Assembly (NCBI GenBank): GCA_963749445.1
Contig: CAVVMJ010000003.1
Coordinates: 128,715 to 192,714, forward strand
Direction of reading: 5' to 3'
Length of the DNA stretch: 64,000 bases
Source of the DNA: an uncultured bacterium
Lineage (GTDB): Bacteria; Patescibacteriota; Doudnabacteria; UBA920
Shown here: positions 1-64,000 of the stretch, piece by piece
Layout of the letters: every line of letters begins with the position of its first letter
Position numbering within the stretch: position 1 is the stretch's first letter
Made by a program: the position numbers and the translations under genes
Notes under the pieces: model-generated
Seen by the model: only the letters and a program-made list of their open reading frames with translations
What the model was told of the DNA's origin: nothing
The model's database searches: none

Positions 1-1831
1 CAGTTTATAAATTTCCCGTTCCAGCTGATTAATGTCTATTTCCGCCTCGCCGGAAAGCCGGTTTAAAAATTTTGCGTCCAGCTTAATGCCACTTAACTCC
101 ATATTCGCCAAAACTTCCACCAGCGGCATTTCTATGTCGTCAAAAATTTTGCGCAGGCCTTCCTTTGAAAGCGCAGGCTCAAATAATTCCTTAAGCCGCA
201 AAGTCATATCCACATCTTCGCAGCAATACCAGCTAACTTTGGCCGGCTCAACTTTGTCCATCGTGGTTTGGGTTTTGCCTTTGCCGATTAAGTCTTCAAT
301 GGGCTGCATTTGGTAGCCCAGCTCGTTAAACGCCAAAGTATCCAAACTGTGCTGGCGGGTTCCGGCATTTAAAAGATACGAGGCGATCATGGTGTCAAAA
401 TAGATAGTGCTTAGTGCTAAGTGATTAGTGCTTAGCACTTGTAAATCATACTTAATGTTATGGCCGATTTTGGCCCACTTTAATTTATTTGATAGTGGGC
501 CATCCGTCGAAGCTTCAGCGAAGGCGGATCCACTCCCACCGATTATCTTTTTTAACTCATCTGACGCCAAAACCAAATCCGCGGGCACATAATAAGCCTC
601 GCCACGCTTTACGCATAAGCCAACGCCGACCAATTTGGCATCTATAATATCCAGGCTCGTGGTTTCCGTGTCAACCGTTAATTCTTTGGCGGATGATAAA
701 ATTTTTAGGAGCTTTTTCCAATTTTGCCGCCGTGTCTATCAGTTCATAATCCTGCTTGCCAATACCACCTCCCCCCGCTTCGCGGGGTACTCCTCCTATA
801 TTAGGAGGAGAGACTCCGTGGTTCTCCGGGGATAACTGCGGCTCGCCCGACGAAGCCTTGGCGTAGTCGGGAGCATTCCCCTCCTGGGACAGGAGGGGTG
901 TCCCGACTTGTCGGGACGGGGTGGTAGTATCATTCCCATTCTTCGGCAATTTATTAAGCAAACTCCTAAACTCCAATTCCTGAAACAGCTTTACTACAAC
1001 CTGCAAATGCGCCGCGTCTAAATCGTACTTGGGAATATCAATGTCCAAAGCCACATTGCAATCTATCACCGAAAGTTGATACGACATCCGCGCCTCTTTT
1101 CCTGGTCAATCAATAACTGCACATCCTCGGCTTTATCCTATTGCCTGTTGCCTCTTTCCCTATTGCCTGATACAAACCATCCAGCGATTTAAATTCTTTG
1201 ATTAATTCCTCCGCGGTTTTTTCCCCAATGCCTTTGACGCCCGGAATGTTATCGGACGGGTCGCCGCGTAAAGATTTATAATCCACCATCTGGTCGGGAT
1301 TCAACCCATAGCGCGCACGCACGGCCTTGGCATCATAAACCACAGTGTCGGTAATGCCTTTGCGCATGGTGTAAACTTTTATCACGTGATTAACCAACTG
1401 CAGAGTATCCAGATCGCCCGTCACAATAATAACTTCGGCCTCGGGATTTTTTTTATGAGATTCATTGCCAAAGTGCCCAAACAATCGTCCGCCTCAAACC
1501 CCTGCTTTTCAAAAATCGGAATGTTCAAAGCCCGCACCACTTCCTTGACGCGCGGAATTTGGTCGTAAAGTTCCTGGTCGGCCTTAACGCGCGTGGCTTT
1601 GTATTCTTTATACTGCACATGCCTAAAGGTAGGGCCGGCCAAATCAAAAGTGCAGGCAATATGCGTGGGCTTAATGTCCGCAATGGCTTTAAGCAGAATT
1701 AAACTAAAACCGTAAACCGCATTGGTCTGCTCCCCGCTTTTGGTGTTTAAAACCGGAATAGCATGGTAGCCGCGGTGGATTAACGCGTTGCCGTCTATTA
1801 ACATGTAGCGCTGGCCTGTGGATTTAACCAT
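1..1831 (-). CDS. polA: DNA polymerase I (5'-3' exonuclease plus start of 3'-5' exonuclease domain); the gene continues past the window start. It has about 4 apparent frameshifts, those sited at homopolymers near 705 and 1450, and an in-frame GC-rich repeat insertion at 764-920.
   Basis: Translations contain MLIDGNALIHRGYHA, the H3TH motif GDPSDNIPGVKGIGEKTA, and DTETTSLD (Exo I) in a third frame that runs to position 1. Frame breaks fall at T5/T8 runs. Confidence 0.8.
764..920. repeat. Family-A GC-rich double-hairpin palindromic element (copy A1), inserted in-frame in polA.
   Basis: ccccgcttcgcgggg + cctcctatattaggagg + gagactccgtgg, followed by the hairpins cccctcctgggacaggagggg and gtcccgacttgtcgggac. 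A near-identical core is present at 46937-47000. Confidence 0.75.
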
Positions 1832-2012
1832 ATCTTCTAAAATTGTTAGTTTTGTGAGTTGATGGGAATCTTCGAGATGGTATTATCGTTGGCTGATATT
1901 CATCGGCAGTCTGATAATTACCATTAGCGCGACTATCGGCAAGAAGATTCCCATCAAGCCAGTTTTTGGAGGCAATGGACTTATTGGTGTTATTATTATA
2001 ATCTACATTTGC

Positions 2013-4150
2013 ATGCTTGACCACTTAAAAAAGCTCACACTTCCCCCAAAATTCCGCACAAAAACCGCCAAACGCTGGTTTGTAGCCGGGGTTGTCTTGA
2101 TTGGGCTGATGGTTGTTTGGGGAATAGTTTCCGCGCGGCTCGCTAACCGGTTACAACTCGCCTACCAGGCGCAAAGCTCGCCCGTGTGGTACGACAGAAA
2201 CGGCCAATTGTTGGATATTAAACCCAACCCACAGGGCAATTACGACCAATTTTTACCCAAAGTACCGCCGCGCCTGGGCAGCCTGCTATTAAAAAAAGAA
2301 GACCGATTTTTTTACTGGCATTTTGGCATTAACCCTTTTAGCTTAACGCGCGATTTTTTTCGTGGGTAATTTCCGGCAGGCGCAGCGGCTCGTCCACCAT
2401 AACCCAGCAGCTGGTAAAAATTTTGCTGGGCAATGCCAATGACCGTTCGGTCGGTAATAAACTGCGTGAATTTGTCTACGCTGAAAGTTTGGAATACCGT
2501 GCCCCCAAACAGCAAATCTTGCTAATGTACTTAAACAGCGCCTATTTTGGCCCAAACAGCCAAGGCATCAAAGATGCCAGCCTCTACTACTTTGGCGTGC
2601 CGCCGGAAAACTTAAACGACGCGCAAATTCTGTCAATTCTGGCCGCGCTTAACAGCCCGAGCCTTACCTCGCCCACAAATTCTCCCAATTTGGCCCGAGC
2701 CAAAATTCTCGCTAAACATTTTGGCCTTAACATCGCCGCCGCCGACTGGCAAAACATCAGCCTTGCCAAAACCCACAACTACCGCCAAAATCCCGAAAGC
2801 TTTGAACTGGGCAGTTTAAACGTGCCCTGCCAAAATTCCTGCCGGCTGACTTTGGACAGCGACTTAACCAAAAACATCCGCGAAATTTTGCGCCGCAACC
2901 TAAATTCCGCCAGCCTGCAAACCGCAAGCAACGGCGCCGTGGTGGTAATTAAGCTGCCGGAAAACGAAATCCTAAGTTTGGTCGGCTCGCCCGAGCCTGA
3001 ATCCAAAGGCCAGGGGCTGCAGCTTAATATGGCCATCAAACCCCGCGCCATTGGCTCTACGGCCAAGCCGTTTATTTATTTAAACGCGTTTGAGCAGGGC
3101 GCGCGGCCTTACAGTTTGGTGGATGATACGGAAAGGAAGTACCAGCTGGGCACGGGTTTTGATTTTTTCCCGCAAAATTTTGACGGCCAGTTCCGCGGCC
3201 TGGTAACTTTGCATCAGGCGCTGGATAATAGTTTAAACATCCCGAGCGTCCAGGTTTTAAGTTTTGTGGGTTTGGATAATTTTTACGGCTTCCTCAGCAA
3301 AGATTTGCAGTTTAAACCCCAGCAGCCGCTGGAAAATTATGAATTAAGCATTGCCCTGGGGGGCTTGGAAATGGATCCGCTGACTTTATCCCACTACTTT
3401 ACAATTTTCCCGCAAAACGGCTGGCTAAAACCTTTGACTTTGTACCAATCCGGTTTTAATTCTACACCCTACTACCAAACACCCATGGAGCAAATGTCCA
3501 TCAACCCCAAACAAATCGGCAAGGAGGCCGATGTGGAATTGGTTAATAAAATTTTGAACGATAGAGAAACCGGCGTGGACCAGTTTGGCATTAAAAGCAA
3601 TTTGAATTTGCCGTTTACCAATTACGCGGTCAAAACCGGAACCAGCCGCGATTATCACGACAGCTGGACCGTGGGCTACACGCCGGATTTTTTGGTGGGG
3701 GTTTGGATTGGCAACTCAGATAACCGCGCCATGAAACAAATTACCGGCCTGGCCGGCGCCGCCCGCGTCTGGCACGAGGTGATGAACCTAATGTACAACA
3801 CCGCCTACAACAAAAACACGCAATTTAATTTTAGCAAAGTCCAATTTATCCAAAGCGGCGACACCTTAGACTTTGCTTTGGCCGGAGACGACTACAACAC
3901 CGCGCGGCAGATAATGTTAAAACCGCAGCTAATTCTAAACCCCCACGACAACGACCAACTATTATTCCAACCCGGCGCCAGCATCCCCCTCTCCGCCTCA
4001 ACTGATGTCGATTGGACAATCAACGGCCAATTTTTTGCCCACGCTCAAAAAACCTTTTACCCCATCACCAAATCCGGAAGCCTAACTATAAAAGCCACAT
4101 CCACCGACGGAAAAACCCAGCAAGTTACTATTAATATAAACAAAGAATAA
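2013..4150 (+). CDS. Class A penicillin-binding protein (transglycosylase + transpeptidase + C-terminal domain, PbpC-like). Apparent frameshift at a T7 run near 2355.
   Basis: N-terminal TM; EDRFFYWHFGINP and GSSTITQQLVK (transglycosylase motifs, the latter in a shifted frame); the transpeptidase motifs STAKP, SLN and KTGT. Confidence 0.8.
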
Positions 4151-4151
4151 T

Positions 4152-4805
4152 ATGGATACTCTAAATATTTCCTTGCATGGAGCTAAGGAAAAAGAAGTTT
4201 TTGAATTTTTTAACCAAATCGTAAAAGAAACAACGATTGTATTTTTAAAAGATGTCTCTGGCGGGGACAGGATACCCCTTAGAATTCAAATGATTATAAC
4301 TTTTAGCTTAATAGACATTCTTGCAAGTTATTGGTTTGAATATTTAGAAAAGACAGGGACTCAACAAGAAAGATTTTGTTTATGGTATAAAACTTTCTGT
4401 AAAACCTATAGGAATAAAAAATATTTAAAAAATCAACAATGGAATATTCTCAGTAGTTCTCGTTTATATCAACTGAGAAACTCATTAGTCCATTTCTTTG
4501 GACTGTCTTCTAAAATAGAAAACATATACCTATCGCTAGTGCCAAATGATTTACCAGATAATGAAAAAAGTGATTTAGAAAAAAGATTGAACAACCATAA
4601 ATACAAAACCATAGTCATAAAGCCAAACGAATTTCACGAACTAGTCCGAGAAGGCGGCATACTTATGTTGGAGGACTGGCTAGAAAATGTAAGATTGGCA
4701 AACTCTGGAGACACTAATAAAAAAAATGCGCATATCAAGGGAATAAACAAAATATGGGAAAAAATACGATCTGAAGGTGCCTCAATAATTTTAAAAAAGA
4801 AATAA
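4152..4805 (+). CDS. AT-rich hypothetical protein with a HEPN-like Rx4H motif (possible Abi/toxin-like RNase).
   Basis: LYQLRNSLVHFFG contains R-N-x3-H. GC is about 30% against about 47% for the flanks. The start abuts the upstream PBP stop (TAA-T-ATG). Confidence 0.4.
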   Translation: MDTLNISLHGAKEKEVFEFFNQIVKETTIVFLKDVSGGDRIPLRIQMIITFSLIDILASYWFEYLEKTGTQQERFCLWYKTFCKTYRNKKYLKNQQWNILSSSRLYQLRNSLVHFFGLSSKIENIYLSLVPNDLPDNEKSDLEKRLNNHKYKTIVIKPNEFHELVREGGILMLEDWLENVRLANSGDTNKKNAHIKGINKIWEKIRSEGASIILKKK

Positions 4806-4808
4806 CCC

Positions 4809-4837
4809 AAAAGCTCAATCGGCACGGTTGAGCTTTT
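4809..4837. terminator. Bidirectional hairpin terminator between the convergent genes.
   Basis: aaaagctcaatcggcacggttgagctttt. Confidence 0.5.
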
Positions 4838-4862
4838 GAAAATACCTTAGTTATGGCTAAAT

Positions 4863-7800
4863 TTACTGCGTGATCGTAAATATCTCCCCGCGGGTGCGGC
4901 CGAAGTGGTCAGGTTGGTAGAGCTCACTGGCGACGGCCGGGAGGTGCTGGAACTGGCCGGGGATTAGCGCGCGGACATAGTAATCGTATTCGTAAACTCC
5001 GGGCTGTAAGTTTTGGTTAAAGAGCATTAAGCGGTCATCGTGGTATTCCACGGAATCCGGAATGAGCGAATCGGTAGTGGTCAAATTGCCGGAATAAACT
5101 TCGTCGGGCAAATCCGCCACGGCCGTGGTGCCGGGGACGGTTGAGCTTTGGCGGACGAACAAGCCTTTAATCCACAGCCACGAGCGCGTAAAGAATCCCG
5201 GGCGCTTAAGCTGCACGGTTTTGGTTGGCACATTTTGTCCGGCCTGTGCATTTTCATATCCGTACGCCGGAGTGGTCAAATACTGCTGGTTTAACGTTTG
5301 GTTTTCCGTGGCCAAATTAAAGTTCACCAATTCCATACCCGCCGGAATAAAACTTTCCACAGTCACAAAATTCCGCGGCTTGCTTACGGTTAAGGTTAAA
5401 TGGGCCCTTAGCACCTGTCCGACTTTGGCCTGATTAAGCGGCGTTTTATTCACGGTATCATCCAAAGCATAAAGTTCGCGCGAAATCGCAAAACCTTCGT
5501 CGCGCGGCGCAATACTGTTAACCGGCAAAAAATACTTTAGCGTCATATCGTAATAAAATCCATTGGTCTTGTCGTTGAGGTTCTGTTTATTAAACTGCAA
5601 AACGCTAAGTTTGTTTGGAGTAAATGACGAAATTGGAATAAAACTTTGCAGGGAATCCAAAATCGTTTGGCTGTTAAATGTAAAATTAGCTTGCGGCTTG
5701 GTATCCAGCAACAAGTTTAAGGTAAAGCTAGACTCGGTCTCCCCTTTCCACTGCAAGTAGTCAACCAGCGCGTCCATAACCGTAACCGTGCCGTCGGTTG
5801 ACCCCCACGAGCCGTCCTTGGCGCGGGAATTTTGCAGCCAGCGCAACATTTTGTCGGTTTCGCTGAATTGGCGCTGGGCTAAACTTTCGGCTTTGAGCAA
5901 CAAAGCCGTATCCTTAACCGGTGTTTCGTAATAATACCACAGTAAATTCTGATCCCCGGTGGTCAAATACGCGCCGCGGCCGTCCACCACCACGCGGTTT
6001 TCCAAAGTCTGGAAAACCTGGTTGCCAAACGTGCTGGATTGTTTTGCCGATGACAACAAAGCCAAATACACCAAAGACAAATTGGAAATATCCTCGTTAA
6101 AGAATTTTGGATCGTTGGCCAAAGCTTGAATTTGCGGCTGCAAAGCAGCGAATTGCTGGGAAGCGGATGGTACGCGGCTAAAAGTATAAGCCGTTAAAAT
6201 CAAACTGTCTTTGCTGCGGTTAAGGTTATAATCACCTGTCCAAGTTTGATAAGCGTAAGCCACAGCGCGGGTTTCGGCCGCGTCGTCAATTTTGTATTTG
6301 GCCTGGCGCAAGTCTTCCAGCGCGTTTAAAACATCCAAAGTCAAATAGTAATCGGACTTCATACCCGGATAATAGCTGAATCCCCCGTCCGAATTTTGGT
6401 TGGACATAATCCGGCTAAGGCCAATACTGACTACGTCGTCGGCCGAGTAAGTTTGGTTGTCAAACTGAACTTGGGGCATTTTAAATTTATCACCCAAGTT
6501 TTTTAAACTGACAAAGCGCTTAACCGTAGCCACGGCCGTAAGCTTGCTGATCATTTGCTCGGTGCAGCCATATGGATAATCCACCAAATATTTCAACGCC
6601 CCGGGCAAAACGCCGGCCAATGTGGCCTGGGCCTCTATTTGCACGCCGCCGCGGTCCGGGATAACATTGTCCGGCAGCCAGACGTATTCGTTGGCCGTTT
6701 GGTTAGTAGTATAGTTGGATGTAGCCACGGCTTCGTAAGTCTGGTCCGGCGTAACCGGAAAACTGCTGTCCACGCTGTCCTGGTACTTGTCATTTTTGGC
6801 CGTAATGTTCAAAGTATGCTGACCGTCCTGCTGCGATGCCGGCGCCACGGCTTTAACGTAAACCGTTTTGGTGTCCCCGGCGTTTAACGTTACGGTCTGC
6901 GGCTTGTTGTCCGGCATTTGGAGCGAGCTGCTGGTAAAGCTGACCTGAAGTGTCTGGGCGCTGCCGGTTTGGTTAAAAATTTTGCCGCCCAAAGCAAAGC
7001 TGTCGCCGGGAATGACAAAGCGCGGCACTAAAGGCGTGACCATCAATTCTTTTTGCGCCTTAAATTCCTTATATCCAACGCCTAATTTGGTATCTTGGGT
7101 GAGTCCCACGCCTTCGGCCTGCCAAGTGGTAAGGTTATCGGGCAAAGTAAAACTGACTTGGGCATGGCCGTCGCTGCCGGTTTGGACATCCGCGTTCCAG
7201 TAAGCCGTATCTTTAAACACCCCGCGTTTTTTGCTGGCCAAATCCTCGGGCGCGGCCCCGCCCCCGCCTTTGGTGCCGGTCGGAATTTCCGCCTCGGTCA
7301 AAATATTTTTGATGTTTGACGAAGTGGTCACACCCAGCGGCCGGCCGTCGTAAAAAAAGCTCACCGGATCTTTTTTGGGATTGCCCGAAAGTGCCAGCAC
7401 GCTCAAATCCGCCACAGCCAAGGAAACATCCGCGGGCACGGGCTTACCGGAAACATCTTTGGTGACGACATCCAAAGTCACCTGCTCGCCGGGTAAATAA
7501 TTATTTTTGTTGGGTGTTACGTCCACGGTCAGAGTTTTTTGTTTGGTGTCTATAAAGAACTGGGCCTGGCCGAATTTAACTTCCGGCTTGGGCGACAGCA
7601 GCAGTACCGTGACAAAAACATTGGGCACGTAAGCGTCCTTGACGTCAAAAGTATAATTATAAAAATTTTGGTTGATGTCTACGATTTGGTAATCCAAAAT
7701 CCGGCCGCGCTCTACCGCAATCAGAGCCTTGGCATGGTCATAAGGCGACTTGATGACTACCTGCCCGGCTTGGCCGACTTCCAGTTTGTTATTGGCCACG

Positions 7801-10800
7801 GCCAAATCCAAAGATTCGTTGTTTTCCGGCTGGACTTCCACGCTGCCCTGGCCGTAAACGTAAAAATCCTGCGTGGCGGTAATGGGATTGCCGCGGCTAT
7901 CGGCTGCCGTAAGCGCGACCTCATACTCGCCTTCCTGCCCGACCGTAAAATCCTTGGAAAAATTGCCGCTGCTGTCGGTCTGGGCCGTAAACTGCTGCAC
8001 CGTGTCTACCTGTTTTTCGGAATGATAGTAATAATTCCCGTCAACCTCCTGGCGCTTAAAATAGTTCCAGGTAATTTTGTTGACTTTGCCGCTAATATTG
8101 CCCACGGAAAGTTCTTTGCCCTGGGTATCCACGGTTTTGATTAAAATTTTATTGGCGTCATTTTTGCCAAAATAGCTCTTGTCCAAATTCACGCCCAAAT
8201 AAAACTGCCCGCGGTGCACAATGAAAGACTGCTCGTTGGACACAGCCTGTCCCGTGGTATTGGTTACGGTTACATCAACCACAAAAATTTTACTTTGATT
8301 TTGATTGTCTATGGAAAACAGTTTACTAAAATCCAAAACTTGGCTTATTTGCGCGTGACCCTGGGTATTTAACTGCGCTTTGCCGCGCAAAATAAAACTG
8401 TCGCCGTAGCCGGCATCGGGCTGGTAATACCAGCCGGCGCCGAACTGGAAATTTTGGTCCTGGTAGCGGTCAAAATAATAATCCTGGGCCGTGACCGTGT
8501 AATCCACGCTGCCGCCTTCCACGGGCACGCCAAAATAATAATTGGCGTCAACGCTTAGGTTGGCCGTATCGCCGGCAATGTATTCGGCCTTGTCGCTCTT
8601 TAAATCAACCTTAAACGGAGATGGCACGTAATCTTCCACGTCAAAAGTATAAATGCCGTCAAAAGCCTGGACGCGATAAGTGCCCAAGGGAGCATCCGCG
8701 GCCAAATGGAACACCGTGTTAAACGTACCGTTTTTACTGATGGCTAAATCCTCCGTGTCCACCTGTTCATTCTTGCTGCTAAAAATCTGCAGGGACGCGG
8801 TCTTGCCCGTATAAATTTCGTAAACGCCGTCGTAGCCAATGCGGTAAAGGCCCTTAATGTCCACTTCCTGGCCCGGACGATAAATCGGTCGGTCAGAATA
8901 AATGTAAGTTTTGTCCCCTCCCTGGTAAGGCGACGACCACTGAAATTTGTCGCTGTAGCCGGACACGATGGTGCTGTCATTGTCCTTGCCGATTACGGCC
9001 GCGCCGTTGCCGGCGTAAGCTTTGGCCCGGGCCACGCCGGAGCTGTCGGTGGTTGCGGTGTCAAACGCCAAATATTTTTTGTCCTGTTTTTGGAAGACTT
9101 GGATGGTGGCGCCCTCTACAGCGTTAAGTGAGCCGATTTGGGTTACCCAATACAAATTGCCCTGGGAAGATGACAACAACTCGCGCTCCGTGGCGCGTTC
9201 GGGCTGGACGGCGGCGGTTCCGGGAGAAGACGAAGTGTCGTCGCTGACTTCCACTTTCTTTTCCTGGGCAGCCAAATTGGTCACGTTCAAAAAAGTGCGC
9301 TCATAAATTGGCGGGCCGGGGCGGGTTTTGCCGGTGTTATAGTCGTAAATCTGCTGGCGCAGCTGCGGGTTGGAAAAACTTAAAACATAATAACCCAAAG
9401 GGCTGGGAACAATATCTGACAACTGCACCTGGAAATAATTCAACGTCCAGAATTTTGGCGGCAGGTCAATGCGCTTGGTCCAGGTCTGCTGGCAGTCCAG
9501 CGCGGAGCCGGCAATACCCGCATCCGGCTGGGTGTCGGGATCCAAATACCCGAGCATGGTTTGGCTGCTTACCTGGCAAACGTGCAAATCCAAATAATCC
9601 AAATTCGTGGCCGCGTAAGTGAGCTTGGTATGGCCGGGCGAAGTAACGTTGTAGCCCTTTTGCAGGGAATTAAAATCGGTGTAAGTGCTGTCAATTTTGC
9701 CGGAAGTAAAATTTAAATTTTGGCTCAAGCTTTGCCCAAACTGGTCAACTAAATTTAACTGCATCTGGTACTCTGTTTGCGGAATTAACCCGTAACGGAT
9801 CCGGTTGTCATACTGACCGGGCGAGCATTTTTCGTCAGCTGATCGTGAGCCAGTCTGCACCTTATAGGCCACATCCCAGTCCCATTTGCCCACGCTTAAA
9901 TTGGACTTGAGCCGCTGGTAAAAATTTTCCGGCTGGGCATCGTCCAGCGGAGAATTGGTGCAAATGATTAATCTGGTAACGTCTGCCGCCTGCTCACCCG
10001 GGGCAGGCGTGGTGCTTAACACCTTTAGCTGGGGGAAAATTTGCAGCGATTCCTTAATCGGGTCGGAGTTTAACTGCAGCCCTTTGGCATTAAAAATTTT
10101 TGTCAGCTCCACGTCAAAACTTTGTCCGGGCTGCCAGTTTTGATCTTTAAAACTTACCAGTAATTGCTTTTTATCGGTTACCTGCTTACATTGCCCGTCA
10201 ACATAAACCTCATTGCCGTCCGCGTCCAATTCACACCTTTGTCCGTAATCCACACGGTCCAAATTTTGCGCCGTAATTTGGGAACGGTCTTTGTCTATCT
10301 CCTCATAAAAATTCAAAACCAGCTGGCCTTTGGGGTCAAACATAGTGGGCTCGACCAAACTGGAACGGGAAGACGAAGCGCTTACTGACTCCACAATGTC
10401 GGGAACCTGCACCGCGGCGCTGCGGCCCTCGGACAAATTAATATCACCCTCCAGGGGAACGGCGCCGCTGATGTCTACCTGGTAATTGCTATTATTGTCC
10501 CAAAATTTGGCGCGGCCGAACTTGTCGGCTTTGGCAAAAATCAAAACCACGGATTTGTCGGTATAATCCGTTAAATTAACCGCCCCGCCCAAGCTCACGC
10601 CGCGGGTGCCATACTGGGTGACAAAGGGCACCGCATTGTTGGTCGCTAAATTTTTTACGGTAATCTGCGCGGTGGTTTTGGCCAAATCTACGGGTTGGTT
10701 AAAATCAATCTTAACCGGTTCGTCATATAATGTTACGCCATCGTGATGGATGGTATTTCCGGCAAACCGCAAGGGCCGCGTGGTAAACTGCGCCTGCGCC

Positions 10801-11525
10801 TGGGGCACAGGCAAGCCGTCCATAGATGTAAAACCGCTCTGTACCAAGACGGTATAATGGCTGGAGCGGGAAAGGCGCGCTGTTGGCGTAAACTCCAGCG
10901 TCCGCGTAGTCGCCCACTTAAATTTTCCGGCTGTTTCCGGAATGATTTTAACGGGCAGGGGCTTGGACTCCTGAACATCCAGCGTGCTTAGCGGCACCAT
11001 GGGCCGGTTAAATTCAATGGTAATGGCATCGGTCTCCGGCGCTTCTGAACCGTCTTTGGGAAAAATCGCGCTAACCTCCGGGTCAACATCGGCCTGGAAA
11101 TTTTGCGCCAAATGCACATCGCCGGCGGCCAAACTGACTTGGTAGTATTTGCCCGACTCCAGTTTGGCTGCCGGCTTAAAGACCAATTCAGTCGCCTTGC
11201 TGCCCACAGACCAGGTTCCTAAAAGTTTTGGGTCAAAACTAATTGCATCCTTGGCCTGATCCGAAGTCAAGCTGACTCCGGGTGGTAAATTAATTACTAC
11301 TGCCGCGCTTTGGGAAATTTTGGCCGCCACCAAGCCCACCGGCTCATCCTGCCATTTGGGCTGAATACTTTTAACATAAAAATAATTATACCCCAGCCAT
11401 CCGGCCGCTGCCACAATTAACACAGCGGCCGTCAACATAACGCCGCGCCTGTGGTGTCGCTTTAGCTGCTGTTTGTCTATTTCTGTCTCCTGAACGGGTT
11501 TTGCCGGAGCATTGGTTTCGTCCAT
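4863..11525 (-). CDS. Bacterial alpha-2-macroglobulin family protein (2220 aa, N-terminal membrane anchor).
   Basis: Thioester motif YPYGCTEQ; N-terminal TM after a basic stretch; very long run of MG-like beta-rich sequence. Confidence 0.8.
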   Translation of the reverse strand: MDETNAPAKPVQETEIDKQQLKRHHRRGVMLTAAVLIVAAAGWLGYNYFYVKSIQPKWQDEPVGLVAAKISQSAAVVINLPPGVSLTSDQAKDAISFDPKLLGTWSVGSKATELVFKPAAKLESGKYYQVSLAAGDVHLAQNFQADVDPEVSAIFPKDGSEAPETDAITIEFNRPMVPLSTLDVQESKPLPVKIIPETAGKFKWATTRTLEFTPTARLSRSSHYTVLVQSGFTSMDGLPVPQAQAQFTTRPLRFAGNTIHHDGVTLYDEPVKIDFNQPVDLAKTTAQITVKNLATNNAVPFVTQYGTRGVSLGGAVNLTDYTDKSVVLIFAKADKFGRAKFWDNNSNYQVDISGAVPLEGDINLSEGRSAAVQVPDIVESVSASSSRSSLVEPTMFDPKGQLVLNFYEEIDKDRSQITAQNLDRVDYGQRCELDADGNEVYVDGQCKQVTDKKQLLVSFKDQNWQPGQSFDVELTKIFNAKGLQLNSDPIKESLQIFPQLKVLSTTPAPGEQAADVTRLIICTNSPLDDAQPENFYQRLKSNLSVGKWDWDVAYKVQTGSRSADEKCSPGQYDNRIRYGLIPQTEYQMQLNLVDQFGQSLSQNLNFTSGKIDSTYTDFNSLQKGYNVTSPGHTKLTYAATNLDYLDLHVCQVSSQTMLGYLDPDTQPDAGIAGSALDCQQTWTKRIDLPPKFWTLNYFQVQLSDIVPSPLGYYVLSFSNPQLRQQIYDYNTGKTRPGPPIYERTFLNVTNLAAQEKKVEVSDDTSSSPGTAAVQPERATERELLSSSQGNLYWVTQIGSLNAVEGATIQVFQKQDKKYLAFDTATTDSSGVARAKAYAGNGAAVIGKDNDSTIVSGYSDKFQWSSPYQGGDKTYIYSDRPIYRPGQEVDIKGLYRIGYDGVYEIYTGKTASLQIFSSKNEQVDTEDLAISKNGTFNTVFHLAADAPLGTYRVQAFDGIYTFDVEDYVPSPFKVDLKSDKAEYIAGDTANLSVDANYYFGVPVEGGSVDYTVTAQDYYFDRYQDQNFQFGAGWYYQPDAGYGDSFILRGKAQLNTQGHAQISQVLDFSKLFSIDNQNQSKIFVVDVTVTNTTGQAVSNEQSFIVHRGQFYLGVNLDKSYFGKNDANKILIKTVDTQGKELSVGNISGKVNKITWNYFKRQEVDGNYYYHSEKQVDTVQQFTAQTDSSGNFSKDFTVGQEGEYEVALTAADSRGNPITATQDFYVYGQGSVEVQPENNESLDLAVANNKLEVGQAGQVVIKSPYDHAKALIAVERGRILDYQIVDINQNFYNYTFDVKDAYVPNVFVTVLLLSPKPEVKFGQAQFFIDTKQKTLTVDVTPNKNNYLPGEQVTLDVVTKDVSGKPVPADVSLAVADLSVLALSGNPKKDPVSFFYDGRPLGVTTSSNIKNILTEAEIPTGTKGGGGAAPEDLASKKRGVFKDTAYWNADVQTGSDGHAQVSFTLPDNLTTWQAEGVGLTQDTKLGVGYKEFKAQKELMVTPLVPRFVIPGDSFALGGKIFNQTGSAQTLQVSFTSSSLQMPDNKPQTVTLNAGDTKTVYVKAVAPASQQDGQHTLNITAKNDKYQDSVDSSFPVTPDQTYEAVATSNYTTNQTANEYVWLPDNVIPDRGGVQIEAQATLAGVLPGALKYLVDYPYGCTEQMISKLTAVATVKRFVSLKNLGDKFKMPQVQFDNQTYSADDVVSIGLSRIMSNQNSDGGFSYYPGMKSDYYLTLDVLNALEDLRQAKYKIDDAAETRAVAYAYQTWTGDYNLNRSKDSLILTAYTFSRVPSASQQFAALQPQIQALANDPKFFNEDISNLSLVYLALLSSAKQSSTFGNQVFQTLENRVVVDGRGAYLTTGDQNLLWYYYETPVKDTALLLKAESLAQRQFSETDKMLRWLQNSRAKDGSWGSTDGTVTVMDALVDYLQWKGETESSFTLNLLLDTKPQANFTFNSQTILDSLQSFIPISSFTPNKLSVLQFNKQNLNDKTNGFYYDMTLKYFLPVNSIAPRDEGFAISRELYALDDTVNKTPLNQAKVGQVLRAHLTLTVSKPRNFVTVESFIPAGMELVNFNLATENQTLNQQYLTTPAYGYENAQAGQNVPTKTVQLKRPGFFTRSWLWIKGLFVRQSSTVPGTTAVADLPDEVYSGNLTTTDSLIPDSVEYHDDRLMLFNQNLQPGVYEYDYYVRALIPGQFQHLPAVASELYQPDHFGRTRGEIFTITQ

Positions 11526-11618
11526 GCCCGTATTTTAGCACAAAATAAATTTTCTGCCCAAGTCTACGCCTAAAATTACTCGCAAACTCTCTTTTGGCGA
11601 TTGTGGTAAAATGTAGGT

Positions 11619-13001
11619 ATGGAAATCTTGGACAAAAAAACAGGCTCAACTACCGGCTGGCTGTTGCTTACCCTAAGCGCATTAATTATTATCCGCATCC
11701 TGCCCATCCTTAAATCCCCGTTTTCCACTTACGGTTATGACTTTGGCTTTTACTCTTACGAGGCCGGTCACGCCGGACAGTTTCATTTTATTGACTTGTT
11801 CAACAACGCCGTTTGGGGCGGCTACAACAACCCGATTTTTTTGATTGGCTCGTGGCTTCACATTCCGTCCGCGCTTTTGGTCAGCGAGTTTTATTTTTTG
11901 GCGGCCGTGGCTTTGGGCCTGGCAATTTATTTTTGGATGAAATTAAAAAGCCAAGCGGCCGGAATTTTTGCCTGCCTGCTGGTTGCGGCTTCGTTTGTCC
12001 AAACCAGCGGATATTTGATGTATCTTTGGAAAAATATTGTGGCATTGCCGCTTTTGGTATTAGGTTTTAAATTTTTGGAGGAAAAAAAATATTGGCAACT
12101 GGCAGTTTGCACCGCGGTCATTTTGCTGCTTCACCGTACCACGGCCATTGTCTTTATTTCATCGCTGATAATTTACGGAATATGGCAGTTCATCCAACAA
12201 AAAAAATTTCGGCTTTTGGCCGGCCTGTTTGCCGCAGCGCTGATTTTAGCCGCAACCGGATTTTACGCCTTACATCTTAAATCTTTAATCTTTAATCTAA
12301 TTCACAACAACAACTACTACGTAACCACCGGCCTGTTTATGGAAGGGTCTAACTTTTGGTTAATCTGGTGGCCATTTTTGCTTCTGGCTTTACCGGGAGT
12401 GTACCTTTACCTCAAAAAACGCCAACACCCGATTTTGCCCGTATTTACGGCAATTTTGCTGATTTGGATAGCGTTTAAATTTCCCTTCTACCGGCGCATG
12501 CTGCTTTATTTGGATTTATGTTTGATAGTTTTCGCCGCGTACTTTTTAAGCCTGGTGGATTATTCGCGAAAATTTATGAAACTCGCGCTCGGCGTTATTG
12601 TCGCCGTGCTGCTAATCCGTTCCGCCGATTACGCGCTGTCCCAAACGCCGCTGATTACCTCCCAAGAAGTCAGCGAAATTAAAAACTTCCGCCCGCCCGG
12701 CGGCCCCGGTTTTATCCTCGCCGTTTCCGCCAACGACGCGCCGTGGCTTTTAGCTTACGCCAATCCGGCCCAGCGCTTAGGCGCGCCCGGCCTTCTGGAA
12801 GACCCTCACACCTATCAGGAATGGCAAAACTTTTGGCATGGCCAGGACCAACGGCAATTTTTGTCTTACTACCCGCGGCCGCTGTATTTTTACCAGCGCA
12901 GTTACCGCCTGCCGCCGTTTGGCGTTACCCAATGCCTCACTCCGCTGACGCCGAATTTTTCCCAGCTAAACTACGATTGCCTGGAAAAATCCCTGCCGTA
13001 A
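11619..13001 (+). CDS. Polytopic membrane protein, possibly a GT-C fold (PMT/ArnT-like) glycosyltransferase.
   Basis: About 11 predicted TM helices, a first extracytoplasmic loop with acidic/aromatic residues (YGYDFGFYSYE), and a soluble C-terminal domain. Confidence 0.35.
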   Translation: MEILDKKTGSTTGWLLLTLSALIIIRILPILKSPFSTYGYDFGFYSYEAGHAGQFHFIDLFNNAVWGGYNNPIFLIGSWLHIPSALLVSEFYFLAAVALGLAIYFWMKLKSQAAGIFACLLVAASFVQTSGYLMYLWKNIVALPLLVLGFKFLEEKKYWQLAVCTAVILLLHRTTAIVFISSLIIYGIWQFIQQKKFRLLAGLFAAALILAATGFYALHLKSLIFNLIHNNNYYVTTGLFMEGSNFWLIWWPFLLLALPGVYLYLKKRQHPILPVFTAILLIWIAFKFPFYRRMLLYLDLCLIVFAAYFLSLVDYSRKFMKLALGVIVAVLLIRSADYALSQTPLITSQEVSEIKNFRPPGGPGFILAVSANDAPWLLAYANPAQRLGAPGLLEDPHTYQEWQNFWHGQDQRQFLSYYPRPLYFYQRSYRLPPFGVTQCLTPLTPNFSQLNYDCLEKSLP

Positions 13002-13029
13002 AATTATCAGCCCGAACCTTGCACACAAC

Positions 13030-13057
13030 AAAACTCTCCGCCTTGGCGGAGAGTTTT
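13030..13057. terminator. Bidirectional terminator hairpin.
   Basis: aaaactctccgccttggcggagagtttt, lying between convergent genes. Confidence 0.55.
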
Positions 13058-13111
13058 GTTCCTGTTATTATTTTTTGGCTAATCTTAAAATAATAATTTT
13101 TTCAATAAATA

Positions 13112-16100
13112 CTAATTGTGAATCGACACAGTGTTAGTCGGGTAATTGACAATCAAGCTGCCGGAAAGGCCGCTGCCGGCGCCGTTTACATCGTTAAAAG
13201 TCAAAACACCGGCCGAGCCAGGGCTTAAGGACAGGCTCGCGGAATTTGCAGTTATCGCGGTAACCGGAATATAGATATCGTAAGTTTTGGAAGCTCCGGC
13301 CGCAATCGTATTGCCGCCATTAAAAGTCAAATTTAATGTTCCGCCGCTAGAATTGCCAAATACGCTGGAATTGGAAACAACTTGGCCGGTTGCGCTATCT
13401 ACGGCTGTTACCGCGTTGGTGGTACTGATTGTTGCGCCCGATACGGTAACGCTGATTGGCAAAGCGGTCAAAACAATGTTGCCGGAAGCGTTGGCATTGA
13501 CCACTACGGATGCGACTTTTACCGATCCTGTTGTTAGAGAACTGTTGGAAGCAACCAAACTTAAAGTTGGGTAAGAACCCACTACTTTCATAGTGTTGCT
13601 ATTAACATTGGCGGTTGCGGTTTGGGTAATGCCTCCAGATGAATATTTGATGGAACTTAAAGTAATATAGGACGTGTTCCCGGAAGGTATGCCGTTAGCT
13701 CCGACAGAAGCATAATTTACGGAAACAGGTATGTTTGCGCCCGCGTAGCCGGCCGGAATGGGAAGGTTTAATCCCGTAATCACGGCCGTGCCGCCCACCA
13801 CCGGAGCCGTCAAGTTGCTGACTAAAACTGAGGTAATGCCACTGCCGGAAACAGTGAACGTCAGTTGCTGGACGGTCACGGCAGAAGAAGCGGCGAGATT
13901 ATAGACCGCGATTGGCGCGCTCATTGAGCCGCCGACAATGAACTGCGAAACTGGCGACATCGCGCTGAGCGTGGCGCTCAATGACGTCGAAACTGCTCCC
14001 TGCACTGTTACCAACTGGCCTCCCAGGGGAATTATTGCCGGATAGGTTTGATTATTGACTGAGGATTGCGCGGTTATAGAACTTAAAGTAATAAAACTCT
14101 GATATTGGCCGGTAATGTTAGTGGGGCTAAATGTCACATCAACATAGATATTAAGATATATCGTCGCTTGGGGCGCTATTACCAAAGGATTCGTCGACAG
14201 ACTGAATGTGTAGGTATTGCCGTTGCTGGGACTCGGCACAGCAGAACTCAACTGAGTCGTGCCCGACATAAGCTTTAAATTCTGAAAATTACCCGTGACG
14301 TTACTATTGGAAGTTTGGAGGGTAATTTGTTTTACTAAAGCAGATTCATTATTACTGTTATTCTTTAAAGTAAACGCGGCAATCATCTGGTTTAAGTTAT
14401 TAGTGCTAACCTGGAGACTGTTAGAGCCGGTTGTGGCCGCAGTTAAACTTAAATTTGAAGTACTGCCGCACGTGCCGGCGATCTGGTCCAGCGGCGCGTT
14501 GCAGCCTTGCTGTTTCATCGACACCACGCCGACCTGGCTTAAGGCCTGCTCCGCGCTATTGGCCGCCACGACATTGGCAAAACTAAAACCCCAGGAATTA
14601 AAAATGGCAACGCTCGGAAAACCGTACAAGCCGTTTTGTCCAACCAACTGCACCGTGCCATTGTTGTTTATGATAGTGCCGGGACGAATAACCGCGGAAT
14701 CGCTGACTTTGACGTAGCTATTATTGCTCGACGTTCTTCCGGAAGAATCGGTAGCATAAACCATAATATTATAGATACCGGAACTCTGCCAAGTATGGCT
14801 GATGGTAAACGATAAACCTGTAGGCTTATCGTTGCCGGTTTGTTTTTGAGATCCATCTCCCCAATCTACGGTGTAAGAAATTGTATATCCTGCGGTAGTA
14901 CTCGGGTTGGCCACGGACATAACATAAAAACTGCTCACGCCCGACATTACGCTGGTCGGACCGGTAATAATCGGCGGGGTTAAAGCGGAAACGGTAGAAC
15001 CGCACGCGTTGTTAATTTGGCTTAAAGGATCGCTACAGCCGACCTGCTTCATCGGCACCGTGCCGATTTGGCTTAAGGCCTGCTCGGCGCTGTTGGCGGC
15101 CACTACCTGGCTAAAGCTCCAGCCCCAGGAATTAAAAGTCGCGATGTCCGGGATGCCGTACAAACCCTTGCTCCCCACCAAATAAACCGTGCCGCCGTTG
15201 GTAAACACCAGTTGGCCTATGCGGGCGCCGCTAATAGGTACAGCGGCAACTGAAAAATTCGCACTAGAACCAAAATTAACGGTAGCGCTGTTATCCCCAA
15301 CGCCAACAACACTTGCTGAATAATTTCCAGCCGCTCCGGAAGAAATATCCGCGCGGACGGCATAATAAACCGCCTGGCCATCCTTAATCAATTGCGGCGT
15401 AAATGAAAAGTCGTACTGAGTATTGTTATTTGAATTACCTGTAAAAACATTTTTTACCGCGGCAACAAAATTACCATTTTGATCGTAAAGCCCAACATTG
15501 GAAAATTGACCGGTAACGTCTCCCGGGCTAATGGCCACCGAATAATCTCCCAAGTTCAGACTTGTGCCGCTTAGTCCCACGCTGAACGTGAACAAATTAG
15601 CGCCGGTTGTGCCCGCAATTATTTTGCTAGCAGGTGAAACGGAAAAATTAACAGTTCCGATTTTAGTTGAGCCGCACATGCCGTTAATCTGGCTAATGGC
15701 ATCGCTGCAAGCCGGATTGCGGGAAGGCACCCAGGTGCCGGAAACCGGCAAGGCGGATTCGGCGGCATTGGTCGGCAGGACGTTGGCAAAAGACCAACCC
15801 CACGAATTAAATACCGCTACGCTCGGGATTGGATACAAAACACTCTGGCCAACTAAGTAAACGGTTTTATCAGTCTTATAAACCAACTGGCCAACGCGTG
15901 CGCTAACGGATGTTCCTAAAGTCACGGAAAAAATTTGGGCATTACTGGTACCATTAGCGTTAGTTACGACCACCGAATAGTCGCCAGGGATAACACTAAC
16001 TATGTACTGCGGGCAAGCCGTACCAACCGCGCAGTGCGGCGCTAAAGTTTCGGGAATGGTAAATTGCAAAGTTTTGCCGTCGCTGGAAGTTAAGTTGCTG

Positions 16101-18928
16101 GCCACTTGATAATTCCTCATGCTCACGTTGTTTCCGGTGGAAGCAAAACCGCTGCCGGAAACTGTCACCACAGTGCCCACCGGCCCGGATGCGGGATTTA
16201 ATGAGTTGATATTGACAACGCTGTTAGTCGGATTAACCAAACTAAAACTTTGACTGGTATCCGGGACGCCATAACAATGGGCCGGGTAACTATTAGTGCA
16301 CATTTGTGGCCCACTAATGGTCAGGGTATAGTTGCCAACTGACAGATTGTTGCTAATGGTCCAACTATAACTGCCGGTGTTGGGAGCGGTGGTGGTCAGA
16401 CTATAGTTGCCGGAAGCACCAGTTAAAACAATGCTTAATGGGTAACCACCGGTGGTACTCGCATCCCAGGTAATCATATGAATACTGCCAAGTGCCCACT
16501 GCTCGCCACCGGCCGGGGAAAAAATCTTGATTGAAGTGGAACTGGCGGCAGAAACTATGGTAAACGCACCGCTAGTGCCGCCTACTACATAAGTACAGAT
16601 GGTTCCACCATTATTAGCTGTACAATTATTTACCGGATATGAAACCGCCACCTTATAATAGTTTGACGCGCCCATTGTGCCGAATGTCGGACTTGCGATT
16701 GTCCAAGCATAAGATCCATTATTTGGAACATTGGATGCAATAACTTGATAATTAGTACATGCGCTTATCATGGCAGGGGTACAATCAGTACTGCTGACCA
16801 ACTCTATATTAACTGTGGGAGAAGCCGAGCTATTAGGTACCCAAGTAACTATATGGGTAGATCCAACCGCCCACTGTTCTCCACCGGCCGGGATAGTGAC
16901 GCTAACTGTCGATTGGGAAGAGCTGCACGTGCCGTTAATCTGACTAATGGCATCGCTACAGGACGGATTGCGGGAAGGCACCCAGGTGCCGGAAACCGGC
17001 AACGCGGCTTCTACGCTGTTGGCCGCGGATACTTGGCTGAATGTCCAGCCCCAGGAATTAAATACCGCTACGCTGGAAATCGGATACAAAACATTTGAGC
17101 CGACCAAGTAAACGGTTTTATCACTCTTAAAAACCAACTGGCCAGTACGAACACCAATGGTCGCTGACCCGTTTACAGTAATAGTAAAAGTATTGGTGCC
17201 AATGTTGCCGTTGGTGTCCACCGCTTTAAGTTGGAACGTATATGTGCCGGCCGTAGTCGGCGTGCCGGAAAGAGTGTAAGTGTTGTGATAATAAGCTGGG
17301 CAAGCGGCTCCCACCAGACAAGCCGGTATCGGATTTTGACTTAAAGACAAACCGGGAGGTAAATTACCGTCCGACGTCATTGTGTATTCCGCGTTGGATG
17401 GGGATATATTTAAAGTCGCCATATAATACTGCCCGACCGTAGCTGTAGACGACGGCCCAGCAATAGTAATCGTCTGGGTTGGAGAAATTGATTGAGTGAT
17501 AACAAACGGCGCATCGCTCTTGTCGTCCGAAATGCTGTGGTTATCCTGAATCCAAGCCTGATAATATCCCGACGGAATGGTATGGCCATAAGCATCATTG
17601 CCCTGAACCGTCCAGTTAAATGAACCGTTGTTGGGTTCATTAGATCCCAAGTTATACAAACCGTTGCCGCAGGAGCTGACGCTGGAATTGGCGCATGGAA
17701 TCAAATAAAGATGGATTAAATAGCTTGGATCGTCGCCGGTCCACTGGATATTTAAATTTGATCCCGTGACAAACTTCTCCCCGCCGTTCGGGCTTAAAAT
17801 TTTCAACAGGCCGGCCGCCGGAACCGGGTTAACGGTTATTGTGGCGGGAACCTGCCCTAAAACATTAAACGCATAACCGCCGCCAAAGGTGGCCACTATA
17901 TAATACGTGCCGGACGGCAAGTTACCGACTGTAGCGGTAAACATCCCGTTAAGCCCGTTTGGAGCGCTGCCCACAATCTGCGTAATGTAATTTGCAACAT
18001 CTTGCCGATAGGAAGGAACGGGGGTAGTTACGGCTGCCGGATACGAAACTCCGGTCGCGCTGTTTACTAATTTAATATTGATATTTAAATTGCCGCCATT
18101 ATTATAAGCCCAGCCGGAAACCATAACACTGCCCGGAGCCGTGGCGCTGTAAGAAGACATGGATTCCAGCCAGCCTTCTATTAAACTATTGCTGCCCTGG
18201 CCGTAATGCGGGGTGGTATAGCCGTAAGCCGGCGGAGGCGTTGGACAAACGATAATCTGGCAACCATTATTATCATATTTATCATAACAACCGTTCTGGG
18301 GAACTGCGGTCGGAACCGCACATGTCGGGCTTGGCTTGGCCGGAGCGGTAATATTTAAAGATGTCAGTTGCTGTAAGCGGCTGCCGATTTTTTTATATAA
18401 AATAAAAGTGTAGGTTTGGTTGGGCAACAAGTCATTGCCGGTATAGCCCGAGCCGGAACCGGTAATACCATCCATAAACGGCCAGCTGTTAACCTTTATG
18501 GCGCCGGTAATGCCGCCTTGCAGCTGATAATCAACCTTAACCTGCCAGCCGTTGCCGGAAAAACCGATAAGCTGATAAGTTAAACAGTTGACGGTATTGT
18601 AGCCGCACACGGGCTGGTTGTAGCCGTAAGTGGCCACGCCCAAAACCCGGGGGGTCTGGACGGTGGTATTAAACGCGCCGGCTAAAATGCCTTCTGCTCC
18701 GCCGGACAGTTCGGTTTGGGCAACCATGGTGAGCGCGCCGACTGAAGTGGCGGCAAACAGCACAAAAGCAATGGCCGTAATCGAGCTAATTTCCGCGTTA
18801 AAAATAGATCGCACAAAAGACCAGGTGCCGCTGGCTGTAGCGCTGGTTTGTTCCCGGGCTTGGCTTAAGTGCCTGCCGGAGATTGCGTATGGGTTCATGG
18901 AAAAACCTATTTCCGCGCAAACAGACAA
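13112..18928 (-). CDS. Giant Ser/Thr/Asn/Gly-rich cell-surface protein with tandem ~80-aa repeat modules and a PKD-like segment.
   Basis: N-terminal TM/signal; at least 4 copies of the module GQLVxKxDKTVYLVG...FNSWGWSFxxV...CSDxxSQINGxCGS; VDWGDGS (PKD-like); two modules are about 85-90% identical at DNA level (about 15670-15900 and 16925-17165). Confidence 0.7.
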   Translation of the reverse strand: MSVCAEIGFSMNPYAISGRHLSQAREQTSATASGTWSFVRSIFNAEISSITAIAFVLFAATSVGALTMVAQTELSGGAEGILAGAFNTTVQTPRVLGVATYGYNQPVCGYNTVNCLTYQLIGFSGNGWQVKVDYQLQGGITGAIKVNSWPFMDGITGSGSGYTGNDLLPNQTYTFILYKKIGSRLQQLTSLNITAPAKPSPTCAVPTAVPQNGCYDKYDNNGCQIIVCPTPPPAYGYTTPHYGQGSNSLIEGWLESMSSYSATAPGSVMVSGWAYNNGGNLNINIKLVNSATGVSYPAAVTTPVPSYRQDVANYITQIVGSAPNGLNGMFTATVGNLPSGTYYIVATFGGGYAFNVLGQVPATITVNPVPAAGLLKILSPNGGEKFVTGSNLNIQWTGDDPSYLIHLYLIPCANSSVSSCGNGLYNLGSNEPNNGSFNWTVQGNDAYGHTIPSGYYQAWIQDNHSISDDKSDAPFVITQSISPTQTITIAGPSSTATVGQYYMATLNISPSNAEYTMTSDGNLPPGLSLSQNPIPACLVGAACPAYYHNTYTLSGTPTTAGTYTFQLKAVDTNGNIGTNTFTITVNGSATIGVRTGQLVFKSDKTVYLVGSNVLYPISSVAVFNSWGWTFSQVSAANSVEAALPVSGTWVPSRNPSCSDAISQINGTCSSSQSTVSVTIPAGGEQWAVGSTHIVTWVPNSSASPTVNIELVSSTDCTPAMISACTNYQVIASNVPNNGSYAWTIASPTFGTMGASNYYKVAVSYPVNNCTANNGGTICTYVVGGTSGAFTIVSAASSTSIKIFSPAGGEQWALGSIHMITWDASTTGGYPLSIVLTGASGNYSLTTTAPNTGSYSWTISNNLSVGNYTLTISGPQMCTNSYPAHCYGVPDTSQSFSLVNPTNSVVNINSLNPASGPVGTVVTVSGSGFASTGNNVSMRNYQVASNLTSSDGKTLQFTIPETLAPHCAVGTACPQYIVSVIPGDYSVVVTNANGTSNAQIFSVTLGTSVSARVGQLVYKTDKTVYLVGQSVLYPIPSVAVFNSWGWSFANVLPTNAAESALPVSGTWVPSRNPACSDAISQINGMCGSTKIGTVNFSVSPASKIIAGTTGANLFTFSVGLSGTSLNLGDYSVAISPGDVTGQFSNVGLYDQNGNFVAAVKNVFTGNSNNNTQYDFSFTPQLIKDGQAVYYAVRADISSGAAGNYSASVVGVGDNSATVNFGSSANFSVAAVPISGARIGQLVFTNGGTVYLVGSKGLYGIPDIATFNSWGWSFSQVVAANSAEQALSQIGTVPMKQVGCSDPLSQINNACGSTVSALTPPIITGPTSVMSGVSSFYVMSVANPSTTAGYTISYTVDWGDGSQKQTGNDKPTGLSFTISHTWQSSGIYNIMVYATDSSGRTSSNNSYVKVSDSAVIRPGTIINNNGTVQLVGQNGLYGFPSVAIFNSWGFSFANVVAANSAEQALSQVGVVSMKQQGCNAPLDQIAGTCGSTSNLSLTAATTGSNSLQVSTNNLNQMIAAFTLKNNSNNESALVKQITLQTSNSNVTGNFQNLKLMSGTTQLSSAVPSPSNGNTYTFSLSTNPLVIAPQATIYLNIYVDVTFSPTNITGQYQSFITLSSITAQSSVNNQTYPAIIPLGGQLVTVQGAVSTSLSATLSAMSPVSQFIVGGSMSAPIAVYNLAASSAVTVQQLTFTVSGSGITSVLVSNLTAPVVGGTAVITGLNLPIPAGYAGANIPVSVNYASVGANGIPSGNTSYITLSSIKYSSGGITQTATANVNSNTMKVVGSYPTLSLVASNSSLTTGSVKVASVVVNANASGNIVLTALPISVTVSGATISTTNAVTAVDSATGQVVSNSSVFGNSSGGTLNLTFNGGNTIAAGASKTYDIYIPVTAITANSASLSLSPGSAGVLTFNDVNGAGSGLSGSLIVNYPTNTVSIHN

Positions 18929-19083
18929 GCCCTGATTTTGGAGCTTAGCGTTCGCGCTGTTTAATTTTATTTTTGTTTCGATCTTCGGCTGTTTTGGCCA
19001 AAGAAAAAGTTTTTAACTTCTGAATATATTATAGCACATTTAAAAAAATTTGTCCAGCGTATGCGGAAAAAATTATTACCTAT

Positions 19084-19172
19084 CATTGCGAGTGCAGCCG
19101 AAGCAATCTTATCCAAGCTCAAGAAAAAGATTACCGCGTCGGCCAGTTAAAGCCCTGGCCTCCTCGCAATGA
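19084..19172. repeat. Family-B palindromic element (copy B3).
   Basis: attgcgagtgcagccgaagcaatc ... ggcctcctcgcaatg; the first motif is identical to the one in copy B2. Confidence 0.6.
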
Positions 19173-19331
19173 CACTGATAATTGCCAAAATTTAATCAAA
19201 TAGAAAACCGCGCTCGCACATCATACCCAAAGGTACAATGCGCTCACGCGGCTTTCGAGCCTAAAGAGAAGAAGCTTCTGTCCGCCGAGGCGCTTTAGGC
19301 TAAGCGCGCGGCGGGGTTGGCCGATGATGGC

Positions 19332-20471
19332 CTATTGCTGCTGAACGGCGTTCGTCACCGGCGGGTACAGAGCCGCATCCGCCATATTAGGCGCGAACTC
19401 GCGCGGCAAAAACGTATATGCCGCGTTGGGTTGGGTAAAATCGAATGCCCACAGTTCGTTGCCACCTTCGTGATACGCGTCCCCTTGGGCATAAATCGAA
19501 ATATATGCCACGCCCTTGGAGACGAAGAAGGTATGTGGACCAAACTGCACGCCATTCAACATCCCACCTGTAAGCAACGGCACAGCGTTGACAAACGGCC
19601 CTTGCGGCCCAAGTGCCTGCTGTAGCTGGATGATCTGACCGGGAAAGGATGGTCCTGTGGAAACCGAGGGTAAACAGGGATCCGAGCAGGTCTGATTGTT
19701 GCCGCCCTGCACCACCGCGAGCAACACATAGACCTGATTCTTTTGGTCGTTTGTTGCTAACCCCACGGCGTTGCTAGTGGGCACGTGATAGTAAATCTGA
19801 GCCTGGCGACTGTTGGACTTGAGCAAAACCACATCCTGATTCACGATGTCGAGCGTGTACAGGTCGCCATTATTCAGATATATACCACTTGCGATGCCGT
19901 AACCGACAGAGCGCAAACCAGAACCACTTTGGGCATTAACCTGGTTCGTGTCCACAAACTGCTGGAGTACAAACGGGTTATTGATGCGCCCGAGGGTGAC
20001 AGAGTTGGAAGCCTGGGCTATCAAGGCATCAGCGAGACCAACCGTGGGATACTGATCGATGCTGCTGGCAAATCCCTGGCCGTTATCCTGAATGCGACTC
20101 AGGCCTTTGGAACTGAGGGCGAAAATCGTGCCCCCCAAGGCAATGCCGCACTTTTGGAAGTCCTGGCCCGGCAAATCGGTTACTATAGTCATGGAGTCAA
20201 CGCGCGTTTTCTGGCGCGCACCCCACACTGCCCGTAGCACGCCATCGTAACCGCACACTAAAACCACATCGCGGTCCGTGGGCAAGGTGAATGACTGAAC
20301 CAGCGGGGTGGCGACTTCGGCCTGTCTGCGAGCAGCATGCATTTTGTGCTCCGCCGGGTGCGAAGTCCAGACTCCGGCGTTGCGATTCCAGACTTCCATA
20401 CGGTCCTGGGCGAGAGCGCCAACGCATAGCAGCGCCAACGCAAGAACTACTGTCAAAGATCTTTTCGTCAT
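19332..20471 (-). CDS. Secreted hypothetical protein (signal peptide, beta-rich), part of a GC-rich island.
   Basis: MTKRSLTVVLALALLCVGALAQD signal peptide. GGAG SD upstream. Local GC about 55%. Confidence 0.5.
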   Translation of the reverse strand: MTKRSLTVVLALALLCVGALAQDRMEVWNRNAGVWTSHPAEHKMHAARRQAEVATPLVQSFTLPTDRDVVLVCGYDGVLRAVWGARQKTRVDSMTIVTDLPGQDFQKCGIALGGTIFALSSKGLSRIQDNGQGFASSIDQYPTVGLADALIAQASNSVTLGRINNPFVLQQFVDTNQVNAQSGSGLRSVGYGIASGIYLNNGDLYTLDIVNQDVVLLKSNSRQAQIYYHVPTSNAVGLATNDQKNQVYVLLAVVQGGNNQTCSDPCLPSVSTGPSFPGQIIQLQQALGPQGPFVNAVPLLTGGMLNGVQFGPHTFFVSKGVAYISIYAQGDAYHEGGNELWAFDFTQPNAAYTFLPREFAPNMADAALYPPVTNAVQQQ

Positions 20472-20813
20472 TGTTGAAACACTCCGTTTTGTCAAATTTG
20501 GTTGTCTCCCACCACTGGGTCTGGGGCAACTAGCTATATTGCCCCCGAAAAAATAAATGTCTACGGCTGGATCCAGGATATTTTTTGCGGCCCTCAATAA
20601 TCATCGGCACAAAAAATTCCGGGATGGACAGCATTAAGACATCCACTTTTCCGGGGACAAACTTCTTTTCTTCTCTTCTAAAATCCTCCTAAAACTTATA
20701 AAAGTACTAAAAATCGCATAACCCACAATTTGGGACTATGACGTATAATTATACACCAAATTGCTTATTTTGTCAAGAATATTATGCTCTTGAATTAGCC
20801 TAAATTAAATAAA

Positions 20814-20871
20814 ACCCGCTTATTCAGCGAGTCTTAATCTTTAAATCTTTCAATTTTCAATCTTTCAATCC
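20814..20871. repeat. Family-H direct repeat (copy H2).
   Basis: cgcttattcagcgagtcttaatctttaaatctttcaattttcaatctttcaat, matching 22604-22729. Confidence 0.6.
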
Positions 20872-20997
20872 CCGATAGACATAAGGAAAGCAGGCGACAC
20901 TGGAGTGAACGCCTGCCTATGCCTCCAAATATTGATGTTACCGGTCGGAGTCCGGCCAGCCTCCCGCTCGCGCAAAAGCAGGGGCTGTAGGGAAAAC

Positions 20998-22510
20998 CTA
21001 AGACTTCTTGCGGAATAGCCAGTGAACGGTAATACTACCGTTCTTCGTCCATGAAAACCGCAAATGTTTGGACCCGCGGCTCACCTCGCACCCCTCTGGA
21101 CTGAACGACGGCGCTTGATAGTACTTATGCGTATGGAGTGACGGGCGGTCCCATCCCTCTTCCGCCAAAATCCGCACATGGAGTATGACTAAGCGCCGTT
21201 CCTCGGAACCCAAATCATCAAGCGCCTCAAAAAAATGAGGGCTGTACTCGACAGAGCCGTCATCGTTCTGCCATCTATAACTGTCCGGCAGGGTAAGAGG
21301 CTCATCAGCTCCAAGGGAGGCAATATTATCACCATGTTGCCCGACGAAATCATCAAGGTTAGCGCTATTCGTTTCTTCCTCGTCGGTCAGCTGTGCCAGT
21401 TGTAAAGCCTTGTGCATCAGCCGCAGCGCTGTCTTGAAGTCCCCTGATTTTTTCGCGGCTTCTGCCGAAGCGCGCAAGGTTACTGCTTCCGGATCTAAAG
21501 CAAATCCTTGTTCGCGTGCCGCAAGCTGAAGCCTTAAATATTCCTGCTCACGCCAAACCAAACGTTCTTCCGCGCTTGGCTTTGCATAAGCACCGGTTAC
21601 AGGACAAACCTTTGACTCGACTGTAACACGAGCTACACGACACTTGACTCGAAGCCGATAAAGCCTGCGCTTGGAGTCCAACAATTTCTGCGTGGCTTCC
21701 TCGGCCAGCGCGGGGAGCGAGCCCAACGCGAAGCGAAGGAAAGAAAGGCATAAGCGCGTCTGTTTCCGCCGATCGTTCCAATTCCCCTGCGAATGCTTGG
21801 AACAGAACGAACCGGAAGAACCTAAAGTACAGTTGACGAAGAACGACAAAAACAGCTATTAGAAAACCCATACTTATCATCGCAACCATACTTGAATATC
21901 TAACAGCACTTTCGTCGCGGGAATGATTGGATTCTAATGCGGCACGTTTAGCCTGAAAAGCCTGCTCCGAAGCTGTGTGCATAGTCTCGATTAAGGCTTG
22001 AATTTGAGACTGTGACACATCCAGACCCTTAAGCTGCCACTGTCCCGGAGGCATTCCGCCAAAACTCAATTTAAGTTCATCCAATGCCCTCTGGTTACCA
22101 TCATAGGTTCCGTCCGTGTTCGCCGGAAAATCCAACATCGCCATAATTGAACGAGGGCGGGATCCGGTTCCACACATACCTTCAAACACCTGTGTGGAAG
22201 ATGTACGCCCAACGATGGTATCGGTTTCCTGACACAAAAAAACCTTAACGGTCTTCCGGTCAGGTTCAAGCGCCAACGTTCCGTAAAGCTTTGGAAACGC
22301 CGGTAGGCTCAAATTCTCCAACACCGCCAATCGAATAACCGGCTTGGGGCGGGGAACAGGCCGGGTGGCGAGCAACTGGCTCATCCAGCTATTGTAGCTG
22401 GACAGAGACTTGCTCGCCCCGGCCAACCACACTGTCGAAACGACAAGCACTACCGCAAAAAAACATAGCAGCAGCGCGCAAGCATTGCGCCATCTTCTTA
22501 TCTTTTCCAT
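20998..22510 (-). CDS. Two-TM membrane protein (periplasmic domain + cytoplasmic coiled-coil domain) that appears as two overlapping ORFs. Probably a single gene with a frameshift near 21850.
   Basis: The TM helices ALLLCFFAVVLVVSTVWLAG and MVAMISMGFLIAVFVVL are followed by junk-like sequence that overlaps the next ORF in another frame. A GGAGGA SD sits 5 nt before the start. GC about 55%. Confidence 0.45.
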
Positions 22511-22603
22511 CTCGTCCTCCGACGAATTTTAGATAAAAACCATCTCTTTCGAGACATACTATTATGCCTGAATTTAGTGCATTTGTAAAGACCTAAAATA
22601 CAA

Positions 22604-22729
22604 AAGCCTGCTTATTTAGCAGGCTTCAATCTTTCCCTCCTCCGCTTCACCCTTCGCTAAAGCTATGGGTGACAAGAAAGCTTCGGAGGGCAAGCAATCT
22701 TTCAATCATTCAATTTTCAATCTTTCAAT
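22604..22729. repeat. Family-H direct repeat (copy H1, with an internal hairpin insertion).
   Basis: ctgcttatttagcaggcttcaatcttt ... caatctttcaatcattcaattttcaatctttcaat. Confidence 0.6.
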
Positions 22730-22732
22730 TAC

Positions 22733-24388
22733 TTAGCCTTCCCCTGCAACTCTAAACACTTCCTCCACATCCGTCATCCCGTCCAGCGCTTTTAACAAAC
22801 CATCCTGCAGCATAGTAATCATCCCCTGCTTAATTCCCTCTGCCCTAAACTCCGACATTGGCGCTTCCTTCATTACCAGCTGCTGGATGGCGTCGGTGAC
22901 TTCCAAAATTTCATAAATGCCCACGCGGCCGAGGTAACCGAGATTGTGGCATTTATCGCAGCCCGGGCTGTGGTAAAATTGCAGCTCCTTCGGCAGGCTG
23001 ATGCCCGAAGTTTTGGGGATTTGTTTTAAAACGTACATGATTTTTTCCAAAACCGTGGGTGACAACGCGGTCTTGATTTTGCAACTCTGACAAATCCGAC
23101 GAACCAATCTTTGCGCCAGCACGGCCGAAAGCGCCGGGCCGATAATAAAAGGTTTGACGCCCATATTAATCAGGCGCGGAATGGCCCCGGCCGCATCGTT
23201 AGTGTGCAAAGTGGACAGCACCAAGTGCCCGGTCAGCGCGGCCTGGAGCGCCACCTCGGCGGTTTCCTGGTCGCGGATTTCGCCGACCATCACCACGTCC
23301 GGATCCTGCCTTAAAATCGCCCGCAGGCCTTTGGCAAAATCAAAATCCGCGGTGTGGTCAATGGGCGTTTGCACAATCCCTTCCAATTTATATTCCACCG
23401 GGTCTTCCAAAGTGATAATTTTGACGCCCGGCTGGTTAAGCTCGTTCAAAAACGCGTACAGCGACGTGGTCTTGCCGCTGCCCGTGGGGCCGGTGGTAAT
23501 TATCGCGCCGTTGGGCTTGTTTAAAATGCGGTGCAAAATATCCTGGTGCTGCGGCCGGAAACCCAAATCCGTCAAATGTAAATTTATAGCGCCGGTGCCG
23601 AGCAGACGCATCACGATTTCTTCACCGTAAGCGCTGGGCAGGACGGAGACGCGCACGTCAATAGGTTTTTTTAGATAAGAAAAGGTGATGCGCCCGTCCT
23701 GGGGCACGTTTTCCACGTTGAGTTTAAGTTTGGACAAAATTTTAATGCGAGTGACCAAGGACCGCTGCAAATCTTTGCTGATGTGCAGCATATCCTGCAG
23801 CACCCCGTCCACGCGGAAGCGCAATTTCACAAAATGCTCCTCCGGCTCCAAATGGATGTCGCTGGCTTTATAAAACACCGCGGCGCCGAACATGGTTTCC
23901 ATCAGCTGGGTGGCGGTTTTTTTCTTTTGCTCGTCTTCTTGCCCCAGCGCCTTGATCTCGGCAATAAAATCCCTCTGTGTGTCCACCCGCACCTCTTCCT
24001 CGTGGGCGGCCTTGGGCCGCATGACCTTACTATAAAACCTTAAAGTCTGAACCAGGCTTCTTTGGGATATCAAATACAGGCTGACCTTGTCGCCCTGCTT
24101 TTTGAATTCCGTAATTTTTTCCTGCAGCATAGGATGTTCCGGGTCGGTAACGCCAATGCGCAAATCCGTCAGCTCCTTATAGAACGGCAGGGCGCCCATT
24201 TCCTTGGCTTCTTCTTCGGTAAACAAACCGAGCACGTTTAAATCCACGGGGAAATTATGCAAATCAATGTAAGGCAAACCCTTCGATCCTGCCTTGGCTT
24301 TGGCTTCCTCTTCAGCCATCTGGCGATTGACGTCATCCAGGGTAGACTGCAATTCCTTAGGCGTACTGGCTAAAAAATGCTTGCTCAT
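22733..24388 (-). CDS. pilB: Type IV pilus/type II secretion assembly ATPase (PilB/GspE family).
   Basis: Walker A GPTGSGKTTS, and the C-terminal zinc-binding tetracysteine motif (CQSC...CDKC) typical of GspE-family ATPases. Confidence 0.85.
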   Translation of the reverse strand: MSKHFLASTPKELQSTLDDVNRQMAEEEAKAKAGSKGLPYIDLHNFPVDLNVLGLFTEEEAKEMGALPFYKELTDLRIGVTDPEHPMLQEKITEFKKQGDKVSLYLISQRSLVQTLRFYSKVMRPKAAHEEEVRVDTQRDFIAEIKALGQEDEQKKKTATQLMETMFGAAVFYKASDIHLEPEEHFVKLRFRVDGVLQDMLHISKDLQRSLVTRIKILSKLKLNVENVPQDGRITFSYLKKPIDVRVSVLPSAYGEEIVMRLLGTGAINLHLTDLGFRPQHQDILHRILNKPNGAIITTGPTGSGKTTSLYAFLNELNQPGVKIITLEDPVEYKLEGIVQTPIDHTADFDFAKGLRAILRQDPDVVMVGEIRDQETAEVALQAALTGHLVLSTLHTNDAAGAIPRLINMGVKPFIIGPALSAVLAQRLVRRICQSCKIKTALSPTVLEKIMYVLKQIPKTSGISLPKELQFYHSPGCDKCHNLGYLGRVGIYEILEVTDAIQQLVMKEAPMSEFRAEGIKQGMITMLQDGLLKALDGMTDVEEVFRVAGEG

Positions 24389-24447
24389 TTTTGTTTCTAA
24401 AAATTCTTAAAACCTTCAGGCTTTTATTATATCACTTTCCCCAAAAC

Positions 24448-25614
24448 TCAGACAGCCGACAAGGTGCCTTGCAGCGGATTTAAGCTGCCGAGCATCTGCT
24501 GTTCGGCTTCGGCCAGAGTTGTTTGCGAGGATATAAAACTAAAAATTTTATACTGCGGCAGTTCCAAAATCGGCTGGGCAGGTAATTTTAAATTATCGGC
24601 CAATTGCTCCAAAGGCAAGCTCAAATGCGCAGCTAAAAGCCCGCCGATGCCGCCGGAATTAGCTTCAAACAGAATCACGGCCAGCTTATAACCCCCAATA
24701 TTTTCCAAAAGCTCTTTTAAAGCCAAAATAACTTCCGCTTCCGAGCTTTCGGATTTTTCAAAATCCGTCCGGCTGATTACCGAATAAACCAAAGACAAAT
24801 CTTCTTGTGTTTTTAAGCGAGCCAACACCCGGCCCCACAACTTAAGCAGCGGCAGCGACTTGGTTTTATAAATGTTTTTGATGATTTCCTGCTGGCGGCC
24901 GCCAAAACCCACCAGGCGCGAAGCTTTCATAAAAGACTCGGGCGTGGTAAGGGCGTGCTGAAAACTATTGGTCTTGGTAATAATGCCGGTCAGCAGCGCT
25001 GTGGCAATGTCCTCATCAAGCAGATTCTGTTCAAACCGTTCCAATAGGCCCGCCAAAATTTCCGCGACCGACGTGGCGGTCACGTCAACCAAATTTATCG
25101 CTCCGTACAAATCATTGCCGGCTTTGTGGTCAATGTTGATTTTTGGCGTTTCGTAAAACAGGTCGGCATGGTCGTGGAAAAGGTTGCCTAAAGATTCCAG
25201 GCTCGGCGCGTCCAGCGTCACAATGACGTCTACGGGAAATTTTTCACTGAAAAAACTCACGTCGGCGGGCACAAAAGCCTCATCTTTTGATTTTAAATAA
25301 ATATTGACTTTGTCTTCCGTAGTTTGATAGCTAAGTTCTTCCAGTTTTTTCTGCAATATATCCAAACTGACAACCAGGCTTTTGCCTGCGGTGATGTCGG
25401 TTTTGATGGAATCGGACGCTGGCAAAAACCGCAAATTTTCGGCCCTTGAACCGCTGCTGGCCAAGTCCACGTCTTTTTGCATTTTTTGCAAAAACAACTT
25501 CAACGCCAAACCGCTGGCCACGGCATCCGCGGTCAGGTTTTGGGGCAAAGCGATTAAAACTTTATTAGCTTTGCGCAGCCGGTCAAAAATTTGTTCTTGC
25601 GTGGATAATTCCAT
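24448..25614 (-). CDS. DHH/DHHA1 family protein (NrnA-like), possibly catalytically degenerate.
   Basis: NIDHKAGNDLYG (DHH motif as IDHK) and ANSGGIGGLLAAH (GGGH as GGIG). Confidence 0.55.
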   Translation of the reverse strand: MELSTQEQIFDRLRKANKVLIALPQNLTADAVASGLALKLFLQKMQKDVDLASSGSRAENLRFLPASDSIKTDITAGKSLVVSLDILQKKLEELSYQTTEDKVNIYLKSKDEAFVPADVSFFSEKFPVDVIVTLDAPSLESLGNLFHDHADLFYETPKINIDHKAGNDLYGAINLVDVTATSVAEILAGLLERFEQNLLDEDIATALLTGIITKTNSFQHALTTPESFMKASRLVGFGGRQQEIIKNIYKTKSLPLLKLWGRVLARLKTQEDLSLVYSVISRTDFEKSESSEAEVILALKELLENIGGYKLAVILFEANSGGIGGLLAAHLSLPLEQLADNLKLPAQPILELPQYKIFSFISSQTTLAEAEQQMLGSLNPLQGTLSAV

Positions 25615-25639
25615 AAACGTCTCTACTAAATACGAGAGA

Positions 25640-25890
25640 GTCTAAAAGTACTAAACTTTAATGTCCAGCTTTAGTATTTTTAGGAAGTTTAGTATTTATA
25701 GGACTTACGCGCTTGGCCGAGTACGAGGCATTTTCCGAGGATTTTTGGAGGCGTAGTCCATCTACGACGACAAAAACCAAAGGAAAATAACGAAGTAATC
25801 GGCCAAGCCCCTGTGGTTTGAGGCAACAGTACATAGATTTTTATCCTTTTTGCCTCAAACGCGTAAGTCCTAATTTAGTAGAAAATCAGT
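25640..25890. other. Structured intergenic region with nested inverted repeats. Candidate ncRNA or palindromic element.
   Basis: aggacttacgcg...cgcgtaagtcct, ttggccgag...cggccaag, and tttgaggca...tgcctcaaa. Confidence 0.3.
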
Positions 25891-25948
25891 CCGATTGATC
25901 AGTATACCCGATTTTACGGCACTGGTCAATAAATGGTAAAATCCCTTT

Positions 25949-26353
25949 ATGGATCGTATCCAACACATCAAGCTTACCAATATAAAACCGACGGCTGACA
26001 AAATCACAAAACAGCTTAAAGGCGGGGAAGTTTTGGCGCTTATAGGCCCGCTCGGCAGCGGTAAAACCGCCTTTGCTAAGGCCTTGGGCAAACAGCTTAA
26101 AATCCGACACAAAATAACCAGCCCGACGTTTACCTTAATGCATGTTTTTGCCGGACGATTGAAAAAAAATAAGCCGGTTGTGATGTACCATTTGGATCTC
26201 TACCGCACCAAAAATTATGCCGAGGTCAAAGCTTTAGGCATTACCAAACTCTGGGGCAAACCGCAAACCATTACCCTGATTGAATGGGCGGATAAAATTA
26301 AAAAACACTTACCCAAAAAAACCATTTATTTATATTTTTCTCACGAGCATTGA
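25949..26353 (+). CDS. tsaE: tRNA threonylcarbamoyladenosine biosynthesis protein TsaE.
   Basis: LIGPLGSGKTAFAKAL P-loop, followed by SPTFTL. Confidence 0.75.
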   Translation: MDRIQHIKLTNIKPTADKITKQLKGGEVLALIGPLGSGKTAFAKALGKQLKIRHKITSPTFTLMHVFAGRLKKNKPVVMYHLDLYRTKNYAEVKALGITKLWGKPQTITLIEWADKIKKHLPKKTIYLYFSHEH

Positions 26354-26451
26354 TGGGCATCTTCAAGCAGCTATTAAAGATCGATCAATATTTATTATTC
26401 GACGAATCAACCGCCACTAACTAAACCATATTCTCGAAGATGCCCATCAAC
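26350..26451. promoter_or_regulatory. Long-range inverted repeat (16-bp stem, about 66-nt loop) between tsaE and the VanW-like gene.
   Basis: ttgatgggcatcttcaag ... tcgaagatgcccatcaac. Confidence 0.4.
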
Positions 26452-26461
26452 AGATAAATTC

Positions 26462-27694
26462 ATGAAAAAAACACCACTCATATTTTTTATACTCGCGCTC
26501 ATCGCGCTATCACAAAACGCGCAAGCCCAAACTCCTCCTCGAGGATTTGTTTATGATGGCAAAGAAATTACGCTGGCCGATAGCGACAAAATTTTTACCG
26601 TCAGCGCCCAAACTGTGGCGGGTTGGCAAGGACTAAGCCGGCGGCCAATAGCATCGCCTTTGGAACAAGCGCCGCCGGATTTAAAACAACAGTTGTCCAA
26701 TTCTTTTGGCCTGCCGTACAGCGCGCAAAACTCGGCTGTCATCACCTATCATTACGGTTTAGAAAAAATTTATAACTATTTACAAAGTTCGATAGCGACC
26801 GGCACGGACCAAAGCCTGATTGAGCCAAAATTAACCATCCAAAATAACCGCGCCACGGATTTTGCGGCCCCGCAAAACGGCCGGCGTTTGGATGTTTACC
26901 AAAGCACTTTGGATATTGCGGCAGCTTTGGAACAGCATAAAAATACAGCCGCCTTAACAGTTAATGAAACATTTCCCACCAAAACTTTGGCGCGGACTAA
27001 CAACCTGGGAATTAACGAATTGGTAGCTGAAGGGGTGTCCAATTTTAAGGGCAGTCCCAACAACCGCCGCCACAACATTGCCACCGGCATTGAAAAATTC
27101 AAAGGTTTGATAATTCCCCAAGGCGCGACTTTTAGTTTTGACGACGCTCTTGGCCCGGTCACGGCCGAGGCGGGATTTTTGCCCGAACTGGTAATCAAAG
27201 GCAGCGAGGGCACGATTCCCGAGTTAGGCGGCGGGCTGTGCCAGGTTTCCACCACCACTTTCCGAGCCGCGATGGACGGCGGCCTGCCGATTACGGATCG
27301 GCGCAACCACGCTTACGCCGTGCAGTACTATTCGCCGCAGGGCACGGACGCCACCATTTACCCTGGCTCCGCGGATTTAAAATTCATCAACGACACGCCG
27401 GGCGCAATTATGATTTGGCCGTATGAAAAAGACAACAACACTTTGGTATTTGATTTTTACGGCACCAAGGACGGCCGCCAAGTCACTTTGGACAAACCTG
27501 TAGTTTACGACCGCCAAACTGACGGCTCCATGAAAGCCACCTGGACACGGCATGTGATGAATAACGGCACAACCACTACCGTCACCTTTAAATCCGTCTA
27601 CCAATCCCCGGCCCTATTCCACAAAACCGAAACCTTTGTTTCCGCCACCGGCACCCAAACCAGCGGCTTGACACCGCCTGCGAAAGTTCAATAA
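26462..27694 (+). CDS. Secreted VanW-domain protein.
   Basis: Signal peptide; GGGLCQVSTTTFRAA (VanW core motif). Confidence 0.65.
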   Translation: MKKTPLIFFILALIALSQNAQAQTPPRGFVYDGKEITLADSDKIFTVSAQTVAGWQGLSRRPIASPLEQAPPDLKQQLSNSFGLPYSAQNSAVITYHYGLEKIYNYLQSSIATGTDQSLIEPKLTIQNNRATDFAAPQNGRRLDVYQSTLDIAAALEQHKNTAALTVNETFPTKTLARTNNLGINELVAEGVSNFKGSPNNRRHNIATGIEKFKGLIIPQGATFSFDDALGPVTAEAGFLPELVIKGSEGTIPELGGGLCQVSTTTFRAAMDGGLPITDRRNHAYAVQYYSPQGTDATIYPGSADLKFINDTPGAIMIWPYEKDNNTLVFDFYGTKDGRQVTLDKPVVYDRQTDGSMKATWTRHVMNNGTTTTVTFKSVYQSPALFHKTETFVSATGTQTSGLTPPAKVQ

Positions 27695-27802
27695 ACACCA
27701 CAAATATAGTAGAATACCTATGTGATACCGATATACGGATTCCGAACTGTCAATATTATCAGTATCATCCGCATTAATCAGCATATCAGTGCCTGATAAT
27801 TT

Positions 27803-28855
27803 ATGATCACTTCCAACAAAGACAAAACTGATATTTCCCCTCTGGATGCCGCTCTAGCGGAAGAAGAGGACAAAGGACTGGACCAGAATTTACGGCCGGC
27901 GGTTTTGGAGGACTATGTCGGGCAGGAATCGGTTAAGGAAAATTTGCGGGTGATAACGGGCGCGGCCAAACAGCGCGGCGAAATTTTGGAGCATCTGCTG
28001 TTTTACGGGCCGCCGGGTTTGGGCAAAACCACTCTGGCTTTTATTGTCGCGCGGCAAATGGGCGTCAACATCCGCGTCACCTCGGGTCCAGCCATTGAGC
28101 GCGCCGGCGATTTGGCTAGCCTTTTGACCAACCTAAACCAGGGCGATGTTTTGTTTATCGATGAAATTCATCGGTTAAACAAGGTCGTGGAAGAAGTTTT
28201 ATATCCGGCCATGGAAGATTTTGCCCTGGACATAATTTTGGGCAAAGGCCCGGGCGCGCGCTCCATTAGGATGGACCTTCCCAAATTCACGCTGATAGGC
28301 GCCACAACCCGCATTGGCTTGATATCCAGCCCCCTGCGCGACCGTTTTGGCGCCACTTTTCGCCTGGAGTATTACACGCCCGAGGAATTGGAAAAAATCA
28401 TTGCCCGCTCGGCTAAAATCTTAAAAGCCAACATCAACAAAGAAGCCGCAGCCGTTTTAGGCCGGCGGGCGCGATTTACTCCCCGCATCGCCAACCGGAT
28501 TTTAAAGCGCGTGCGCGATTTTGCGCAGGTTAACGGCCATGCTACAATAAACAAAGACGTGGTGGCTAAAGCTTTACAGTTACTGGAAATTGACGAACTG
28601 GGACTGGACAAAAATGATCGGCGGATTTTGGAAGCTTTGATTACCAAATTTGGCGGCAAACCGGTGGGGCTAAGCACACTGGCCGCGGCCACCGGGGAAG
28701 AAGAAGACACTATTACCGACGTGCATGAGCCATTTTTAATCCGCCTGGGACTGCTGTCCAAAACTCCCAAAGGCCGGCAGGCGACCGAAACAGCATATGC
28801 ACACTTGGGAATAAACCTCCCGATGAGCCAGCAAAAAACCCTACTTCAGTTATAA
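27803..28855 (+). CDS. ruvB: Holliday junction branch migration ATPase RuvB.
   Basis: DYVGQE, Walker [15 protein letters not shown], Walker B/sensor-I region [10 protein letters not shown]. Confidence 0.9.
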
Positions 28856-28963
28856 GTTGTAGGTTATAGAAGCCAGTTTGGTCATAAGTTAATAGTTATA
28901 AGGCAGCCTTACAACTTACTGCCCACGACTATACTGGTTTCCATAACTTAAAACCTCCTACCC
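28838..28963. repeat. Family-F/G palindromic element (copy F1), overlapping the last codons of ruvB.
   Basis: ccctacttcagttataagttgtaggttatag...; related to copies at 29160, 48580 and 51541. Confidence 0.55.
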
Positions 28964-29176
28964 ATGAACCTAAACGACCCCACCAACCTACTCGTAGCCG
29001 GCATCTACTATTTAGGCGCCGGAGTCTTAAGCCTGTTTTCCATTTTTGGCGTTTACCTGCTTATGCGCTACGGCAAATCCACCTTGCTCTCCTTTACCGT
29101 GAGCGTTTTTTACATTTTTATTTTTCTCTCGATCCTTGGCAGCTCCTACCAATCTTTACAAACCCTACTTCAGTAG
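28964..29176 (+). CDS. Small two-TM membrane protein (hypothetical). Its 3' end lies in repeat F2.
   Basis: Hydrophobic 70-aa ORF bracketed by the F1 and F2 repeats. Confidence 0.35.
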   Translation: MNLNDPTNLLVAGIYYLGAGVLSLFSIFGVYLLMRYGKSTLLSFTVSVFYIFIFLSILGSSYQSLQTLLQ

Positions 29177-29292
29177 TAAGTTATAGGGTATGGCAGCCAG
29201 TACGGTTATATGTAGTTGGTTATCAGTGGCTTATAACCTACAACCTATTACGCCACCGGCCGCTACAACCAATAACCTATTACCCTACTAAA
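29160..29292. repeat. Family-F/G palindromic element (copy F2).
   Basis: ccctacttcagtagtaagttatagggtatggcagccagtacgg...ccaccggccgctacaacc...ataacctattac; shares blocks with G1. Confidence 0.6.
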
Positions 29293-29294
29293 TT

Positions 29295-29864
29295 ATGCCC
29301 TCATTCCGCAAACTTTTTCCCAGCCAGTTGGATGAAGAAACCGTGTTTTTGGTGGTACGCGAACATTGGTTTCACTTTTTCCTCAAAGTCGTGGTCTGGC
29401 TGTTTTTTGCCGCGATTTTGGTTATGTTCAATCACTATATGCCCCAGTACGTCCCTTTGATGTTTAGCGACCGCGCCGGTCAGGTAACGCATTTGTTTAC
29501 CCAGGTTTACACCCAGTTTTTAGCAGTCAGCCTGTTTTTGATTTTTATTTTTTATTACCTAACCATAGACGTCATCACGGACATCAGGATTGTGGACGTC
29601 ATCCAAGAAGGACTGTTTAACCACACGGTCTCCGAACTGCACATAGACAAAATTGAGGATGTCACCAGCAAAACCGCGGGCCTGTTCGGCACAATTTTTA
29701 ACTACGGCGATGTCTACGTGCAAACCGCCGGCACGGTGGAGCGGTTTGAATTTAATTCCGTGCCCAACCCGGGCGCCATTGAAAAAATGATTCTGGATCT
29801 CTACGAAAAAAACTCCAACTTTGTCAAAGACGCCCAGGCGGACAAACAATTATTATCACACTAA
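29295..29864 (+). CDS. Membrane protein with a bacterial PH-like (YdbS/YdbT-like) domain.
   Basis: Two N-terminal TM helices followed by a small beta-rich domain. Confidence 0.3.
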   Translation: MPSFRKLFPSQLDEETVFLVVREHWFHFFLKVVVWLFFAAILVMFNHYMPQYVPLMFSDRAGQVTHLFTQVYTQFLAVSLFLIFIFYYLTIDVITDIRIVDVIQEGLFNHTVSELHIDKIEDVTSKTAGLFGTIFNYGDVYVQTAGTVERFEFNSVPNPGAIEKMILDLYEKNSNFVKDAQADKQLLSH

Positions 29865-29874
29865 TTCTTCCGCT

Positions 29875-30342
29875 ATGGTAAAAGTTCTCGTCTCCGGGGG
29901 ATTTGACCCTATCCATATAGGCCATGTCAGATTGTTCAAAGAAGCCAAGGCCCTTGGCGATTATTTGGTTGTGCTGGCCAACAACGATAACTGGCTGAAA
30001 AAGAAAAAAGGATTTGTTTTTATGAATCAAGCTGAACGCAAGGCTGTTCTGGAAGCCGTTCGCTGGGTGGACGAAGTCCAAATTACCACTCATCCGGAAA
30101 ACCCGACCGACATGTCCGTCTGCGCCGACCTAAAAAGGATTAAACCCGACATTTTTGCAAACGGTGGCGACCGCGACAAAAAAAACGCTGACACCTCCTC
30201 TTCTTCATTGAATCCGGAACAAAAACTTTGCCAGGAAATGGGCATAAAAATGGTCTTTAACGTCGGCGGCGAAAAAGCCCAAAGCTCCAGCGAACTGGTC
30301 AGGCGCGTTAAGGGAAACGACTCCTCAAAGGCATCATCCTGA
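29875..30342 (+). CDS. Cytidylyltransferase-like nucleotidyltransferase (RfaE domain II / TagD-like).
   Basis: VLVSGGFDPIHIGHVRLF (HxGH motif). Confidence 0.6.
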   Translation: MVKVLVSGGFDPIHIGHVRLFKEAKALGDYLVVLANNDNWLKKKKGFVFMNQAERKAVLEAVRWVDEVQITTHPENPTDMSVCADLKRIKPDIFANGGDRDKKNADTSSSSLNPEQKLCQEMGIKMVFNVGGEKAQSSSELVRRVKGNDSSKASS

Positions 30343-30440
30343 ACGGAGCGGAGACTGCTGCGTTAATTGGTTGATGATATAATACAATCAAGCCTTGAAT
30401 AAAGGCTTTTTTGTTTGTTTTTAATTAACCAATTTCGTTT

Positions 30441-30710
30441 ATGAAATCAGTTTGCAAATATTGCGGCAATAATCGATTAGTTAAGTGGGGCGGTAGGCGC
30501 AGGTATTGCGGGCCTTGTGATAAAACTTTTAGGGTTAAAAAGGCAGGAAGAAAAGGAACCAAAAAGACAGGCATGTACGTATTGGACCGGTCAACTTTTA
30601 GACGTATTGGATTTAAAACCAAAATGCGAGATACGACCGTGCTGAGAGGTTTGCATAAAGAGTTGCGGCCTGTGCCTACCCCGCTTGAGCATTTAAAAAA
30701 AACTTAAACC
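30441..30710 (+). CDS. insA: IS1 InsA-like zinc-finger protein.
   Basis: C-x2-C...QRY-like...C-x2-C motif. Confidence 0.6.
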
Positions 30711-31384
30711 GCTGTTCCAAAGTCCTGGTCATTGACGCCAAGCACGTGCCGGTCAAGGGAGAAGATTACTGCGAATATCTGGCCTACGACACCAACGTCG
30801 GCTTAATCGGCCGGTGTCATCGGAAGGGCGGAGAATCCACCTGGGGTTACCGGCAAATTTTTAAGGAACTCAAGGCTGTCGGTTATGAACCCAAAGTAGT
30901 CGTAAGCGACGGCGGAACGGGCATTTTCAGCGCTTTGAGGGCATTTGGCATTAAACGCCACCAGCGCTGCCATATCCATCTGCTGCGGGATTTGAAGACC
31001 GGCCTGAGAATACACGCCAAGAGGCCGAAAATTGTTTTAAGAAAATTTTACTGGGTTAAGTACGCCAAGTTGGTTTTGGACTCCAACGATGAATACCAGT
31101 TAACTTTAAGATTAAAACATTTTGACAGGGTTGTATTTGCTATGTGGCCCGGAGGCGGAGACGTGGAATTAAATGCCATTAACGGTTTCATCAGGACTTT
31201 GCCTTTGGCCTTTACTTTTATGGAATACCGAAAGCTTTGGGGCATCCCAAAAACCACCAATGTCTTGGAGGGCTACATTAGCCATCTTAACGCCAGACTT
31301 AAGACCATGCGGGGACTCAAAAACCCGGCAAACGCCGGGCGGATATTGAATGCCATCCATTACTTTTTGAGGAAGAAAATTTAA
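30690..31384 (+). CDS. insB: IS1 InsB-like transposase catalytic ORF (expressed as InsAB' by -1 frameshift).
   Basis: DDE-type region VVVSDGGTGIFS...HQRCHIHLLRDL. Confidence 0.55.
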
Positions 31385-31498
31385 GCGGTTACCAACCAAT
31401 TAGTGCAGCAGTCCCGGAGCGAAGGATCTCAAAAAAACCAAGGCCGGAAGCGTCGTGTCCCTCGCACGCGCCCCGGCCTTTTAGTTTTTTTCATGAAT

Positions 31499-31810
31499 CT
31501 AGATTTCCACAGAGATGGCATAAACCACCTGCTTGCCGATCAATTGATTTATATACTCTATGATCCGCTGAGCCAAAATTTTGATCTGGTAGGCCAATTC
31601 CTTGGACAGGCACGCAACTATTAAAATCCCGTTTTTTAAATCTATAGCCTTGGTTTCTTTGCCCAATTCCTCGGCAAAACCCATTGCCGCGTCCCGCCAG
31701 TACCTGATAGCCTGATGTTTGTAAAAAGCTTTTTGGAGTTTATATTGTTTTATCCGGCCCGGCAAAACCGCGCCGACTGAATTAAATCCTTTTTGGTTAT
31801 TTGATTTCAT
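31499..31810 (-). CDS. dciA: DUF721/DciA-like protein (helicase-loader-like) beside recF.
   Basis: 103 aa; ILIVACLSKELAYQIKILAQRIIEYIN matches the DUF721 pattern; lies in the recF/dnaN/dnaA neighbourhood. Confidence 0.5.
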   Translation of the reverse strand: MKSNNQKGFNSVGAVLPGRIKQYKLQKAFYKHQAIRYWRDAAMGFAEELGKETKAIDLKNGILIVACLSKELAYQIKILAQRIIEYINQLIGKQVVYAISVEI

Positions 31811-31825
31811 AAAATTTCTTTGCCG

Positions 31826-31950
31826 TTAGGCTGCGTTCTTGAGGGTCGCCCTCTGGCAAGGACTCCGTGATTTTAGAAACGATTGGTAAATATCAAAACA
31901 TTGCTTATTAAATGACCTTGGTTGTAGCCAGAGGGCGACCCTCAACCAAA
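31826..31950. other. Long hairpin (17-bp stem gagggtcgccctctggc, about 75-nt loop) in the intergenic region.
   Basis: ttgagggtcgccctctggcaagg ... gtagccagagggcgaccctcaacc. Confidence 0.4.
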
Positions 31951-31963
31951 TACAAAAATTTTG

Positions 31964-33045
31964 TTATTTATTTTCCTCAACGGCCGGGGTTAGGGTGATG
32001 TGCTGGGCCGGCATTTCCAACGGCTGGGTGGTGGTAATGAAGGTTTGAAATTTGCCTTGTAAATATTTAAGTAGGAAAGTCCGGCGCGTGTCGTCCAGTT
32101 CGGAAAGAACGTCATCTAAAAGCAAAATCGGCTGCTCTCCCTCCTTGCTTAAATACTCTAGTTCCAAAATTTTTAGCGCCACAATTTGGCTGCGCAGCTC
32201 GCCGCGGGAGGAAAACGGCGACAGGAATAAACCTTCGCTCTTGAGGAAAAAGTCGTCGCGGTGCGGGCCAACCAAACACATTCCCGTTAGCTGCTCTTTG
32301 GGCGCGGCCGCGGCCAGCTTCAGCCGGAAATTTTCCGCCACTTCCTCAAAACTGTCGCCGGGCAGGCTTTCCAAAAACACCTCCACCGGCCGGTGAAAAC
32401 CGGAAATGCTGGAATAGATTTCCGCGACGCTGTTGTTCAAAAAGTTAACGAATTTTTTGCGTTCGTAAGTTATCAGACTGCCAAAATTCACCAACTGCTC
32501 GTTCCAGCTCCCAAGCGCTTCCTGGCCGCCCCTGCCCTGTTTAATTTCCTGCAGCAGACGGTTTTTTTGGAACAACACCCGTTTGTAGCTAATCAAGGCA
32601 TCCAAATACTCCAAACGCTTTTGGGAAAGCACCATGTTTAAATACTTACGCCTGGCGTCTGGCGTTTTGCTGAACAGGTCCACGTCCGTGGGATCAAAAA
32701 TCACCACGCCCATGAATCCCTGGGCCTCGCGCCTTTTTTTCTGACGCCGTCAATCAAAAAGTTGGCGTAAATCTTGTCACGCTTTTCCAAAAAGATTTCC
32801 AGGCTGTGGGGTTGGCCGGCTTTTTCCAGCAGTATTTTCAACTCCAAACTGGCGCTGTCCTTTAGAAAAATAAACTCAGTGTCATCGCGGAACGATTTAA
32901 ACAGCGAAGCAAAATAAACCGACTCCAAAAGGTTGGTTTTCCCCACCGCGTTGGGGCCAGTGAGCACCACCACGTCGCTGTTAATGTCAATGTCCAGGCT
33001 GGGGTAGTTGCGAAAATTTTTTATGACAATGCTTTTTATTCTCAT
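31964..33045 (-). CDS. recF: DNA replication and repair protein RecF, with an apparent frameshift at a T7 run near 32735.
   Basis: N-terminal LTGPNAVGKTNLLES (Walker A) and C-terminal LLLDDVLSELD (Walker B/signature), in two frames. Confidence 0.8.
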
Positions 33046-33143
33046 AGGCCGCTGATTTGTCGCCGATTAGTACGCTGACCAAACGCTGAAGCCGGTTTTC
33101 GGCATTTTATCAGCGTCACAATCCGCGTCTTATCCGTGGTTTT

Positions 33144-34244
33144 TTAAGATTTAATGGGCATTACTAAATACAAATAGTCACTTTGGCCCTCGGGCAACAG
33201 CAAACTGGGAGAGCTTTCATCAATAATTTTCATCACCACGCTTTCGGTATTTATCCCGCCCAAACAATCGGTAATATAATAATAGTTAAGCAGTATGGCG
33301 CCCGACTTGCCTTCAATTTTTGGCTGGAGCTCTATCTCGCTTTTACCTAAATCTTGCGACTCGGTAATTAGCTTGAGGGTTTGATTGGAGTTTTCATAAA
33401 TAAACTTCACGCTGTTGCCTGCCTGGCTAAAAACACCCCCGGCTTTTAAGGCTCCCAACAAATCCTGTTTTTTTAAGGTAATGGTGGTAGTAAAGTTTTG
33501 GGGGATAATTTGCTTATAATCCGGATATTGCCCGTCTATTAAACGGCTGATAATTTCTGTGTTATCGACTTTAAAACCAATCTGGGTTTCGGTAAAATTC
33601 AAACCCACGGCGCCTTTTTGGGCTCCTATGACCCGAGAAAGCTCATTAATGGTTTTATGGGGGATAATAATTTGCTGGTCGGTGTGGTGTGGTGTAGTTA
33701 AATTAACCTGTTTTTCCGCCAGGCGGTAGCGGTCGGTAGCCACAATTTTCAGCAACTTTTTCCCAAAAGAAAACAACACCCCGGAAATTTCCGGCTGGGT
33801 TTGGTTTAAAGAAACCGCAAAACTTACCTGATCCAAAGAGGTTTTAAGAAGCTGTGCGTCGATTTCTAGGTTGTGGTTTTGTTCAATGGTAGGAATTAAA
33901 GGGAAGTCTTCCACCGGCAGGGTTTTAACAGTTGTGTGATAGTTTTCCGTTTCCACCCCCAATTCGGAATTATTGCTAAAAAGGGTGAGGTTTTGGTTAG
34001 GAAGATTGTTAACCAACTCGGTGATGGTTTTTGAGGAAACTGTTACCGCGCCTTCTTGTTCTACCTTGCACCGAATGTGGGTAGTAATCCCTACTTCCAA
34101 GTTGGTGGAAGATATCTTAAGCATCCCATTTTCGGTTTTGAGCATAAGGTTGTTTAAAATCGGTAAACTGGCGTTGGAAGAGATTATTCTGCCAGCCATG
34201 ACAAGCCCAGATTTTAAATTTTCTTGGGTGCAAACTATTTTCAT
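33144..34244 (-). CDS. dnaN: DNA polymerase III beta sliding clamp.
   Basis: MKIVCTQENLKSGL start; three-domain clamp length; sits between dnaA and recF. Confidence 0.8.
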   Translation of the reverse strand: MKIVCTQENLKSGLVMAGRIISSNASLPILNNLMLKTENGMLKISSTNLEVGITTHIRCKVEQEGAVTVSSKTITELVNNLPNQNLTLFSNNSELGVETENYHTTVKTLPVEDFPLIPTIEQNHNLEIDAQLLKTSLDQVSFAVSLNQTQPEISGVLFSFGKKLLKIVATDRYRLAEKQVNLTTPHHTDQQIIIPHKTINELSRVIGAQKGAVGLNFTETQIGFKVDNTEIISRLIDGQYPDYKQIIPQNFTTTITLKKQDLLGALKAGGVFSQAGNSVKFIYENSNQTLKLITESQDLGKSEIELQPKIEGKSGAILLNYYYITDCLGGINTESVVMKIIDESSPSLLLPEGQSDYLYLVMPIKS

Positions 34245-34411
34245 ATATTTAAGAATTAATTTTAAACGATAGTTATAGTAAGGTTTGTGGGTTGGTGGAT
34301 AAGTGGTGGGGAATGAATGTGGGTTGGGGTTTGGTAAAAACAATTTGTTGAAAAAAGTTTTTCTGTTTGTTGATAAGTAAGTTTCACACCCTTGGTTTAA
34401 TTTGAGGGTTT

Positions 34412-35758
34412 TTATATGAACAGTTTATCCATAATTAAATCTATCTCTTGTTTTAACTGTTCTTTTTCCACCACCAACTTCGCCACCTTTTCTACAGCGT
34501 GCATCACCGTAGTGTGATCCCGGCCTCCAAAAAAATCACCAATGGAGGGGAAGGAATTATCTAATTCCTTGCGTATTAAATACATGGCGATTTGGCGTGG
34601 TTTTACAAACTCTTTTTTCCGGGATTGTTTAATTAAATCCTCGTTGGAAATATTGTAAAATTCCGCAACGGATTCGGCGATTTTTTTGGCGGACGTGACC
34701 CGTTTTTTTGCGCCAATAATGCTGGCCAGAATGCCCTTCGCCTGGTCAATCAAAAGGCCCCGATTTTCCATTTGCTGGTAAACCGCCAACCGGTTTAGCG
34801 CGCCTTCCAATTCACGGACGTTGTTTTGGATGTTTTCGGCAATGTAAAATAAAATATCCTCGGAGATTTGGGCTCCCCGCTTTTCCATTTTAATCCGCAA
34901 TATGGCCATGCGGGTTTCCAAATCCGGCGCCTGGATGTCTGCCACCATCCCCCACTCAAACCGGCTGACCAAACGCTGTTCAATGGCCGGAATGTCTTTG
35001 GGCAGCCGGTCGGAAGTGATGATGATTTGCTTGCCTTTGTCGCGGAGTTCGTTAAATGTGTGGAAAAATTCTTCCTGGGTGCTTTCTTTGCCGGCGATAA
35101 ACTGGATATCGTCAATCATCAGGGCGTCCAACAGGCGGTAGGACTTTTTAAACTCCTCCATCCGGTTTTGTTTGATGGCGTCGACATAGTCGTTGGTAAA
35201 TTTTTCCGAAGTTACGTAAAGCACCCGGGCTTTGGGATTATTTTGCAACAGCCTGTACCCCGCGGCTTGCATGAGATGGGTTTTGCCCAAACCCACGCCG
35301 CCGTAAATAAACAAGGGGTTATATTGGTTGCCCGGATTTTTGGCCACGGACATGGCGGCCGCGTGGGCCAATTCGTTGTTTTTGCCGATAATTAAAGTTT
35401 CAAAAGTGTATTTGGGGTTAAGCCCGGAACTGTTTTGGGGCAGGGCTCCCCTAACCGGCGCGTGGCCATCGGTTTTAACCGCCGTTTTGTTGCCCGCGGT
35501 TGATGCCGGAGCGGCCGCGCCAATTTGGTATTTTATTTCTTTGATTTCGGGGGCAATACTTTTTAGGCACTTTAACATTTCTTGGTGGTATTTGGCCGCA
35601 ATCCAGTCGCGATTAAACGCGTTGGGCACGGCGATTAAAATAAAATCATTCCCCCGTTCCAGAATCGAGGTATTTTTAAACCAGGTATTAAAATTGGCCT
35701 TGCTTAAATTTATTTCCAAACTGCCCAAGATTGCCTGCCATAACTGTTGGTTGTTCAT
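34412..35758 (-). CDS. dnaA: Chromosomal replication initiator DnaA.
   Basis: NPLFIYGGVGLGKTHLMQA (Walker A), IDDIQF, and a C-terminal HTH (HTTVMHA). Confidence 0.9.
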   Translation of the reverse strand: MNNQQLWQAILGSLEINLSKANFNTWFKNTSILERGNDFILIAVPNAFNRDWIAAKYHQEMLKCLKSIAPEIKEIKYQIGAAAPASTAGNKTAVKTDGHAPVRGALPQNSSGLNPKYTFETLIIGKNNELAHAAAMSVAKNPGNQYNPLFIYGGVGLGKTHLMQAAGYRLLQNNPKARVLYVTSEKFTNDYVDAIKQNRMEEFKKSYRLLDALMIDDIQFIAGKESTQEEFFHTFNELRDKGKQIIITSDRLPKDIPAIEQRLVSRFEWGMVADIQAPDLETRMAILRIKMEKRGAQISEDILFYIAENIQNNVRELEGALNRLAVYQQMENRGLLIDQAKGILASIIGAKKRVTSAKKIAESVAEFYNISNEDLIKQSRKKEFVKPRQIAMYLIRKELDNSFPSIGDFFGGRDHTTVMHAVEKVAKLVVEKEQLKQEIDLIMDKLFI

Positions 35759-36034
35759 AGGACTAAACAGATTAACACGGATAAATTACTAACAGCACGG
35801 ATCTGTGCTCACCGGTTTTTTAATCTGTGTTGACCCGTATGCTTTATTCTAACAGGGAGTTATCAACATGTAAATGAACCAAAAACTCTTTTATTTAAAA
35901 GCGAAAGTAAAAATTGTGTGTATATGTTGTGGAAAAGGTGTGGTTAATTTTCTTAAACCTTTCCGCTTTAATCTAAGATTGACCGAAAGACCGATTGCTG
36001 GTATAATTCAGTGAGAAAATTAAAGAATTCTTAC
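35759..36034. promoter_or_regulatory. Candidate oriC: AT-rich dnaA-rpmH spacer with DnaA-box-like 9-mers.
   Basis: TTATCAACA, TGTGGAAAA and TGTGGTTAA (each 1 mismatch to TTATCCACA); divergent dnaA and rpmH. Confidence 0.55.
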
Positions 36035-36169
36035 ATGAAAAGGACATATCAGCCAAAAGTGAAAAGGCGAAAAACGAGGCACGGTTTTTTGCACCGCATG
36101 CAGACCAGAACCGGACGGAACGTATTGTCGCGCAGGCGCCACAAGGGCCGCAAGAAACTTTCTGTGTAG
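36035..36169 (+). CDS. rpmH: 50S ribosomal protein L34.
   Basis: [44 protein letters not shown] translated directly; below the ORF-track size cutoff. Confidence 0.9.
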
Positions 36170-36174
36170 ACATA

Positions 36175-36268
36175 GCAATTAACAAGATTGACATGAATGA
36201 ACAAGATTGACAAGATTGCCAACCCAAATTCATGTCAATCATTTAAATCATTTAAATCTTGTTCAATC
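36175..36268. repeat. Family-C AT-rich palindromic element with repeated TTGACA motifs (copy C1).
   Basis: caagattgacatgaatga acaagattgacaagattgccaac ... attcatgtcaatcatttaaatcatttaaatcttg. Confidence 0.65.
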
Positions 36269-36273
36269 GAACT

Positions 36274-36612
36274 ATGTTTTCCAAACAGCATCGCCTTGGC
36301 AAAACCACAGACGTGCAAAAAGTTTTTGCCCAAGGGCGGGCTTTTTTTAACCCCTTGTTTACGATTAAATTTTTGACGCGGCCTAGCCAGCTTCCGCGGT
36401 TTACCGTGGTGGTATCCACTAAAGTTTCCAAGAGCGCGGTTAAACGCAATCGGTTAAAAAGGCTGACGCGGGAGTTTATTCGGATGCGGATGGGAAAATT
36501 TAGGCTCGGTGATTATGTGGTAATTTTAAAACCGGCCGCAGCGAGGCGGGATGAAAAATCGCTGATGATGAGCTTATCCGAACTGTGCCAGAGAGCCAAA
36601 CTGATAATTTAA
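36274..36612 (+). CDS. rnpA: RNase P protein component.
   Basis: Basic ~110-aa protein, KHRLGKT...VSTKVSKSAVKRNRLKR, directly after rpmH. Confidence 0.8.
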   Translation: MFSKQHRLGKTTDVQKVFAQGRAFFNPLFTIKFLTRPSQLPRFTVVVSTKVSKSAVKRNRLKRLTREFIRMRMGKFRLGDYVVILKPAAARRDEKSLMMSLSELCQRAKLII

Positions 36613-36640
36613 CAGTCTTTGAGGGCTTCTCTATGGCGCT

Positions 36641-36747
36641 CCACCCCGACCGACGACGAGTGCGCCCGAGGAGGAATGGAGGGGTCTGTAAAAATAACAG
36701 ATTCCTCGACTCGTCCTCAGCTGCTATTTGGGACTCGCTCGGAATGG
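36641..36747. repeat. Family-D palindromic element (copy D1).
   Basis: ccaccccgaccgacgacgag...gaggaatggaggggtctgt / aacagattcctcgactcg...ctcgctcggaatgg; a related copy is at 63337-63445. Confidence 0.6.
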
Positions 36748-36766
36748 AACGTTAATATTTACCCTT

Positions 36767-37039
36767 ATGAAAAAATTTGTCAGCAATCCAATTAGTCTTT
36801 CTTCCCGCGCGGCAGCCGGGCTGGTTTTTGTTTACCAACGTTCCCTGTCGCCAGATCACAGTTGGTTGGCTGCGCGTTTTCCTTACGGGTTTTGCCGCCA
36901 CTATCCGTCCTGCAGCGAATATTCCCGTCAGAGCCTGCTTAAATTTGGGTTAATAAAAGGTGGGCTGTTATCCGTTAAACGGTTAGCGCGCTGCCATCCT
37001 TGGGCCGAGCCGTCCGTTGACCCGGTTCCGCATTTTTAA
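36767..37039 (+). CDS. yidD: Membrane protein insertion efficiency factor YidD.
   Basis: YQRSLSP...FCRHYPSCSEYS. Confidence 0.75.
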   Translation: MKKFVSNPISLSSRAAAGLVFVYQRSLSPDHSWLAARFPYGFCRHYPSCSEYSRQSLLKFGLIKGGLLSVKRLARCHPWAEPSVDPVPHF

Positions 37040-37052
37040 AAATTGATTTAAT

Positions 37053-37766
37053 ATGTGGCTGCTTACTATTTATCATAATTTCCTTTATCTCCCCCTGCTG
37101 AACCTGCTGGTGTTTTTTTATAACATCATTCCCGGCCATGATATTGGCATAGTGATTATTGTGCTGACAATTGTCATTCGTTTGGCACTGGCCCCGAGCT
37201 TCCATAAATCACTCAAAAGCCAAAAGGCCATGAATGACTTGCAGCCCAAGTTGAACGAATTGCGGAAAAAGCACAAAGAAGATAAGGAAGCCTTGGCTAA
37301 AGCCACTATGGGCCTTTACCGCGAGCACAAAATTAATCCTTTGTCTTCCTGTTTGCCGATTTTAATCCAGTTGCCGATTTTAATCGCGCTGTACCAGGTT
37401 TTCCGTTTGGCGCTCGGCGGGCACGATTTGATGGGGCTTTATTCGTTTGTCAAAAACCCCGGGTTTATTAGCCCAAAGCTGCTCGGTTTGGTGGATCTGT
37501 CCAAGCCCAGTTACGTGTTCGCAATTTTGGCCGGCGCGGCGCAATTTTGGCAGTCAAAATTAATGATGCCCAAGGCCAACTCCGGCCAGGACGCGACAAT
37601 GCGCGCCATGTCCGTGCAGACCACTTATGTTTTGCCCTTTATTAGCGTGATAATCGCCTGGCGTCTGCCTGCGGGCCTGCCGCTTTACTGGATTGTAACT
37701 ACGCTGTTTGCTGTGGGGCAGCAGTATTATATTCTGCGCAAACAGAATCCGACAGCGGCCCAGTAG
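37053..37766 (+). CDS. yidC: Membrane protein insertase YidC (short form).
   Basis: Multi-TM; the conserved YWIVTTLFAVGQQYYI region; lies in the rnpA-yidD-yidC-jag cluster. Confidence 0.8.
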   Translation: MWLLTIYHNFLYLPLLNLLVFFYNIIPGHDIGIVIIVLTIVIRLALAPSFHKSLKSQKAMNDLQPKLNELRKKHKEDKEALAKATMGLYREHKINPLSSCLPILIQLPILIALYQVFRLALGGHDLMGLYSFVKNPGFISPKLLGLVDLSKPSYVFAILAGAAQFWQSKLMMPKANSGQDATMRAMSVQTTYVLPFISVIIAWRLPAGLPLYWIVTTLFAVGQQYYILRKQNPTAAQ

Positions 37767-37835
37767 TGGGTAGTTGGTAGGAGGTAGCCAGCAGTTTGGC
37801 TACCCGCTACTTACTACTAACTACCAGCTAATTTT

Positions 37836-38315
37836 ATGACCGACTACGACAAAATCGAACAGGTAAAAAAAATCATTATTGGGGTGTTGGAAAAAATGGG
37901 GATAGCGGCGGAGGTGGAATTTGAAGAAAGTATTACCAAAGGGCTGATTTTTAACATTTCCTGCCGCGATGCTTTTATGCTCATTGGCCGCGAAGGTTCT
38001 ACCCTGCACGCACTGCAGGTTTTGGTCCAGTCCATTGCCGCGCGCCGGTTTCTTAAAGAGCCCGATGGGCGGATGATGTGGTTTACTTTAGATGTTGACG
38101 ATTACAAAAGAAAGCGTGAATGGTACTTAAAGGAAACGGCCAAGGCGGCTGTTGACCACATAAAAAAAACCGGCCGTGCCGTAAGCCTTGATCCCATGCC
38201 CAATTACGAACGCCGGCTCATCCACGCCTACCTCCAGGAACACTGCCCCGAAGCCGAAAGCTCTTCCATTGGCAACGAACCGTATCGGAAAGTCGTGATA
38301 AGGCTAAAGAGATAA
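37836..38315 (+). CDS. jag: Jag/KhpB-like KH + R3H RNA-binding protein.
   Basis: C-terminal R3H motif ERRLIHAYLQEH; position after yidC. Confidence 0.7.
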   Translation: MTDYDKIEQVKKIIIGVLEKMGIAAEVEFEESITKGLIFNISCRDAFMLIGREGSTLHALQVLVQSIAARRFLKEPDGRMMWFTLDVDDYKRKREWYLKETAKAAVDHIKKTGRAVSLDPMPNYERRLIHAYLQEHCPEAESSSIGNEPYRKVVIRLKR

Positions 38316-38385
38316 ATTCCAAGTTTTAAAAACACCCGAGAGGGTATTTTTTGTAGCGTGCCGATTTATCGGCTGGGCGATGGTT

Positions 38386-39189
38386 TTATTTCAGCCGCTC
38401 TGCTTGTTGCCAGGCGAGTTCAAAAACAATCTTTAAGGAATTAGCAAAGGAGGGATTTTTGATTTCAAAAGCCATCTTTTCCCCGGGCTTAACCAGCACG
38501 CCCATCACAACGTCGTCGTAAATATTCACTTCCGCGGCTGGCGTAAACGGGAATTGTTTTTCCAGCCAGCGGTATTCTGTGCATTTTTGGTAGAGCGGAC
38601 TGTTTTTATAAGTGGTTTCATAAAAATACAAACCGGCTTCATTTTTCATAACCAAAGCTTTTTCTTTTATTCCAAGTTTCGCACGTTCTTTGACGTAGTC
38701 TTTACCAAATTTGTCATAAGCTGATTTTTCTTTTCCGGGCAAGTAAACATTCAAATCCAAAACTGAATAAATTATACTTTTGGATTCCAGCGTGTGCCAA
38801 TAAATATTTTTTATTCCGTCCCAGCCTTCAAAAAATTTAATGACCGGTTTGTTTTCTTTTTTGTATAGTCCTTGAAGATCGGGCAATAACTCTCCAACAT
38901 CCGCCAGGCGCTTTTCCGCCTGGTGTTTCTTATTTTCTAAGTATTGTTTTAACCTGAACGGCGCCTCGGCCACGTATATGGTTTTTTTAGTGCCGAGAGT
39001 TGTGCGGCTGGCTAAGCCGTAAAGCGACAAGCGTTCCAAAATATCATAGCCGGTTGTGCGGTTAAGCGTAGCCGCTTTGCTAATATCACTCACCGTTCCC
39101 TGCCCCAACTCCAACAGCGCCAAATAAACTTTGGTTTCGTTTGGATGTAACCCCAAACTTTGCAGTTGTTCGGCGATTTTGCAATCCAT
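38386..39189 (-). CDS. TrmB-family transcriptional regulator (wHTH + C-terminal domain).
   Basis: KVYLALLELGQGTVSDISKAATLNRTTGYDILERL wHTH. Flanked on both sides by gccgatttatcggc hairpins (38352-38368 and 39258-39275). Confidence 0.55.
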   Translation of the reverse strand: MDCKIAEQLQSLGLHPNETKVYLALLELGQGTVSDISKAATLNRTTGYDILERLSLYGLASRTTLGTKKTIYVAEAPFRLKQYLENKKHQAEKRLADVGELLPDLQGLYKKENKPVIKFFEGWDGIKNIYWHTLESKSIIYSVLDLNVYLPGKEKSAYDKFGKDYVKERAKLGIKEKALVMKNEAGLYFYETTYKNSPLYQKCTEYRWLEKQFPFTPAAEVNIYDDVVMGVLVKPGEKMAFEIKNPSFANSLKIVFELAWQQAERLK

Positions 39190-39456
39190 ATGGGAGAACA
39201 GATAAACACGGATGTAGCGTGCCCATTTATGGGCGGACGATGGATGTGTTTAGTGTAGTTAGCCGATTTATCGGCTGTTATTTGTGTCAAGTCATCCCGA
39301 CAAAATTTGAAAAGTTAAATATAAAAGCCAGAAATAAGCCTAAATACATTATATCATAAGTGGAGCCAAATTGTCAATATGTGATTATTATGGTATATTT
39401 CCCCGTTAAAACAAAAATCCTAAAACGGCACTTTTTGTTTCAACAAGGAGGAGTTC

Positions 39457-39906
39457 ATGAAAAACGTGAAAGTGGTTTTGTTTTGTGAGAGCTCTCAAGG
39501 ATTTGAGGATCTTTTGTGGGGTGACCGTGGATGCCTTCGCGCGGACTACCAACGCCTGTCGGGTGTCGAAGTAGAAGCCCGGGGATTTGGGGGAAATCTG
39601 GTAGATACCAATGGCAAACCCAATGAGAACGGGAAAGCTTTTTTGGAGGCCTGCAAAACTGCGGACGTGCTCGTCACGGACGCTTGGACTGGCACATCGA
39701 TGTACACGAATACCGAGGAACCCTTAGCCAGGATGGCTGAGATGGTGTGGAGAGCGAAAAAGCTCAATCCCCGGCTGGTGGTGTTCGGCGACTTGCTTGA
39801 AGGCGAGCACGAGACAATTCTCCACCAGATGTACGGCGCAACACCGATCAGGCACTGGCGGGACAAGAAGATCATCGAAGCGGTCAAAAAGGCCGCTCTC
39901 ACGTAG
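39457..39906 (+). CDS. Hypothetical Rossmann-like protein in a foreign-looking cassette (possibly nucleoside 2-deoxyribosyltransferase/SLOG-like fold).
   Basis: Strong SD AAGGAGGAG; GC about 55%; alternating beta/alpha pattern VKVVLFCES...ADVLVTDAWTGT...RLVVFGD. Confidence 0.3.
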   Translation: MKNVKVVLFCESSQGFEDLLWGDRGCLRADYQRLSGVEVEARGFGGNLVDTNGKPNENGKAFLEACKTADVLVTDAWTGTSMYTNTEEPLARMAEMVWRAKKLNPRLVVFGDLLEGEHETILHQMYGATPIRHWRDKKIIEAVKKAALT

Positions 39907-40032
39907 TACTTGGCAGGACTAGTGTGTATTTACAATGCATTCGCGCTGCCTTTTTGAGGCTTTGATGAAAATCGAGGCTTCAAAATCGGAAAACACCCGG
40001 CGGGGCGTGAATACGCAAAATTAGGAGGTAAC

Positions 40033-40446
40033 ATGGAAGACGTTGGCACGGTTGGGAGCTGGAACGATGTATCTAAGGCCGCGCAGACGCTCATGCGCAG
40101 GGGCTATATACAGGGAGTGGCAATTGTGTCACTTCAAAAGTTCGGTGAGGGAGAATACGATGCCGTGCGAATTGATGGCAACGGCGCAGGCTATGACGAT
40201 GGCACGCTCGACAAGGTCATGCGGGAAATCCCACAAAAGTTTCCGGATGCCGTGAGTTTCCGGCTCTTCATCGAACGCATGAAGGCGTACGGATCAGGAG
40301 AACCTTGGTATGAGACATTGACGGTAGTTTGCGTGGCCGCAAAGCAGGCGCTTGATACCATTCAGCCGCGAGGACTTCTGCATAAGTCACTGAGGATTAC
40401 ACAGTTTTCGGCGGTCATCGGTTCGTGCGGGTATCTGGGCGATTGA
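40033..40446 (+). CDS. Hypothetical protein, the second gene of the GC-rich cassette.
   Basis: SD TAGGAGGT 5 nt upstream; no recognisable motifs. Confidence 0.3.
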   Translation: MEDVGTVGSWNDVSKAAQTLMRRGYIQGVAIVSLQKFGEGEYDAVRIDGNGAGYDDGTLDKVMREIPQKFPDAVSFRLFIERMKAYGSGEPWYETLTVVCVAAKQALDTIQPRGLLHKSLRITQFSAVIGSCGYLGD

Positions 40447-40490
40447 CATCGGCGATGGCGTGTGCCATCATTCAACGGACCAAATGATAA

Positions 40491-40533
40491 AGGGCGGATA
40501 ACGAAGCATTCGTTCCGCCCCTTTTTATAAAAA
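40491..40533 (+). terminator. Rho-independent terminator.
   Basis: gggcggataacgaagcattcgttccgccc followed by a T5 and an A6 run. Confidence 0.7.
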
Positions 40534-40541
40534 ATTATTTT

Positions 40542-40577
40542 GTCTAACATCATTTCCGGCCGGAAATGATGTTAGAC
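40542..40577. promoter_or_regulatory. Perfect 36-bp palindrome.
   Basis: gtctaacatcatttccgg|ccggaaatgatgttagac. Confidence 0.6.
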
Positions 40578-40581
40578 AAGG

Positions 40582-41847
40582 CTAAATTGCTAGAGAAAGT
40601 ATAATCCAAAATACCATGGCCAAGTCGTTTTTAAAGTAGGGGTTGTCTACTTGGCCTTGGACTAATACTGCGATGAGGAAGAGGGCGATGGATAAGGCAA
40701 TTGTGCGGTTAAAATCTCCAACTACCCCGTCTCGCTTCGCAATCCACCCCTCCTTGGCAGGAGGGGAAGCTCCGCGAAGACCGCGGTAAAGGTAGAGTCC
40801 GATTAGCCCGATTAAACTTATTAGCCCGATTAGTCCGGTTTCCACCCAGAGGTCTAGGAAAATGTTGTGCGGGAAGTTGTGGGTGTCGGTGAGGCCGGGG
40901 TCGGTGTTAAGGGTTGTCCACTGGCGTGAAAAGCCGGTTAAGCCGAGTCCAAAAATCGGCGATTCTTTAACGCCTTTTATGCCGGTATCCCAAAGGGAAA
41001 AGCGGGAGACCGCGGACTTCTCACCGTAAAAAGGCAGGACAAAGCGCCAGCGGAGGTTGGGGATGCAAACGATAACGATAACCATAATGATAACGCCGGC
41101 AAAAATTATTTTGCGGATTTTTTTGTCCGCGGCAAATATCAGGTAAACCAAAACCGCGGCGCCAAGGCCGGCCCAGCCGGCGCGGGAGAGCGATAATAGT
41201 AATCCGGTAGCGCCGATTATCCAAGCAAACATCTTTATCCAATTTTTCCACCCCTCCCTAACCCTCCCCATCAAGGGGAGGGAAAAAGAAGAAAAAATAT
41301 CCGGAATCAAGAAGGCTAAAAGTGGGGCGCACCAGAGGGCGTAAAAGTTCGGGTGGATGAAGAAGCTTAAGGCGCGCTTGGGCTCGTTGCTGTTGCCCCA
41401 CCAAGCTGTCGGCAATCCGATTAATGTAAAGTACTGGAGAATTGCGTAGAGGCCGGTGACTGCGAGGAGAAAGTAAGTAGTTAGTAGTAAGTAGTTAGTA
41501 GCCCGCGGGTATTGCTTGATAATAAATCGGCCGATAAAAAATATAGAAACCGGCTGCAAAAATAACACAATAAACTGGCCGAGTTTGGCGCGGTCAAAGC
41601 CATGGACAAACAAGGAAATTATCCCGGACAGGAAAAACAGACCAACCAAAACCAGGATTTTTTTATCCAAACCCATCAGCGATTGCCAAAATTCCCGTAG
41701 TTGATGTTTGGCCAAAATCCACCCTAAAAAAATCACCCACACTAAAACTACCCACACCATTAAAACGTCTGGGGGAAAGCCAAAAACGTTAAATTTAATA
41801 ACGTAGGTCGGCGTTAGCAGTAAAGTTAGGGCAAGAAGATAAGGCAT
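40582..41847 (-). CDS. O-antigen ligase-like (Wzy_C/WaaL family) polytopic membrane protein. Carries in-frame GC-rich hairpin inserts.
   Basis: LLLSLSRAGWAGLGAAVLV (Wzy_C motif). Hairpins cccctccttggcaggagggg (40773-40815) and ccctccccatcaaggggaggg (41250-41285) fall within loops. Confidence 0.6.
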   Translation of the reverse strand: MPYLLALTLLLTPTYVIKFNVFGFPPDVLMVWVVLVWVIFLGWILAKHQLREFWQSLMGLDKKILVLVGLFFLSGIISLFVHGFDRAKLGQFIVLFLQPVSIFFIGRFIIKQYPRATNYLLLTTYFLLAVTGLYAILQYFTLIGLPTAWWGNSNEPKRALSFFIHPNFYALWCAPLLAFLIPDIFSSFSLPLMGRVREGWKNWIKMFAWIIGATGLLLSLSRAGWAGLGAAVLVYLIFAADKKIRKIIFAGVIIMVIVIVCIPNLRWRFVLPFYGEKSAVSRFSLWDTGIKGVKESPIFGLGLTGFSRQWTTLNTDPGLTDTHNFPHNIFLDLWVETGLIGLISLIGLIGLYLYRGLRGASPPAKEGWIAKRDGVVGDFNRTIALSIALFLIAVLVQGQVDNPYFKNDLAMVFWIILSLAI

Positions 41848-41857
41848 AGTTATTGAG

Positions 41858-41950
41858 CAAGATTTAAAAGATTTAAATGATTGACATGATTAAGAGTTGG
41901 CAATCTTGTCAATTTTGTCATTCATGTCAATCTTGTCAATCAATTTAGGG
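41858..41950. repeat. Family-C palindromic element (copy C2, inverted relative to C1), filling the WaaL-like gene's upstream spacer.
   Basis: Reverse complement reads acaagattgacatgaatgacaaaattgacaagattgccaac...catgtcaatcatttaaatcttttaaatcttg. Confidence 0.65.
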
Positions 41951-44800
41951 AATTGTGACGTTGATTTTGGGACTGGCGGCGCCGGTATCGCTTTGGGCGA
42001 AAATTTTATAGCTGCCGGAAGGCGGCGGCGCGGTCCAGGTCAGGCTGTACTGGTAAGTGTCGCCCAAGTGGCTGATATTAAAAGCCGGACCCAAAGCTTG
42101 CGCTGCCCCCCCGTCTTTTTGGTAGAAAAAGTTGACTTGGCCGTAGAGTTTTGGGCTTTCGGCCGTGATGTTCAAAGGAAAATTGGCCGTGGTTCCGGCA
42201 GGAGGATCGGTAATTGTCAGCGATTGTTGGACGGAGCCATAGTTGACGCTGACGCTGGTGTCCGCGGTTTGGTTTTGATTATCCGTGGCTCTCACCGCGA
42301 TGGTGTGTTGGCCGCTGTTGAGCGTTTTGTCAACCGTAAACACAAACGGCGCGCCGAGCAGGCTTTTGTAAAATATCCCGTCAATGGACAAGTCCACGCG
42401 GCTGATTGTGTTGGGAGAATTAGCCTGCACGTTCACGGTAAAGGGCAGGCTGGTGAGGTTGTCGCCATCAGCTGGATCCAAAATTTGCACGGTCAGGCTG
42501 CCGGTGTTGCCGCCGGGCGGAGGCTGAATAGTTACCGTGGTTCCCGCCGGACAGACATCCGGCTGGGTGGCGGCCCAGGCCTGGACCGGGTCTTCCCAGT
42601 TGGGATTATTCGGCATTTCGCTATGGTAAACCGAACAAACTTTGTAGACTAGATTTTGTTGCGGCGTCAGCGAAGTGGCCGGCAGGTTAGTTGTGGAATC
42701 AAAAGCTTGGTTTACGTGTACGTTGTCATAGTCAGTCGGCACGGAGTAATCGGCGAATATCTCGGTATGGGTTGAGGGAGAATATTGGGTGGGCAGTTTG
42801 CCGGAGGCATCGTCAACCGTGGCCTGCTGGATGCCCGGGGGCACGGTAAAGTCTTCGGCCGGTGTGTTGGCTAGAGCCTTTAGCATAAAATCGTGCCAAA
42901 TGGGCGCGGCGACCACCACGCCATCCGCGTTTTTGGCCAGAAATTCGCCGTCGTTATTGCCCGCCCAAACGCCGGCCGCCAAAGACGGGGTAAAGCCCAA
43001 AGTCCAGCCGTCGTGCCAGTTTTGGGTGGTGCCGGTTTTGGCCGCCACGGTGCGGTCCGGCAAAATCAGCGGCGAATTGGCGCCAAAAATAAAGCTGCGG
43101 GAATTGTTGTCGGTTAAAATATTAATCAGCTCGTAAGCCGCTTGCGGGTCCACAACCTGTTTGGCGCTATTTTGATATTGCTCCAGTACGTTGCCGGAGC
43201 TGTCTTCTATTTTTAAGATGGCGGTGGCGTCGTTTTTCAGCCCTTCGTTGGCCAAAGCCGCGTAAGCCGCGGTGTGATCCAAAAGCCTGACTTCACAGCC
43301 GCCCAGCACCAAAGACAAGCCGCAATCCGCCAGCGGACTGGCAATGCCTAGATCGTGCGCGGTCTTGGTGGCATTGTTGACGCCAACCAAATCTAAAGTT
43401 TTAACGGCCGGCACGTTCAGACTACCGGCCAAGGCCTTGCGCATGTTGACCAGGCCGTTGTTTTCGCCGTTGTAATTGTGCGGGATATAATCTTTGCCGT
43501 TGTAAGTGCCGAAATCGGTGGTCAGGTCAAACAAAGGGCTGGCCGGCGTGTAATTAAATTGTTTGCCAAACGCGGTCACGTAAACGTAAGGCTTAAAGCT
43601 GCTGCCGGGTTGGCGCAGGGACAGCGCCACATTGACGTTGGGTTCAAAAGTGCAGTTTTTACCCGGACTGCAGCCAGTCGGCTCCGGCGCACCGAAATAA
43701 TCCTTGCTGCCCACCATGGCCAAAATTTGTCCAGTTTTGGGATCAATCGCCACCAGCGCCGCGTTGCCGACTTTGTACTTTTTTTGCTCCTTAGCCGCGT
43801 CGTCCTTGACCACCTGTTCGGCGATGCTTTGGAGTTTGGGATCCAGCGTAGTGTAAACTTTTAAGCCCCCTTCTTCCAGGGTTGACTCGCCGTATTTATT
43901 CGCCAAATAGTTTTCTACGTACAGCACAAAGTGTGGCGCCACCATATTGTTGGACAGCGGGGAGAAATCAACCTTTTCGCCTTGGGCCTGCTTCATTTGA
44001 TCGTTCGTGATGTAGCCCTGGTCTTTCATCAGCGATAAGATTGTATTTTTGCGGTCATCTAACGCCTGGCGGTTGGGGCCTAAAGGATTATAATAAGTCG
44101 GAGCTTGGGGCAGGGCTGCAAGATAGGCGCTTTCGGCCAGGTCTAAATTGTTGGCGGATTTGCCAAAATAGCTTTGGGCCGCGGCTTCTACGCCGTAAGC
44201 GTTCCGCCCATAGGGAATTTCATTGAGGTACATTTCCAGAATTTGGTTTTTAGAAAAGCGCGCGTCAATGGCAATGCTCAAAATCGCCTCGCGGATTTTC
44301 CGGTCCCAGGATTTTTGGTTGGTCAAAATGGCATTTTTGACAAACTGCTGGGTAATGGTGCTGGCGCCTTGGCTTTTGTGCAAAGTCAGCACATCGGCAA
44401 TGGCCGCGCGGACTATGCCGGTAAAAGATATCCCGCCTTCTTTGTAAAAATTTTTGTCTTCCACGGCAATGGTGGCGTGTTGAAGATCAGTCCCGATTTG
44501 GCCCAGGCTCACCTGGGTGCGTTTGTATTCCCCGTGGATTTCGTAAAGTTGGCTGCCGTCTTTGGCGAAAATTTTGGTGGATTCCGGTATTTGTCTGTCC
44601 AACAGTTTACCCGGGTCGGGCAAATCGCGGGTGTAATAAAAAAACAATATGGCAATCAGCAAAATGCCCAGGGCCACAAGGCGAAAAGTCCAGGTAAAAA
44701 ATTTTTTCCGGGGAAACTTGCCGAATTTGAATTTGGGCTTTGGTTGCCGTTTAGGCGGCCTTGCCGGTACGGCTTTTGTTGTATAACTGTATACGCGCAT
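41945..44800 (-). CDS. Class A penicillin-binding protein PBP1A with C-terminal Ig-like extensions.
   Basis: Transglycosylase motifs EDKNFYKEGGISF and GASTITQQFVKN; transpeptidase SxxK/KTGT region; N-terminal TM. Confidence 0.85.
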   Translation of the reverse strand: MRVYSYTTKAVPARPPKRQPKPKFKFGKFPRKKFFTWTFRLVALGILLIAILFFYYTRDLPDPGKLLDRQIPESTKIFAKDGSQLYEIHGEYKRTQVSLGQIGTDLQHATIAVEDKNFYKEGGISFTGIVRAAIADVLTLHKSQGASTITQQFVKNAILTNQKSWDRKIREAILSIAIDARFSKNQILEMYLNEIPYGRNAYGVEAAAQSYFGKSANNLDLAESAYLAALPQAPTYYNPLGPNRQALDDRKNTILSLMKDQGYITNDQMKQAQGEKVDFSPLSNNMVAPHFVLYVENYLANKYGESTLEEGGLKVYTTLDPKLQSIAEQVVKDDAAKEQKKYKVGNAALVAIDPKTGQILAMVGSKDYFGAPEPTGCSPGKNCTFEPNVNVALSLRQPGSSFKPYVYVTAFGKQFNYTPASPLFDLTTDFGTYNGKDYIPHNYNGENNGLVNMRKALAGSLNVPAVKTLDLVGVNNATKTAHDLGIASPLADCGLSLVLGGCEVRLLDHTAAYAALANEGLKNDATAILKIEDSSGNVLEQYQNSAKQVVDPQAAYELINILTDNNSRSFIFGANSPLILPDRTVAAKTGTTQNWHDGWTLGFTPSLAAGVWAGNNDGEFLAKNADGVVVAAPIWHDFMLKALANTPAEDFTVPPGIQQATVDDASGKLPTQYSPSTHTEIFADYSVPTDYDNVHVNQAFDSTTNLPATSLTPQQNLVYKVCSVYHSEMPNNPNWEDPVQAWAATQPDVCPAGTTVTIQPPPGGNTGSLTVQILDPADGDNLTSLPFTVNVQANSPNTISRVDLSIDGIFYKSLLGAPFVFTVDKTLNSGQHTIAVRATDNQNQTADTSVSVNYGSVQQSLTITDPPAGTTANFPLNITAESPKLYGQVNFFYQKDGGAAQALGPAFNISHLGDTYQYSLTWTAPPPSGSYKIFAQSDTGAASPKINVTIP

Positions 44801-44869
44801 ATGTGCTCATTATAACTGTTTTCCGGTTTTAAGAAAAATGCTATAATAGATGCAAGTGAACTTTTAATT

Positions 44870-46036
44870 ATGGATAAAATAGAAGAAATCTTAAGGGGTG
44901 CGGGAGAGATCTTTACCAGGGCGGAGTTGGAAGATGTTTTGGCATCCAAAAAAAAGTTGAGGATTTATTACGGGGTTGACCCTTCGGGTGCGGTTATTCA
45001 TTTGGGCCACGCGGTAATTTTAAGCAAACTGCAAATTCTCCAGCAGCTTGGCCACAAAATTATTTTTTTAATTGGCGATTTTACAGGCATGATTGGTGAT
45101 CCAACTGATCGCGCCTCAGTGCGCCAGCCTCTTACCCGCGAACAGGTTTTGGAGAACGCTAAGACCTACAAAAAACAAGTGTCTAAATTTTTGGATTTTA
45201 CGGGAAAAAATTCGGCGGAAATCAGGCTCAACAGCGAGTGGAATAACAAATTATCTTTTAAAGATATTATTAAACTGTCCGGCAAGTTCACGGTGCAACA
45301 GTTTTTGGAGCGCGATATGTTTGAAAAAAGGATGGCCGAAGGCAAGCCCATTGGGATGCATGAATTTTTATACCCGCTTATCCAGGGCAATGACGCGGTT
45401 GAACTTGACGCGGACATGCAGGTCGGCGGCACGGACCAGACCTTCAACATGCTACAGGGAAGATATTTGATGAAGGCTCTGAAAAATAGGACGCAAATGG
45501 TGATAACTTACCAATTGCTGGTTGGTACTGACGGTAGGAAAATGTCCAAGAGTTACAATAATGACATTGCCATTGGCGCGGAGCCGAACGATATGTTTGG
45601 TAAGGTTATGTCTGTTAATGATGATTTGATAAAACAGTATTTTATTTTGGCTACGAGCGTTCCTTTGGAGAAAGTGGATGAAATTTTGAAATTGCCTAAT
45701 CCCCGCGACCAAAAGTTAAGGCTGGCCGAAGAAATTGTGGCGCTATACCATGGTATAGCGGCCGCGGAAAAGGCCAAGGAGTCTTTTATCAGTCAGTTTA
45801 GCAAAGGCGAGCTACCTGCTGATATTGAAATTAAGCCTTCGGGAGCCGTAAAAGTTTCTGACGCGCTGGTTGAGTTAGGTTTAGCTGCCAGCAAGTCGGA
45901 AGCGCGTCGGTTAATTGAACAGGGCGGAATTGATTACGATGGAAAACGCCTTACAGAAGACGTTGATTTGGAATCTGATGGCGAGCCGAAACTTTTACGC
46001 AGAGGCAGGAATTTCGTAAAGATCAAAAAGAAATAA
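44870..46036 (+). CDS. tyrS: Tyrosyl-tRNA synthetase.
   Basis: HLGH (HIGH) and KMSKS motifs; C-terminal S4-like domain. Confidence 0.9.
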   Translation: MDKIEEILRGAGEIFTRAELEDVLASKKKLRIYYGVDPSGAVIHLGHAVILSKLQILQQLGHKIIFLIGDFTGMIGDPTDRASVRQPLTREQVLENAKTYKKQVSKFLDFTGKNSAEIRLNSEWNNKLSFKDIIKLSGKFTVQQFLERDMFEKRMAEGKPIGMHEFLYPLIQGNDAVELDADMQVGGTDQTFNMLQGRYLMKALKNRTQMVITYQLLVGTDGRKMSKSYNNDIAIGAEPNDMFGKVMSVNDDLIKQYFILATSVPLEKVDEILKLPNPRDQKLRLAEEIVALYHGIAAAEKAKESFISQFSKGELPADIEIKPSGAVKVSDALVELGLAASKSEARRLIEQGGIDYDGKRLTEDVDLESDGEPKLLRRGRNFVKIKKK

Positions 46037-46040
46037 ATCA

Positions 46041-46066
46041 AAACCCCTCCACTCGGAGGGGTTTTA
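46041..46066. terminator. Bidirectional terminator hairpin.
   Basis: aaaacccctccactcggaggggtttt. Confidence 0.6.
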
Positions 46067-46113
46067 AATTCAGCGTAAGATCAGCGTTGCAATCAGCGAC
46101 CTATCAGCGGTTT

Positions 46114-46392
46114 TTACACCTGGGCTTCGCCGCCGTCATCATCATCGCCATTCATTTCTTCATCTTTGTCCATTTCTTCGGTCGGAGCGTCGGTTGGGGT
46201 GCCTCCGGCCGCCGGGGTGTCGTCAAAAAACATAAGTTTGGTCTCCTTGGGTTCCACTTTGGGGAACTTGATAGTTAGCTTAAACTTCTGATTTTTCAGA
46301 AGTAAAGTCAGTATACCACGGCGTTTATCGGTGTCCAACCGATATATCCCCAGCCTTAGTTTAAAGTTTTTCGATAGTGAAATCCCGCGCAC
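46114..46392 (-). CDS. Hypothetical protein with an acidic C-terminal tail.
   Basis: ORF with a D/E-rich C-terminus; no recognisable motif. Confidence 0.3.
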   Translation of the reverse strand: MRGISLSKNFKLRLGIYRLDTDKRRGILTLLLKNQKFKLTIKFPKVEPKETKLMFFDDTPAAGGTPTDAPTEEMDKDEEMNGDDDDGGEAQV

Positions 46393-46844
46393 AGCGCTAT
46401 CGCCAGCGCATCGGCCGCATCGTCCGGCTTGGGCACGGATTTTAATTTAAAAGTTTTTTGCACAATATACTGCACCTGTTTTTTTTCGGCTTTGCCGTAG
46501 CCGCAGATAAAACTTTTTACCTGCAGCGGCGTAAATTCCAAAATCGGCAAATGATGCTGCTGCGCAATAAGCAAAACCACCCCCCTGGCTTGGCTAACCG
46601 TCATTACGGTTTTTTGGTTGGTGGTAAAAAATAGTTTTTCTATGCCGACCACGCCGGGTTTGTATTTTTTGATGAGCCGATTTATATCCGCCGCCAAAAT
46701 TGCCAACCGTTCGGCATCGGGCAAAGTTTTTTTAGTTGAAACAATTCCAAAATCAATGAGCCGGAATTCGTCTTTTTTGTTCGTCGAAGATATAATCCCA
46801 AACCCAGTCGTAGCGGTTCCCGGGTCAATTCCAAGAATAGTCAT
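46356..46844 (-). CDS. ruvC: Holliday junction resolvase RuvC.
   Basis: MTILGIDPGTATTGFGII N-terminus. The ORF-track N-terminal extension reads through repeat A2. Confidence 0.8.
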   Translation of the reverse strand: MTILGIDPGTATTGFGIISSTNKKDEFRLIDFGIVSTKKTLPDAERLAILAADINRLIKKYKPGVVGIEKLFFTTNQKTVMTVSQARGVVLLIAQQHHLPILEFTPLQVKSFICGYGKAEKKQVQYIVQKTFKLKSVPKPDDAADALAIALCAGFHYRKTLN

Positions 46845-46936
46845 AAGGTTTATATACGGAGTTTCCTTCCCTCTTTGAGGGAAGGTGGATCGCGCAGCGA
46901 GACAGAAGGGTTGGAGTGTTATCAACCCAATCTCCA

Positions 46937-47000
46937 ACCACCTCCCCCCGCTTCGCGGGGTACTCCTCCTTGAAAAGGAGGAGAGACTCCGCGGTTTTGT
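46937..47000. repeat. Family-A element (copy A2), intergenic.
   Basis: cacctccccccgcttcgcggggtactcctccttgaaaaggaggagagactccgcggtttt. Confidence 0.7.
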
Positions 47001-47006
47001 TTGGTT

Positions 47007-47723
47007 TTATAAATTGGCTGATGTGTGAACAGCGATAACGTCTTCGTCATTCTCCAGCTCCGCGAACAGCGCGTCTATTTTAGGTTTTTGATCTTCAGAT
47101 AAATCCACGCCTTGCGAACTTTCTTTTATAATATCGGCGCGCGCGATTTTGGCTCCGGCCTGCGCCAATGCGGTTTTTATTTTTTGCAAATCTGCCGGCT
47201 GCGTGTAGACTTCCAGCCCTTCATCAGACTCCCGAACATCATCAGCGCCGGTATCAATGGCCGCCATCTCAATGTCTGATATTTTGGCATCGCGCTCCAC
47301 TAAAATTTGGCCTTTGGCGTGAAATTGCCAGGCCACCGACCCCTGGCTGCCCAAATTGCCGCCGTGTTTGGAAAAAATGTGCTTTATGTCGTTAGTAGTG
47401 CGGTTGGGGTTGTCTGTGGCCGCTTCCACCAAAAATGCCGTACCGAACGGGCCGTAACCTTCGTAAACCACTTCCTTGATGTTTCCCGCCGTGCCGCCCG
47501 TAGCCGCTTTTATAGCGCGTTCAATGTTGTCATTCGGCATTCCCTGGTCTTTGGCGTAATCTACCGCGCTTTTTAATTTGAAGTTGGAAGCCGGGTCGCC
47601 CCCGCCGCCCTCTTTTACGGCGATGGAAATCTTTTTTCCCATTTTGGAAAACAGCAGGCCGCGCTTTTGGTCCAAAACGCCCTTGGTTCTTTTAATTTGC
47701 GACCATTTAGAATGTCCGGACAT
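47007..47723 (-). CDS. yebC: YebC/PmpR family DNA-binding regulator.
   Basis: MSGHSKWSQIKRTKG N-terminus. Confidence 0.85.
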   Translation of the reverse strand: MSGHSKWSQIKRTKGVLDQKRGLLFSKMGKKISIAVKEGGGGDPASNFKLKSAVDYAKDQGMPNDNIERAIKAATGGTAGNIKEVVYEGYGPFGTAFLVEAATDNPNRTTNDIKHIFSKHGGNLGSQGSVAWQFHAKGQILVERDAKISDIEMAAIDTGADDVRESDEGLEVYTQPADLQKIKTALAQAGAKIARADIIKESSQGVDLSEDQKPKIDALFAELENDEDVIAVHTSANL

Positions 47724-47764
47724 AGATATTGGATGTGCTGATGGTTATTGATGTGTTTGGTATA

Positions 47765-47818
47765 GAGGCACGCCGTGGCGTGCCTGATTGTCGGCATGCC
47801 AAGGCATGCCGCTACAGT
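47765..47818. repeat. Family-I tandem-hairpin element (copy I1).
   Basis: ggcacgccgtggcgtgcc + ggcatgccaaggcatgcc; an inverted copy lies at 60480-60545. Confidence 0.6.
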
Positions 47819-48571
47819 TTATTTAAACGATACCAAAACCGTAACTTCGCCTTTTATTGATGGTTTTTCTTTAAGTTTTTCCAAAACTTCGCCCGCGGAG
47901 CCGCGGATGAATTCTTCGTGCATTTTGGTGAGTTCGCGCGCAACAACGACTTGCGATCTCGGATAAGCGTTGGTAACGTATCCCAAAGTTTTTAAAATCC
48001 GTTCCGGGGATTCGTAAAAAATTGCCGTGGCTTCAGCATCGGCCGCTGCTTGCAAAGCCGATAAAGTTTTGGCCGCGGTTTTTTGCAAAAATCCCAAAAA
48101 CATGAACCGGTCGGTCGGCAGGCCGGAAGCCGAGAGCGCGGCAACGGCGGCATTGGCCCCCGGGATGGGAACCACTTGAATATTTTCTTTGGCGCATTCC
48201 CGTACTAATCTGAATCCCGGATCGGAAATCCCCGGCGTCCCTGCGTCGGTGATTAAGCATCCATCTTCTTTTTTTAGTCTTCGCGCAAGTTCTTTGACGA
48301 TTTGCTGTTCGTTGAATTCCGCAAATTGGACAATAGGTTTAGCTGAAATTGCGAGGAGTGCAGCCGACGAAGCAATCCCGTTCTTATTTGGGATTGTCGC
48401 GCCCTCGGCTGCACTCGGGCTCGCAATTTCCAAATGCTCGATGTATTGCAATAGCCTTCTGCTGTACCCCGGGTTTTCGGCCATCACAAAACCACACGCC
48501 TTTAAAGTTTCAACGGCGCGCAGGGTAATGTCTCCCATGTTGCCTATCGGAGTTGCTACTATGTAGAGCAT
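47819..48571 (-). CDS. rsmI: 16S rRNA 2'-O-methyltransferase RsmI, with a ~29-aa in-frame insertion encoded by repeat B1.
   Basis: MLYIVATPIGNMGDITLRAVETL and DAGTPGISDPG; extra segment EIASPSAAEGATIPNKNGIASSAALLAIS relative to the typical RsmI layout. Confidence 0.8.
   Translation of the reverse strand: MLYIVATPIGNMGDITLRAVETLKACGFVMAENPGYSRRLLQYIEHLEIASPSAAEGATIPNKNGIASSAALLAISAKPIVQFAEFNEQQIVKELARRLKKEDGCLITDAGTPGISDPGFRLVRECAKENIQVVPIPGANAAVAALSASGLPTDRFMFLGFLQKTAAKTLSALQAAADAEATAIFYESPERILKTLGYVTNAYPRSQVVVARELTKMHEEFIRGSAGEVLEKLKEKPSIKGEVTVLVSFK
48345..48430. repeat. Family-B palindromic element (copy B1) inside the rsmI coding sequence.
   Basis: gaaattgcgaggagtgcagccgacgaagcaatccc...gggattg...tcggctgcactcgggctcgcaatttc; a near-perfect hairpin. 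Confidence 0.7.
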
Positions 48572-48579
48572 GGAGTGTA

Positions 48580-48690
48580 TTTGGTTATAGGGTGTGGCGG
48601 CCGGTACAGTATTAGGGTTTGGGTATTAAGTCACTTACACCCAAAGACCTACAACTACACTGGCCGCTATACCTTATAACCTATTACAGA
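48580..48690. repeat. Family-F/G palindromic element (copy G1).
   Basis: ggttatagggtgtggcggccggtacagtattagggtttgggtattaagtcacttaca...ctacactggccgctatacc; about 80% identity to the inverted copy G2. Confidence 0.65.
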
Positions 48691-48962
48691 TTTTTATCAG
48701 GAGCCTCTAATCCAAAAGCCTCTTCCAGAAAATCGTATTCCGCCTTGAGTTTTTCCCGGGCTTCTTCCATTTCTTCTTTTTCCTCGCCTTCGGCTTCAAA
48801 CCATTGGTCGTAGCCGGCCTTGAGCTCGTCGTCAATTTCCTGAAGGCGCGCGTAAGCCTCGGCCTCGCTTTGCGGACCGGAGTCCTGCCATTCTTCGTAG
48901 GTCATCCCCAGGCGCTTTTTGTACTTTTCCTGGTAGAGGTCTTTTATGTCGTCTTGATCCAT
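48684..48962 (-). CDS. Hypothetical acidic protein.
   Basis: ORF only. Confidence 0.3.
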   Translation of the reverse strand: MDQDDIKDLYQEKYKKRLGMTYEEWQDSGPQSEAEAYARLQEIDDELKAGYDQWFEAEGEEKEEMEEAREKLKAEYDFLEEAFGLEAPDKNL

Positions 48963-49118
48963 TTACCCGCCTAAATTTTGCCCTAAAAATTGGGCAAGAT
49001 TAATTATTTAGATAACGGTTGTTAATCAAAAGTTTTAGATTCCACGCTGCAAAATTTCGGCAGGTTAGTCTATTCTACTAAAATAATTATGCAGCATTTT
49101 TTCAATCTGGTTCCGTCC

Positions 49119-49325
49119 CTACCCGGTTTTTAGCCATTGTTCCCGCACAAAGGCATCATGTTTGTCTAAAAAAGCTTCGTAATATATTAAACGGAAAGGT
49201 TTCCTGTTCTTTGTTGATTCTATACCACCTTTATTATGTAATGCAAATCGCTGCTTTAGGTTATTTGTACAGCCGATATATAGCCTGGTATCTTTTAAAC
49301 TTTGTAAGATATATACATAGTGCAT
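49119..49325 (-). CDS. GIY-YIG nuclease family protein (YhbQ-like), possibly C-terminally truncated.
   Basis: YVYILQS...LYIGCTNNLKQRFALH. Confidence 0.55.
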   Translation of the reverse strand: MHYVYILQSLKDTRLYIGCTNNLKQRFALHNKGGIESTKNRKPFRLIYYEAFLDKHDAFVREQWLKTG

Positions 49326-49798
49326 AAGCTAACTTATTTTATCGCAAATTTTGCCCGGCGACAAATTAACCCGCCGAAACTTTACGATGGATTTGTGGAA
49401 GCGAGGGAGAGTTAACAAATTTTTGATGCGGGTTTACCCACCGAAACTTTGCACAATTTATTAAAATTATTTGGTTGTTCAGACAAAATTATCTACTTAG
49501 ACTACCTAAACAACCCTCGCAAAGTTTAGGTGGGTAAAGTAAAAACCCCAATCTTGATAGCCCGCCCCGTCAGGGGAATTTGGGCATTGAAAGGGGTCTT
49601 TAAGAAAAGCTAGAAGAAGCTTGTGAGCTATAAGAAGTATCGAAATAAGCCTTATAGCCAACCGCCCTAAAAGTAGGGGTGGTAATCCCGATTTATCGGG
49701 ACAATTGGTTGATAAATTGTTTTTGTTTTTGTTTCTTCTTATGAAGAACTCACTTTTCTATAGGTATTATAGCAGATTTTTTGGAGGTTGTCTAGAGG

Positions 49799-50989
49799 CT
49801 AGTTTGTTTCCGCCAAAGCGCCGCGTCCTGTATTGATGACAATTACCTTACTATTTTTAGCTACCAAACCTTCCCGCCAACGTTTCATGTATAATGCGAG
49901 CCCCGCAGCAGCAGAAGGTTCGGTTGCAATACCAAGCGGCTCGCCTTTCTTTTTTAGAAGGTCATAAGCTTCTTTTATTTCGGCTTCTGATACTTTGTAA
50001 ACGCCTGTTTCAAGATGGGTGTACCCATCTTGTTTAAGTGAAGTAAGTCGATTTGTATCATAATGGATGTAGGGTTTTACAGGGGCTGCAAGTTTGTCGG
50101 CGATGCTGGGGAAACTTTCAGGTTCCGCCCCTAGGATTTTAACGTTACCGACCCGGAAAGATTCAGATTTAATCTGGTTCGCTATTTCTGACTCATCTGA
50201 GGTGTCCAATAAAAATTGCCGATCGACTAAACCTTCAAAGGTCGCCCCGGATCCATACGAATCATATATCTCATTTGGCTGTTCTAAAAATATTTCTTCA
50301 CCCAATACGTAATAGAACATTCTCCAAGGTCTTTCCGGGTCGTCTTCTTGGTTGGCACTGGTTAAGTCAAAGCCGGCATCGTTGTTGGTAAGTTCCATAA
50401 TTTGGCCTGGCTCCAGAGGGCTTTCTTGGGCTGGCATGTCAGTAAAGGCGTTTGAAGAAAGATCAGTTAGATATAAATCTGCCCGCATGGTTTTTAGTTT
50501 TATCAAAGTTTCGGGGGATACGTGTTTATCTAGCAATAGCTTTGGCGGAGGTAATTCAAAAGCTTCAAATGCGTTTGCCAGCGCTCTGCCGGCATTACCG
50601 GCGGTGATGATGGAAAAACGGGGCAGGTATTTAGTTTTGAGTTTTTCCTCATAACTTGGATCGTTGGCTAAGGTTTCCAGATAGAAGCGGGCTTTGTCTC
50701 GGTAAACACCAGCGCAGGCTCGGGCCATCCTATCTTTCATAGTTCCAGTAGGATTTACCGATTGGTCCCCTTCATTTTTTATAAATATTTTGCCAAAGCC
50801 ATCTTGAGACAGATCAAGTTCAACCAGAGGGGTTTTTGTCCCTTCCGATTCCAGGCCAACAGGGATTTCTTTAGCCCATCTTTGTGCCAGCTCCCTGGAC
50901 CAGAATTGTGGATAAGGAATTTCTTGCACAATTTCGCGTTTTGATTGCCAATTGGCTTCGCCAATTGGAAAATCTTTTATTTCTGTCAT
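49799..50989 (-). CDS. PLP-dependent enzyme of the tryptophan-synthase-beta/threonine-synthase fold, with a large internal insertion.
   Basis: NPTGTMKDRMA (PLP-lysine motif) and ITAGNAGRALA (Gly-rich loop). Confidence 0.5.
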   Translation of the reverse strand: MTEIKDFPIGEANWQSKREIVQEIPYPQFWSRELAQRWAKEIPVGLESEGTKTPLVELDLSQDGFGKIFIKNEGDQSVNPTGTMKDRMARACAGVYRDKARFYLETLANDPSYEEKLKTKYLPRFSIITAGNAGRALANAFEAFELPPPKLLLDKHVSPETLIKLKTMRADLYLTDLSSNAFTDMPAQESPLEPGQIMELTNNDAGFDLTSANQEDDPERPWRMFYYVLGEEIFLEQPNEIYDSYGSGATFEGLVDRQFLLDTSDESEIANQIKSESFRVGNVKILGAEPESFPSIADKLAAPVKPYIHYDTNRLTSLKQDGYTHLETGVYKVSEAEIKEAYDLLKKKGEPLGIATEPSAAAGLALYMKRWREGLVAKNSKVIVINTGRGALAETN

Positions 50990-50993
50990 AAAG

Positions 50994-51539
50994 TTAGAGT
51001 TTTTTATAGTATAGCAACAAACTGCCATGTTTGTTGAGCTTTTTTACGGAGATAAGTTTGAATTTTGTATTTAGATCAATATCGCTCGCAAACAAATCTA
51101 TCCCTCCCCCAAAAACGATTGGCTCAATGGTTAAATAAAGTTCATTAAGCAAATTGTTTTGCAAACAATAAGTATAGGTTTGCGCTCCGCCGAGGATGGC
51201 GACGGTTTTGTATTTTAGTTCGCGGATGAGTTTTTTTATATCTGATTTTTGCGGGTTGACATATAAAAGGTTTGTTTGCAACCTCTCTGCCCTTCGGGCA
51301 TCTTCCCTCGCCAGGGGAGAAGGCTCCGCGGTTTTGCTAAGAACTATGCAGTTGCGCTTGGATAGCGGCTTTATTGCCGTCTTGTAAGTGTTGTTGCCAA
51401 CGATTATGCAGTCGCATTTGTCCAGCAGCGCGCGCATAAAGAGCTTGTCTTCTTTGCTGGTCCAATCACTCGGATGGTTTGGGCCTTTGGCGATTTTGCC
51501 GTCCAGGGTTATGGCGGCAATGGCGATGTATTTGGACAT
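50994..51539 (-). CDS. RibD C-terminal/DHFR-like reductase domain protein, carrying an in-frame Family-A-like insert.
   Basis: IAIAAITLDGKIAKGP. The insert encodes EPSPLAREDARRAER (51292-51338). Confidence 0.5.
   Translation of the reverse strand: MSKYIAIAAITLDGKIAKGPNHPSDWTSKEDKLFMRALLDKCDCIIVGNNTYKTAIKPLSKRNCIVLSKTAEPSPLAREDARRAERLQTNLLYVNPQKSDIKKLIRELKYKTVAILGGAQTYTYCLQNNLLNELYLTIEPIVFGGGIDLFASDIDLNTKFKLISVKKLNKHGSLLLYYKKL
51292..51338. repeat. Family-A-like element (copy A3) inside a CDS.
   Basis: cctctctgcccttcgggcatcttccctcgccaggggagaaggctccgcggtttt; parallels the A1/A2 architecture. Confidence 0.5.
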
Positions 51540-51540
51540 G

Positions 51541-51650
51541 GTAATTGGTTATTGGGTTTGGCGGCCAGTATGGGTGTAGGTTTTTGGTTGTAAGTGACTT
51601 AATACCAAAACCTTAAGACCGTACAGGCCGCCACACCTTATACCCTAAGA
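51541..51650. repeat. Family-F/G element (copy G2, inverted).
   Basis: Reverse complement reads tataaggtgtggcggcctgtacggtcttaaggttttggtattaagtcacttaca... Confidence 0.65.
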
Positions 51651-52370
51651 CTTTTTAAAGATTTTTAATAGAGGGTAATATAAGTCTTTCTTTGGTTCAA
51701 TCACCAGCTTGCGATGGGTGCTGTGATTGGTAAACTTGATAAATTTCGCGCCGCGCAAAACCATCATCGGGGTTTTTTCGTTCCCCTCCCCCATCAGCAA
51801 GACAGCCATGTTGGATATGCTGTCCACGATGTTGCTTTGGGTGTATTTTAACTTGCGGCCGAAAATATCTTTTTTGCCGCGGTAGTCAAATAATGGCTCT
51901 AATCCGAAAAACCCTATGGATATCCCCTGCGTCCCCCACCGAAGCGGTGTGGTGTGGCTGTCGGTAATTGCCACCGCAAGTTTTTTTATTTTAAACTTCT
52001 TTTTTAAATATTTACAAATTTTTTTGGCCGCCTGGGTGGAATTCTTTGGCCAAAGGATGTCGTAGCCATTGCCGTTGCTCTCGTCAATCCCGGCTGAAGG
52101 AATTAGGGTGTAATCTTTAATTGTCAAAACTATATCCAATCCGTTAAGCACCCTTTTTGGCAGCGAATAATCCGCCTCTTGTTTTATAAGTTTTAGTTTT
52201 TCCCGATGATCATCTAATTTAACACAACGTCCTTGATGTATGGCCAAAATTTTGGACGTAACAAACAAAACGTCACCTTCTTTTAAGTGCGGCAGATGTT
52301 TGTCCATCAACCCAAAAATATCATCCTTGGGCGGTAAAAACTCCCGGGTTTTTATTGGCATAAATTGCAT
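51645..52370 (-). CDS. CofE-like (F420-0:gamma-glutamyl ligase family) protein.
   Basis: The SAGIDESNGNG motif and its length. Confidence 0.45.
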   Translation of the reverse strand: MQFMPIKTREFLPPKDDIFGLMDKHLPHLKEGDVLFVTSKILAIHQGRCVKLDDHREKLKLIKQEADYSLPKRVLNGLDIVLTIKDYTLIPSAGIDESNGNGYDILWPKNSTQAAKKICKYLKKKFKIKKLAVAITDSHTTPLRWGTQGISIGFFGLEPLFDYRGKKDIFGRKLKYTQSNIVDSISNMAVLLMGEGNEKTPMMVLRGAKFIKFTNHSTHRKLVIEPKKDLYYPLLKIFKKS

Positions 52371-52432
52371 ATATCGTATTTTATCAGAACTGTTGATACT
52401 TTAACAGCTTTAAATTATAATAAGGAAGATTT

Positions 52433-52507
52433 GGGCGCATAGCTCAGCGGTAGAGCAATCGTCTTATACACGATCGGCCCTAGGTTCGAATCCTAGTGCG
52501 CCCACCA
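52433..52507 (+). tRNA. tRNA with anticodon UAU (Ile, AUA-decoding), with encoded CCA.
   Basis: Cloverleaf folded by hand: acceptor gggcgca/tgcgccc, D arm gctc-agcggta-gagc, anticodon arm atcgt-cTTATac-acgat, T arm ctagg-ttcgaat-cctag. A terminator hairpin follows at 52511-52540. Confidence 0.8.
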
Positions 52508-52547
52508 AAAAACTCCGGCAGGTACCGGAGTTTTCGTATGACAGGAT

Positions 52548-52850
52548 TTATTTGAAAAATATATACCAGTCGGGGAATCTAACGAAGTCATAGAGCATGG
52601 CTGCCAGCAGGAAAGAAACTATCATTAGCACGGAAGGATGGGTTAGTCTTTGGGTTTTTACAGCAACGGCCATGGTTATGATCAATAGCACCAAATAAAC
52701 AAGCCAGTGGTGCAGGTGTACGTTGTAGCCGGATAGCTTAACAATTAAACTTGGCGTAATGGTTGCAATATTTTTATAAGGTGTGGTGCCCAGCTTTTCC
52801 CAAGTTAAGCCGCTGATAAGTCCGATAAAGATTGCAAGCAATTGGTACAT
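52548..52850 (-). CDS. Small membrane protein.
   Basis: Hydrophobic 100-aa ORF. Confidence 0.35.
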   Translation of the reverse strand: MYQLLAIFIGLISGLTWEKLGTTPYKNIATITPSLIVKLSGYNVHLHHWLVYLVLLIITMAVAVKTQRLTHPSVLMIVSFLLAAMLYDFVRFPDWYIFFK

Positions 52851-52854
52851 AGTG

Positions 52855-55323
52855 CTAAATTATTGTCGCGCTAGCCACTTTATCTCCTTCTTCCAGCCTC
52901 ATTACCCGCACGCCTTGCGTAGCGCGGCCTAAGGTGGAGACGGAGTTTAAGGGCAGGCGGATGGTTTGGCCGGATTTGGAAATTATGACCAGGTCGTGTT
53001 CTTCCGAGGAGTTTAAAATATACATAGAAACGATTTTTCCGGTCTTGGGCGTAACTTTAAGCGTCTTAATCCCGCTGCCGGCGCGTTTTTGGATTTTGTA
53101 ATAAGCGGCTTCGGTTTTTTTGCCCAGGCCGTTTTCCGTAACCACCAAAACTTCCAAATTTTTAACGTCAACCGATTTTTTAATTACGTCCATACTAATA
53201 ATCAGGTCGCCTTTTTTCAGCCGCATGCCGGTAACGCCACTGGCGTTTCTGCCCATGGCGCGCACGTCTTTTTCGTTAAAGCGGATGGCCTGGCCGTTTT
53301 CCGTGGACAGCATAATTTGGTCTTCGCCCGAGCTTTCTTCCACCCACTTGAGCTCGTCGTCGCCTTTTAAGGAGATGGCAATCATCCCGCTTTTGCGGAC
53401 TTTGGCGAATTCTTCCAAGGACGTTTTTTTAATCAGGCCTTTTTTGGTGGCCATGACCAAAAATTTGGCCGCGGTTTTTTTGCCCATGGTCAATACCGCG
53501 GTGGCGACTTCCCCGCCGCCCAGCTGCAAAAAGTTCACCAAAGCCTGGCCTTTGGACACGCGCGAGCCTTCCGGCAGTTCGTAAACTTTGGTCAAAAACA
53601 CGCGGCCTTTGTTGGTAAAGAACAAAATGTCGTCGTGGGTGTTGGAAGATAATCATTTTTTCCACCACGTCTTCTTCCTTTAAGGTCTGGCCGATTACGC
53701 CCTTGCCGCCGCGCGACTGGCTTTTGTAGGTGTCCGGCGCCAGGCGCTTGACATAGCCGGATTTGGTGATGGTAATAATTACGTTTTCTTCGGGAATTAA
53801 ATCTTCGGCGCAAAAGGTGCCGACCGCGCTTTTGACGACTGGGTTTTGCGCTCGTCGCCAAAGCGCGCTTTCATATCTTCCACTTCTTTTTTGATGATCC
53901 CCAAAATTTTCTTTTTGGACTGTAAAATGCCTTCCAGTTCCTCAATCAACATATTTCTTTTCCTTGAGCTCGTCGTCAATTTTTTTGCGCTCCAGCCCGG
54001 CCAGGGTCTGCAAACGCATTTCCAAAATCGCGTCGGCCTGGATGTCGGTGAATTTGAATTTTTTGATTAAATTAACCTTGGCTTCTTCCTTGGTCGGGCA
54101 TTTTGTTGATGGTGTTGATGACCTCGTCAATGTGGTCCAAAGCTTTTTTTAAGCCTTCCAAAATATGCGCGCGCTCTTTGGCTTTTTTGAGCTCAAATTC
54201 CGTGCGGCGGCGGATGACGATTTGCCGGTGCTCCAGATATTTTTCCAGCACGGTTTTTAAGTTCAGCACGTGCGGCTGCAATGCCGTCCACCAAAGCCAG
54301 CATGTTCATGTGGAAAGTTTCCTGCAGCTGGGTGTAGGAAAACAGCTGGTTTAAGATTTTGTTCGGCATGGCGTCTTTTTTAAGGTCAACCACAATTCTG
54401 ACACCGTCTTTGTCGCTCTCGTCGCGCACGTCCCTGATGCCTTCAATTTTTTTGTCGCGCACCAGTTCCGCGATTTTTTCCAAGAGGGTGGCTTTGTTGA
54501 CGCGGTACGGGATTTCATGGACCAAAATCCTAAAGCCGCCGGTTTTGGTTTCCACAATTTCGGTTTTGGCGCGCATGACCATGCTGCCCTTGCCCGTGGC
54601 ATAAGCGTTTTTGATGGCCGCGACATCATAAATAATGCCGCCGGTGGGGAAATCCGGACCTTTGATGAATTCCATTAAGTCTTCGCTGGCGACTTCGGGA
54701 TCATCAATCAATTTAACAATGGCGTCGCAGACTTCGGTTAAATTATGGGGAGGGATATCGGTTGCCATGCCCACGGCAATGCCTAGAGTGCCGTTTAAAA
54801 GCAGATTGGGCAGTTTGCCGGGCAAAACGAATGGTTCTTTGCGCGTGGCGTCATAGTTGTCGCGCCAGTCCACGGTTTCCTTATCTAGATCCACCAATAA
54901 TTCTTCGGCCAAGGCTGACATCCGCGCTTCGGTATAACGCATGGCCGCGGCGCCGTCGCCATCCATACTGCCAAAATTTCCCTGCCCTTCAATTAACGGA
55001 TAGCGCAAAGAAAAGGTCTGCGCCATATGTACCATACTGTCGTACACGGCCATATCGCCGTGCGGGTGGTACTTGCCGAGCACATCGCCGACTACGGCCG
55101 CGGATTTGCGGAATTTGACGTTGTGGCGCAGTCCCATTTCGTGCATCACATACAAAATGCGGCGGTGCACGGGCTTAAGCCCGTCCCTTACGTCGGGCAG
55201 GGCGCGGGAGACAATTACGCTCATGGCGTAGTCCAAATAGGACTCCTGCATTTCCCGTTCCAAAAAGCGCGGCTTAACTTCGCCGACTTCGCTGGTTACG
55301 GGTTTTGATGCGTCTTTGGGCAT
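52855..55323 (-). CDS. gyrA: DNA gyrase subunit A, fragmented by at least 4 apparent frameshifts between about 53600 and 54300.
   Basis: N-terminus [33 protein letters not shown]-terminal beta-pinwheel repeats continue in other frames. Confidence 0.8.
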
Positions 55324-55336
55324 AAGGGAATTGAGC

Positions 55337-55445
55337 AAAATTAAATAAAATTGACATAATTGAACATAATTGACGAATTTATAATCTGCGGTTTGGCAAT
55401 TATGGCAATTATTTAAATTATGTCAATTTTGTCATTTCTTGTAAT
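55337..55445. repeat. Family-C-like AT-rich palindromic element (copy C3).
   Basis: attgacataattgaacataattgacgaattt...ttggcaattatggcaattatttaaattatgtcaattttgtcat. Confidence 0.55.
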
Positions 55446-55650
55446 TATCTTGTAAATCTTTCACTCCTTTGCCGAGGGTGTCAAATAAAGTTGTGTCTTT
55501 GGGCAGGCTGCGGCTGTAGCGGGACAAAATTATCCATAACGCGAGCAGAACCACGGCGGCGACTATAATTGTAATCCAAATTAGCCGGATTTTTTGTTCC
55601 TGGGGTTTTTGCCGGATTTTTTCTATCCAATTCATAGGTAGTAATCTCAA
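55432..55650 (-). CDS. Small single-TM protein.
   Basis: ORF with a TM helix. Confidence 0.3.
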   Translation of the reverse strand: MRLLPMNWIEKIRQKPQEQKIRLIWITIIVAAVVLLALWIILSRYSRSLPKDTTLFDTLGKGVKDLQDNYKK

Positions 55651-55752
55651 ATATACAAATCAACACAAATATACAAATGTAAACTGCTAATTTTAGAAAG
55701 AATGCTTAATATCGGATTTGTATATTTGTCAAAATTTGTTTATTTGCGAATA

Positions 55753-56378
55753 CTACCTTAAAGGTTCCAACACGACTACTTTTGTCCCCTCTTCCGGCAA
55801 ATCTTTCTTTTTAACCGTGAGTTTTTCCATTTCCTCTTTTTTGCCGCCCATTTCTTTGATGAATTTATCCATTGCGTCCACGTCAATAATCAGGCCTGGC
55901 ATTTTATAATGTGATGGGATAACTATTTTTGGCTCAATCTCATTAACCACTTTGGAGGCGCCGGAAGCCGACATTACGGTATTGCCGCCCACGGGCAGGA
56001 TTAAAATATCAATTTCGCCCAAAGCCTCAATTTCATCCTCGCTCATATTAAAATCTTTAATGTGAGTGAGGTTAAGGATGCGCATATCTTCGCTTTCAAT
56101 GAGAAAAACGGTAACGTATTTGTCTTCCTGCTTCAGCGGGATGCCGGTTATGGTGACGCTTTTGATGTCGTATTCGCCCGGGTCAAAAATTTCAAACGGC
56201 TCGCCGGAAATGCCGGAAACCGCCGAATACAAGCTTTCTTTTTTTCGGCTAAAACCAAAATATCCGCCGCTCCCCGGGGAGGGGTTAGGCCGGAATCCTT
56301 ATGGAACGGGTCGGTGATGATTGTGGCTTCTTTAGTGGTGATTTTAAAGCTCGATAGACCGAAATATTGAATCTGCAT
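55753..56378 (-). CDS. Metallo-beta-lactamase-fold hydrolase (apparent frameshift at a T7 run near 56240).
   Basis: MQIQYFGLSSFKITT N-terminus and ILILPVGG...VIPSHY, in two frames. Confidence 0.5.
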
Positions 56379-56465
56379 ATGGATAAATTATAGCTGATTT
56401 TGCGGAAAAAGAAAAGGGCTTTGGGCCTTGTTTTTTTATCGAATTTATGTTAAATTCCTGCCGAG

Positions 56466-56816
56466 GTGAGAAAGATGAAGAGAGCGTTGGTTGGATTGTT
56501 CTTGATGGTGGCAATTCTGGTGGCCGTCCCTGTCCTGGCCGTTGAGTTGTTGCCTGTTATTGCCGCGGAGGATCAAATCCAATGTGGCAAGTATCTGGTT
56601 AAGACCGCCGATGGAGATTGGCGGGTTAAGGTAAAGGGGGATAATGGGGATTATCCGCTTGTTCTCAAAAGTGGTGATCTCTGGTTGGAGATCGTCCTTG
56701 GCCAAAAACAGACCCAGCTTGCTTGGGATGGAGCGGTTCATCGTTTTTGGCCGACTGCCGAGGAAACCGCTGATGCCTGTGTGGCGGCAATCCCGAAGTA
56801 CGAAAAGAAGAAGTAA
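56466..56816 (+). CDS. Small secreted hypothetical protein.
   Basis: Signal-peptide-like N-terminus. Confidence 0.35.
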   Translation: MRKMKRALVGLFLMVAILVAVPVLAVELLPVIAAEDQIQCGKYLVKTADGDWRVKVKGDNGDYPLVLKSGDLWLEIVLGQKQTQLAWDGAVHRFWPTAEETADACVAAIPKYEKKK

Positions 56817-57029
56817 TACGTCACTTTGGGATGCGGGGGCGGTGCCTGTGGCCGCCCTTGCTTTTTTTATACAAATTGTTATAATGCCAGTGCTTATTTG
56901 ATTAGTGCCGCGAGGATTTAATTTAAAAAATAACCCCAAATAAGCCTTTGAATCGCGACACTTTTAACAATTAACCAATTTGATACGTTTTTAATTGACC
57001 CAACGATTAAGCGTTGGTTTTTGTTTTTT

Positions 57030-57118
57030 GAAATTGCGAGGAGCCCCGACTGCATCGGAGGGGCGACGTGGCAATCCCTTAATCAGTGGGATTGCTTCGG
57101 CTGCACTCGCAATTTCAC
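57030..57118. repeat. Family-B palindromic element (copy B2) upstream of rpsA.
   Basis: gaaattgcgaggag...gcaatccc...gggattgcttcggctgcactcgcaatttcac. Confidence 0.7.
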
Positions 57119-57156
57119 AATTAGATATCAATCGGTTAAAAAAGGAAAATTAATTT

Positions 57157-58368
57157 ATGGCAGAAGAAACTATTCAACAAACCCCCGTGGTTAACCCCGC
57201 GGCGCAAAACGCCCAGACCATGGCCGAACTTATGGATAGCGGCGTGGAAATAAAGGTGCTTAAGGCCGGCGATATGGTGGAAGGCCGGCTGATTTCGGTG
57301 GGCAAAAATGAAGTTTACGTGGATTTGGAAGGCTATGGCGTGGGCGTGGTACGCGGCCGCGAGCTGTATGACGACGAGGCCACTTTAAGCTCGCTCAAGC
57401 CCGGAGACAAAATTTTTGTTTCCGTAATTGAGCCGGAAAACAAGGAAGGCATAGCGGAATTGTCCCTGCGCCAGGCCGGCCAGGAACGGGTCTGGCAGAC
57501 GCTCAAGACTTTGATGGAACAAAAGGACGTTGTCCGCACTAAAATTTTGGAAGCCAATAAAGGCGGCCTTATGGTGGAAATTAACAACGTGATGGGTTTT
57601 TTGCCTGTGTCGCAGTTGTCTTTGGAACATTATCCGCGGGTGGAAGACGGCGACAAGAACAAAATCCTCTCTGTGCTGCACAGTTACGTTGGTCAGTCGT
57701 TTGACGTTCAGGTAATAACCGCGGACCCGCAGGAAGAAAAACTCATTGTCAGCGAAAAAGCGGTTTTTGAAAAGGAGATGGAACAAAAGCTGTCGCAGCT
57801 GAAAATCGGCCAGGTGGTGGAAGGCACGATTACCGGCGTGGTGGATTTTGGCGCGTTCGTAAAATTCGGAGAATTGGAAGGCTTGGTTCACATTAGCGAA
57901 CTGGCCTGGCAGCGCATTGAAAATCCCAAAGACATTGTGCGCGTCGGCCAGAAGGTGCAGGCCAAAGTTATTTCAATTGATAAAGGCCGCGTGTCGCTAT
58001 CCATTAAACAATTACAATCCGACCCTTGGCTGGAAGCCGTGAAAAAATACCAAATCGGCCAGACTGTGGAAGGCGCGGTCACCAAAATTATGCCGTTCGG
58101 CGTGTTTGTGGAACTGGACAAGGACATTGCCGGGTTGTGCCACATTTTAGAGCTGTCCCACGAGGCCGTAAAAAATCCCGAGGAACTGCTCAAGCCCGGA
58201 GAGCGGAAATCTTTTAAGATTATTTCCATTGAGCCGGCCGAGCACCGTCTTGGTCTGTCGCTGAAAGCCTTGCAGGAGGCGCCGAAAAAAGTGGCAGCTG
58301 TTGAAGAAATTCCGGCTAAAACAGAAGTTAAGGACGAGGGGGTTAAGACGGAAGAAGCTAAGGCTTAA
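57157..58368 (+). CDS. rpsA: 30S ribosomal protein S1 (four S1 domains).
   Basis: Repeated S1-domain pattern (GxV...G.fV.....GL.H.SE). Confidence 0.85.
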   Translation: MAEETIQQTPVVNPAAQNAQTMAELMDSGVEIKVLKAGDMVEGRLISVGKNEVYVDLEGYGVGVVRGRELYDDEATLSSLKPGDKIFVSVIEPENKEGIAELSLRQAGQERVWQTLKTLMEQKDVVRTKILEANKGGLMVEINNVMGFLPVSQLSLEHYPRVEDGDKNKILSVLHSYVGQSFDVQVITADPQEEKLIVSEKAVFEKEMEQKLSQLKIGQVVEGTITGVVDFGAFVKFGELEGLVHISELAWQRIENPKDIVRVGQKVQAKVISIDKGRVSLSIKQLQSDPWLEAVKKYQIGQTVEGAVTKIMPFGVFVELDKDIAGLCHILELSHEAVKNPEELLKPGERKSFKIISIEPAEHRLGLSLKALQEAPKKVAAVEEIPAKTEVKDEGVKTEEAKA

Positions 58369-58419
58369 GAGTCAAGACGCGTGTTTGAGGGCAGCCCTCA
58401 ATTTATAGAAACGCAAAAA

Positions 58420-58449
58420 GGATTCCCAAGTATGGGAACCCTTTTTTTG
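58420..58449 (+). terminator. Rho-independent terminator after rpsA.
   Basis: ggattcccaagtatgggaaccc followed by T7. Confidence 0.65.
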
Positions 58450-58516
58450 TTTGAGTTGTATTCTCGTTGATCCGCGTTCATATCTGCGTAGAAGATCAGC
58501 GAGTAATCCGCGGTTT

Positions 58517-58741
58517 TTACATGGCCGGTTTGGGCATGCTGCTGGCGCTGGTGGCGCAGGCTTTGCAGTTGGCTTTATGGGTGACGGCTTCAAATATGGC
58601 GGACAGGCCGACAAGGACGTAAACAATATTGGCTAACGTTGTGCCTAGATACGCGACGGCGTTAAAACCGAACGCGAATAGGCCCCAGTTGAGGCCGCCG
58701 ATAACCAGAAGGATAAAAGCGATTATGTGGAGAGCTTTCAT
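58517..58741 (-). CDS. DUF378-family small membrane protein.
   Basis: MKALHIIAFILLVIGGLNWGLFAF. Confidence 0.55.
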   Translation of the reverse strand: MKALHIIAFILLVIGGLNWGLFAFGFNAVAYLGTTLANIVYVLVGLSAIFEAVTHKANCKACATSASSMPKPAM

Positions 58742-59058
58742 TTTGCTCACCCCCTTTTTATCCGCCCCGAAAGCAATGAGAGATGTCATGTTTCGGGTGC
58801 GGTATTTGTTTCATCAAAGAATGATTTCCGCCAGACCTGGGCGGATAACCCTCCGAAGCTTTCCGCTGGTCCGCCATAACTTTAGCGGCGGCGGAAGCGA
58901 AGGAGGGCAATAAATCGACACCGCCATTATATCAGTTTAAGCCAAAATCCGCCAAATCGGTTATCCCCTAGCTAGCAGTTAGCCTTTAGCTGATAGCGTT
59001 TAGCTAGACACTGAAGACTGGTTCGCTAAATGCTAATTGCCAACTGCTAAATGCTTTT

Positions 59059-60448
59059 TTACCATCCAAACATTTTTCCTACCTCTTCCGGCCCTTCGCG
59101 CCTTCTGGCGATTTTAATTTCGCCGTTTTGGGCGATTAGTTTGGCCGGACTGGACAGCAGGCAGTGGTGCGAGGCCAAGGAATCCTGATAGGCGCCGGTA
59201 TCCAATATAGCAATGTACAATTCATCGGTATCATCCAGCCGCGGCAGTAAAATGTAATCGCCGCCGGCCGTGTATTTGTCATCACTATCGCACGAAGAGC
59301 CGGCCAGCCAGACTTTGTCCAGTTTGCGCGTGTTCATATAGTTAACCGGTATGACGTGCCATTTTTGGTGGATGGCCCAGGTGTCTATCAAATCGTTCAT
59401 AAAACTGCCGTCTATCACATACCATTTGACGTTGCCTTTGTTGCCTACGTCTTTTTGGGTTAGAATTTTGTAGATGGTAATCTGCGCGGGCGCGGCCACG
59501 TAGCTGCCCCACTCCACAATCAGGTTGGGATGCCTTATGCCGAGCTTGTCCGCTTCTTTTTTGGCGGTTTTGACGATTTGCTGCACCAGATTTTTGCCCG
59601 TGTAAAAGTGCTTCTTTTTTTCAAACGGCACGCCGGCGCCGCCGCCGATGTCCAAAGTGTCCAGCTGCGGATTTTTTTCCTTCAGCTCGGCGTACAAGGC
59701 CAATGTCCGCTTTAAGGGTTTAATAAATCCTTGGATGTTTTCAATCTGTTTGGAAATGTGGTAATGCAGCGTTGAAAGATTTCTGACTTTGCCGATTTTG
59801 CGCAGTTCTTCTTCGGTAAAGCCGAAACGGTTGAATTTTTTGTCCCAGTGGGATTGGACTTTAATGTCCAGATTCACGCGGATGCCGACTTCGCCTTTAA
59901 ATTTGGCCATCCGTTCCAGTTCCGTATAGTCTTCAATAATTGGGATGACAATCAGCCCTTTGCTTTTTAATTCTTCAATCAGGCTGATGTATTTTTCGGT
60001 TTTTGGGCCGTTGCAAATGACGCGGATTTTGGCGTTGAATTTGTCCTGCTCAATCATCCGTCTTGACCAAGAACAGTTCGTTGGCGCTTGCCACGTCCAA
60101 ATTGGCGCCTTCGGCCACGGCCGGCAAAACAAATTCCTTGTTCTGGTTGGCTTTCATGGCGTAATGGTAATAAAATTTGCCTTTGTAGCCCAGTACTTTA
60201 ATGTAGGCGTTAAAGGTTTCAATTAGGTCCCGCACGCGGTTTTCTATAACCGTGGGGAAGACGATTTCCGTGGAGGTGCCGTACTTTTTGACAATGTCAA
60301 AGATGTTGTATTGGTAATTGCCTTCGCGCACCATAAGTTCGCCGTCCTGGCTGATGTCAAAATTGTGGGTATTGTATTCCTCAATGCCCAGGCGCCAGAA
60401 TTTGCGGAAGCCGTTCTTCTTTTTTTTGGTTCGATGTTTTATCGGCAT
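59059..60448 (-). CDS. speA: Arginine decarboxylase (SpeA-like, PLP-dependent), with an apparent frameshift near 60060-60130.
   Basis: N-terminal HYAMKANQNKEF (the PLP-lysine region) and C-terminal fold-III decarboxylase sequence. Confidence 0.6.
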
Positions 60449-60479
60449 AGGTGGATGATTTATGTACTACAAATGGCGG

Positions 60480-60545
60480 TTCTTGTAGTGGCATGCCGGG
60501 GCATGCTGTTTTCTGTCCAGGCACGCCACGGCGTGCCTCTACGTG
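60480..60545. repeat. Family-I tandem-hairpin element (copy I2).
   Basis: ggcatgccggggcatgc...ggcacgccacggcgtgcc. Confidence 0.6.
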
Positions 60546-60546
60546 C

Positions 60547-61730
60547 TTATTGATTAATGTGCGCGACTTTGGCAACCGGGAAGCCGTTAAAGTCCGTGGC
60601 CGAGGCTAAAGTGTAAGCGCCAATATTTTCCGCGTAAAGCAAATCGTCAATTTGCAAATCTTCCGGCAGTTCATCAGCCAGTGAGATTGTATCAAAAGCG
60701 TCGCAGGTCGGTCCAAAAGTGGCGCAAAGTTTGAGTTCGCCATCTTTAAAAGCGTGAAGCGGGTAATGCTGGTGGTCATAAACCTGGCCGGAAAAAGTAT
60801 GATACACGCCATCATCAAGATAATAACAAGTTTTGCCGTCGCGAATGGATTTGCCGATAATTTTTGTCACCAAGGTGCAGGCTGTGGCCACCATAAATCG
60901 GCCAGGTTCGGCAATAACCTGGATGTTGTCTTTGCCGAACAAGCGTTTAATTTCCGATATTCAATTTTTTAGCCAAAGCGGAAAATGATTTTACATCCGG
61001 TGCGTATTTAACCGGAAACCCGCCGCCAATATCCAAAACTTTTTTCTTTTTGCCCTCTTTATCCGTAAAACCAATTTCAAAATTCCGCAAAGCAGCTTCC
61101 TTCAAAATAGAATGCGCAAAATTCAGCGCTTGCAAATAGTTGTCAAAATTATTGCATTGACTGCCCACGTGAAAACTAATGCCTTCCACATCCAAACCCA
61201 TGCCAATGGCCTCGGCAATTAGATCCACGGCTTCGCCGGGATGCGCGCCAAATTTGGAAGACAGCTCCACCATACTTCCGGTGTTGGGCACGCGAATGCG
61301 TAAAACTAGCCCTACGTCCGGCGCGTGTTGCTTGATTTTTTTCAGTTCCTCAATATTGTCAAAAGTTACCAAAATTTTGTACGGGTTTAATTTTGTCAAA
61401 ACTTTGAACGGCTTAATAGTGTTGGCGTAAATAATTTTGTCCCAAATAAAATCTTGGCGTTCTTTGTCCGGCCAGGTTTCAATATTTTTATAAACAAGCT
61501 TGAATTCGTAAATTGAAGCCACGTCAAAGCTGGAGCCAAGGTCAAACATGGTTTTAATTATCTCAGGATTGGAATTAGCCTTAACCGCAAAATACGGTTG
61601 CACATCCGGCAATTTTTCACGGAATTCCTTAAAATTGTTGCGCTTAGGATTTCGTGGTCAACCACAAACAGCGGCGTGCCGTTTTTAGCCGCCAATTCCT
61701 GTAAAAGTTTTTTTCGTTCTTGGGTCATAG
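60547..61730 (-). CDS. Ornithine/lysine/DAP decarboxylase family protein (fold-III PLP), with 2 apparent frameshifts (about 60945 and about 61640).
   Basis: PYFAVKANSNPEI, GFHVGSQ, DIGGGFPV, and the C-terminal beta-barrel half in another frame. Confidence 0.7.
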
Positions 61731-61880
61731 AATTTAAATTACTAATATATTTAAATGGTATTGATGATAGCGAATTTCAATACGAATACGGTTTAAGATT
61801 AGTATTATTTGTACTATTCGCATGCATTAGTATATTGGTATCACATTAATAATCTATGGAATAAACCGGAAGTTTTCAAA

Positions 61881-63311
61881 TTGCCAAACATCGGCAGTGG
61901 GTTTGGTTGGCTGGATTTTCTTTAAAATAGACTACGCGGTTTTTAATGGGAGTCCAGTCCGAGGCCTTGGAAATAAAATTGCCTAAATAAGGTTTAGCAA
62001 TATCCAGTACAAAGTCGTGCGGTAAATCATCGGGTAAATTCAAATCCCCTTTTCGGGTTTTCTATCATCCAAAGTACGCGCTGATAACACCCGAGCGCGA
62101 CCTGCAAAGTTGTGGCATTTTGTCCCGGCGCCAGCCTTCTGGCTTCTTCTATGGAAAGATCGCTGCCTGTCCACCAGGAATTTATTCATGGCCCATAAGC
62201 AAAGCGCCTAAGATATCCGCGCCAGTAGTAATTTCATCTTCCATAATTCTTAATTTTGGCGGCAAAACATAATTTCTGCCGCGAAGTTCGCAAAGGGAAG
62301 ACAAAGTTTCGTGGCAAGGCATATATGCGTAATGCACGGTGGGACGAAAAACGGCCTTTTCTCCTTCCCAAACTGTAAGTCGATCTGATAATCCAAAAGC
62401 TTCGCCATGGCGGATAACCATGCCCACAATTTCCTGGTCCGGAATCCAGGACCTGACCCAGGTGTTCATACCCATTTGCGCCAAAGCGATTTGGTTTTTT
62501 GGGCCATATGGCGGAACATGCGCCAGAGTTCGGGAAGTTTTTGCTCATGCGTACCCCAGCCCATTTCCGCCGGCGCCGTGCCTTCTTCCCGAAGGCCTTC
62601 TATGCTCCAGGTGCCCACGAATTCATCCACTTCCTTGGGCCGATTGGTAATTTGCGTGTCGCGCTCGCTGCAATGAATGACTTTGACCTTAGTTTTTGGC
62701 CAAGCAAATTAAATTTGCGGGATTTGATTAATTCTTCCAGTTCTTCTTTGTCTTTCCCGGTTGCTTTTCCATCAGCTATCATTTTATTTGCAATATCAAT
62801 CAGCCCTTGTTTTACAAAATGTGAAATCAGCCCTGGATTAGCGCCATGGTCAACCACTGCAGTAGGCGCGTTCTTTCGGCCAGTCTTTGATCATTTCGCG
62901 GAGTTTCATTTGCCGCCAGTAAAGCGATTTTTCAAACGGACTGTCTTTAAATAATCCCTTCTAAAGAATCCCAAACCTCCACCGAAGTATTTACGTACAA
63001 AACATTATGGTCATGGCACCAGCCAATAATATCATTGGCGCCGATATTCCAGGCCAAATCAATAATCAGGCCGCCATTGTCCGTGTATTTGGCAAGTTCT
63101 TTGCCCATATTTTCCGGGGTAATCCGGTTGTCGGACAAATTTTACGCCTTTATCCGTAAATTTTTTTAAACTTTGGCTTTGTCTTCAAAATCCATAATGG
63201 TGACATTTTTCGGGTCAACTTTCAAATTCTCCAAAAGAACCGGCAAAGTGCATTGCGAAACCGAGCCATAGCCGATAATTAAGATTTTGTGGTTGAATTT
63301 TTTCTTAGTCA
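61881..63311 (-). pseudogene. hss: Homospermidine synthase-like gene (saccharopine-dehydrogenase fold), broken into at least 5 frame fragments.
   Basis: N-terminal ILIIGYGSVSQCTLPVLL, then VDHGANPGLISHFVKQGL and AYMPCHE...LPPKLRIMEDEITTGADILGALLMGHE, in different frames. Confidence 0.45.
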
Positions 63312-63336
63312 TTTTTTTGGTTGCACTTTTTTTGTA

Positions 63337-63445
63337 CCATTCCGAGCGAGTGCATCCGAGTCGAGGAATCTGTTACCCATCGATTATTGATAAACAACAG
63401 ATCCCTCCACTCGCCCTCAGATGCATTCGGCCTCGGTCGGGATGG
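63337..63445. repeat. Family-D palindromic element (copy D2).
   Basis: ccattccgagcgagtgcatccgagtcgaggaatctgtt...aacagatccctccactcgccctcagatgcattcggcctcggtcgggatgg. Confidence 0.6.
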
Positions 63446-63826
63446 AGACAAGACTAAATTAATTAATGTGAACAAAAAAACGCGATTCAAATTGAATCCG
63501 TTTACAATTAACCCGCCAAAAATTTTTGTGGCTGAGTTGAAGCAGTCAGTTTTATCGAATCATTGTTCAAATTTTTATTAATTTTGTCTGGAGAAAAAAA
63601 TTTTAGGCGGGTAAAATTAAGCCATTGAATTGACTTGCTGCTTGGGATGAAATAGTCGTGCGGATAATTGTTCTGGTCACCTTTCCGGAGTTAATAAAAC
63701 ATTAAGCCTAATTTACATTAAACGGTTGGGTTTGTCAAATAGTTTTTAAACCTTTTTACTATTTGTAAGGAATAAAAAATATTTGATAAAATTGCAGTAT
63801 ACATCATTAGCACCAAAGTATGGGAA

Positions 63827-64000
63827 CTAAATATGACGTAGATGAAAAATTTTTTGAAAAATGGACTCCTGTTATGGCGTATGTCCTGGGATATTTGTAT
63901 GCCGACGGCAGTTTGGAAAATGCGCCATATCTCCGGGGTAAGTATCTGCGGCTTACCAGTACAGATAAAGACCTTGTTGATTTTACAAGAAACGCTTTGA
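63827..64000 (+). CDS. LAGLIDADG-family homing-endonuclease-like protein (5' part; continues beyond the window).
   Basis: VLGYLYADGSL motif. Confidence 0.55.

Follow-up and report, generated by a model that had tools for sequence, protein, structure and literature searches.

Rickettsia palindromic elements (RPEs; Ogata et al. 2000, summarised in PMC10969869) are dispersed palindromic repeats of ~100-160 bp in a small genome that insert in frame into unrelated housekeeping genes, where they add an extra peptide at tolerant positions. A Doudnabacteria polA gene at the edge of the 64-kb stretch of DNA analysed here (the window) carries an element that behaves in the same way. It is built from two inverted modules, each comprising an arm and two hairpins, and the same modules form the ends of cassettes that carry a small nuclease gene of the DUF559 family. 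The RPE criteria of a stable palindromic repeat of ~100-150 bp (here 162 nt, five hairpins, z = -6) and of in-frame gene insertion at fold-compatible sites (the polA linker, a Wzy_C gene, a RibD_C gene, and loci L040 and L115) are both met, with translation unmeasured here, and no transposase has been identified in either host genome. The first-pass annotation had proposed RPE-like behaviour, and this claim is supported as behaviour only. The host phylum is unrelated, no sequence relationship is known, and homology to the Rickettsia repeats was not assessed, such that the element is best regarded as an analogue of RPEs and not as a member. The Doudnabacteria-type family also differs in being shared across phyla, in being mostly intergenic outside Patescibacteria, and in its modular arm-plus-two-hairpin build. 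To our knowledge, RPEs have no counterpart to the association with a DUF559 nuclease gene.

MITEs (PMC10969869) are short non-coding elements with terminal inverted repeats and stable folds that reside both between and within genes, and they are matched by a gene-carrying element with the same termini, a position occupied here by the DUF559 cassettes. The polA element satisfies the definition of <300 bp of non-coding DNA with terminal inverted repeats through its ACCACCCC and GGGGAGGTGGT arms and its inverted hairpin modules. However, the gene of the putative parent encodes a Vsr-like PD-(D/E)XK nuclease that is no known transposase, the end modules of the polA copy are turned inside out compared with the cassette, and no target-site duplication was seen.

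REP sequences and REPINs with their RAYT genes (PMC3116915, PMC2817692, PMC3733652) resemble the present family in having hairpin units that pair in inverted orientation to form larger hairpins, mosaic clusters, an associated enzyme gene located between inverted repeat copies, and long-term vertical persistence. The REPIN criterion of two inverted units forming one long hairpin is met by modules B and A and the arm stem. The REP criteria are not met, in that the modules lack a 5′ GTAG or CGTC tetranucleotide tag and start instead with ACCACC(C/T)CC, and the flanked gene is DUF559 (PF04480, E = 3e-32) rather than RAYT, an IS200/IS605-like HUH Y1 transposase. In addition, a single genome can hold more than one DUF559 cassette (as with L109 and L114), and REPs are extragenic by definition, whereas the Patescibacteria copies described here lie within ORFs. 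Vsr-like homing endonucleases such as I-Bth0305I (PMC3424549) are likewise encoded by small, free-standing nuclease genes and belong to the same fold group, and DUF559 genes are found inserted at a defined position between the two arms as well as inside other genes. Here, however, there is no intron or intein context, the "target" is a dispersed repeat, and homing has not been shown. The polA block does not qualify as an intron or intein itself, because it gives no group I or II match, lacks intein motifs, and is open in the host frame alone.

A five-hairpin element in the PolI interdomain linker

The polA reading frame continues without a stop codon from ...EFRSLLNKLPK upstream of the block to IGKQDYELIDT downstream, and a stop codon is present in each of the other five frames of the block, leaving the polA frame as the sole open one. 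In the rebuilt PolI protein, the Pfam domain 5_3_exonuc ends at residue 274 and DNA_pol_A_exo1 starts at residue 363. This places the insert (residues ~304-357) in the PolI interdomain linker, a region that is hypervariable in both length and sequence among 120 aligned homologues. The predicted peptide across this region (TTPSRQVG...GGVPREAGGGGIGK) is of low complexity and carries no intein motifs. Three single-base homopolymer frameshifts, near positions 1470, 1095, and 720, split polA, and a neighbouring PBP gene is split likewise. Thus, the assembly has indel errors, none of which falls within 764-925.

When read on the polA strand, the block starts with ACCACCCC and ends with GGAGGTGGT, and its five hairpins are enclosed by a ACCACCCC/GGGGAGGTGGT stem (Table 1). 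It pairs a type-B module with a type-A module in inverted, face-to-face arrangement, and the arms of the two close the five-hairpin structure. The predicted RNA fold has a free energy of -90.3 kcal/mol (z = -5.99), with none of 200 shuffled sequences being equally stable, and the corresponding DNA fold is similarly exceptional relative to shuffles (z = -6.2). Hairpin 1 covaries among family members, with one pair occurring as U-A (9), C-G (7), or G-C (4), and the covariation score was matched by none of 500 shuffles. An attempt to assign the functional strand from G-U versus A-C asymmetry was uninformative, as the variable pair has only T x C in its non-paired cells. Three GGAGG/CCUCC hairpins, which resemble Shine-Dalgarno and anti-Shine-Dalgarno sequences, are visible in the block.

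Table 1. Coordinates of the polA element, its parts, and related copies in the window
Feature	Position	Strand	Description
Host gene polA	1-1831	minus	5′ two-thirds inside the window; truncated by the window edge at position 1
Complete two-module element (B-A)	764-925	minus	162 nt = 54 codons; PolI-linker translation TTPSRQVGTPLLSQEGNAPDYAKASSGEPQLSPENHGVSPPNIGGVPREAGGGG
5′ arm ACCACCCC	918-925	minus	Pairing with the 3′ arm closes the whole structure (MFE and centroid structures)
Hairpin 1, GTCCCGAC AA GTCGGGAC (gtcccgac..gtcgggac)	900-917	minus	Variable hairpin of module B
Hairpin 2, CCCCTCC-loop-GGAGGGG	878-898	minus	Conserved pyrimidine/purine hairpin of module B
Variable centre	811-877	minus	Contains the fifth hairpin, 841-874
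Module A	764-823	minus	Hairpin 3, junction GTACCC, hairpin 4, 3′ arm
Hairpin 3, CTCCTCCT-loop-AGGAGGAG (ctcctcct..aggaggag)	790-810	minus	Part of module A
Hairpin 4, ccccgcttcgcgggg	773-787	minus	Part of module A
3′ arm, GGGGGGAGGTGGT	764-776	minus	Part of module A
Second module A copy	46937-46996	minus	yebC-ruvC spacer, ~90 nt upstream of ruvC
Rest of intergenic element	46855-46936	minus	Two more hairpins: GGTTGGAG..CTCCAACC; CCTTCCCTC..GAGGGAAGG at 46865-46885
Degenerate module B	40727-40790 (core hairpin 40747-40766)	plus	Antisense, in frame in the Wzy_C (O-antigen-ligase-like) gene; encodes ...GASPPAKEGWIAKRDGVVG...
Solitary hairpin CCCTCCCC..GGGGAGGG	41262-41282	unassigned	Same Wzy_C gene; family membership uncertain
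Degenerate module A	~51280-51335	minus	In the RibD_C/DHFR-like gene; encodes ...AEPSPLAREDARRAERLQ...

The PolI genes of three related Doudnabacteria (L002, L004, and L005) share the arms and hairpins of this element, at the same codon, and the insertion is therefore old. Among these orthologues, the stems of hairpin 1 differ in compensating fashion and the length of the centre varies from 18 to ~66 nt. The family-defining positions in the four polA orthologues are 89% invariant (93% pairwise identity), compared to only 59% and 47% for the flanking coding DNA of the same genes. The remaining PolI orthologues have short or different linkers. The copy thus entered the interdomain linker before this Doudnabacteria clade diverged. 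It begins at a codon boundary, is open in the polA frame only, and is retained in at least three related genomes. The same element was recovered in independent assemblies from other samples, and the family also occurs in cultured isolates, with Bacteroides stercorirosoris DSM 26884 and Parabacteroides sp. PM6-13 among the carriers of modules. No direct repeat or target-site duplication was seen by eye at the polA, L004, or L005 boundaries, and no empty allele was at hand that would define the exact ends.

A census of the window with a relaxed hairpin-and-arm scan yielded a low copy density, with two clear and three degenerate copies in 64 kb. The copies in this genome appear to be old and few, and it is possible that they are fossils. 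The clear intergenic copy is 92% identical over 60 nt to module A of polA, and two sub-patterns of 21-24 nt each match just these two sites in the window (0.00 matches expected in shuffles). The entire yebC-ruvC spacer forms one closed fold (z = -6.1) with a cassette-like A-then-B order, wherein the hairpin at 46865-46885 resembles module B. At this copy, a short-read contig of independent origin (L001) shows 100% identity and terminates within the repeat, and another Doudnabacteria genome (L089) carries a full element at the same yebC-ruvC site. The hairpin of the RibD_C-gene module is also found in L089. A separate GTAG-tagged repeat is present elsewhere in the window.

Most of what the first-pass annotation had claimed for this region held. 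Its GC-rich hairpin block in frame in polA is confirmed, with all four named hairpins present in addition to a fifth at 841-874, and so is the position between the 5′-3′ and 3′-5′ exonuclease domains, as judged by Pfam. RNA folding, which it had suggested as a check, gives a closed five-hairpin structure (z = -6). The block limits of 764-920 had to be corrected to 764-925. An intergenic recurrence placed at 46937-47000 held as 46937-46996, and two degenerate intragenic copies held with revised coordinates (40773-40815 to 40727-40790, and 51292-51338 to ~51280-51335). Alignment of orthologues, also suggested, revealed that the PolI segment is shared with related Doudnabacteria at the same codon and is not specific to this genome. 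A shared PolI segment without nucleotide similarity to the intergenic copy would have refuted the proposal, but that similarity is clear.

Modules as terminal repeats of DUF559 nuclease genes

The modules belong to a family that spans phyla and is mostly intergenic, without orientation preference. Each module consists of an ACCACC(C/T)CC arm, a hairpin that is variable in sequence and length, and a conserved pyrimidine/purine hairpin of the form CCCCTCC..GGAGGGG (type B) or CTCCTCC..GGAGGAG (type A). A scan with the pattern TCTCCTCCT-N3-8-AGGAGGAGTACCC returned more than 116 loci, whereas we estimate ~0.4 for random sequence. Nearly all of these loci carry GGGGGAGGTGGT after a variable hairpin, a sequence that was not part of the search. 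They derive mostly from Bacteroidota, with several from Patescibacteria, and include Woesebacteria, Saccharibacteria, and some viral contigs. Of 122 matches, 104 are outside long ORFs (~85% intergenic), and the four orientations relative to neighbouring genes are represented 21, 20, 19, and 13 times. Copies within genes can be read in the sense direction (polA and L040) or in the antisense direction (the Wzy_C gene, and a PGA_cap gene of the Saccharibacteria locus L115 in which the copy is in frame). The near-invariant module bases, being shared across phyla, offer a simple marker by which the family can be traced in sequence data.

We found no match to a described repeat. With Rfam 15 at gathering score, the element is not covered by any family, whether in the whole window, across 16 module loci, or across 13 DUF559 loci, and in E-value mode the best sub-threshold match in positions 700-1000 has E = 0.59. 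A literature search with conserved 12-mers returned unrelated papers only, a blastn comparison of the Bacteroides-type module with PLSDB plasmids gave no match, and the literature searched on palindromic or MITE repeats in Patescibacteria/CPR contains no description of this family. The earlier suggestion that such elements were not obviously described in bacteria of this kind thus held for the literature searched on Patescibacteria, and the small-genome setting it had mentioned held only in part, since the family is also widespread in Bacteroidota and other phyla.

The modules are inverted terminal repeats of small (~120-aa) DUF559 Vsr-like PD-(D/E)XK nuclease genes, a role that goes beyond the view of the first-pass annotation. 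Among the pattern loci L006-L121, the eight with a DUF559 match carry one such gene each, and seven of the eight genes have a module no more than 150 nt away. When 80 loci were picked by DUF559 protein similarity alone, module motifs were present within 350 nt in 78. Motif density is 11.3 per kb at up to 150 nt from a DUF559 gene, versus 0.35 per kb beyond 500 nt, and the gene-proximal arm is predominantly GGTGGT upstream (47 versus 7) and ACCACC downstream (56 versus 6). The ends of these cassettes match polA modules B and A, and the end modules adjoining DUF559 genes begin with the same ACCACCCC arm. In one Bacteroidota genome, two paralogous cassettes with conserved non-coding parts (L109 and L114) carry the gene in an arms-outward pair, at the position equivalent to the variable centre of the polA element. 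DUF559 genes also occur inside restriction-modification genes (e.g. L011, L016, and L156), and in L011 and L156 the A-gene-B cassette is present there as a unit with no other modules nearby. Many homologues are on contigs of <2 kb, and the family is large (7,991 of 8,000 scored candidates at E ≤ 1e-10).

The polA modules have their arms outward, versus arms inward around DUF559 genes, and thus simple internal deletion of a cassette does not yield the polA form. No DUF559 gene was detected in the 64-kb window or in ten Patescibacteria loci (~120 kb) by tblastn and a custom-made DUF559 HMM applied to six-frame ORFs (nothing better than E = 0.4), and a DUF559 profile search returned no named Patescibacteria homologue among the best 120. 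DUF559 has been placed in one group with Vsr and a homing endonuclease (PMC3424549). In the DUF559 literature searched, no paper ties it to repeats, the nearest report being an over-representation of DUF559 genes in the target set of predicted inversions (PMC9881135).

Origin of the element and rival explanations

Our preferred reading, to which we assign a probability of about 0.62, is that 764-925 is an old, ORF-less, two-module MITE/REPIN-like copy of these dispersed hairpin repeats, tolerated as a linker and mobilised by DUF559; translation and mobilisation are both inferred. The insert would be translated as a Pro/Gly/Ser-rich linker, although its translation is unmeasured, and may be tolerated because the PolI linker is hypervariable. 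The DUF559 nuclease is presumed, by association, to recognise or nick the module structure, and could mobilise its own cassette and, in trans, module pairs without a gene, by analogy with MITEs and their parent element or REPINs and RAYT. Either gene conversion between copies or ongoing recognition by the nuclease may hold the module bases constant. Against this reading, DUF559 is no known transposase, and the link between modules and DUF559 rests on association alone. Moreover, host function remains a possible cause of the strong base conservation. A bolder proposal is that modules and the ~120-aa DUF559 nuclease constitute an undescribed class of cross-phylum mobile element, a nuclease-driven counterpart of REPIN-RAYT and MITE-transposon systems, whose gene-less pairs spread in Bacteroidota, Patescibacteria, and others, and in CPR survive mainly as in-frame translated inserts in essential genes such as polA. 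We judge this version less likely than not.

If the preferred reading is correct, selfish palindromes of the Rickettsia type that serve as peptide inserts in housekeeping proteins would extend to Patescibacteria, whose compact genomes offer scant intergenic room and in which unexplained low-complexity protein inserts are common, as seen in the PolI alignment. For DUF559, a very large family whose function is unknown, this reading would supply a testable proposed role as the enzyme that partners a dispersed hairpin repeat. The modules also break short-read assemblies, create spurious small ORFs, and inflate apparent linker divergence.

One possible alternative is that the block acts as a structured RNA or DNA signal under host selection, rather than being selfish mobile DNA. 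It might stabilise the mRNA, pause translation while one PolI domain folds ahead of the next, or bind a protein. Consistent with this, the family-defining bases of the four orthologues exceed the flanking domain-coding DNA in conservation, the hairpins covary, the closed fold is very stable, the three Shine-Dalgarno-like and anti-Shine-Dalgarno-like hairpins are present, and orthologous copies persist across species in polA, upstream of ruvC, and in the RibD_C gene. However, the 122 loci show no orientation bias relative to neighbouring genes, and a cis-regulatory RNA was set aside for this reason. Copies are also read in both sense and antisense directions, they occupy unrelated gene contexts and form arrays around nuclease genes, and Rfam matches are absent at gathering score, with none overlapping at E < 0.5. 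Furthermore, Shine-Dalgarno pairing is generally held to be unused by Bacteroidota. Less likely is a scenario wherein modules and DUF559 are separate players, the modules spreading or persisting by other means (such as an unidentified transposase, or replication slippage and template switching at palindromes) and DUF559 genes targeting existing modules and inserting between two arms in the manner of homing endonuclease genes. This would explain why the gene is almost always bracketed precisely by GGTGGT and ACCACC arms, and gene-less A-spacer-B sites (L051, L023, and the yebC-ruvC copy in the window) would be its "empty targets"; a homing endonuclease within the DUF559 clade (PMC3424549) and Patescibacteria loci with modules but no DUF559 gene also fit. 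On the other hand, the arrangement varies, with the gene central in an arms-outward pair in L109 and L114, A-gene-B units reside in restriction-modification genes without other modules nearby (L011 and L156), and no other gene that could mobilise the modules was seen.

An ordinary lineage-specific low-complexity linker, with palindromes and a second copy arising by chance or composition, would be in keeping with the hypervariable length and sequence of the PolI linker in 120 homologues. This possibility is all but excluded by a shuffle expectation of zero matches, by the fold (z = -6), and by the occurrence of the same ≥40 bases at more than 116 loci, including in other phyla. It is also very unlikely that the block is excised at the RNA or protein level, as an intron, intein, or similar intervening sequence, or that it is an assembly artefact. 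A closed, stem-bounded structure could resemble an excisable unit, and indel errors in the assembly are real. Nevertheless, no Rfam group I or group II intron family matches the 162-nt block, which is also far too small for an intein and lacks intein motifs. The block is exactly 54 codons long and open in the host frame alone, and the same element appears in independent assemblies from other samples and in cultured isolates.

Structure, reading frame and host gene of the polA block

The first-pass annotation placed a block of hairpins in frame within polA, between the exonuclease domains of DNA polymerase I (PolI), and this claim holds, with the end of the block shifted from position 920 to 925. 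Read along the coding strand, the block extends from ACCACCCC (925) to GGAGGTGGT (764), and its 162 nt correspond to exactly 54 codons. It forms five hairpins, and its terminal arms pair with each other, closing the entire fold. The minimum free energy of the folded RNA is -90.3 kcal/mol, compared with -65 ± 4 for shuffled sequences (z = -6.0), and folding the block as DNA gives z = -6.2. Only one of the six reading frames is open throughout, and this is the polA frame. We infer, without experimental evidence, that the block is translated as a flexible linker.

Positions of the hairpins, module copies and other features in the window
Feature	Position	Strand or orientation	Detail
polA hairpin 1	900-917	minus	GTCCCGAC..GTCGGGAC
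polA hairpin 2	878-898	minus	CCCCTCC..GGAGGGG
polA central hairpin	841-874	minus	
polA hairpin 3	790-810	minus	CTCCTCCT..AGGAGGAG
polA hairpin 4	773-787	minus	CCCCGC..GCGGGG
Module A, polA copy	764-823		60 nt; hairpins 3 and 4, 3' arm
Module A, second copy	46937-46996		yebC-ruvC spacer
Degenerate relative	40727-40790	antisense, in frame	inside Wzy_C (O-antigen-ligase-like) gene
Degenerate relative	~51280-51335	in frame	inside RibD_C-like gene
Second polA insert	499-543	minus	encodes GGSGSAFAEASTDGP
TGTAGCGTGCCGATTTATCGGC hairpins	38352-38373, 39213-39234, 39254-39275		GTAG-tagged
~110-nt imperfect palindromes	28836-28902, 29173-29283, 48577-48687, 51541-51651		GGTTATAGGGTGTGGCGGCC...GGCCGCTATACCCTATAACC; copies or partial copies
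24-nt perfect inverted match	47763-47786 / 60518-60541		hairpin AGGCACGCC-GTG-GCGTGCCT
Related hairpin	47792-47811		CGGCATGCC..GGCATGCCG
24-nt perfect inverted pair	19085-19108 / 57090-57113		
67-nt inverted repeats	36201-36267 / 41852-41918		AATCATTTAAATCATTT motifs
tRNA-Ile	52433-52507		anticodon TAT

The N-terminal two-thirds of PolI is encoded by positions 1-1831 (minus strand), where single-base homopolymer errors near 1470, 1095 and 720 split the gene into three ORFs; at one of these, the assembly has A8 and A9 restores ...LIKKNPEAEVIIVTGD... The adjoining penicillin-binding-protein gene is likewise split (2369-2423). A syntenic contig obtained from a different sample (L002) has unbroken versions of both genes, which leads us to attribute the breaks to errors in the assembly and not to pseudogenes. 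The assembly is probably error-prone at homopolymers in this window, and ORF-based gene calls there need care. In the rebuilt PolI, the Pfam 5'-3' exonuclease domain ends at residue 274 and the 3'-5' exonuclease domain starts at residue 363; the insert falls between them and is thus located in the interdomain linker. The nearest PolI homologues reach 75% identity at most, and among them are proteins named Candidatus Doudnabacteria or Patescibacteria.

Age and copies of the polA element

The polA insertion is both in frame and old. Across 120 aligned PolI homologues, the segment flanked by ...KLPK and IGKQDY... is hypervariable, and several near homologues bear peptides resembling TTPS...TPP...GG...SPP..GGVP...GGGG. 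The segment is not unique to this genome, since three orthologues (L002, L004 and L005) carry the element in their DNA at an identical codon position (ACC ACC CCG), indicating that these genomes diverged after the insertion. The arms do not differ, nor do hairpins 2 and 3 or the GTACCC junction; the hairpin 1 stem differs by compensating changes (CCGAC/GTCGG, CGC/GCG, CCCC/GGGG and TGC/GCA), and the center varies from 18 to ~66 nt. Among the four PolI genes, 89% of the family-defining positions are invariant (mean pairwise identity 93%), whereas the flanking conserved-domain coding DNA is only 59% and 47% invariant. The bases of the element are therefore constrained beyond the needs of the peptide.

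Module A, which comprises the 3' arm and hairpins 3 and 4, recurs in the yebC-ruvC spacer with 92% identity, the mismatches being confined to the hairpin 3 loop and one other base; shuffled sequence yielded no matches like this one. The intergenic recurrence reported initially at 46937-47000 therefore stands, trimmed to 46996, as do two degenerate intragenic copies, whose coordinates are corrected in the table. Over its full length, the spacer forms a closed fold with multiple hairpins (z = -6.1). This region is matched at 100% identity by an independent short-read contig, which terminates within the repeat, as expected because repeats break assemblies. Another Doudnabacteria genome (L089) carries a complete element between yebC and ruvC, and its RibD_C-like gene has the same hairpin as the window copy, so these two copies are also old. 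Hairpin 4 is identical between the two window copies and different in the orthologues, from which we tentatively infer exchange between copies within the genome. The 64-kb window has two clear copies and about three decayed ones, which makes the family low-copy here.

A cross-phylum family whose modules form the ends of DUF559 cassettes

The polA block belongs to a family of modular hairpin repeats that is dispersed and spans phyla. Each module consists of an arm (ACCACC(C/T)CC), a variable hairpin and a conserved hairpin, which is CCCCTCC..GGAGGGG in type B and CTCCTCC..GGAGGAG in type A. We scanned one genome per species with the pattern TCTCCTCCT-N3-8-AGGAGGAGTACCC (22 fixed bases), for which we estimate ~0.4 chance matches (596 Gb, both strands, equal base frequencies), and recovered at least 116 stretches. 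Most are from Bacteroidota, including cultured Bacteroides, Parabacteroides, Salegentibacter and Flavipsychrobacter, and others are from Doudnabacteria, Woesebacteria, Saccharibacteria and unclassified Patescibacteria; single contigs are labelled Cyanobium, Candidatus Kapaibacterium and Coprobacillus. The pattern is also present in 11 viral contigs. Beyond the searched part, nearly all matches continue with a hairpin that varies in both length and sequence, and then with GGGGGAGGTGGT, a motif absent from the search pattern. In many, module B (ACCACCCC-hairpin-CCCCTCC..GGAGGGG) precedes the searched part, and thus the polA element has the standard B-A form of the family. The matches lie mostly outside long ORFs (104 of 122) and are evenly oriented relative to neighboring genes (21/20/19/13), as expected for a dispersed repeat and not for a cis-regulator. 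In-frame copies occur in the sense orientation in an unassigned 306-aa ORF of Patescibacteria (L040) and antisense in a PGA_cap gene of Saccharibacteria (L115). No Rfam family covers the element, and the literature search returned no paper with its conserved 12-mers in a pertinent context, although this search was incomplete and an earlier description elsewhere is not excluded.

Eight of the matched genome loci include a small gene matching Pfam DUF559 (PF04480, E ~1e-32), a Vsr-like PD-(D/E)XK nuclease family, and in seven of these the gene is within 150 nt of a module. As an independent test, we chose 80 metagenome loci solely for the similarity of an encoded protein to DUF559. Module motifs are present within 350 nt of the gene in 78, mostly on both sides, and variant modules are visible by eye in the other two. 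Motifs occur at 11.3 per kb up to 150 nt from the gene, versus 0.35 per kb beyond 500 nt. The gene-proximal arm reads GGTGGT upstream (47 versus 7) and ACCACC downstream (56 versus 6); in most cassettes, the arms point toward the gene. Outward from the gene, each end comprises ACCACC(C/T)CC, an optional variable hairpin and a CCCCTCC or CTCCTCC hairpin. The inverted ends of the cassettes are the B and A modules of the polA element. The variable hairpin is supported by covariation (U-A 9, C-G 7 and G-C 4 at one pair), with a score reached by none of 500 shuffles.

Other arrangements also occur. In two paralogous loci of one genome (L109 and L114), the gene is central in an arms-outward B-A pair, and in L007 and L075 it is flanked by two complete gene-less pairs. 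Cassettes organized as A-gene-B or A-gene-A lie in frame within restriction-modification genes (L011, ~1100-2250; L016, ~1200-4340; L156, ~820-1500), among whose products are a C-terminal specificity domain of Type ISP and proteins that look Eco57I/N6-methylase-like by eye. Truncated DUF559 remnants adjoining the ends in L153 and a stop-interrupted gene in L007 show decay toward gene-less forms. Homologues of DUF559 are very abundant, and many lie on contigs shorter than 2 kb, as expected for repeated DNA. DUF559 has been classed alongside Vsr and I-Bth0305I, a homing endonuclease (PMC3424549), and predicted programmed inversion targets are enriched in DUF559 genes and also in Eco57I-type and N6 methylase genes (PMC9881135). 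Both points agree with the inverted repeats and host genes found around DUF559.

Mobility, rival explanations and other repeats

Under a mobile-repeat model, the DUF559 enzyme would move or maintain the modules, and the polA copy would be a non-autonomous derivative; both steps are inferred, and no experimental evidence supports them. Compared with the usual cassette, the polA modules are inside-out, which counts against a simple cassette origin. No target duplication was seen at the element boundaries, and no DUF559 gene was found in the window or across ~120 kb of loci from Patescibacteria. The main rival to a mobile repeat is an RNA or DNA structure selected by the host. The unusual base conservation favors this alternative, but the inconsistent strand and orientation argue against it. 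For the mobile-repeat model, there is a considerable chance that the pairing of DUF559 with the modules represents a new mobile-element class, although the role of DUF559 in mobility is inferred without experimental evidence.

The polA block behaves like the Rickettsia palindromic elements summarized in PMC10969869, and the resemblance proposed from the sequence alone holds as one of behavior; given the hosts, membership in that family is unlikely. MITEs and REPINs are similarly built, but the partner gene here is DUF559, not a transposase or RAYT, and the GTAG/CGTC tag of REPINs is absent from the modules. The same review, which concerns MITEs, does not mention Bacteroidetes, endonucleases or Patescibacteria.

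Other repeats were observed in the window, whose 64 kb include a sole tRNA gene (tRNA-Ile). A second in-frame polA insert, in the 3'-5' exonuclease domain, has weak, partly palindromic arms and is missing from all 44 closest PolI homologues displayed. Two homologues carry like peptides (SSFAEATED and SSSAKATED) at a different PolI position, suggesting a further small repeat family. The three TGTAGCGTGCCGATTTATCGGC hairpins resemble classical REPs, and their reverse complement encodes ADKSARY. Other Doudnabacteria PolI linkers include peptides such as ADKSADY and VVSPFMG, and the linker thus seems to be a shared hotspot for different repeat families. At least two members of a separate family of ~110-nt palindromes, those at 48577 and 51541, are directly upstream of gene starts. 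Two 24-nt perfect inverted matches were also found, one of which has a related hairpin adjoining its first copy. Finally, AT-rich 67-nt inverted repeats (90% complementary) enclose 5.6 kb that include the Wzy_C gene with its degenerate module; this segment is possibly invertible or mobile, or the repeats may be shared promoter regions.

Follow-up and report, generated by a model that had tools for sequence, protein, structure and literature searches.

The locus

We analyzed a 64-kb stretch of DNA (hereafter the window) from an uncultivated bacterium of Candidatus Doudnabacteria (Patescibacteria/CPR). It carries a giant gene for a Ser/Thr-rich surface protein and, convergent with it, a gene for a predicted membrane glycosyltransferase of the GT-C fold. 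The features of the locus, in order of position, are:

11619..13001 (+), predicted GT-C-fold membrane glycosyltransferase, 460 aa, 11 TM helices
13027..13060 (unstranded), hairpin with a perfect 15-bp stem, between the two convergent genes
13112..18928 (−), giant surface-protein gene, 1,938 aa from a TTG start
13115..14461 (−), C-terminal ~450 aa, without Cys, with scarcely any charged residues and without a domain assignment
14465..14689 (−), module copy 4, aa 1414-1488, NSWGF, C1476/C1487
14708..14911 (−), PKD-like domain with VDWGDGS, aa 1340-1407, sub-threshold Pfam scores
14996..15223 (−), module copy 3, aa 1236-1311, NSWGW, C1298/C1309
15668..15898 (−), module copy 2, aa 1011-1087, NSWGW, C1074/C1085
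16313..16549 (−), Kre9/KNH-like Ig domain copy 3, aa 794-872 (best stretch 804-872), Pfam
16649..16906 (−), Kre9/KNH-like Ig domain copy 2, aa 675-760, Pfam
16919..17149 (−), module copy 1, aa 594-670, NSWGW, C657/C668
17171..17458 (−), He_PIG Ig domain, aa 491-586, Pfam 33.8 bits (cut-off, 24 bits)
17549..17806 (−), Kre9/KNH-like Ig domain copy 1, aa 375-460, Pfam
17810..18898 (−), conserved N-terminal region, aa 11-373
18713..18787 (−), N-terminal hydrophobic segment ISSITAIAFVLFAATSVGALTMVAQ, aa ~48-72, read from the translation
19028..19036 (−), extended -10-like TGcTATAAT, ~130 nt upstream of the ATG, found by eye in the sequence

The long reading frame of the initial annotation is present at these coordinates, and the Ser/Thr-rich composition ascribed to its product is borne out by measurement (S 13.4%, T 10.4%, N 8.6%; Ser + Thr = 24%). 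The true start is likely the ATG at 18898 (−), which gives 1,928 aa and agrees with the length of the database entry P0001. The predicted extended -10-like element suggests that the gene has its own promoter. We count 27 Cys in the protein and 13 short-range Cys pairs, which fits an extracellular location, and the N-terminal hydrophobic segment would act as a signal anchor or TM helix. A PilB (type IV pilus ATPase) gene lies beside the surface-protein gene. A role as a type IV pilin or pilus-tip protein was rejected, as the N-terminus carries no G/FTLxE prepilin motif.

The N-terminal region (aa 11-373) is shared by all GT-C-adjacent surface proteins of relatives, at 33 to 85% identity, and has no match in Pfam. 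It is followed by Ig-like domains, of which Kre9_KNH is recognized in three stretches (34.2 bits; gathering threshold, 24.6). The PKD-like VDWGDGS segment reported earlier could be located, with Pfam scores slightly below the cut-offs (PKD_4, 24.6 bits versus 27; PKD, 22.1 versus 23.5); PKD hits are recorded for the ortholog P0002. This closest ortholog, 77% identical to the surface protein of the window, lacks the C-terminal ~450 aa, which recur in P0003, P0004, L012, and L019. Related surface proteins range from 695 to 1,938 aa, and their domain content also differs between close relatives.

A Cys-tailed module in four dispersed copies

A hidden Markov model (HMM) built from the module copies finds exactly four (125 to 147 bits apiece), refining the earlier count of at least four, and no further copy elsewhere in the surface protein or in the 64-kb window. 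These matches are far beyond chance. The module is built of a ~55-aa core and a ~20-aa, subfamily-specific tail that carries a Cys pair. The core has the signature GT(V/I)YL(V/I)..G....(I/F)P(S/D)...FNSWG(W/F/Y).F..V..AN..E. The two conserved Cys previously assigned to each copy are indeed found in all four, with a C-x10-C spacing, and the reported WGW motif holds for copies 1 to 3 (NSWGW) but not for copy 4 (NSWGF). Each module comes after an Ig-like domain. The modules stand singly, dispersed among Ig domains, and form no terminal array.

Copies 1 and 2 had been described as 85 to 90% identical in DNA and recently duplicated within the gene. This identity is a slight overestimate: at the coordinates of the initial annotation we measure 82% over 220 nt, while the 231-nt core gives 81% in DNA and 77% in protein, with sub-windows reaching 88 to 92%. 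A recent duplication is contradicted by comparison with P0002. The four copies are 85, 82, 78, and 70% identical to their orthologous counterparts, while the copy 1 and copy 2 paralogs are 70 to 74% identical. Orthologous copies are therefore closer than paralogous ones, and the duplication is older than speciation.

A large repeat family absent from Pfam and NCBIfam

The claim that the module was previously unrecognized stands insofar as it has no match in Pfam-A (2025), NCBIfam 20.0, or the PDB sequences. Three broad-family members (P0065, P0072, and P0076) likewise have no Pfam hit. Searches of the PDB sequences with 4-, 16-, and 55-sequence profiles returned chance matches only, namely designed propellers (via a GT.Y motif), coronavirus spike, and DNA polymerase alpha. 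The module is not private to this protein, however. An exhaustive HMMER search recovers 1,105 cluster representatives at E ≤ 1e-3, 656 of them at E ≤ 1e-10. A word-indexed search with the four-copy profile was a false negative, missing even the window protein itself.

The majority of these representatives have the ~55-60-aa beta3-alpha-beta-alpha core alone. The Cys-x10-Cys tail sets apart a Doudnabacteria-centered subfamily within this very large family of repeats, which Pfam and NCBIfam do not cover. The motif N-S-W-G-(W/F/Y) and N..E are near-invariant in over 1,000 clusters, from 25 to 85% identity. The main partner domains are Ig-like, namely TIG, PKD, Kre9_KNH, He_PIG, and Big_7; less frequent ones are Amidase_2 with SpoIID, Trypsin_2, G8/beta-helix, CBM60, PA14, and dockerin/cohesin. 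Every family member named in its source is annotated as a "hypothetical protein".

Gram-positive surface proteins carry wall-anchoring repeat arrays at their termini, such as three SLH copies, CWB2, LysM, or SH3b. By functional analogy, the broad family similarly has two to four tandem ~55-60-aa copies at protein ends: of 90 core-only members, 84 have their array at the N- or C-terminus, and in 64 the array is strictly tandem. Again like wall-anchor arrays, the repeats occur on secreted proteins that are not otherwise related to one another, among them a peptidoglycan amidase/SpoIID and a protease. In sequence, the repeats are unrelated to SLH, CWB2, LysM, and SH3b (no Pfam hit). The family repeats are probable cell-wall or sugar-binding units. 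The copies of the window protein are dispersed, unlike SLH/LysM-type arrays, and it already has a putative TM anchor, so the logic of wall anchoring transfers to it imperfectly.

Fold of the module and its relatives

The AF2 model of the module (pLDDT 88) has four strands and two helices (E8-10, E16-19, E24-27, H30-35, E43-45, and H48-51). In a Foldseek search of the PDB, ranks 1 to 9 are all EccB chains, at weak scores (E 0.5-1.8, TMq 0.41-0.46, probability 0.15-0.47). A broad-family profile reaches EccB1 among the PDB sequences at E 0.84-1, and a Pfam search with the module gave no EccB hit. The modeled fold weakly resembles the EccB repeats.

The repeats of EccB1 have four strands and two helices over 51 to 57 aa (PMC4769845). 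A structural role has been proposed for EccB repeats, with no ligand demonstrated and peptidoglycan binding merely suggested (PMC4769845). EccB repeats and the PlyCB N-terminal domain are like the modeled module in being a ~55-aa unit of four strands and two helices. Furthermore, the EccB repeats (PDB 4KK7, 3X3M, and 7NPS) are likewise extracytoplasmic repeats on a membrane protein that crosses the membrane once, and the envelope is of the monoderm or mycolate type. In contrast, the C-x10-C tail is found only in the module, and the context of EccB is a secretion machine (ESX/type VII), whereas that of the module is an Ig-domain surface protein.

The repeat also has counterparts in phages. One broad-family member matches PHROG 9616 at 9e-19. 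For the window module, the match is weak (E 0.013), and tblastn returned no phage hit. A fold search of BFVD returned actinophage proteins (E 4e-3, probability 1.0). Hypothetical proteins of ~100 aa from Streptomyces jumbo phages (e.g., LukeCage gp67) share the repeat core with the family. The phage gene is flanked by a minor tail protein gene and a gene noted as a holin. When the repeat was sought in phage endolysins, Streptomyces phage hypothetical proteins alone turned up.

The GT-C-fold neighbor

The convergent neighbor had been described as an ~11-TM protein resembling PMT/ArnT-type GT-C transferases. Its AF2 model (pLDDT 91) shows 11 TM helices, followed outside the cytoplasm by a C-terminal domain of ~115 aa. 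The top 21 Foldseek matches in the PDB are all STT3/PglB/AglB, ALG9/12, or ArnT structures (probability 1.0; E 2.4e-7 to 3.9e-2; best TMq 0.61; sequence identity 10-16%). Judged by its model, the neighbor belongs to the GT-C superfamily at the fold level. The narrower assignment to the PMT/ArnT type is not supported. The fold is nearest to STT3/PglB/AglB and ALG9/12, ArnT occupies only ranks 20 and 21 (E 0.03-0.04), PMT is absent from the top 50, and no PMT, PMT_2, STT3, or ArnT-type Pfam hit was obtained for the neighbor at E ≤ 1 or for 39 homologs at E ≤ 0.1.

The model shares with STT3/PglB/AglB, ALG9/ALG12, and ArnT its 11 TM helices, a small external C-terminal domain, and a first external loop in which an invariant Asp is followed by two short helices. 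This residue, D41 (in YGYDxGFY), is invariant in the 39 homologs and lies 9 residues past TM1 (aa 11-32). HRTT 172-175 is nearly invariant among homologs, and the conserved C-terminal domain has two invariant Cys. Unlike STT3/PglB/AglB, the neighbor has a C-terminal domain of only ~115 aa, and the WWDxG motif is absent from its sequence.

By sequence, the neighbor is EpsG-like. It scores 28.3 bits (E 1.2e-6) against Pfam EpsG (PF14897), for which the gathering threshold is 30.1 bits. Of the 39 homologs, 26 match the same family at E ≤ 0.1 (best 1.2e-10), nine match Wzy_C, and three match DUF2079; NCBI calls one homolog an "EpsG family protein". The EpsG family is named for EpsG of the Bacillus subtilis eps exopolysaccharide operon. 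In contrast, the neighbor gene stands alone beside the surface-protein gene, outside any polysaccharide operon, and its product has the additional C-terminal domain. A WaaL/Wzy_C-type ligase, suggested by the weak Wzy_C matches, was rejected at the fold level because the fold search gave STT3, ALG, and ArnT-type GT-C structures alone. The window ORFs that were scanned include no gene for a polyprenyl-phosphate glycosyltransferase.

Conservation of the gene pair

The initial annotation proposed searching relatives for co-occurrence of the two genes. We examined 10 distinct Doudnabacteria loci. In each, the GT-C gene lies next to the gene of a surface protein that has the N-terminal region, and in nine the two genes are directly adjacent and convergent. 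This holds at GT-C identities as low as about 41 to 45%. In the window and in locus L005, where alpha-2-macroglobulin replaces the PolA flank, the pair is kept.

All paired loci, however, belong to one lineage with the syntenic block VanW-TsaE-DHH-PilB ... PolA, and adjacency may therefore reflect inheritance rather than function. The association is also incomplete with respect to the module: at two GT-C loci (L007 and L008), the partner protein carries none, and at nine other loci with the module, no GT-C lies within 6 kb. The hairpin between the genes is likely a bidirectional terminator. Since the genes are convergent and separated by it, they are not co-transcribed.

Function and alternative explanations

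Gene structure, repeat family, fold class, and conserved pairing are established by these results. The reading that accounts best for them overall, to which we give a probability of about 0.5, makes the surface protein an adhesin or wall-associated protein that is anchored in the membrane, binds glycans through its modules, and may be linked functionally to the GT-C enzyme. On three points, namely ligand binding, glycosylation, and any connection of one gene to the other, we rely on inference, as follows. The protein would be extracellular and disulfide-stabilized, built like beads on a string: a ~360-aa N-terminal region, then Ig-like domains (Kre9/KNH three times, He_PIG, and PKD-like) alternating with the four modules. 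Each module would be a glycan- or cell-wall-binding unit, with the conserved aromatic NSWGW patch as its putative binding site. The modules may fix the protein within the peptidoglycan wall or at its surface, or they may bind surface sugars of a partner cell. The GT-C enzyme presumably takes a polyprenyl-phosphate-linked sugar at the outer membrane face. Its target may be the surface protein, in which case the conserved N-terminal region and the S/T-rich linkers are the most plausible sites, or else a wall polymer associated with that protein.

The modules might instead bind surface glycans of the host, as part of an adhesin by which an episymbiotic CPR cell attaches to a host or partner cell, with the GT-C enzyme being functionally unrelated, making or decorating the cell's own wall polymer, and adjacent only through inherited synteny. 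EpsG/Wzy-like enzymes are thought to make or decorate the cell's own wall polymer, and EpsG and Wzy_C are the best sequence families of the neighbor. A variable architecture on a conserved N-terminal base is what diversifying selection would be expected to produce. The nearby PilB gene, the synteny of the entire block, the terminator between convergent genes, and the many module loci that have no GT-C all agree with such a host adhesin. Yet the pair persists where the PolA flank has been replaced, and the family repeats also occur on autolysin-type enzymes (Amidase_2 with SpoIID) and a protease, which points to the cell's own wall and not to a host. We consider a host adhesin with an unrelated neighbor somewhat unlikely. 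We see it as very improbable that the module is a ligand-free spacer or rigid connector between Ig-like domains, conserved through folding constraints only. Such a spacer would fit the position of every module after an Ig-like domain and the structural role proposed for EccB, the nearest fold. It would not explain a near-invariant, solvent-type aromatic/polar motif across so many clusters, and the terminal tandem arrays on unrelated catalytic and noncatalytic proteins look like targeting modules.

The initial annotation suggested a glycosylated S-layer or adhesin system. A lattice-forming S-layer glycoprotein, glycosylated by its GT-C neighbor in the manner of AglB/PglB, would agree with the oligosaccharyltransferases as nearest fold of that neighbor, with the S/T/N-rich composition of the surface protein and its 38 N-x-S/T sites, and with the conserved gene pair. 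The number of sequons, however, is what composition alone predicts (38 observed versus 37.6 expected; z = 0.07), and the bacterial sequon D/E-x-N-x-S/T is absent from the protein. Typical S-layer lattice proteins are Cys-poor, whereas this one contains 27 Cys (13 pairs) and has a putative TM anchor at its N-terminus. It has no SLH or other known S-layer anchoring domain in Pfam. Length and domain content vary between close relatives, the C-terminal 450 aa are missing from a 77%-identical ortholog, and the GT-C protein has neither an STT3 Pfam hit nor the WWDxG motif. A glycosylated S-layer is thus somewhat disfavored, and the full scheme of a lattice glycosylated by the neighbor is quite unlikely. 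Our searches of the literature on CPR surface glycosylation and on EpsG/GT-C classification yielded nothing directly relevant.

A broader proposal is speculative and on balance unlikely. The core repeat could be a general Patescibacteria wall-targeting module, a functional counterpart of SLH or LysM with an ancient relationship to EccB and to actinophage proteins of the tail/lysis region, and the GT-C enzyme could build or attach the glycan that the Cys-tailed modules read. If true, the GT-C enzyme and the surface protein would together "write and read" a surface glycan, in a self-contained system by which a hypervariable adhesin is anchored.

Significance

Multidomain adhesin-like proteins beside glycosyltransferases are common, and current concepts are therefore unchanged by this locus: it is a useful annotation gap and no new kind of biology. 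The CPR/Patescibacteria nevertheless make up a large part of bacterial diversity, with an envelope and attachment biology that is almost wholly unannotated. Here, we describe a repeat that recurs in over 1,100 protein clusters, has no curated model in Pfam or NCBIfam, and is annotated as hypothetical everywhere. Defining it as a domain family would improve the annotation of thousands of proteins. Binding to peptidoglycan or wall glycans, once assayed, would provide a handle on how CPR cells display their surface proteins. In addition, a GT-C enzyme that is consistently paired with one surface-protein family offers a specific lead on how CPR may glycosylate proteins or the wall.

A large repeat family in secreted proteins

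The module belongs to a large, uncatalogued repeat family, within which it forms a Cys-tailed subfamily. The initial annotation called it previously unrecognized, and searches of Pfam-A, NCBIfam, and PDB sequences indeed return no match. It is not, however, private to this protein: a 16-copy profile, run exhaustively in HMMER, matched 1,105 cluster representatives at E ≤ 1e-3, of which 656 remained at E ≤ 1e-10 and 47 at E ≤ 1e-30. A word-indexed homolog search with a short four-sequence profile gave zero matches, missing even the source protein; this was a false negative, and negatives from short profile queries in such a search are unreliable.

We split 151 family proteins into two classes. 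The full-length class (61 proteins) has mostly or only ~77-aa copies, Cys tail included, while the core-only class (90 proteins) matches mainly the first ~55-62 module positions (e.g., GTIYFIS.G.K.PFPS..VF.SYGY.F..V..AN.AD..LP.G). Core-only copies are always multiple, strictly tandem in 64 of the 90 proteins, and form arrays that are N-terminal in 35 and extreme C-terminal in 49. The Cys-tailed subfamily is centered on Doudnabacteria, with some records labeled Daviesbacteria or “Saccharibacteria”. Broad-family members match no model in Pfam or NCBIfam and are annotated at source as “hypothetical protein”. PHROG 9616 (function unknown) matches the broad family at 9e-19, and in Streptomyces jumbo phages a ~100-aa version of the repeat is encoded with a minor tail gene on one side and a holin-noted gene on the other. 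Partner domains among 78 scanned members are mainly Ig-like (TIG, PKD, Kre9_KNH, He_PIG, Big_7, and fn3), with a minority of Amidase_2+SpoIID, Trypsin_2, G8/beta-helix, CBM60, PA14, and dockerin/cohesin.

An AF2 model of the module from the 16-copy alignment (pLDDT 88) predicts a beta-beta-beta-alpha-beta-alpha core and, after it, a short helix that lies between the paired Cys. Foldseek finds only weak PDB matches, the top nine all EccB1/EccB5 chains (E 0.5-1.8, TMq 0.41-0.46), a weak fold likeness to the EccB repeats; the broad-family profile likewise matches the EccB1 sequence weakly (E 0.84). In BFVD, the model has probability-1.0 matches to small actinophage proteins. EccB1 has four ~51-57-aa repeats, each a four-stranded sheet with two helices; weak similarity to PlyCB, a phage protein that binds the wall, is reported for them, and a role in peptidoglycan binding is only suggested (PMC4769845).

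We consider it possible, at about 45-50%, that the module is a glycan- or wall-binding targeting unit, because it forms tandem arrays at the ends of unrelated secreted proteins, carries a near-invariant aromatic/polar patch (N-S-W-G-aromatic, N..E), and is modeled with an EccB/PlyCB-like fold. In the surface protein, the copies are dispersed rather than in a terminal array and a putative transmembrane anchor is already present; the modules might thus hold the stalk in place inside the wall or attach to a partner cell.

Architecture of the surface protein

The 1,938-aa ORF at 13112-18928 (minus strand, TTG start) is confirmed. Its database entry, P0001, is 100% identical and starts at an ATG 10 codons downstream (18898); a TGcTATAAT element lies ~130 nt upstream of this ATG. 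The protein is rich in Ser (13.4%), Thr (10.4%), and Asn (8.6%), with very few charged residues. Of its 27 Cys, 26 fall into 13 pairs, with partners 5-11 residues apart, distributed over the entire chain, a pattern that fits an extracellular, disulfide-stabilized protein. A hydrophobic stretch at aa ~48-72, after a basic N terminus, is a putative signal anchor. Modules are interleaved with Ig-like units:

aa 375-460, 675-760, and 794-872: Kre9/KNH-like Ig domains (Pfam)
aa 491-586: He_PIG domain (Pfam)
aa 594-670, 1011-1087, 1236-1311, and 1414-1488: module copies 1-4 (HMM, 125-147 bits each)
aa 1340-1407: PKD-like segment with VDWGDGS

The PKD-like segment was located as proposed, at a score slightly below the Pfam threshold. 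The C-terminal ~450 aa have no Cys, are nearly uncharged, lack a domain assignment, and are missing from P0002, the closest ortholog. Only the N-terminal ~360 aa are consistently conserved among homologs (43-85% identity); the remainder is shuffled.

At least four modules, each with two Cys and WGW, had been claimed. An HMM built from those copies finds exactly four, with no further match elsewhere in the protein or across the 64-kb window; all four have C-x10-C, while copies 1-3 read NSWGW and copy 4 reads NSWGF. The 85-90% DNA identity reported for copies 1 and 2 was a slight overestimate: we measured 82% over 220 nt using the original coordinates and 81% over the 231-nt core, with 88-92% within short stretches and 77% for protein. 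Nor is the duplication recent, as had been proposed, because P0002 (77% identical, from another Doudnabacteria genome) has the same four copies in identical order, and orthologous copies share 85, 82, 78, and 70% identity versus 70-74% for the copy 1/copy 2 paralogs in this comparison.

A predicted GT-C-fold enzyme encoded beside the surface protein

The neighbor (11619-13001, plus strand, 460 aa) is supported as a GT-C protein at the level of its modeled fold, in line with the initial annotation. The AF2 model (pLDDT 91, pTM 0.88) has 11 transmembrane helices, a first external loop with two short helices, and an alpha/beta C-terminal domain of ~115 aa in which two Cys are invariant among homologs. 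Its top 21 Foldseek matches in PDB are all GT-C (E 2.4e-7 to 3.9e-2, TMq up to 0.62), namely yeast and human STT3, PglB, AglB, ALG12, ALG9, and ArnT; matches below these are noise. Among 39 homologs, D41, nine residues past TM1, is invariant and H172-R173-T174-T175 nearly so; the placement of D41 fits the usual site of the catalytic acid in GT-C enzymes. The narrower “PMT/ArnT-type” label is not supported: there are no PMT, ArnT, or STT3 sequence matches and no WWDxG motif. Pfam gives EpsG at 28.3 bits (cut-off 30.1) and DUF2079 weakly; 26 of the 39 homologs match EpsG (best 1.2e-10), 9 weakly match Wzy_C, and 3 match DUF2079. One is named “EpsG family protein [Candidatus Doudnabacteria]” at NCBI.

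The two genes co-occur in relatives. At nine separate loci (the window, L001, L003/L004, L005, L006, L007, L008, L009, and L016), a GT-C homolog and a surface-protein gene are immediate neighbors in convergent orientation. At L002, the GT-C gene is split (138 + 324 aa; 7262-8670) and one gene intervenes. At all examined GT-C loci, L002 included, the adjoining protein has the N-terminal region of the window protein (33-85% identity), while GT-C identity falls to about 41-45%. Partner proteins range from 695 to 1,938 aa, and those at L007 and L008 lack the module. PilB and PolA usually flank the pair; in the window and L005, an alpha-2-macroglobulin gene replaces PolA and the pair is retained.

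At L009, the surface-protein gene is split into a 330-aa gene (N-terminal region; 12622-13614) and a 695-aa gene (modules; 10529-12616). This split and that at L002 may be frameshifts or pseudogenization in MAGs. The slot between the surface-protein gene and PilB holds variable genes in relatives; in the window it has three ORFs (421, 283, and 320 aa; 19332-22510, minus strand) without Pfam matches, and in L001 a second module-bearing protein (6080-9805; 1,241 aa, three modules).

Four observations weigh against reading the recurrent pairing as a functional link. Every pair locus belongs to a single, strongly syntenic lineage, and the convergent genes are separated by a perfect hairpin with a 15-bp stem (13027-13060). 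In addition, no GT-C gene lies within 6 kb of nine other module loci, and N-x-S/T sequons are at compositional expectation (38 observed versus 37.6 ± 5.0). Direct glycosylation of the surface protein by its neighbor is rather unlikely. Nothing among the features tested supports a lattice-forming S-layer protein either: the SLH domain is absent, Cys are many, a putative transmembrane anchor is present, and architecture varies widely among close relatives. A better fit is an adhesin anchored in the membrane or a fibril associated with the wall.

Other features of the window

A 2,220-aa bacterial alpha-2-macroglobulin (4863-11525, minus strand; MG2, bMG6, A2M_BRD, A2M, TED, and bMG10) lies near a penicillin-binding protein (2423-4150, plus strand), a pairing known from other bacteria. 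The latter looks N-terminally truncated, because its transglycosylase match begins at aa 6 with profile position 81. A second candidate for envelope glycan functions is a Wzy_C (O-antigen ligase/polymerase family) membrane protein (73 bits) adjoining a class A penicillin-binding protein with a Big_7 Ig domain:

40582-41847 (minus strand): Wzy_C protein
41945-44800 (minus strand): class A penicillin-binding protein

The replication origin region probably lies within the window, which carries DnaA, DnaN, and YidC (33144-35758, minus strand; 37053-37766, plus strand) and has a cumulative GC skew minimum at ~28-32 kb. A Mutator-family transposase fragment (30746-31384, plus strand) covers profile positions 204-367 of 379. 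GyrA appears to occupy two ORFs ~570 nt apart (52855-53625 and 54193-55338, minus strand) that separate the N-terminal topoisomerase domain from the C-terminal beta-propeller; a frameshift, an assembly error, or an intervening element could account for this. Two ORFs with an Orn/Arg/DAP decarboxylase PLP-binding domain (59059-60132 and 60947-61612, minus strand) may represent either one split gene or two genes in tandem. Only one tRNA occurs across the 64 kb, a tRNA-Ile whose anticodon is TAT (52433-52507, plus strand); this is an uncommon bacterial route to reading AUA.

Significance

The type of system, an Ig-repeat surface protein with binding modules beside a GT-C enzyme, is already familiar, and the locus is unlikely to surprise a specialist. 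What is new is a large repeat family without a curated model, its Cys-clamped Doudnabacteria subfamily, and the pairing, across the lineage, of a single surface-protein family with a GT-C enzyme resembling EpsG. The repeat family and the pairing fill a worthwhile annotation gap and provide a testable lead into the biology of the CPR envelope.

Follow-up and report, generated by a model that had tools for sequence, protein, structure and literature searches.

The position just after pilB in what is probably a Patescibacteria genome appears to be a hypervariable accessory-gene site, with a probable insertion of one gene whose product has a predicted RelE-like fold

ToxM is a transmembrane toxin of type II toxin-antitoxin (TA) modules and adopts the BECR fold of the RelE/ParE superfamily; it comprises an N-terminal BECR domain, one central transmembrane (TM) segment and a periplasmic domain at the C-terminus, and its gene is paired with that of an antitoxin (Gerdes 2025, mBio, PMC11980606). 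The gene referred to here as A/B lies in a 64,000-nucleotide stretch of DNA (hereafter the window) from an uncultured bacterium, probably of the CPR/Patescibacteria, and its product is similarly predicted to join a membrane-tethered cytoplasmic domain of RelE-type fold to an extracytoplasmic domain. However, the order is reversed relative to ToxM (TM segment, ectodomain, TM segment, helical linker, RelE-like domain), A/B has no antitoxin gene next to it, and the Pfam models of the RelE/ParE families miss the domain. The domain also resembles RelE, YafQ, YoeB and HigB, the monodomain ribosome-dependent mRNA endonuclease toxins, in fold, size and beta-alpha-alpha-beta-beta-beta order, yet it differs from them in lacking sequence-level similarity, in being fused to ~390 upstream residues, and in having no partner of the relB, dinJ or yefM type.

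The site itself can be compared with two further systems. Like the accessory- and defence-gene hotspots that are flanked by core genes, it is bounded by VanW-TsaE-DHH-pilB on one side and by the promoter of a giant surface-protein gene on the other, and its content differs from relative to relative, including the TA/abortive-infection pair AbiE in one of them. Unlike typical integration hotspots, it is very small, with room for one or two genes and no recombinase, and only the coding sequence is replaced, the conserved promoter and leader in front of it being retained. As in Campbell-type or homology-facilitated insertions, A/B is surrounded by target-derived direct repeats of about 105 nt, although neither an att core nor an integrase or circular form was observed and the mechanism is read from the repeat structure only.

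On balance, it is somewhat probable that accessory genes are exchanged at a hypervariable site directly 3′ of pilB, which holds two independent transcription units and not one island. Two conserved features delimit this variable slot, pilB as its left anchor and the giant surface-protein gene's promoter as its right boundary. The first unit (22589-20881) would be a single-gene insertion of ~1.7 kb, consisting of A/B together with a promoter and a terminator of its own, a leader containing a hairpin and U-run, and a Shine-Dalgarno (SD) sequence in a small hairpin. The second (20776-19332) would be ORF C, the resident slot gene. On this reading, the hotspot carries one recent, probably decaying insertion, the A/B gene. 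The features are as follows.

22733-24388, minus strand: pilB, type IV pilus/T2SS-E assembly ATPase (Pfam T2SSE, E 5.6e-124, and MshEN)
22603-22730, minus strand: repeat H1 in the pilB 3′ region (array, insertion and terminator)
22696-22730, minus strand: A/T-rich 8-nt array (ATTGAAAR)n of H1
22628-22695, minus strand: 68-nt palindromic insertion of H1, with AAAGATT on its flanks
22603-22627, minus strand: intrinsic terminator hairpin of H1, with T-run
22561-22589, minus strand: A/B promoter-like site, TTTACA-17-CATAAT (consensus scan, 10/12 matches)
22511-22555, minus strand: A/B 5′ leader (folding)
22542-22555, minus strand: A/B leader hairpin GUCUC-GAAA-GAGAU, followed by a U-run at 22535-22539
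22513-22524, minus strand: A/B SD, GGAG, in the loop of the small hairpin CGUC-GGAG-GACG
20998-22510, minus strand: A/B gene, one broken coding sequence of ~503 codons (colinear full-length homologues)
about 22418-22483, minus strand: A/B TM1
between TM1 and TM2: A/B ectodomain
about 21827-21889, minus strand: A/B TM2
21001-21345, minus strand: predicted RelE/ParE-fold domain of A/B, after the helical linker that follows TM2
20881-20917, minus strand: A/B terminator-like hairpin (GGCAGGCG...CGCCTGC) with T-rich tail (read from sequence)
20810-20871, minus strand: repeat H2, with (ATTGAAAR)n array at 20837-20871 and terminator hairpin and T-run at 20810-20836
20748-20776, minus strand: slot promoter, a perfect TTGACA-17-TATAAT (promoter scan and conservation)
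20472-20747, minus strand: conserved, structured 5′ leader of the slot gene (comparison with relatives)
20668-20704, minus strand: slot leader motif CTTTWWAW..GGAGGAT..AGARAAGAAA
about 20536-20660, minus strand: long hairpin of the slot leader, 3′ of the motif
about 20481-20484, minus strand: actual SD of ORF C, GGAG
19332-20471, minus strand: ORF C, 379-aa secreted protein, resident slot gene (homologues P0004-P0006)
19083-19173, no strand assigned: Family-B palindromic (MITE/REP-like) element (dG -42.9, z -4.6)
19028-19056, minus strand: promoter of the downstream giant surface-protein gene (13112-18928), TGGACA-17-TATAAT with TG (promoter scan)

A first-pass annotation of this DNA had described direct repeats of ~60 nt around a two-gene core beside pilB. 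pilB does lie beside the genes (24388-22733), and the repeats were found where they had been placed, H1 at 22603-22730 and H2 at 20810-20871. However, ~60 nt is too short, the repeats measuring about 105 nt once the 68-nt palindromic insert is set aside, and a single gene, A/B, lies between them. With that insert removed, the two copies are 79% identical over ~105-107 nt (alignment score 107, versus 32 ± 5 for shuffles), the homology extending beyond H2 to ~20770, and the two arrays are identical at 32 of 34 positions. A 22-mer of the direct repeats has no further copy in the window, where none is expected. The terminator stems keep their pairing although their sequences differ, and that of H2 is similar to the pilB terminators of L001 and L007, two of the related loci. 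H1 and H2 are two copies of the pilB 3′ region, each with an 8-nt array, an intrinsic terminator and a spacer. As the insertion falls between two copies of this control region, pilB transcription ends at H1, and A/B is terminated by a hairpin of its own and by H2. This hairpin sits inside the 127-nt spacer preceding H2, and was missed by the terminator scan because its loop exceeds 8 nt.

The synteny VanW-TsaE-DHH-pilB is retained in 13 metagenome loci, with pilB 65-82% identical. A/B follows pilB in none of the 14 informative pilB-syntenic relatives in this range of pilB identity. In L001 and L007, orthologues of ORF C (50-56% identity) stand directly after pilB, with one terminator copy and no A/B. 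Elsewhere, the slot contains X1 (L088, L095), X2 (L083, L086), an AbiEi/AbiEii toxin-antitoxin pair (L087) or a small ORF (L092, L094), and in L084 and L085 it contains no gene. An empty site is thus seen for A/B in the relatives, but not for ORF C, which is present in two of them. The claim of an integrated cassette is supported in part for A/B, which lies between the repeats, and is not supported for ORF C, which lies outside the insertion.

The absence of A/B from these relatives, its atypical codons and the mutual likeness of H1 and H2 together fit a recent insertion. A/B has the most atypical codon usage of the window's mid-size genes (B 0.39, z 7.5), while its GC content is only about 51.5%. 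The score of H1 against H2 is 105, versus 31-79 for either against the orthologous region of any relative. The duplication of H would have arisen through the integration of DNA from a close relative, with pilB or its 3′ region as the anchor for recombination, either by homology-facilitated illegitimate recombination or by a single crossover of a circle. No ORF or Pfam match for an integrase or transposase was found in 18.9-27.7 kb, no tRNA target is present at the site (the window's only tRNA is at 52433), and a search for phage, plasmid or viral-contig homologues found none.

Alternatively, A/B could be ancestral at this site and have been lost from the relatives by recombination between the flanking direct repeats, such that the window represents the full state and L001 and L007 the deleted state. 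In another locus, L006, an A/B homologue (34% identity) is directly upstream of a slot leader, which is followed by a distant relative of ORF C (26% identity, E 0.001) and by a giant-protein homologue; the contig ends upstream of A/B. This arrangement raises the possibility that A/B is an old resident and not a recent arrival. The three A/B copies are only 34-38% identical, and an A/B-type leader hairpin precedes all three (with the SD confirmed for the window and L004 copies), which suggests long residence in the lineage. Deletion could also make use of direct repeats as long as these, about 105 nt. However, since A/B is missing from all of the informative relatives, ancestral presence would need many independent losses. 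An old duplication should, moreover, have diverged as the relatives' regions have, whereas H1 and H2, with 32 of 34 array positions identical, are far closer to each other than to any of these, and the atypical codon usage likewise argues against long residence. Ancestral presence is accordingly judged unlikely.

In CPR/Patescibacteria, both host attachment and DNA uptake have been connected with type IV pili, and the genes adjoin pilB. They might be components of pilus biogenesis or of the pilus itself, PilN/PilO-like or a pilus-tip adhesin, that function together with pilB; in most relatives the slot holds a secreted protein of ~380 aa, with giant surface proteins after it, and conservation of the leader suggests regulated expression. 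Such a role is nevertheless unlikely, as A/B has two TM segments and a RelE-fold domain predicted on the cytoplasmic side, and the empty slots of L084 and L085, together with the AbiE pair of L087, show that the slot content is not required for pilB function. None of the genes has a Pfam match to PilN, PilO or PilM, and the neighbours are not pil genes. The specific proposal of a PilN/PilO-like protein found no backing in structure prediction, which gave a RelE-type fold for the A/B C-terminus; with two TM segments and no Pfam match besides, this identity is effectively ruled out for A/B.

ORF C has homologues of 74, 56 and 50% identity (P0004, P0005 and P0006), and no match in Pfam, NCBIfam, PADLOC or PDB. 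It had been described as secreted and beta-rich: its N-terminus, as read from the sequence, is signal-peptide-like (MTKRSLTVVLALALLCVGALAQD), while the beta-rich character appears only in a low-confidence model. At this position the relatives carry members of at least three unrelated families of GC-rich secreted proteins of ~380 aa, that of ORF C among them, all expressed from the same conserved promoter and structured leader. The slot promoter is conserved in L083, L086, L088, L095, L089, L001, L007 and L006, and promoter and leader together are conserved upstream of non-homologous genes. A search of Rfam over 18900-22800 at E up to 1 returned no family for the slot leader, only sub-threshold terminator-like matches, and at the gathering score the sole match in the whole window was the tRNA. 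On the right, L001, L084 and L085 have a similar giant-gene promoter and MNPY... N-terminus.

The first-pass annotation had instead read A, B and ORF C as a single GC-rich, SD-bearing cassette from a foreign donor, with Family-H and Family-B repeats at its edges. Its three genes are in fact two, as ORFs 22510-21548 and 21849-20998 form one gene. The GC content of about 55% holds for ORF C, whose 55.4% is the highest of the 50 window genes (z 1.8), but not for the A/B halves (49.8% and 53.2%, with pilB at 51.9%), and at 1-kb resolution the region is not distinct from the rest of the window. The rarity of SD sequences among the host genes was confirmed: a core of at least 5 nt is found in 3 of 50, A/B among them, and 4-nt cores, found in 7 of 50, are near the random background. 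While these marks, the reality of the repeats and the variable content of the site could all suggest a foreign cassette, the slot-occupying gene has a GC content of 0.55-0.60 against 0.45-0.53 for its neighbours in every relative, and high GC is therefore not a mark of recent import. Similarly, the SD and leader sequences are conserved between the window genes and their homologues. Both supposed foreign marks are thus conserved, locus-specific traits of these genes, which serves as a caution for genome scanning, where GC and SD within one window had seemed foreign. Furthermore, the repeats enclose A/B only, the promoter and leader of ORF C have orthologues that precede unrelated genes in relatives, and neither an integrase nor a tRNA target is present. 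Family B, proposed as the far edge, is indeed a strong palindrome, lying in the gap that separates the ORF C terminator from the next gene's promoter, but it is a dispersed palindromic repeat with a second, partial copy at 57090-57115 and not an island edge. The three-gene cassette is largely refuted by L001 and L007, where ORF C follows pilB without A/B, and is very unlikely.

The first-pass annotation had correctly guessed that the two overlapping ORFs of A/B are one frameshifted gene. Alignments with P0002 (515 aa, 38% identity over 100% coverage) and P0007 (521 aa) run colinearly through the ORF junction; the break is due to one extra nucleotide, inserted within or beside the T-run at 21744-21746, and the public annotation lists two products of 320 and 139 aa. 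An independent Logan contig, L005, begins exactly at this position, which indicates a sequence variant there; covering only the 3′ side of the frameshift site, it reproduces the segment from the A/B 3′ part through H2 and ORF C to Family B at 100% identity. Programmed +1 ribosomal slippage at UUU-C, where the context may permit tRNA-Phe to re-pair in the +1 frame, or an arrangement produced by misassembly of the repeats, which can mislead assemblers, is highly improbable, given that both homologues are uninterrupted, that the T-run is just 3 nt, that L005 breaks exactly at the site, as a sequence variant would, and that the same segment was recovered independently. The window copy also lacks the family's conserved C-terminal tail GDSRVRQSEA. 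With a frameshift, which might itself be an error of assembly, and a lost tail in the assembled genome, A/B is probably decaying, or heterogeneous in the population.

The A/B ectodomain is ~175 aa long with two conserved cysteines, and the region past TM2, of ~275 aa, ends in the predicted RelE/ParE (BECR) fold domain. By the positive-inside rule, the N-terminus and the C-terminal region would be cytoplasmic and the ectodomain outside. Upstream, the spacing between the terminator and the promoter-like site equals that of the slot promoter in relatives. Both leader elements recur upstream of the L004 homologue, and the first hairpin with its U-run upstream of that in L006.

The AF2 model of the C-terminal domain (pLDDT 90.7) has the RelE/YafQ/YoeB fold, with the compact beta-alpha-alpha-beta-beta-beta arrangement of the RelE type. 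[quoted passage not shown] These included YafQ (9lew_B, E 2.8e-4), RelE (1wmi_A), HP0894, YoeB, HigB and ParE2, the best PDB entries being 9lew_B, 1wmi_A, 4lsy_A, 4mmj and 2a6r. At the sequence level, no match was obtained to the curated RelE, ParE, YafQ, YoeB and HigB families of Pfam or NCBIfam at E up to 1, to PADLOC, or to PDB sequences with a profile of the domain family, and hhalign against E. coli RelE was negative (probability 0.3%). In the predicted structure, the likeness to RelE is thus at the fold level only. No small ORF that could encode an antitoxin adjoins A/B in the window, L004 or L006, though an antitoxin domain might be fused within the protein. The conserved residues R90, R96, F97 and W99 and an RKGDxR tail are candidate catalytic residues of the family; the window copy is without this tail. 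The domain may have RNase or toxin activity.

A bolder but rather unlikely reading is that the locus combines a dedicated expression slot for exchangeable cassettes after pilB with an undescribed class of membrane-tethered RelE-fold effectors, of which A/B would be an example. The promoter and leader RNA, with its GGAGGA/purine-rich motif and subsequent long hairpin, would then be fixed in this CPR lineage, while recombination would swap unrelated GC-rich, ~380-aa secreted proteins behind them and so diversify the surface or host-contact proteins of an episymbiont. A/B, in turn, would connect sensing by an extracellular domain with RNA cleavage tied to translation. A swap-prone slot beside the pilus motor gene would offer a concrete place in which to study variation of the surface and host-contact repertoire in CPR/Patescibacteria.

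The C-terminal domain of A/B defines a family, uncovered here, that has no annotation, is missed by the curated profile libraries and comprises about 90 clusters when grouped at 50% identity. With a domain order opposite to that of ToxM, its rare membrane-anchored form would widen the range of RelE-fold architectures. Most of the clusters are proteins of ~360 aa, one of them recorded from a Patescibacteria MAG, and the three ~360-aa members whose context was examined are solitary genes in housekeeping neighbourhoods.

The locus under study lies on the minus strand beside pilB, and is laid out as follows.

24388-22733, minus strand: pilB (T2SSE, E 5.6e-124)
222 nt, minus strand: intergenic region from pilB to A/B, holding direct repeat H1 (22603-22730)
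22510-21548 and 21849-20998, minus strand: overlapping ORF pair, A and B
526 nt, minus strand: intergenic region before ORF C, holding direct repeat H2 (20810-20871)
20471-19332, minus strand: ORF C
19083-19173: palindromic Family-B element, followed by the promoter, then the coding region, of a surface protein of 1,938 aa (minus strand)

The opposite flank of pilB holds a DHH-family gene, tsaE, a VanW-like gene and ruvB. The 1,938-aa product (13112-18928, minus strand) contains internal repeats and a MNPY... N-terminus with a signal anchor; a second giant protein, of 2,220 aa, is encoded at 4863-11525 (minus strand). Homologues of the former follow the slot, the variable position 3' of pilB, in the relative loci L084, L085, L088 and L006, and its equivalent in L001 is only 268 aa long.

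The joined translation of A/B matched the 515-aa protein P0002 with 38% identity and 100% coverage, and an exhaustive HMMER search added the 521-aa P0007. Since both proteins align colinearly and gap-free across the junction, the overlapping ORFs are a single frameshifted gene, as the first-pass annotation had suspected, and its count of three genes must be corrected. The break consists of one surplus base in CC-TTT-C, at 21744-21746, or of the adjoining C; with one T removed the product reads ...LMPSFLRFALGS..., in agreement with LMPGFL.F of the homologues. In the public annotation it is split into 320-aa and 139-aa products. An independent Logan contig (L005, run ERR10755942), whose other end lies inside the Family-B palindrome, is 100% identical to window positions 21745-19088, and its start corresponds exactly to the longest suffix that a T2 and a T3 allele of the frameshift site would have in common. 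This start hints at a T2/T3 sequence variant at the frameshift base, without constituting proof. Furthermore, A/B in the window stops at WLFRKKS*, whereas nearly all family members run on with ...RKGDSRVRQSEA.

The direct repeats described for this locus proved real. The 22-mer GATTGAAAGATTGAAAATTGAA occurs twice in the window against 0 expected occurrences, and H1, once a 68-nt palindromic insertion bounded by AAAGATT (22628-22695) is removed, is 79% identical to H2 over ~107 nt, with an alignment score of 107 as compared with 32 +/- 5 for shuffles (maximum 53). In both repeats an array with an 8-nt period precedes an intrinsic terminator hairpin and its T-run; the likeness of the two copies past the array is significant by itself, and their terminator stems differ in sequence with pairing kept. 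H2 is the counterpart of the terminator that follows pilB in the relatives. While H1 and H2 score 105 against each other, either scores only 31-79 against the orthologous region of any relative; the duplication therefore postdates divergence from the relatives sampled.

The arrays themselves, of the form (ATTGAAAR)n with 8-nt periodicity (window 22696-22730 and 20837-20871; L009-L079), turn up between genes in many unrelated phyla; a genome-collection scan found them in Prevotella and other Bacteroidota, in several CPR groups and elsewhere, often as inverted pairs that form long hairpins. The exact 35-mer of H1 is present also in Kordia algicida (L010). Given this spread across phyla, the array alone is not diagnostic of a mobile element. 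The Family-B type, TCATTGCGAGG...GATTGCTTCG...CTCGCAATGA, is a dispersed palindrome found at 19083-19173 (dG -42.9, z -4.6) and, as a partial copy, at 57090-57115, and differs from the 68-nt palindrome in H1.

A metagenome scan with pilB yielded 13 loci in which pilB is 65-82% identical and the gene order VanW-TsaE-DHH-pilB is preserved; together with L001 and L007, 14 loci have downstream sequence sufficient for judgement. A closer genome, its pilB more than 90% identical, is represented by the fragment L118. The empty-site comparison, proposed as a check on a foreign cassette, gave a divided answer: A/B follows pilB in none of these 14, and ORF C has orthologues at the same position in two of the relatives. 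The slot contents are listed below.

L001, L007: ORF C orthologues (50% and 56% identity, respectively)
L088, L095: X1 family, 37% identical to each other
L083, L086: X2 family
L087, 4728-6213: AbiEi/AbiEii toxin-antitoxin (abortive infection) pair directly after pilB, which is 75% identical
L092, L094: small ORF
L084, L085: no gene before the MNPY... surface-protein gene

The secreted-protein families C, X1 and X2 comprise ~370-390 aa each with signal-peptide-like N-termini, and have no detectable mutual similarity. As the AbiEi/AbiEii pair in L087 shows, defence-type cargo can also occupy this site.

Ahead of the non-homologous secreted-protein genes lies a common leader, present downstream of a near-consensus slot promoter (window 20776-20748) in the window and in eight relative loci.

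Window, 20472-20747, minus strand: slot leader
L083, 6985-7220: slot leader
L086, 1944-2165: slot leader
L088, 5210-5372: slot leader
L095, 7752-8024: slot leader
L089, 7755-8200: slot leader, interrupted by an element of the Family-B kind at about 8055-8125
L001, 9864-10000: slot leader
L007, 1030-1208: slot leader
L006, 1795-2000: slot leader

The leader combines the motif CTTTWWAW..GGAGGAT..AGARAAGAAA with a long, almost perfect hairpin whose arm sequences vary between loci. In per-sequence folds, each hairpin is far more stable than its shuffles (z -4.7 to -5.7; 0/200 as good); MAFFT alignments of the leaders lost register at the variable hairpin. Searched as a regular expression, the motif matched only this site in ~900 kb of fetched DNA, and Rfam was negative for the whole region, including the leader. 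Small ORFs inside the ORF C leader were considered and rejected, with no frame conserved among the window, L083 and L006.

High GC content and Shine-Dalgarno (SD) sequences had been taken as marks of foreign origin. ORF C has a GC content of 55.4% (z 1.8), the highest of 50 window genes, with ordinary codon usage; the A/B halves have 49.8% and 53.2% GC, and A/B codon usage is the most deviant among the mid-size window genes (B 0.39, z 7.5). An SD core of at least 5 nt is found in only 3 of the 50 genes. In every relative, however, the slot gene lies 7-10 GC points above pilB and the other neighbours, whatever its family. SDs are present in the ORF C orthologues too. In L004, where P0002 lies in an unrelated context beside a sortase, the SD of A/B (GGAGGA) is found again together with its small hairpin and, further upstream, a hairpin with a U-run; L006 also has this upstream hairpin and U-run. 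GC and SD are thus traits of the locus rather than marks of import.

Together, these observations are best read as an accessory-gene hotspot between two conserved elements, bounded on one side by pilB and the terminator, promoter and leader that go with it and on the other by the promoter of the surface-protein gene, with ORF C as the resident slot gene. A/B would then be an additional single-gene module, bracketed by the duplicated pilB 3' region; homology-anchored recombination probably brought it in from a related CPR organism, and the copy in the window now carries both a frameshift and a truncation. An ancestral A/B at this site, lost repeatedly in the relatives, is an unlikely alternative, and it is retained because of L006. 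In this contig the A/B homologue P0007 is followed by a slot leader, by a distant relative of ORF C (26% identity, E 0.001) and by a giant-protein homologue (E 6e-29); the contig ends 98 nt upstream of P0007. A single three-gene foreign cassette is not supported. Searches of viral contigs and of phage and plasmid records revealed no relative of ORF C, of A/B or of the A/B C-terminal domain.

The A/B protein has a basic N-terminus, a first transmembrane segment at ~residues 10-31, an ectodomain of ~175 aa with two Cys invariant in a three-way comparison, and a second transmembrane segment at ~residues 208-228 with basic residues after it; next come a helical stretch and, at the C-terminus, a conserved domain of ~110 aa. 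Its predicted topology derives from the positive-inside rule. Pfam, NCBIfam, PADLOC and PDB-sequence searches gave nothing but coiled-coil noise, whether for A/B, for ORF C or for the relatives' slot proteins, which leaves the suggested PilN/PilO-like role unsupported. An AF2 model of ORF C from 4 sequences was unusable (pLDDT 40.9).

For the C-terminal domain of A/B, AlphaFold2 with a 33-sequence alignment reached pLDDT 90.7, and all leading Foldseek matches of this model in the PDB were RelE-superfamily toxins: YafQ (9lew_B, E 2.8e-4), archaeal RelE (1wmi_A), HP0894, YoeB, HigB and ParE2, with the larger Cami1 (379-residue chain) further down. The modelled domain resembles the RelE superfamily at the fold level only; hhalign against E. 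coli RelE was negative, and a third, word-indexed homology search with the domain profile brought up nothing except the annotated 139-aa ORF of the window itself. The nearest described architecture is that of ToxM, a membrane-spanning BECR-fold toxin, in which, however, the domain order is opposite and an antitoxin partner is present (PMC11980606).

Across a set of 1.84 billion representatives the domain is found in 90 clusters, and most members are ~360 aa long with no transmembrane segment. In these (P0008-P0094) a conserved N-terminal domain (MA.(H/Y)FL...SP.Y...RRR..V...L...Y) is accompanied by a coiled coil and a RelE-fold C-terminus; neither Pfam nor NCBIfam has a model for them. One member, a Patescibacteria MAG protein, is named "ZapB" by NCBI, apparently a misnomer prompted by the coiled coil. 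This sole named member, together with the gene content, suggests that the window's organism is a probable member of CPR/Patescibacteria. A partner gene was absent from the three family-member contexts examined, which are housekeeping (SecG/UvrC; SecE-NusG-L11-L1).

Elsewhere in the window, the most foreign-looking composition belongs to a 217-aa ORF (4152-4805, plus strand; GC 30.9%, GC3 28%, strongest codon deviation, B 0.58), which greatly exceeds the flagged region in this respect and has no Pfam match. The only other genes with a strong SD (AGGAGG), at 39457-39906 and 40033-40446 (both plus strand), have ~54% GC and no Pfam match, and their sequences rule out a pilin identity; strong SD, raised GC and 'hypothetical' status coincide across the window. 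Most window genes have no SD, 4-nt cores preceding 7 of 50 as compared with 6.6% of random positions. A -10-like box lies 4-12 nt ahead of the start codon in 9 genes (18%, only ~2x the 8.8% at random), which is suggestive of leaderless mRNAs. The window also encodes a tRNA-Ile with anticodon TAT (UAU) at 52433-52507 (plus strand), an uncommon bacterial way of reading AUA.

Follow-up and report, generated by a model that had tools for sequence, protein, structure and literature searches.

What are the short palindromic repeats that fill so many gene spacers around this replication origin, and how did they come to be there? The 64-kb stretch of DNA that we analysed (hereafter the window) surrounds dnaA and oriC in a genome of Candidatus Doudnabacteria (Patescibacteria/CPR): it has the expected gene order, dnaA-dnaN-recF and rpmH-rnpA-yidD-yidC-jag, and protein relatives of its DnaA bear the names Candidatus Doudnabacteria or Patescibacteria. 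An initial annotation had claimed at least seven palindromic repeat families here. Comparing the window with itself recovered each of them in its place, with similarity far above chance; family Q (three copies), a third copy of family A and three lone long palindromes had been missed. The named elements amount to ~2.4 kb, or ~4% of the window; set against the ~9.4 kb of non-coding DNA there, they make up about a quarter. Of the spacers, 25 of the 39 spacers of foldable length (any orientation) fold far better than shuffled versions of themselves (z ≤ −3). That most same-strand spacers are filled was roughly right, but the share is nearer half, with a named element in ~16 of 30 such spacers of at least 40 nt. 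We conclude that the window is crowded with small mobile repeats that form hairpins, in at least eight families, of which at least one has a matching transposase. The best explanation, to which we give a probability of about 75%, is that a guild of small non-coding hairpin-forming mobile elements colonised the tiny spacers and some tolerant loops within genes.

The clearest case is family s, a short hairpin (ccgatttatcgg / GCCGATTTATCGGC) that is a GTAG-tagged REP. Its unit at 38353–38373 (+ strand; GTAGCGTGCCGATTTATCGGC), in the convergent spacer between jag and a trmB-like gene, consists of a GTAG tag, 3 nt and the hairpin. A tandem pair occupies 39214–39275 (+ strand), with stem GCCCAT..ATGGGC in the unit at 39214–39234 and GCCGAT..ATCGGC in that at 39255–39275, and a degenerate hairpin, CCCGATTTATCGGG, stands without the tag at 49687–49700 (+ strand). 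The pattern GTAGNNNSCCSATTTATSGGS matched at 38353, 39214 and 39255, against 0.00 matches expected in the window. Across 120 metagenome contigs we found at least 192 family s units, mostly in inverted dimers. GTAG lies at positions −7 to −4 in 191 of the 192, of which ~120 were picked by a pattern that requires the tag and the remaining ~70 by one that does not, and it is present in all three good window units. At stem position 4, where the pattern allowed all four combinations, 113 units have G-C, 78 have C-G and one has a mismatch; the hairpin is thus conserved through compensatory changes in 191 of 192 units, and the window units at 39214 and 39255 show the same G-C to C-G swap. Adjacent units in the metagenome contigs form inverted dimers with the tags outside in 42 of 45 pairs, unlike the window units, which are a singleton and a head-to-tail pair. 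In all, four units lie in the window and three in a 4.9-kb contig that is most probably of the same genome.

Three metagenome contigs (L193, L218 and L245) each carry an ORF of 137–139 aa between family s units. Those of L193 and L218 have HUH and Y motifs and family s dimers on both sides; against Pfam Y1_Tnp (cutoff 23) they reach 32.9 and 32.3 bits, and against NCBIfam NF047646, the model for the REP-associated tyrosine transposase (RAYT), 76.6 and 75.9 bits, which is just below its curated cutoff of 80. The L245 ORF (P0147), a 137-aa RAYT, has a precomputed Y1_Tnp match. Its contig comes from run ERR10755942, in which copies 99.98% identical to the window also occur, and the REPs that flank it are identical to window units (21/21, the same 21-mer as at 38353–38373). 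There are 158 related protein clusters, some of them named RayT or 'transposase [Candidatus Doudnabacteria bacterium]'. The window genes themselves include no RAYT or other intact transposase. Judging from the shared run, the identical REPs and the same source pattern, the contig with the 137-aa RAYT most probably belongs to the window's genome. The enzyme most likely mobilises these REPs. We recognised REPs by GTAG or GT[AG]G at one end of a stem-loop, a 6–13 bp stem with a short loop and complementary changes, inverted dimers, and a RAYT flanked by the same REPs; tag, compensated stem, inverted dimers and flanked RAYT were all found. GTAG-tagged REPs and REPINs with a RAYT (a Y1 HUH transposase) are described from Escherichia coli, Pseudomonas and Stenotrophomonas (PMC3733652, PMC3116915, PMC3479197, PMC6006769). 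The elements here resemble them in the terminal GTAG adjoining a short GC-rich stem-loop with a 2–4 nt loop, in the compensatory stem changes and inverted dimers with tags outside, in a mainly extragenic location between same-strand or convergent genes, and in the RAYT gene flanked by its cognate REPs. The RAYT motifs (NH[IV]H, WQ and Y..NNP) resemble those of subclass 2.4 (PMC6006769). Unlike the known systems, the RAYT is very short at 137 aa, and two REP types co-reside with several longer palindromic families.

The other REP type is family I, whose GGCAYGCC hairpin is a second GTAG REP. Both of its window loci are inverted dimers: I1 (47763–47816), in the rsmI-yebC spacer, has the inverted units ATAG-a-GGCACGCCgtGGCGTGCC and GGCATGCCaaGGCATGCC-g-CTAC with the tags outside, and I2 (60484–60543) reads GTAG-t-GGCATGCCggGGCATGC, 13 nt, then GGCACGCCacGGCGTGCC-t-CTAC. 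The two match at 81% (47763–47816 against 60484–60541, E 1e-5), and the unit pattern TAGNGGCAYGCCNNGGCRTGCC gave six matches in the window against 0.00 expected. Stems are 8–9 bp and loops 2 nt, and the tag is GTAG in three of the four units and ATAG in the fourth. Matches to the unit pattern, with the consensus GTAGGGGCACGCCATGGCGTGCCCCTAC, were found at over 117 loci from 15 or more phyla, and the unit is also present in two related CPR contigs. RAYT-like ORFs share an 8-kb locus with hairpins of this type in at least seven loci from other phyla, and in one of these contigs (L118) the hairpins directly flank the ORF; no RAYT for family I was found in CPR contigs. That this hairpin is common to many phyla contrasts with REPIN-RAYT pairs, which are described as lineage-specific and vertically inherited (bioRxiv 10.1101/2021.07.10.451892). 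The association with a RAYT that the initial annotation had proposed to look for was thus present for family s, confined to other phyla for the family I hairpin type, and found for none of families C, D, F, Q and A. The family s and family I REPs would most likely be copied as single-stranded hairpins by such a REP-associated tyrosine (HUH/Y1) transposase.

Family C comprises AT-rich palindromes whose arms are three to five phased 9–10-nt units (AAGATTGACA / TGTCAATCTT). C1 (36171–36274) fills the rpmH-rnpA spacer, C2 (41848–41944) the spacer from the PBP1A stop codon to the wzy start codon, and C3 (55339–55431) lies directly upstream of the gyrA start codon. C1 and C2 match at 89% over 99 nt (36178–36276 against 41845–41940, E 3e-23), and C3 was recovered as a self-palindrome (55347–55430, E 3e-8). 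The family carries phased TTGACA boxes and usually stops a few bases before a start codon. In a promoter scan C2 had a promoter-like site aimed at wzy, C3 had four minus-strand sites aimed at gyrA (the best 11/12 with TG), and C1 scored poorly; family C may act as a portable promoter and leader, as judged from such predicted sites. This recalls the Correia/NEMIS elements of Neisseria, promoter-bearing MITEs (PMC10969869) that likewise are inverted repeats of ~100 nt directly upstream of genes, with −35 boxes of sigma-70 type (predicted here). Family C differs from them in that its arms are tandem 9–10-nt TTGACA units and that no TA or other target-site duplication was seen.

The remaining long families are more heterogeneous in setting. 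D1 (36635–36755), in the rnpA-yidD spacer, is a ~118-nt imperfect palindrome with ends CCATTCCGAGCGAG..CTCGGTCGGGATGG, and D2 (63330–63450), found by self-comparison, matches it in inverted orientation at 66% over 128 nt (36639–36750 against 63334–63447, E 1e-5). Within family F/G, F1 (28856–28963) fills the spacer between ruvB and a 70-aa ORF, F2 (29177–29294) that between the same ORF and a bPH-domain gene, F3 (48572–48683) folds as RNA at −58 kcal/mol (z −11), and F4 (51540–51644) is by sequence in the opposite orientation to F3; the aligned segments (28836–28963, 29160–29286, 48574–48690 and 51540–51667) gave E values of 1e-11 to 3e-23. Family Q includes a AATTGCGAGGAG...CTCGCAATT hairpin upstream of rpsA (Q1, 57033–57113), a copy found by self-comparison (Q2, 19085–19170) and one that sits in frame within rsmI (Q3, 48348–48427), where RsmI has ~30 aa more than the solved structure 5hw4 (query residues 43–83 against chain residues 45–55). 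Family A is also found within genes: A1 and two more GC-rich hairpins (764–917) are inside the ORF of a polA-like 5'-3' exonuclease gene, and an A-like copy (40713–40776) adds 19 aa in frame to wzy, which has a second in-frame hairpin insertion of 8 aa (41262–41282). A protein alignment with three wzy orthologues shows both insertions. The A2 region (46857–46999) lies in the yebC-ruvC spacer. The tgt gene of a relative (L173) also carries an in-frame palindrome, and the reading frame stays open at both wzy insertions and at those in rsmI and tgt. In their insertion behaviour these in-frame palindromes in housekeeping genes of a reduced genome resemble Rickettsia palindromic elements (RPEs) and REPs in genes (PMC10969869, PMC3733652), with 8–30 aa added in tolerant loops of wzy, rsmI, the polA-like gene and the relative's tgt; unlike RPEs, the families here are mostly intergenic, and one and the same codon position can carry different cassettes from one related genome to another.

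Some palindromes are of a plainer kind. Family H is mainly an ordinary terminator with an AT-rich tandem-repeat module: H1 (20810–20869, − strand) has (ATTGAAAG)n tandem units before a terminator-like hairpin and T run, and H2 (22603–22729, − strand) repeats this module and has a GC-rich hairpin element nested within it at ~22635–22695, the two copies matching at 94% over 34 nt (20836–20869 against 22696–22729, E 9e-5). Lone palindromes include a terminator-like one with a perfect 19-bp stem in a convergent spacer (P1, 40521–40599), an AT-rich one of 123 nt (P2, 55636–55758) with a related copy in a metagenome contig (L155), one of 107 nt between dciA and recF (P3, 31839–31945) and a terminator-like one at 13027–13060 (P4).

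Orthologous gene pairs in other Doudnabacteria show what several of these spacers look like without the repeats. In relatives L120, L122 and L124 the spacers measure 0–29 nt, against 95–158 nt in the window, and the excess is the repeat: the C1 site is 10–23 nt in relatives, the C2 site 0–14 nt (in all three), the D1 site ranges from overlapping genes to 17 nt, the F1 site from overlap to 29 nt, and the F2 site is 1 nt in L122 and L124. Since the extra DNA is the repeat and is absent from the relatives, C1, C2, D1, F1 and F2 are insertions specific to this lineage. In the L120, L122 and L124 loci the only significant match was to P4, and none was to a repeat family. Occupancy also turns over. 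The rsmI-yebC spacer holds family I in the window, a family s dimer in L180 and 29 nt in L122, and the codon position of Q3 in rsmI carries a different hairpin cassette in L180. Target-site duplications were absent at the filled and empty pairs of C1, C2 and D1 and from the flanks of nine D copies. In 704 kb of related metagenome contigs, drawn from several related populations rather than one genome, we found further sites for families C (10), D (10), A (14), Q (8), F (3) and H (2), with several families in some cases together on a single contig. Together with the 192 or more family s units, and as far as the window and these contigs show, this goes against the limit of 2–4 copies genome-wide at which the initial annotation would have regarded the families as local duplications. 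The earlier view that several distinct REP- or MITE-like palindromic families are dispersed here, at a density unusual for a small genome, is thus supported by the empty sites, the dispersal and the RAYT.

That dispersal weighs against an origin of the families by local duplication or gene conversion within this region alone. A count of just two to four for each family in the window, and the position of F1 and F2 just 324 nt apart with 15 nt of upstream flank in common, would suit such an origin, but copies lie up to 46 kb apart, and C, D, F, Q and A recur on many related contigs, from other samples and unrelated to one another, which makes them dispersed families; we consider local duplication very improbable. 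An artefact of long-read assembly, as might be suspected from several window genes that are split by frameshifts suggestive of indel errors, is less credible still, to the point of being negligible. Parts of the window recur in independent short-read contigs of run ERR10755942: L001, which covers C1 and D1, differs from it by one indel in 5,366 nt (99.98% identity), and L119, positioned by gene coordinates, covers F3, F4 and the hairpin at 49687. It is more conceivable, though still unlikely, that the hairpins are regulatory RNA or DNA structures of the host (terminators, attenuators, mRNA stabilisers or protein-binding sites) that arose and were kept in place. Most sit between same-strand genes and fold strongly, family H and P1 resemble intrinsic terminators, the promoter-like boxes of family C face the downstream gene, and L180 and L182 retain elements at orthologous places (A in the yebC-ruvC spacer of L180, C at the gyrA position of C3 in L182). 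Against this, the same spacers are empty in other Doudnabacteria, where the genes simply abut, or hold different families in close relatives; F3 and F4 are in opposite orientations between same-strand genes; and some copies are in frame within coding sequence. A hairpin followed by a T run, as in an intrinsic terminator, was found only at H1, H2, P1, one family s unit and a hairpin at 46038–46067, the C, D, F, Q and I copies having no T run in the terminator scan, and an Rfam scan of the window yielded one tRNA and nothing else.

A somewhat stronger alternative, albeit a doubtful one, concerns only the long families: C, D, F, Q and A could be classical MITEs moved in trans by the DDE transposase of a resident insertion sequence, such as the IS256/Mutator type represented by fragments at 30441–31384, and be unrelated to the RAYT. 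Their length of 60–150 nt and inverted ends fit this, as do the IS256-family fragment itself and the lack of an evident GTAG tag on D, Q, A and C. The window transposase is, however, a fragment; the three comparable filled and empty sites (C1, C2 and D1) have no target-site duplication; and the palindrome spans the entire element instead of being limited to two short inverted termini that flank unrelated sequence. In ~1.6 Mb of window and loci, a small sample of the clade, a search for matching ends 0.4–4 kb apart enclosing a transposase turned up neither a longer element with these termini nor a parent insertion sequence; one D pair with matching ends, in L173, is two separate elements. With neither target-site duplications nor a parent insertion sequence found, the long families are probably not MITEs in the strict sense. 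On the reading that we prefer, a guild of mobile hairpins, they behave like the REPs in being lineage-specific, inserted in either orientation without target-site duplication and subject to turnover at the same spacers; with no sign of a tag, a duplicated target site or a parent element in C, D, F, Q or A, their mobilisation is put forward as conjecture.

Elements of this kind are already known. The host here is a CPR bacterium of ~1 Mb, and CPR are absent from the surveys of REPs and RAYTs cited above (PMC3733652, PMC3116915, PMC3479197, PMC6006769). The novelty of the finding is therefore the bacterial group, in which such elements had no description.

Self-comparison, a repeat finder and pattern searches with shuffled controls recovered the palindromic families that the initial annotation had described in the window: C (copies C1 to C3 at 36171-36274, 41848-41944 and 55339-55431), D (36635-36755, copy D1, and near 63337), F/G (28838, 29160, 48580 and 51541), H (20814 and 22604), I (47765 and 60480) and a short hairpin, here family s (38352, 39258 and 49690). 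Matches in the self-comparison had E-values of 1e-5 to 3e-23, and the patterns gave 3-6 matches against 0.00 expected. Self-comparison also revealed a third copy of family A (40713-40776), and there are extra copies of family Q (57033-57113, 19085-19170 and 48348-48427) and several lone long palindromes besides the named families. Of 39 spacers whose length allowed folding, 25 folded far better than shuffled sequences (z <= -3). The named elements total ~2.4 kb, or ~4% of the window and ~1/4 of its non-coding DNA, and this density is indeed high for a ~1-Mb genome; genomes of the CPR (Patescibacteria) are usually regarded as streamlined, with little mobile DNA. Three spacers also contain, beside hairpins, another small family, of phased 11-nt 'ATCAGCG' repeats (33121-33147, 46092-46118 and 58495-58521). 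Rfam at gathering thresholds matched only tRNA in the window, and a viral-contig scan with a 19-mer of family D returned 0 matches.

The window carries dnaA (34412-35758, minus strand), dnaN and recF and, divergent from these, rpmH, rnpA, yidD, yidC and jag, an arrangement that identifies it as a replication-origin neighbourhood; its cumulative GC skew turns at ~30-34 kb. The nearest DnaA relatives, which bear the names Candidatus Doudnabacteria or Patescibacteria, share only ~81% identity. GC content ranges from 0.42 to 0.54 along the window, which lies on a contig of 197,764 nt, and is ~0.47 overall, against 0.36-0.43 in syntenic regions of related Doudnabacteria. Frameshifts split recF (31964-33045), gyrA (52855-55338), two Orn/DAP decarboxylase genes (59059-61612) and a polA-like gene (671-1831). 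An independent short-read contig (L001, run ERR10755942) carries recF unbroken and shows a single indel relative to the window over 5,366 nt, so that the splits look like assembly errors, probably long-read indels rather than pseudogenes. The window sequence in general, repeats included, is reproduced independently. L001 stops exactly at window 31386, and two ORFs at 30441-31384, probably what is left of a decayed insertion sequence, encode the C-terminal half of a transposase of the IS256/Mutator family (Pfam PF00872); a database look-up of this fragment found nothing on record. The window also holds a tRNA-Ile gene (52433-52507) whose anticodon, TAT, is unusual, two giant ORFs (4863-11525, 2,220 aa; 13112-18928, 1,938 aa, with internal 200-225-nt repeats at 14466-17144) and a stand-alone 68-aa GIY-YIG nuclease ORF (49119-49325) within 1.1 kb that is repeat-rich and has few other genes.

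We compared the window with four related Doudnabacteria (L120, L122/L123 and L124) across their syntenic origin regions, where gene pairs nearly abut at places that hold repeats in the window. The PBP1A-wzy spacer is 0-14 nt in these relatives and 97 nt in the window, where it contains C2; rpmH-rnpA grows from 10-23 to 104 nt with C1, rnpA-yidD from an overlap to 17 nt up to 158 nt with D1, ruvB-orf70 from an overlap to 29 nt up to 108 nt with F1, and orf70-bPH from 1 nt (~33 in L120) to 118 nt with F2. Likewise, rsmI-yebC measures 29 nt in relatives and 95 nt in the window with I1 (47763-47816), and yebC-ruvC 76 and 168 nt with A2. None of the repeat families has a significant match in the relatives' loci, where the only significant match is a lone terminator-like palindrome (window 13027-13060). 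Judged by this comparison, the window repeats are insertions. Target-site duplications, which the initial annotation had suggested looking for, are visible neither at the filled and empty site pairs nor flanking family D.

Two closer relatives (L180 and L182, ~70-84% nucleotide identity), whose synteny with the window covers 46.3-49.2 kb and 53.7-63.0 kb, show turnover at the same sites. In the alignment, A elements occupy the yebC-ruvC spacer of both L180 and the window, while L180 has an s-type dimer at the position of I1 and an F-like AT-rich element at that of F3. At one codon position of rsmI, L180 carries a hairpin cassette of ~165 nt that differs from the window's Q3 (~86 nt), and this position looks, from the alignment, like an intragenic insertion hot spot; the insertion corresponds to a ~30-aa gap relative to the solved RsmI structure 5hw4. 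The cassettes lie at window 48342-48433 and L180 ~750-915, around residues 44-82. The wzy gene has two lineage-specific in-frame insertions, of 19 aa (an A-like copy) and 8 aa (a small hairpin), and tgt of the related contig L173 has an in-frame D copy. For copy A1, a PDB search with the polA-linker ORF gave no match, so it is ORF continuity alone that places it within a gene. The in-frame copies in the window and L173 recall Rickettsia palindromic elements and the REPs that PMC3733652 describes inside genes. In gyrA of L182, the closest relative, ~1.3 kb of extra sequence (8839-10172) is absent at window 54933/54934 and could be an intein, intron or other insertion.

Low copy number, which would make the repeats local duplications, had been named as the alternative to dispersed families. 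In 704 kb of related contigs, blastn found further sites for C (10), D (10), A (14), Q (8), F (3) and H (2), with several families on single contigs (C, D and F on L177; C, D and Q on L215; C, F and Q on L234). This recurrence and co-occurrence indicates that the families are dispersed in the clade rather than duplicated locally. Family D has the ends CCATTCCGAGCGAG / CTCGGTCGGGATGG, and D-like hairpins also occur in two acidobacterial loci. The arms of family C consist of 3-5 phased 9-10-nt TTGACA units and co-vary within each copy; 8 of 10 copies end 4-12 nt upstream of a start codon, and C2 and C3, though not C1, have promoter-like matches toward the downstream gene (10-11 of 12 positions, with TG). 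An orientation rule for C and F, suggested by the better folding of all 7 copies antisense to flanking genes, was rejected as compositional skew, since F3 and F4 are opposite by sequence and the asymmetry tracks the G/T-rich leading strand on both sides of the origin; C1, which adjoins the origin, is the exception. F1 and F2 share an identical 15-nt upstream flank, AAACCCTACTTCAGT (28841-28855 and 29162-29176), which encodes the last residues (TLLQ) of both ruvB and the 70-aa ORF; the F element, or conversion between F1 and F2, may have rewritten both C-termini. On the minus strand, each of the two H copies shows a hairpin and T run resembling a terminator, with (ATTGAAAG)n units before it and promoter-like sites after it, and H2 contains a nested GC-rich hairpin element that recurs elsewhere. 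With this layout, family H is best regarded as a 3'-end module of the ordinary kind, not as a REP.

Family s is a GTAG REP: its three good window copies read TGTAG-NNN-GCC[G/C]ATTTAT[C/G]GGC, the same architecture as GTAG-tagged REPs, which comprise the tag, a 6-13 bp stem and a 2-3 nt loop and form dimers (PMC3733652). A metagenome scan with TGTAGNNNGCCSATTTATSGGCTG yielded at least 120 contigs (704 kb, median GC 0.447). Among the at least 192 units on the contigs listed, 113 have G-C at the variable stem pair, 78 have C-G and 1 has a mismatch; GTAG stands at the same offset in 191 of 192. In 42 of 45 adjacent pairs the two units are inverted and the tags point outward, the REPIN arrangement. 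A search with phmmer and RAYT seeds found two RAYT (REP-associated tyrosine transposase) ORFs on these contigs, on L193 and L218; a regular expression for the HUH/Y motifs alone missed most RAYT ORFs, which phmmer with three seed sequences recovered. Both ORFs (137-139 aa) have family s dimers on either side, carry the motifs MPNH[IV]HIIFIL and NYYEH...NNP, which fit subclass 2.4 of PMC6006769, and exceed the Pfam Y1_Tnp cutoff; on the NCBIfam model 'REP-associated tyrosine transposase' they score 76 bits, below the cutoff of 80. There are 158 related protein clusters, some named RayT (JGI) or 'transposase [Candidatus Doudnabacteria bacterium]' (NCBI). The RAYT association raised at the outset was thus borne out by L193 and L218, and also by L245, a contig of run ERR10755942, which also gave copies of the window at 99.98% identity. 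On L245 a 137-aa RAYT from one of these clusters (P0147, 3569-4088; its long NCBI contig measures 173,017 nt) lies between purC and a purB-like gene. The REPs on its flanks match window units 38353-38373 and 39214-39234 at 21 of 21 positions, and from this identity and the shared run we infer that P0147 belongs to the window's genome; in the window itself, tblastn with the RAYT detected no remnant. The RAYT-purB order recurs in L193, and L013 has a REP dimer upstream of a purB-like gene, which suggests a conserved, vertically inherited RAYT locus.

Both family I loci in the window are inverted dimers of the form GTAG-n-GGCAYGCCnnGGCRTGCC ... CTAC, a pattern that makes family I another GTAG REP, of a type spread across phyla. 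In a species-representative genome collection (596 Gb), the unit pattern occurs at more than 117 loci among the matches listed, against ~17 by our own estimate of chance with equal base frequencies. These share more than the pattern, with the consensus GTAGGGGCACGCCATGGCGTGCCCCTAC, often several per MAG, and MAGs from at least 15 phyla contain repeats of this hairpin. The hosts listed are mostly Terriglobia/Acidobacteriota; others are Chloroflexota, Sumerlaeota, Chlorobiaceae, Gemmatimonadales, Omnitrophota, Melainabacteria, Aquificaceae, Bacteroidia, Oscillospiraceae, Planctomycetota, Atribacterota, Hydrogenedentota, Pseudomonadota and Patescibacteria. At least seven loci combine a RAYT-like ORF and family I hairpins within 8 kb, two of the ORFs being confirmed by Pfam, and at L118 the hairpins directly flank the ORF. 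In the related CPR contigs L132 and L242, family I units adjoin family s units. The window and acidobacterial units may be either homologous or merely convergent.

Families s and I are most likely spread by RAYT-mediated copying of single-stranded hairpins. Both combine the sequence features with a gene-REP association, and we infer RAYT activity on them by analogy with TnpA(REP), which recognises GTAG plus a hairpin in established biochemistry (PMC3479197, PMC8266576). For C, D, F, Q and A, the main rival is movement as MITEs by a DDE transposase, which would leave target-site duplications and derive from a parent insertion sequence; the filled and empty pairs lack the former, and a search of ~1.6 Mb for a parent with matching ends found none. 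The absence of duplication, the occurrence in either orientation and the spacer hot spots point instead to a hairpin-dependent, duplication-free mechanism, most likely the way these five families move, and we put the involvement of a RAYT in it at about 50%.

Overall, the repeats proved real and their earlier interpretation essentially right. The elements are of known kinds (REP/REPIN-RAYT, MITE-like palindromes and RPE-like intragenic insertions) for which we found no description in the Doudnabacteria lineage; the REP/RAYT surveys PMC3733652 and PMC6006769 do not cover CPR, and full-text literature searches for REP or RAYT together with CPR brought up nothing relevant. In this lineage, spacers within operons have lengthened from a few bases to ~100 nt, some loops of housekeeping proteins are encoded by repeats, and the conserved purC-purB site houses a very small RAYT, a compact system in which to study RAYT specificity. 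The repeats can give rise to spurious small ORFs, are usable as strain-typing markers and may contribute to short-read assembly breaks in such genomes; many RAYT-bearing contigs are <2 kb. The cross-phylum hairpin GTAGGGGCACGCC..GGCGTGCCCCTAC merits its own census, the question at stake being whether GTAGGGGCACGCCNNGGCGTGCCCCTAC spread by horizontal transfer or arose by convergence. A bolder proposal, which we consider a long shot, is that this CPR clade keeps a community of palindromic replicators in which one minimal 137-aa RAYT, or a second, mobilises several unrelated hairpin families, that the elements widen operon spacers, supply promoters and add peptide loops to essential genes, and that at least one REP type (GTAG-GGCAYGCC) has moved horizontally from phylum to phylum, perhaps with CPR epibionts and hosts such as Acidobacteriota as partners. 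If true, such a community with a cross-phylum REP would contradict the prevailing view of strictly vertical, lineage-specific REPIN-RAYT pairs.
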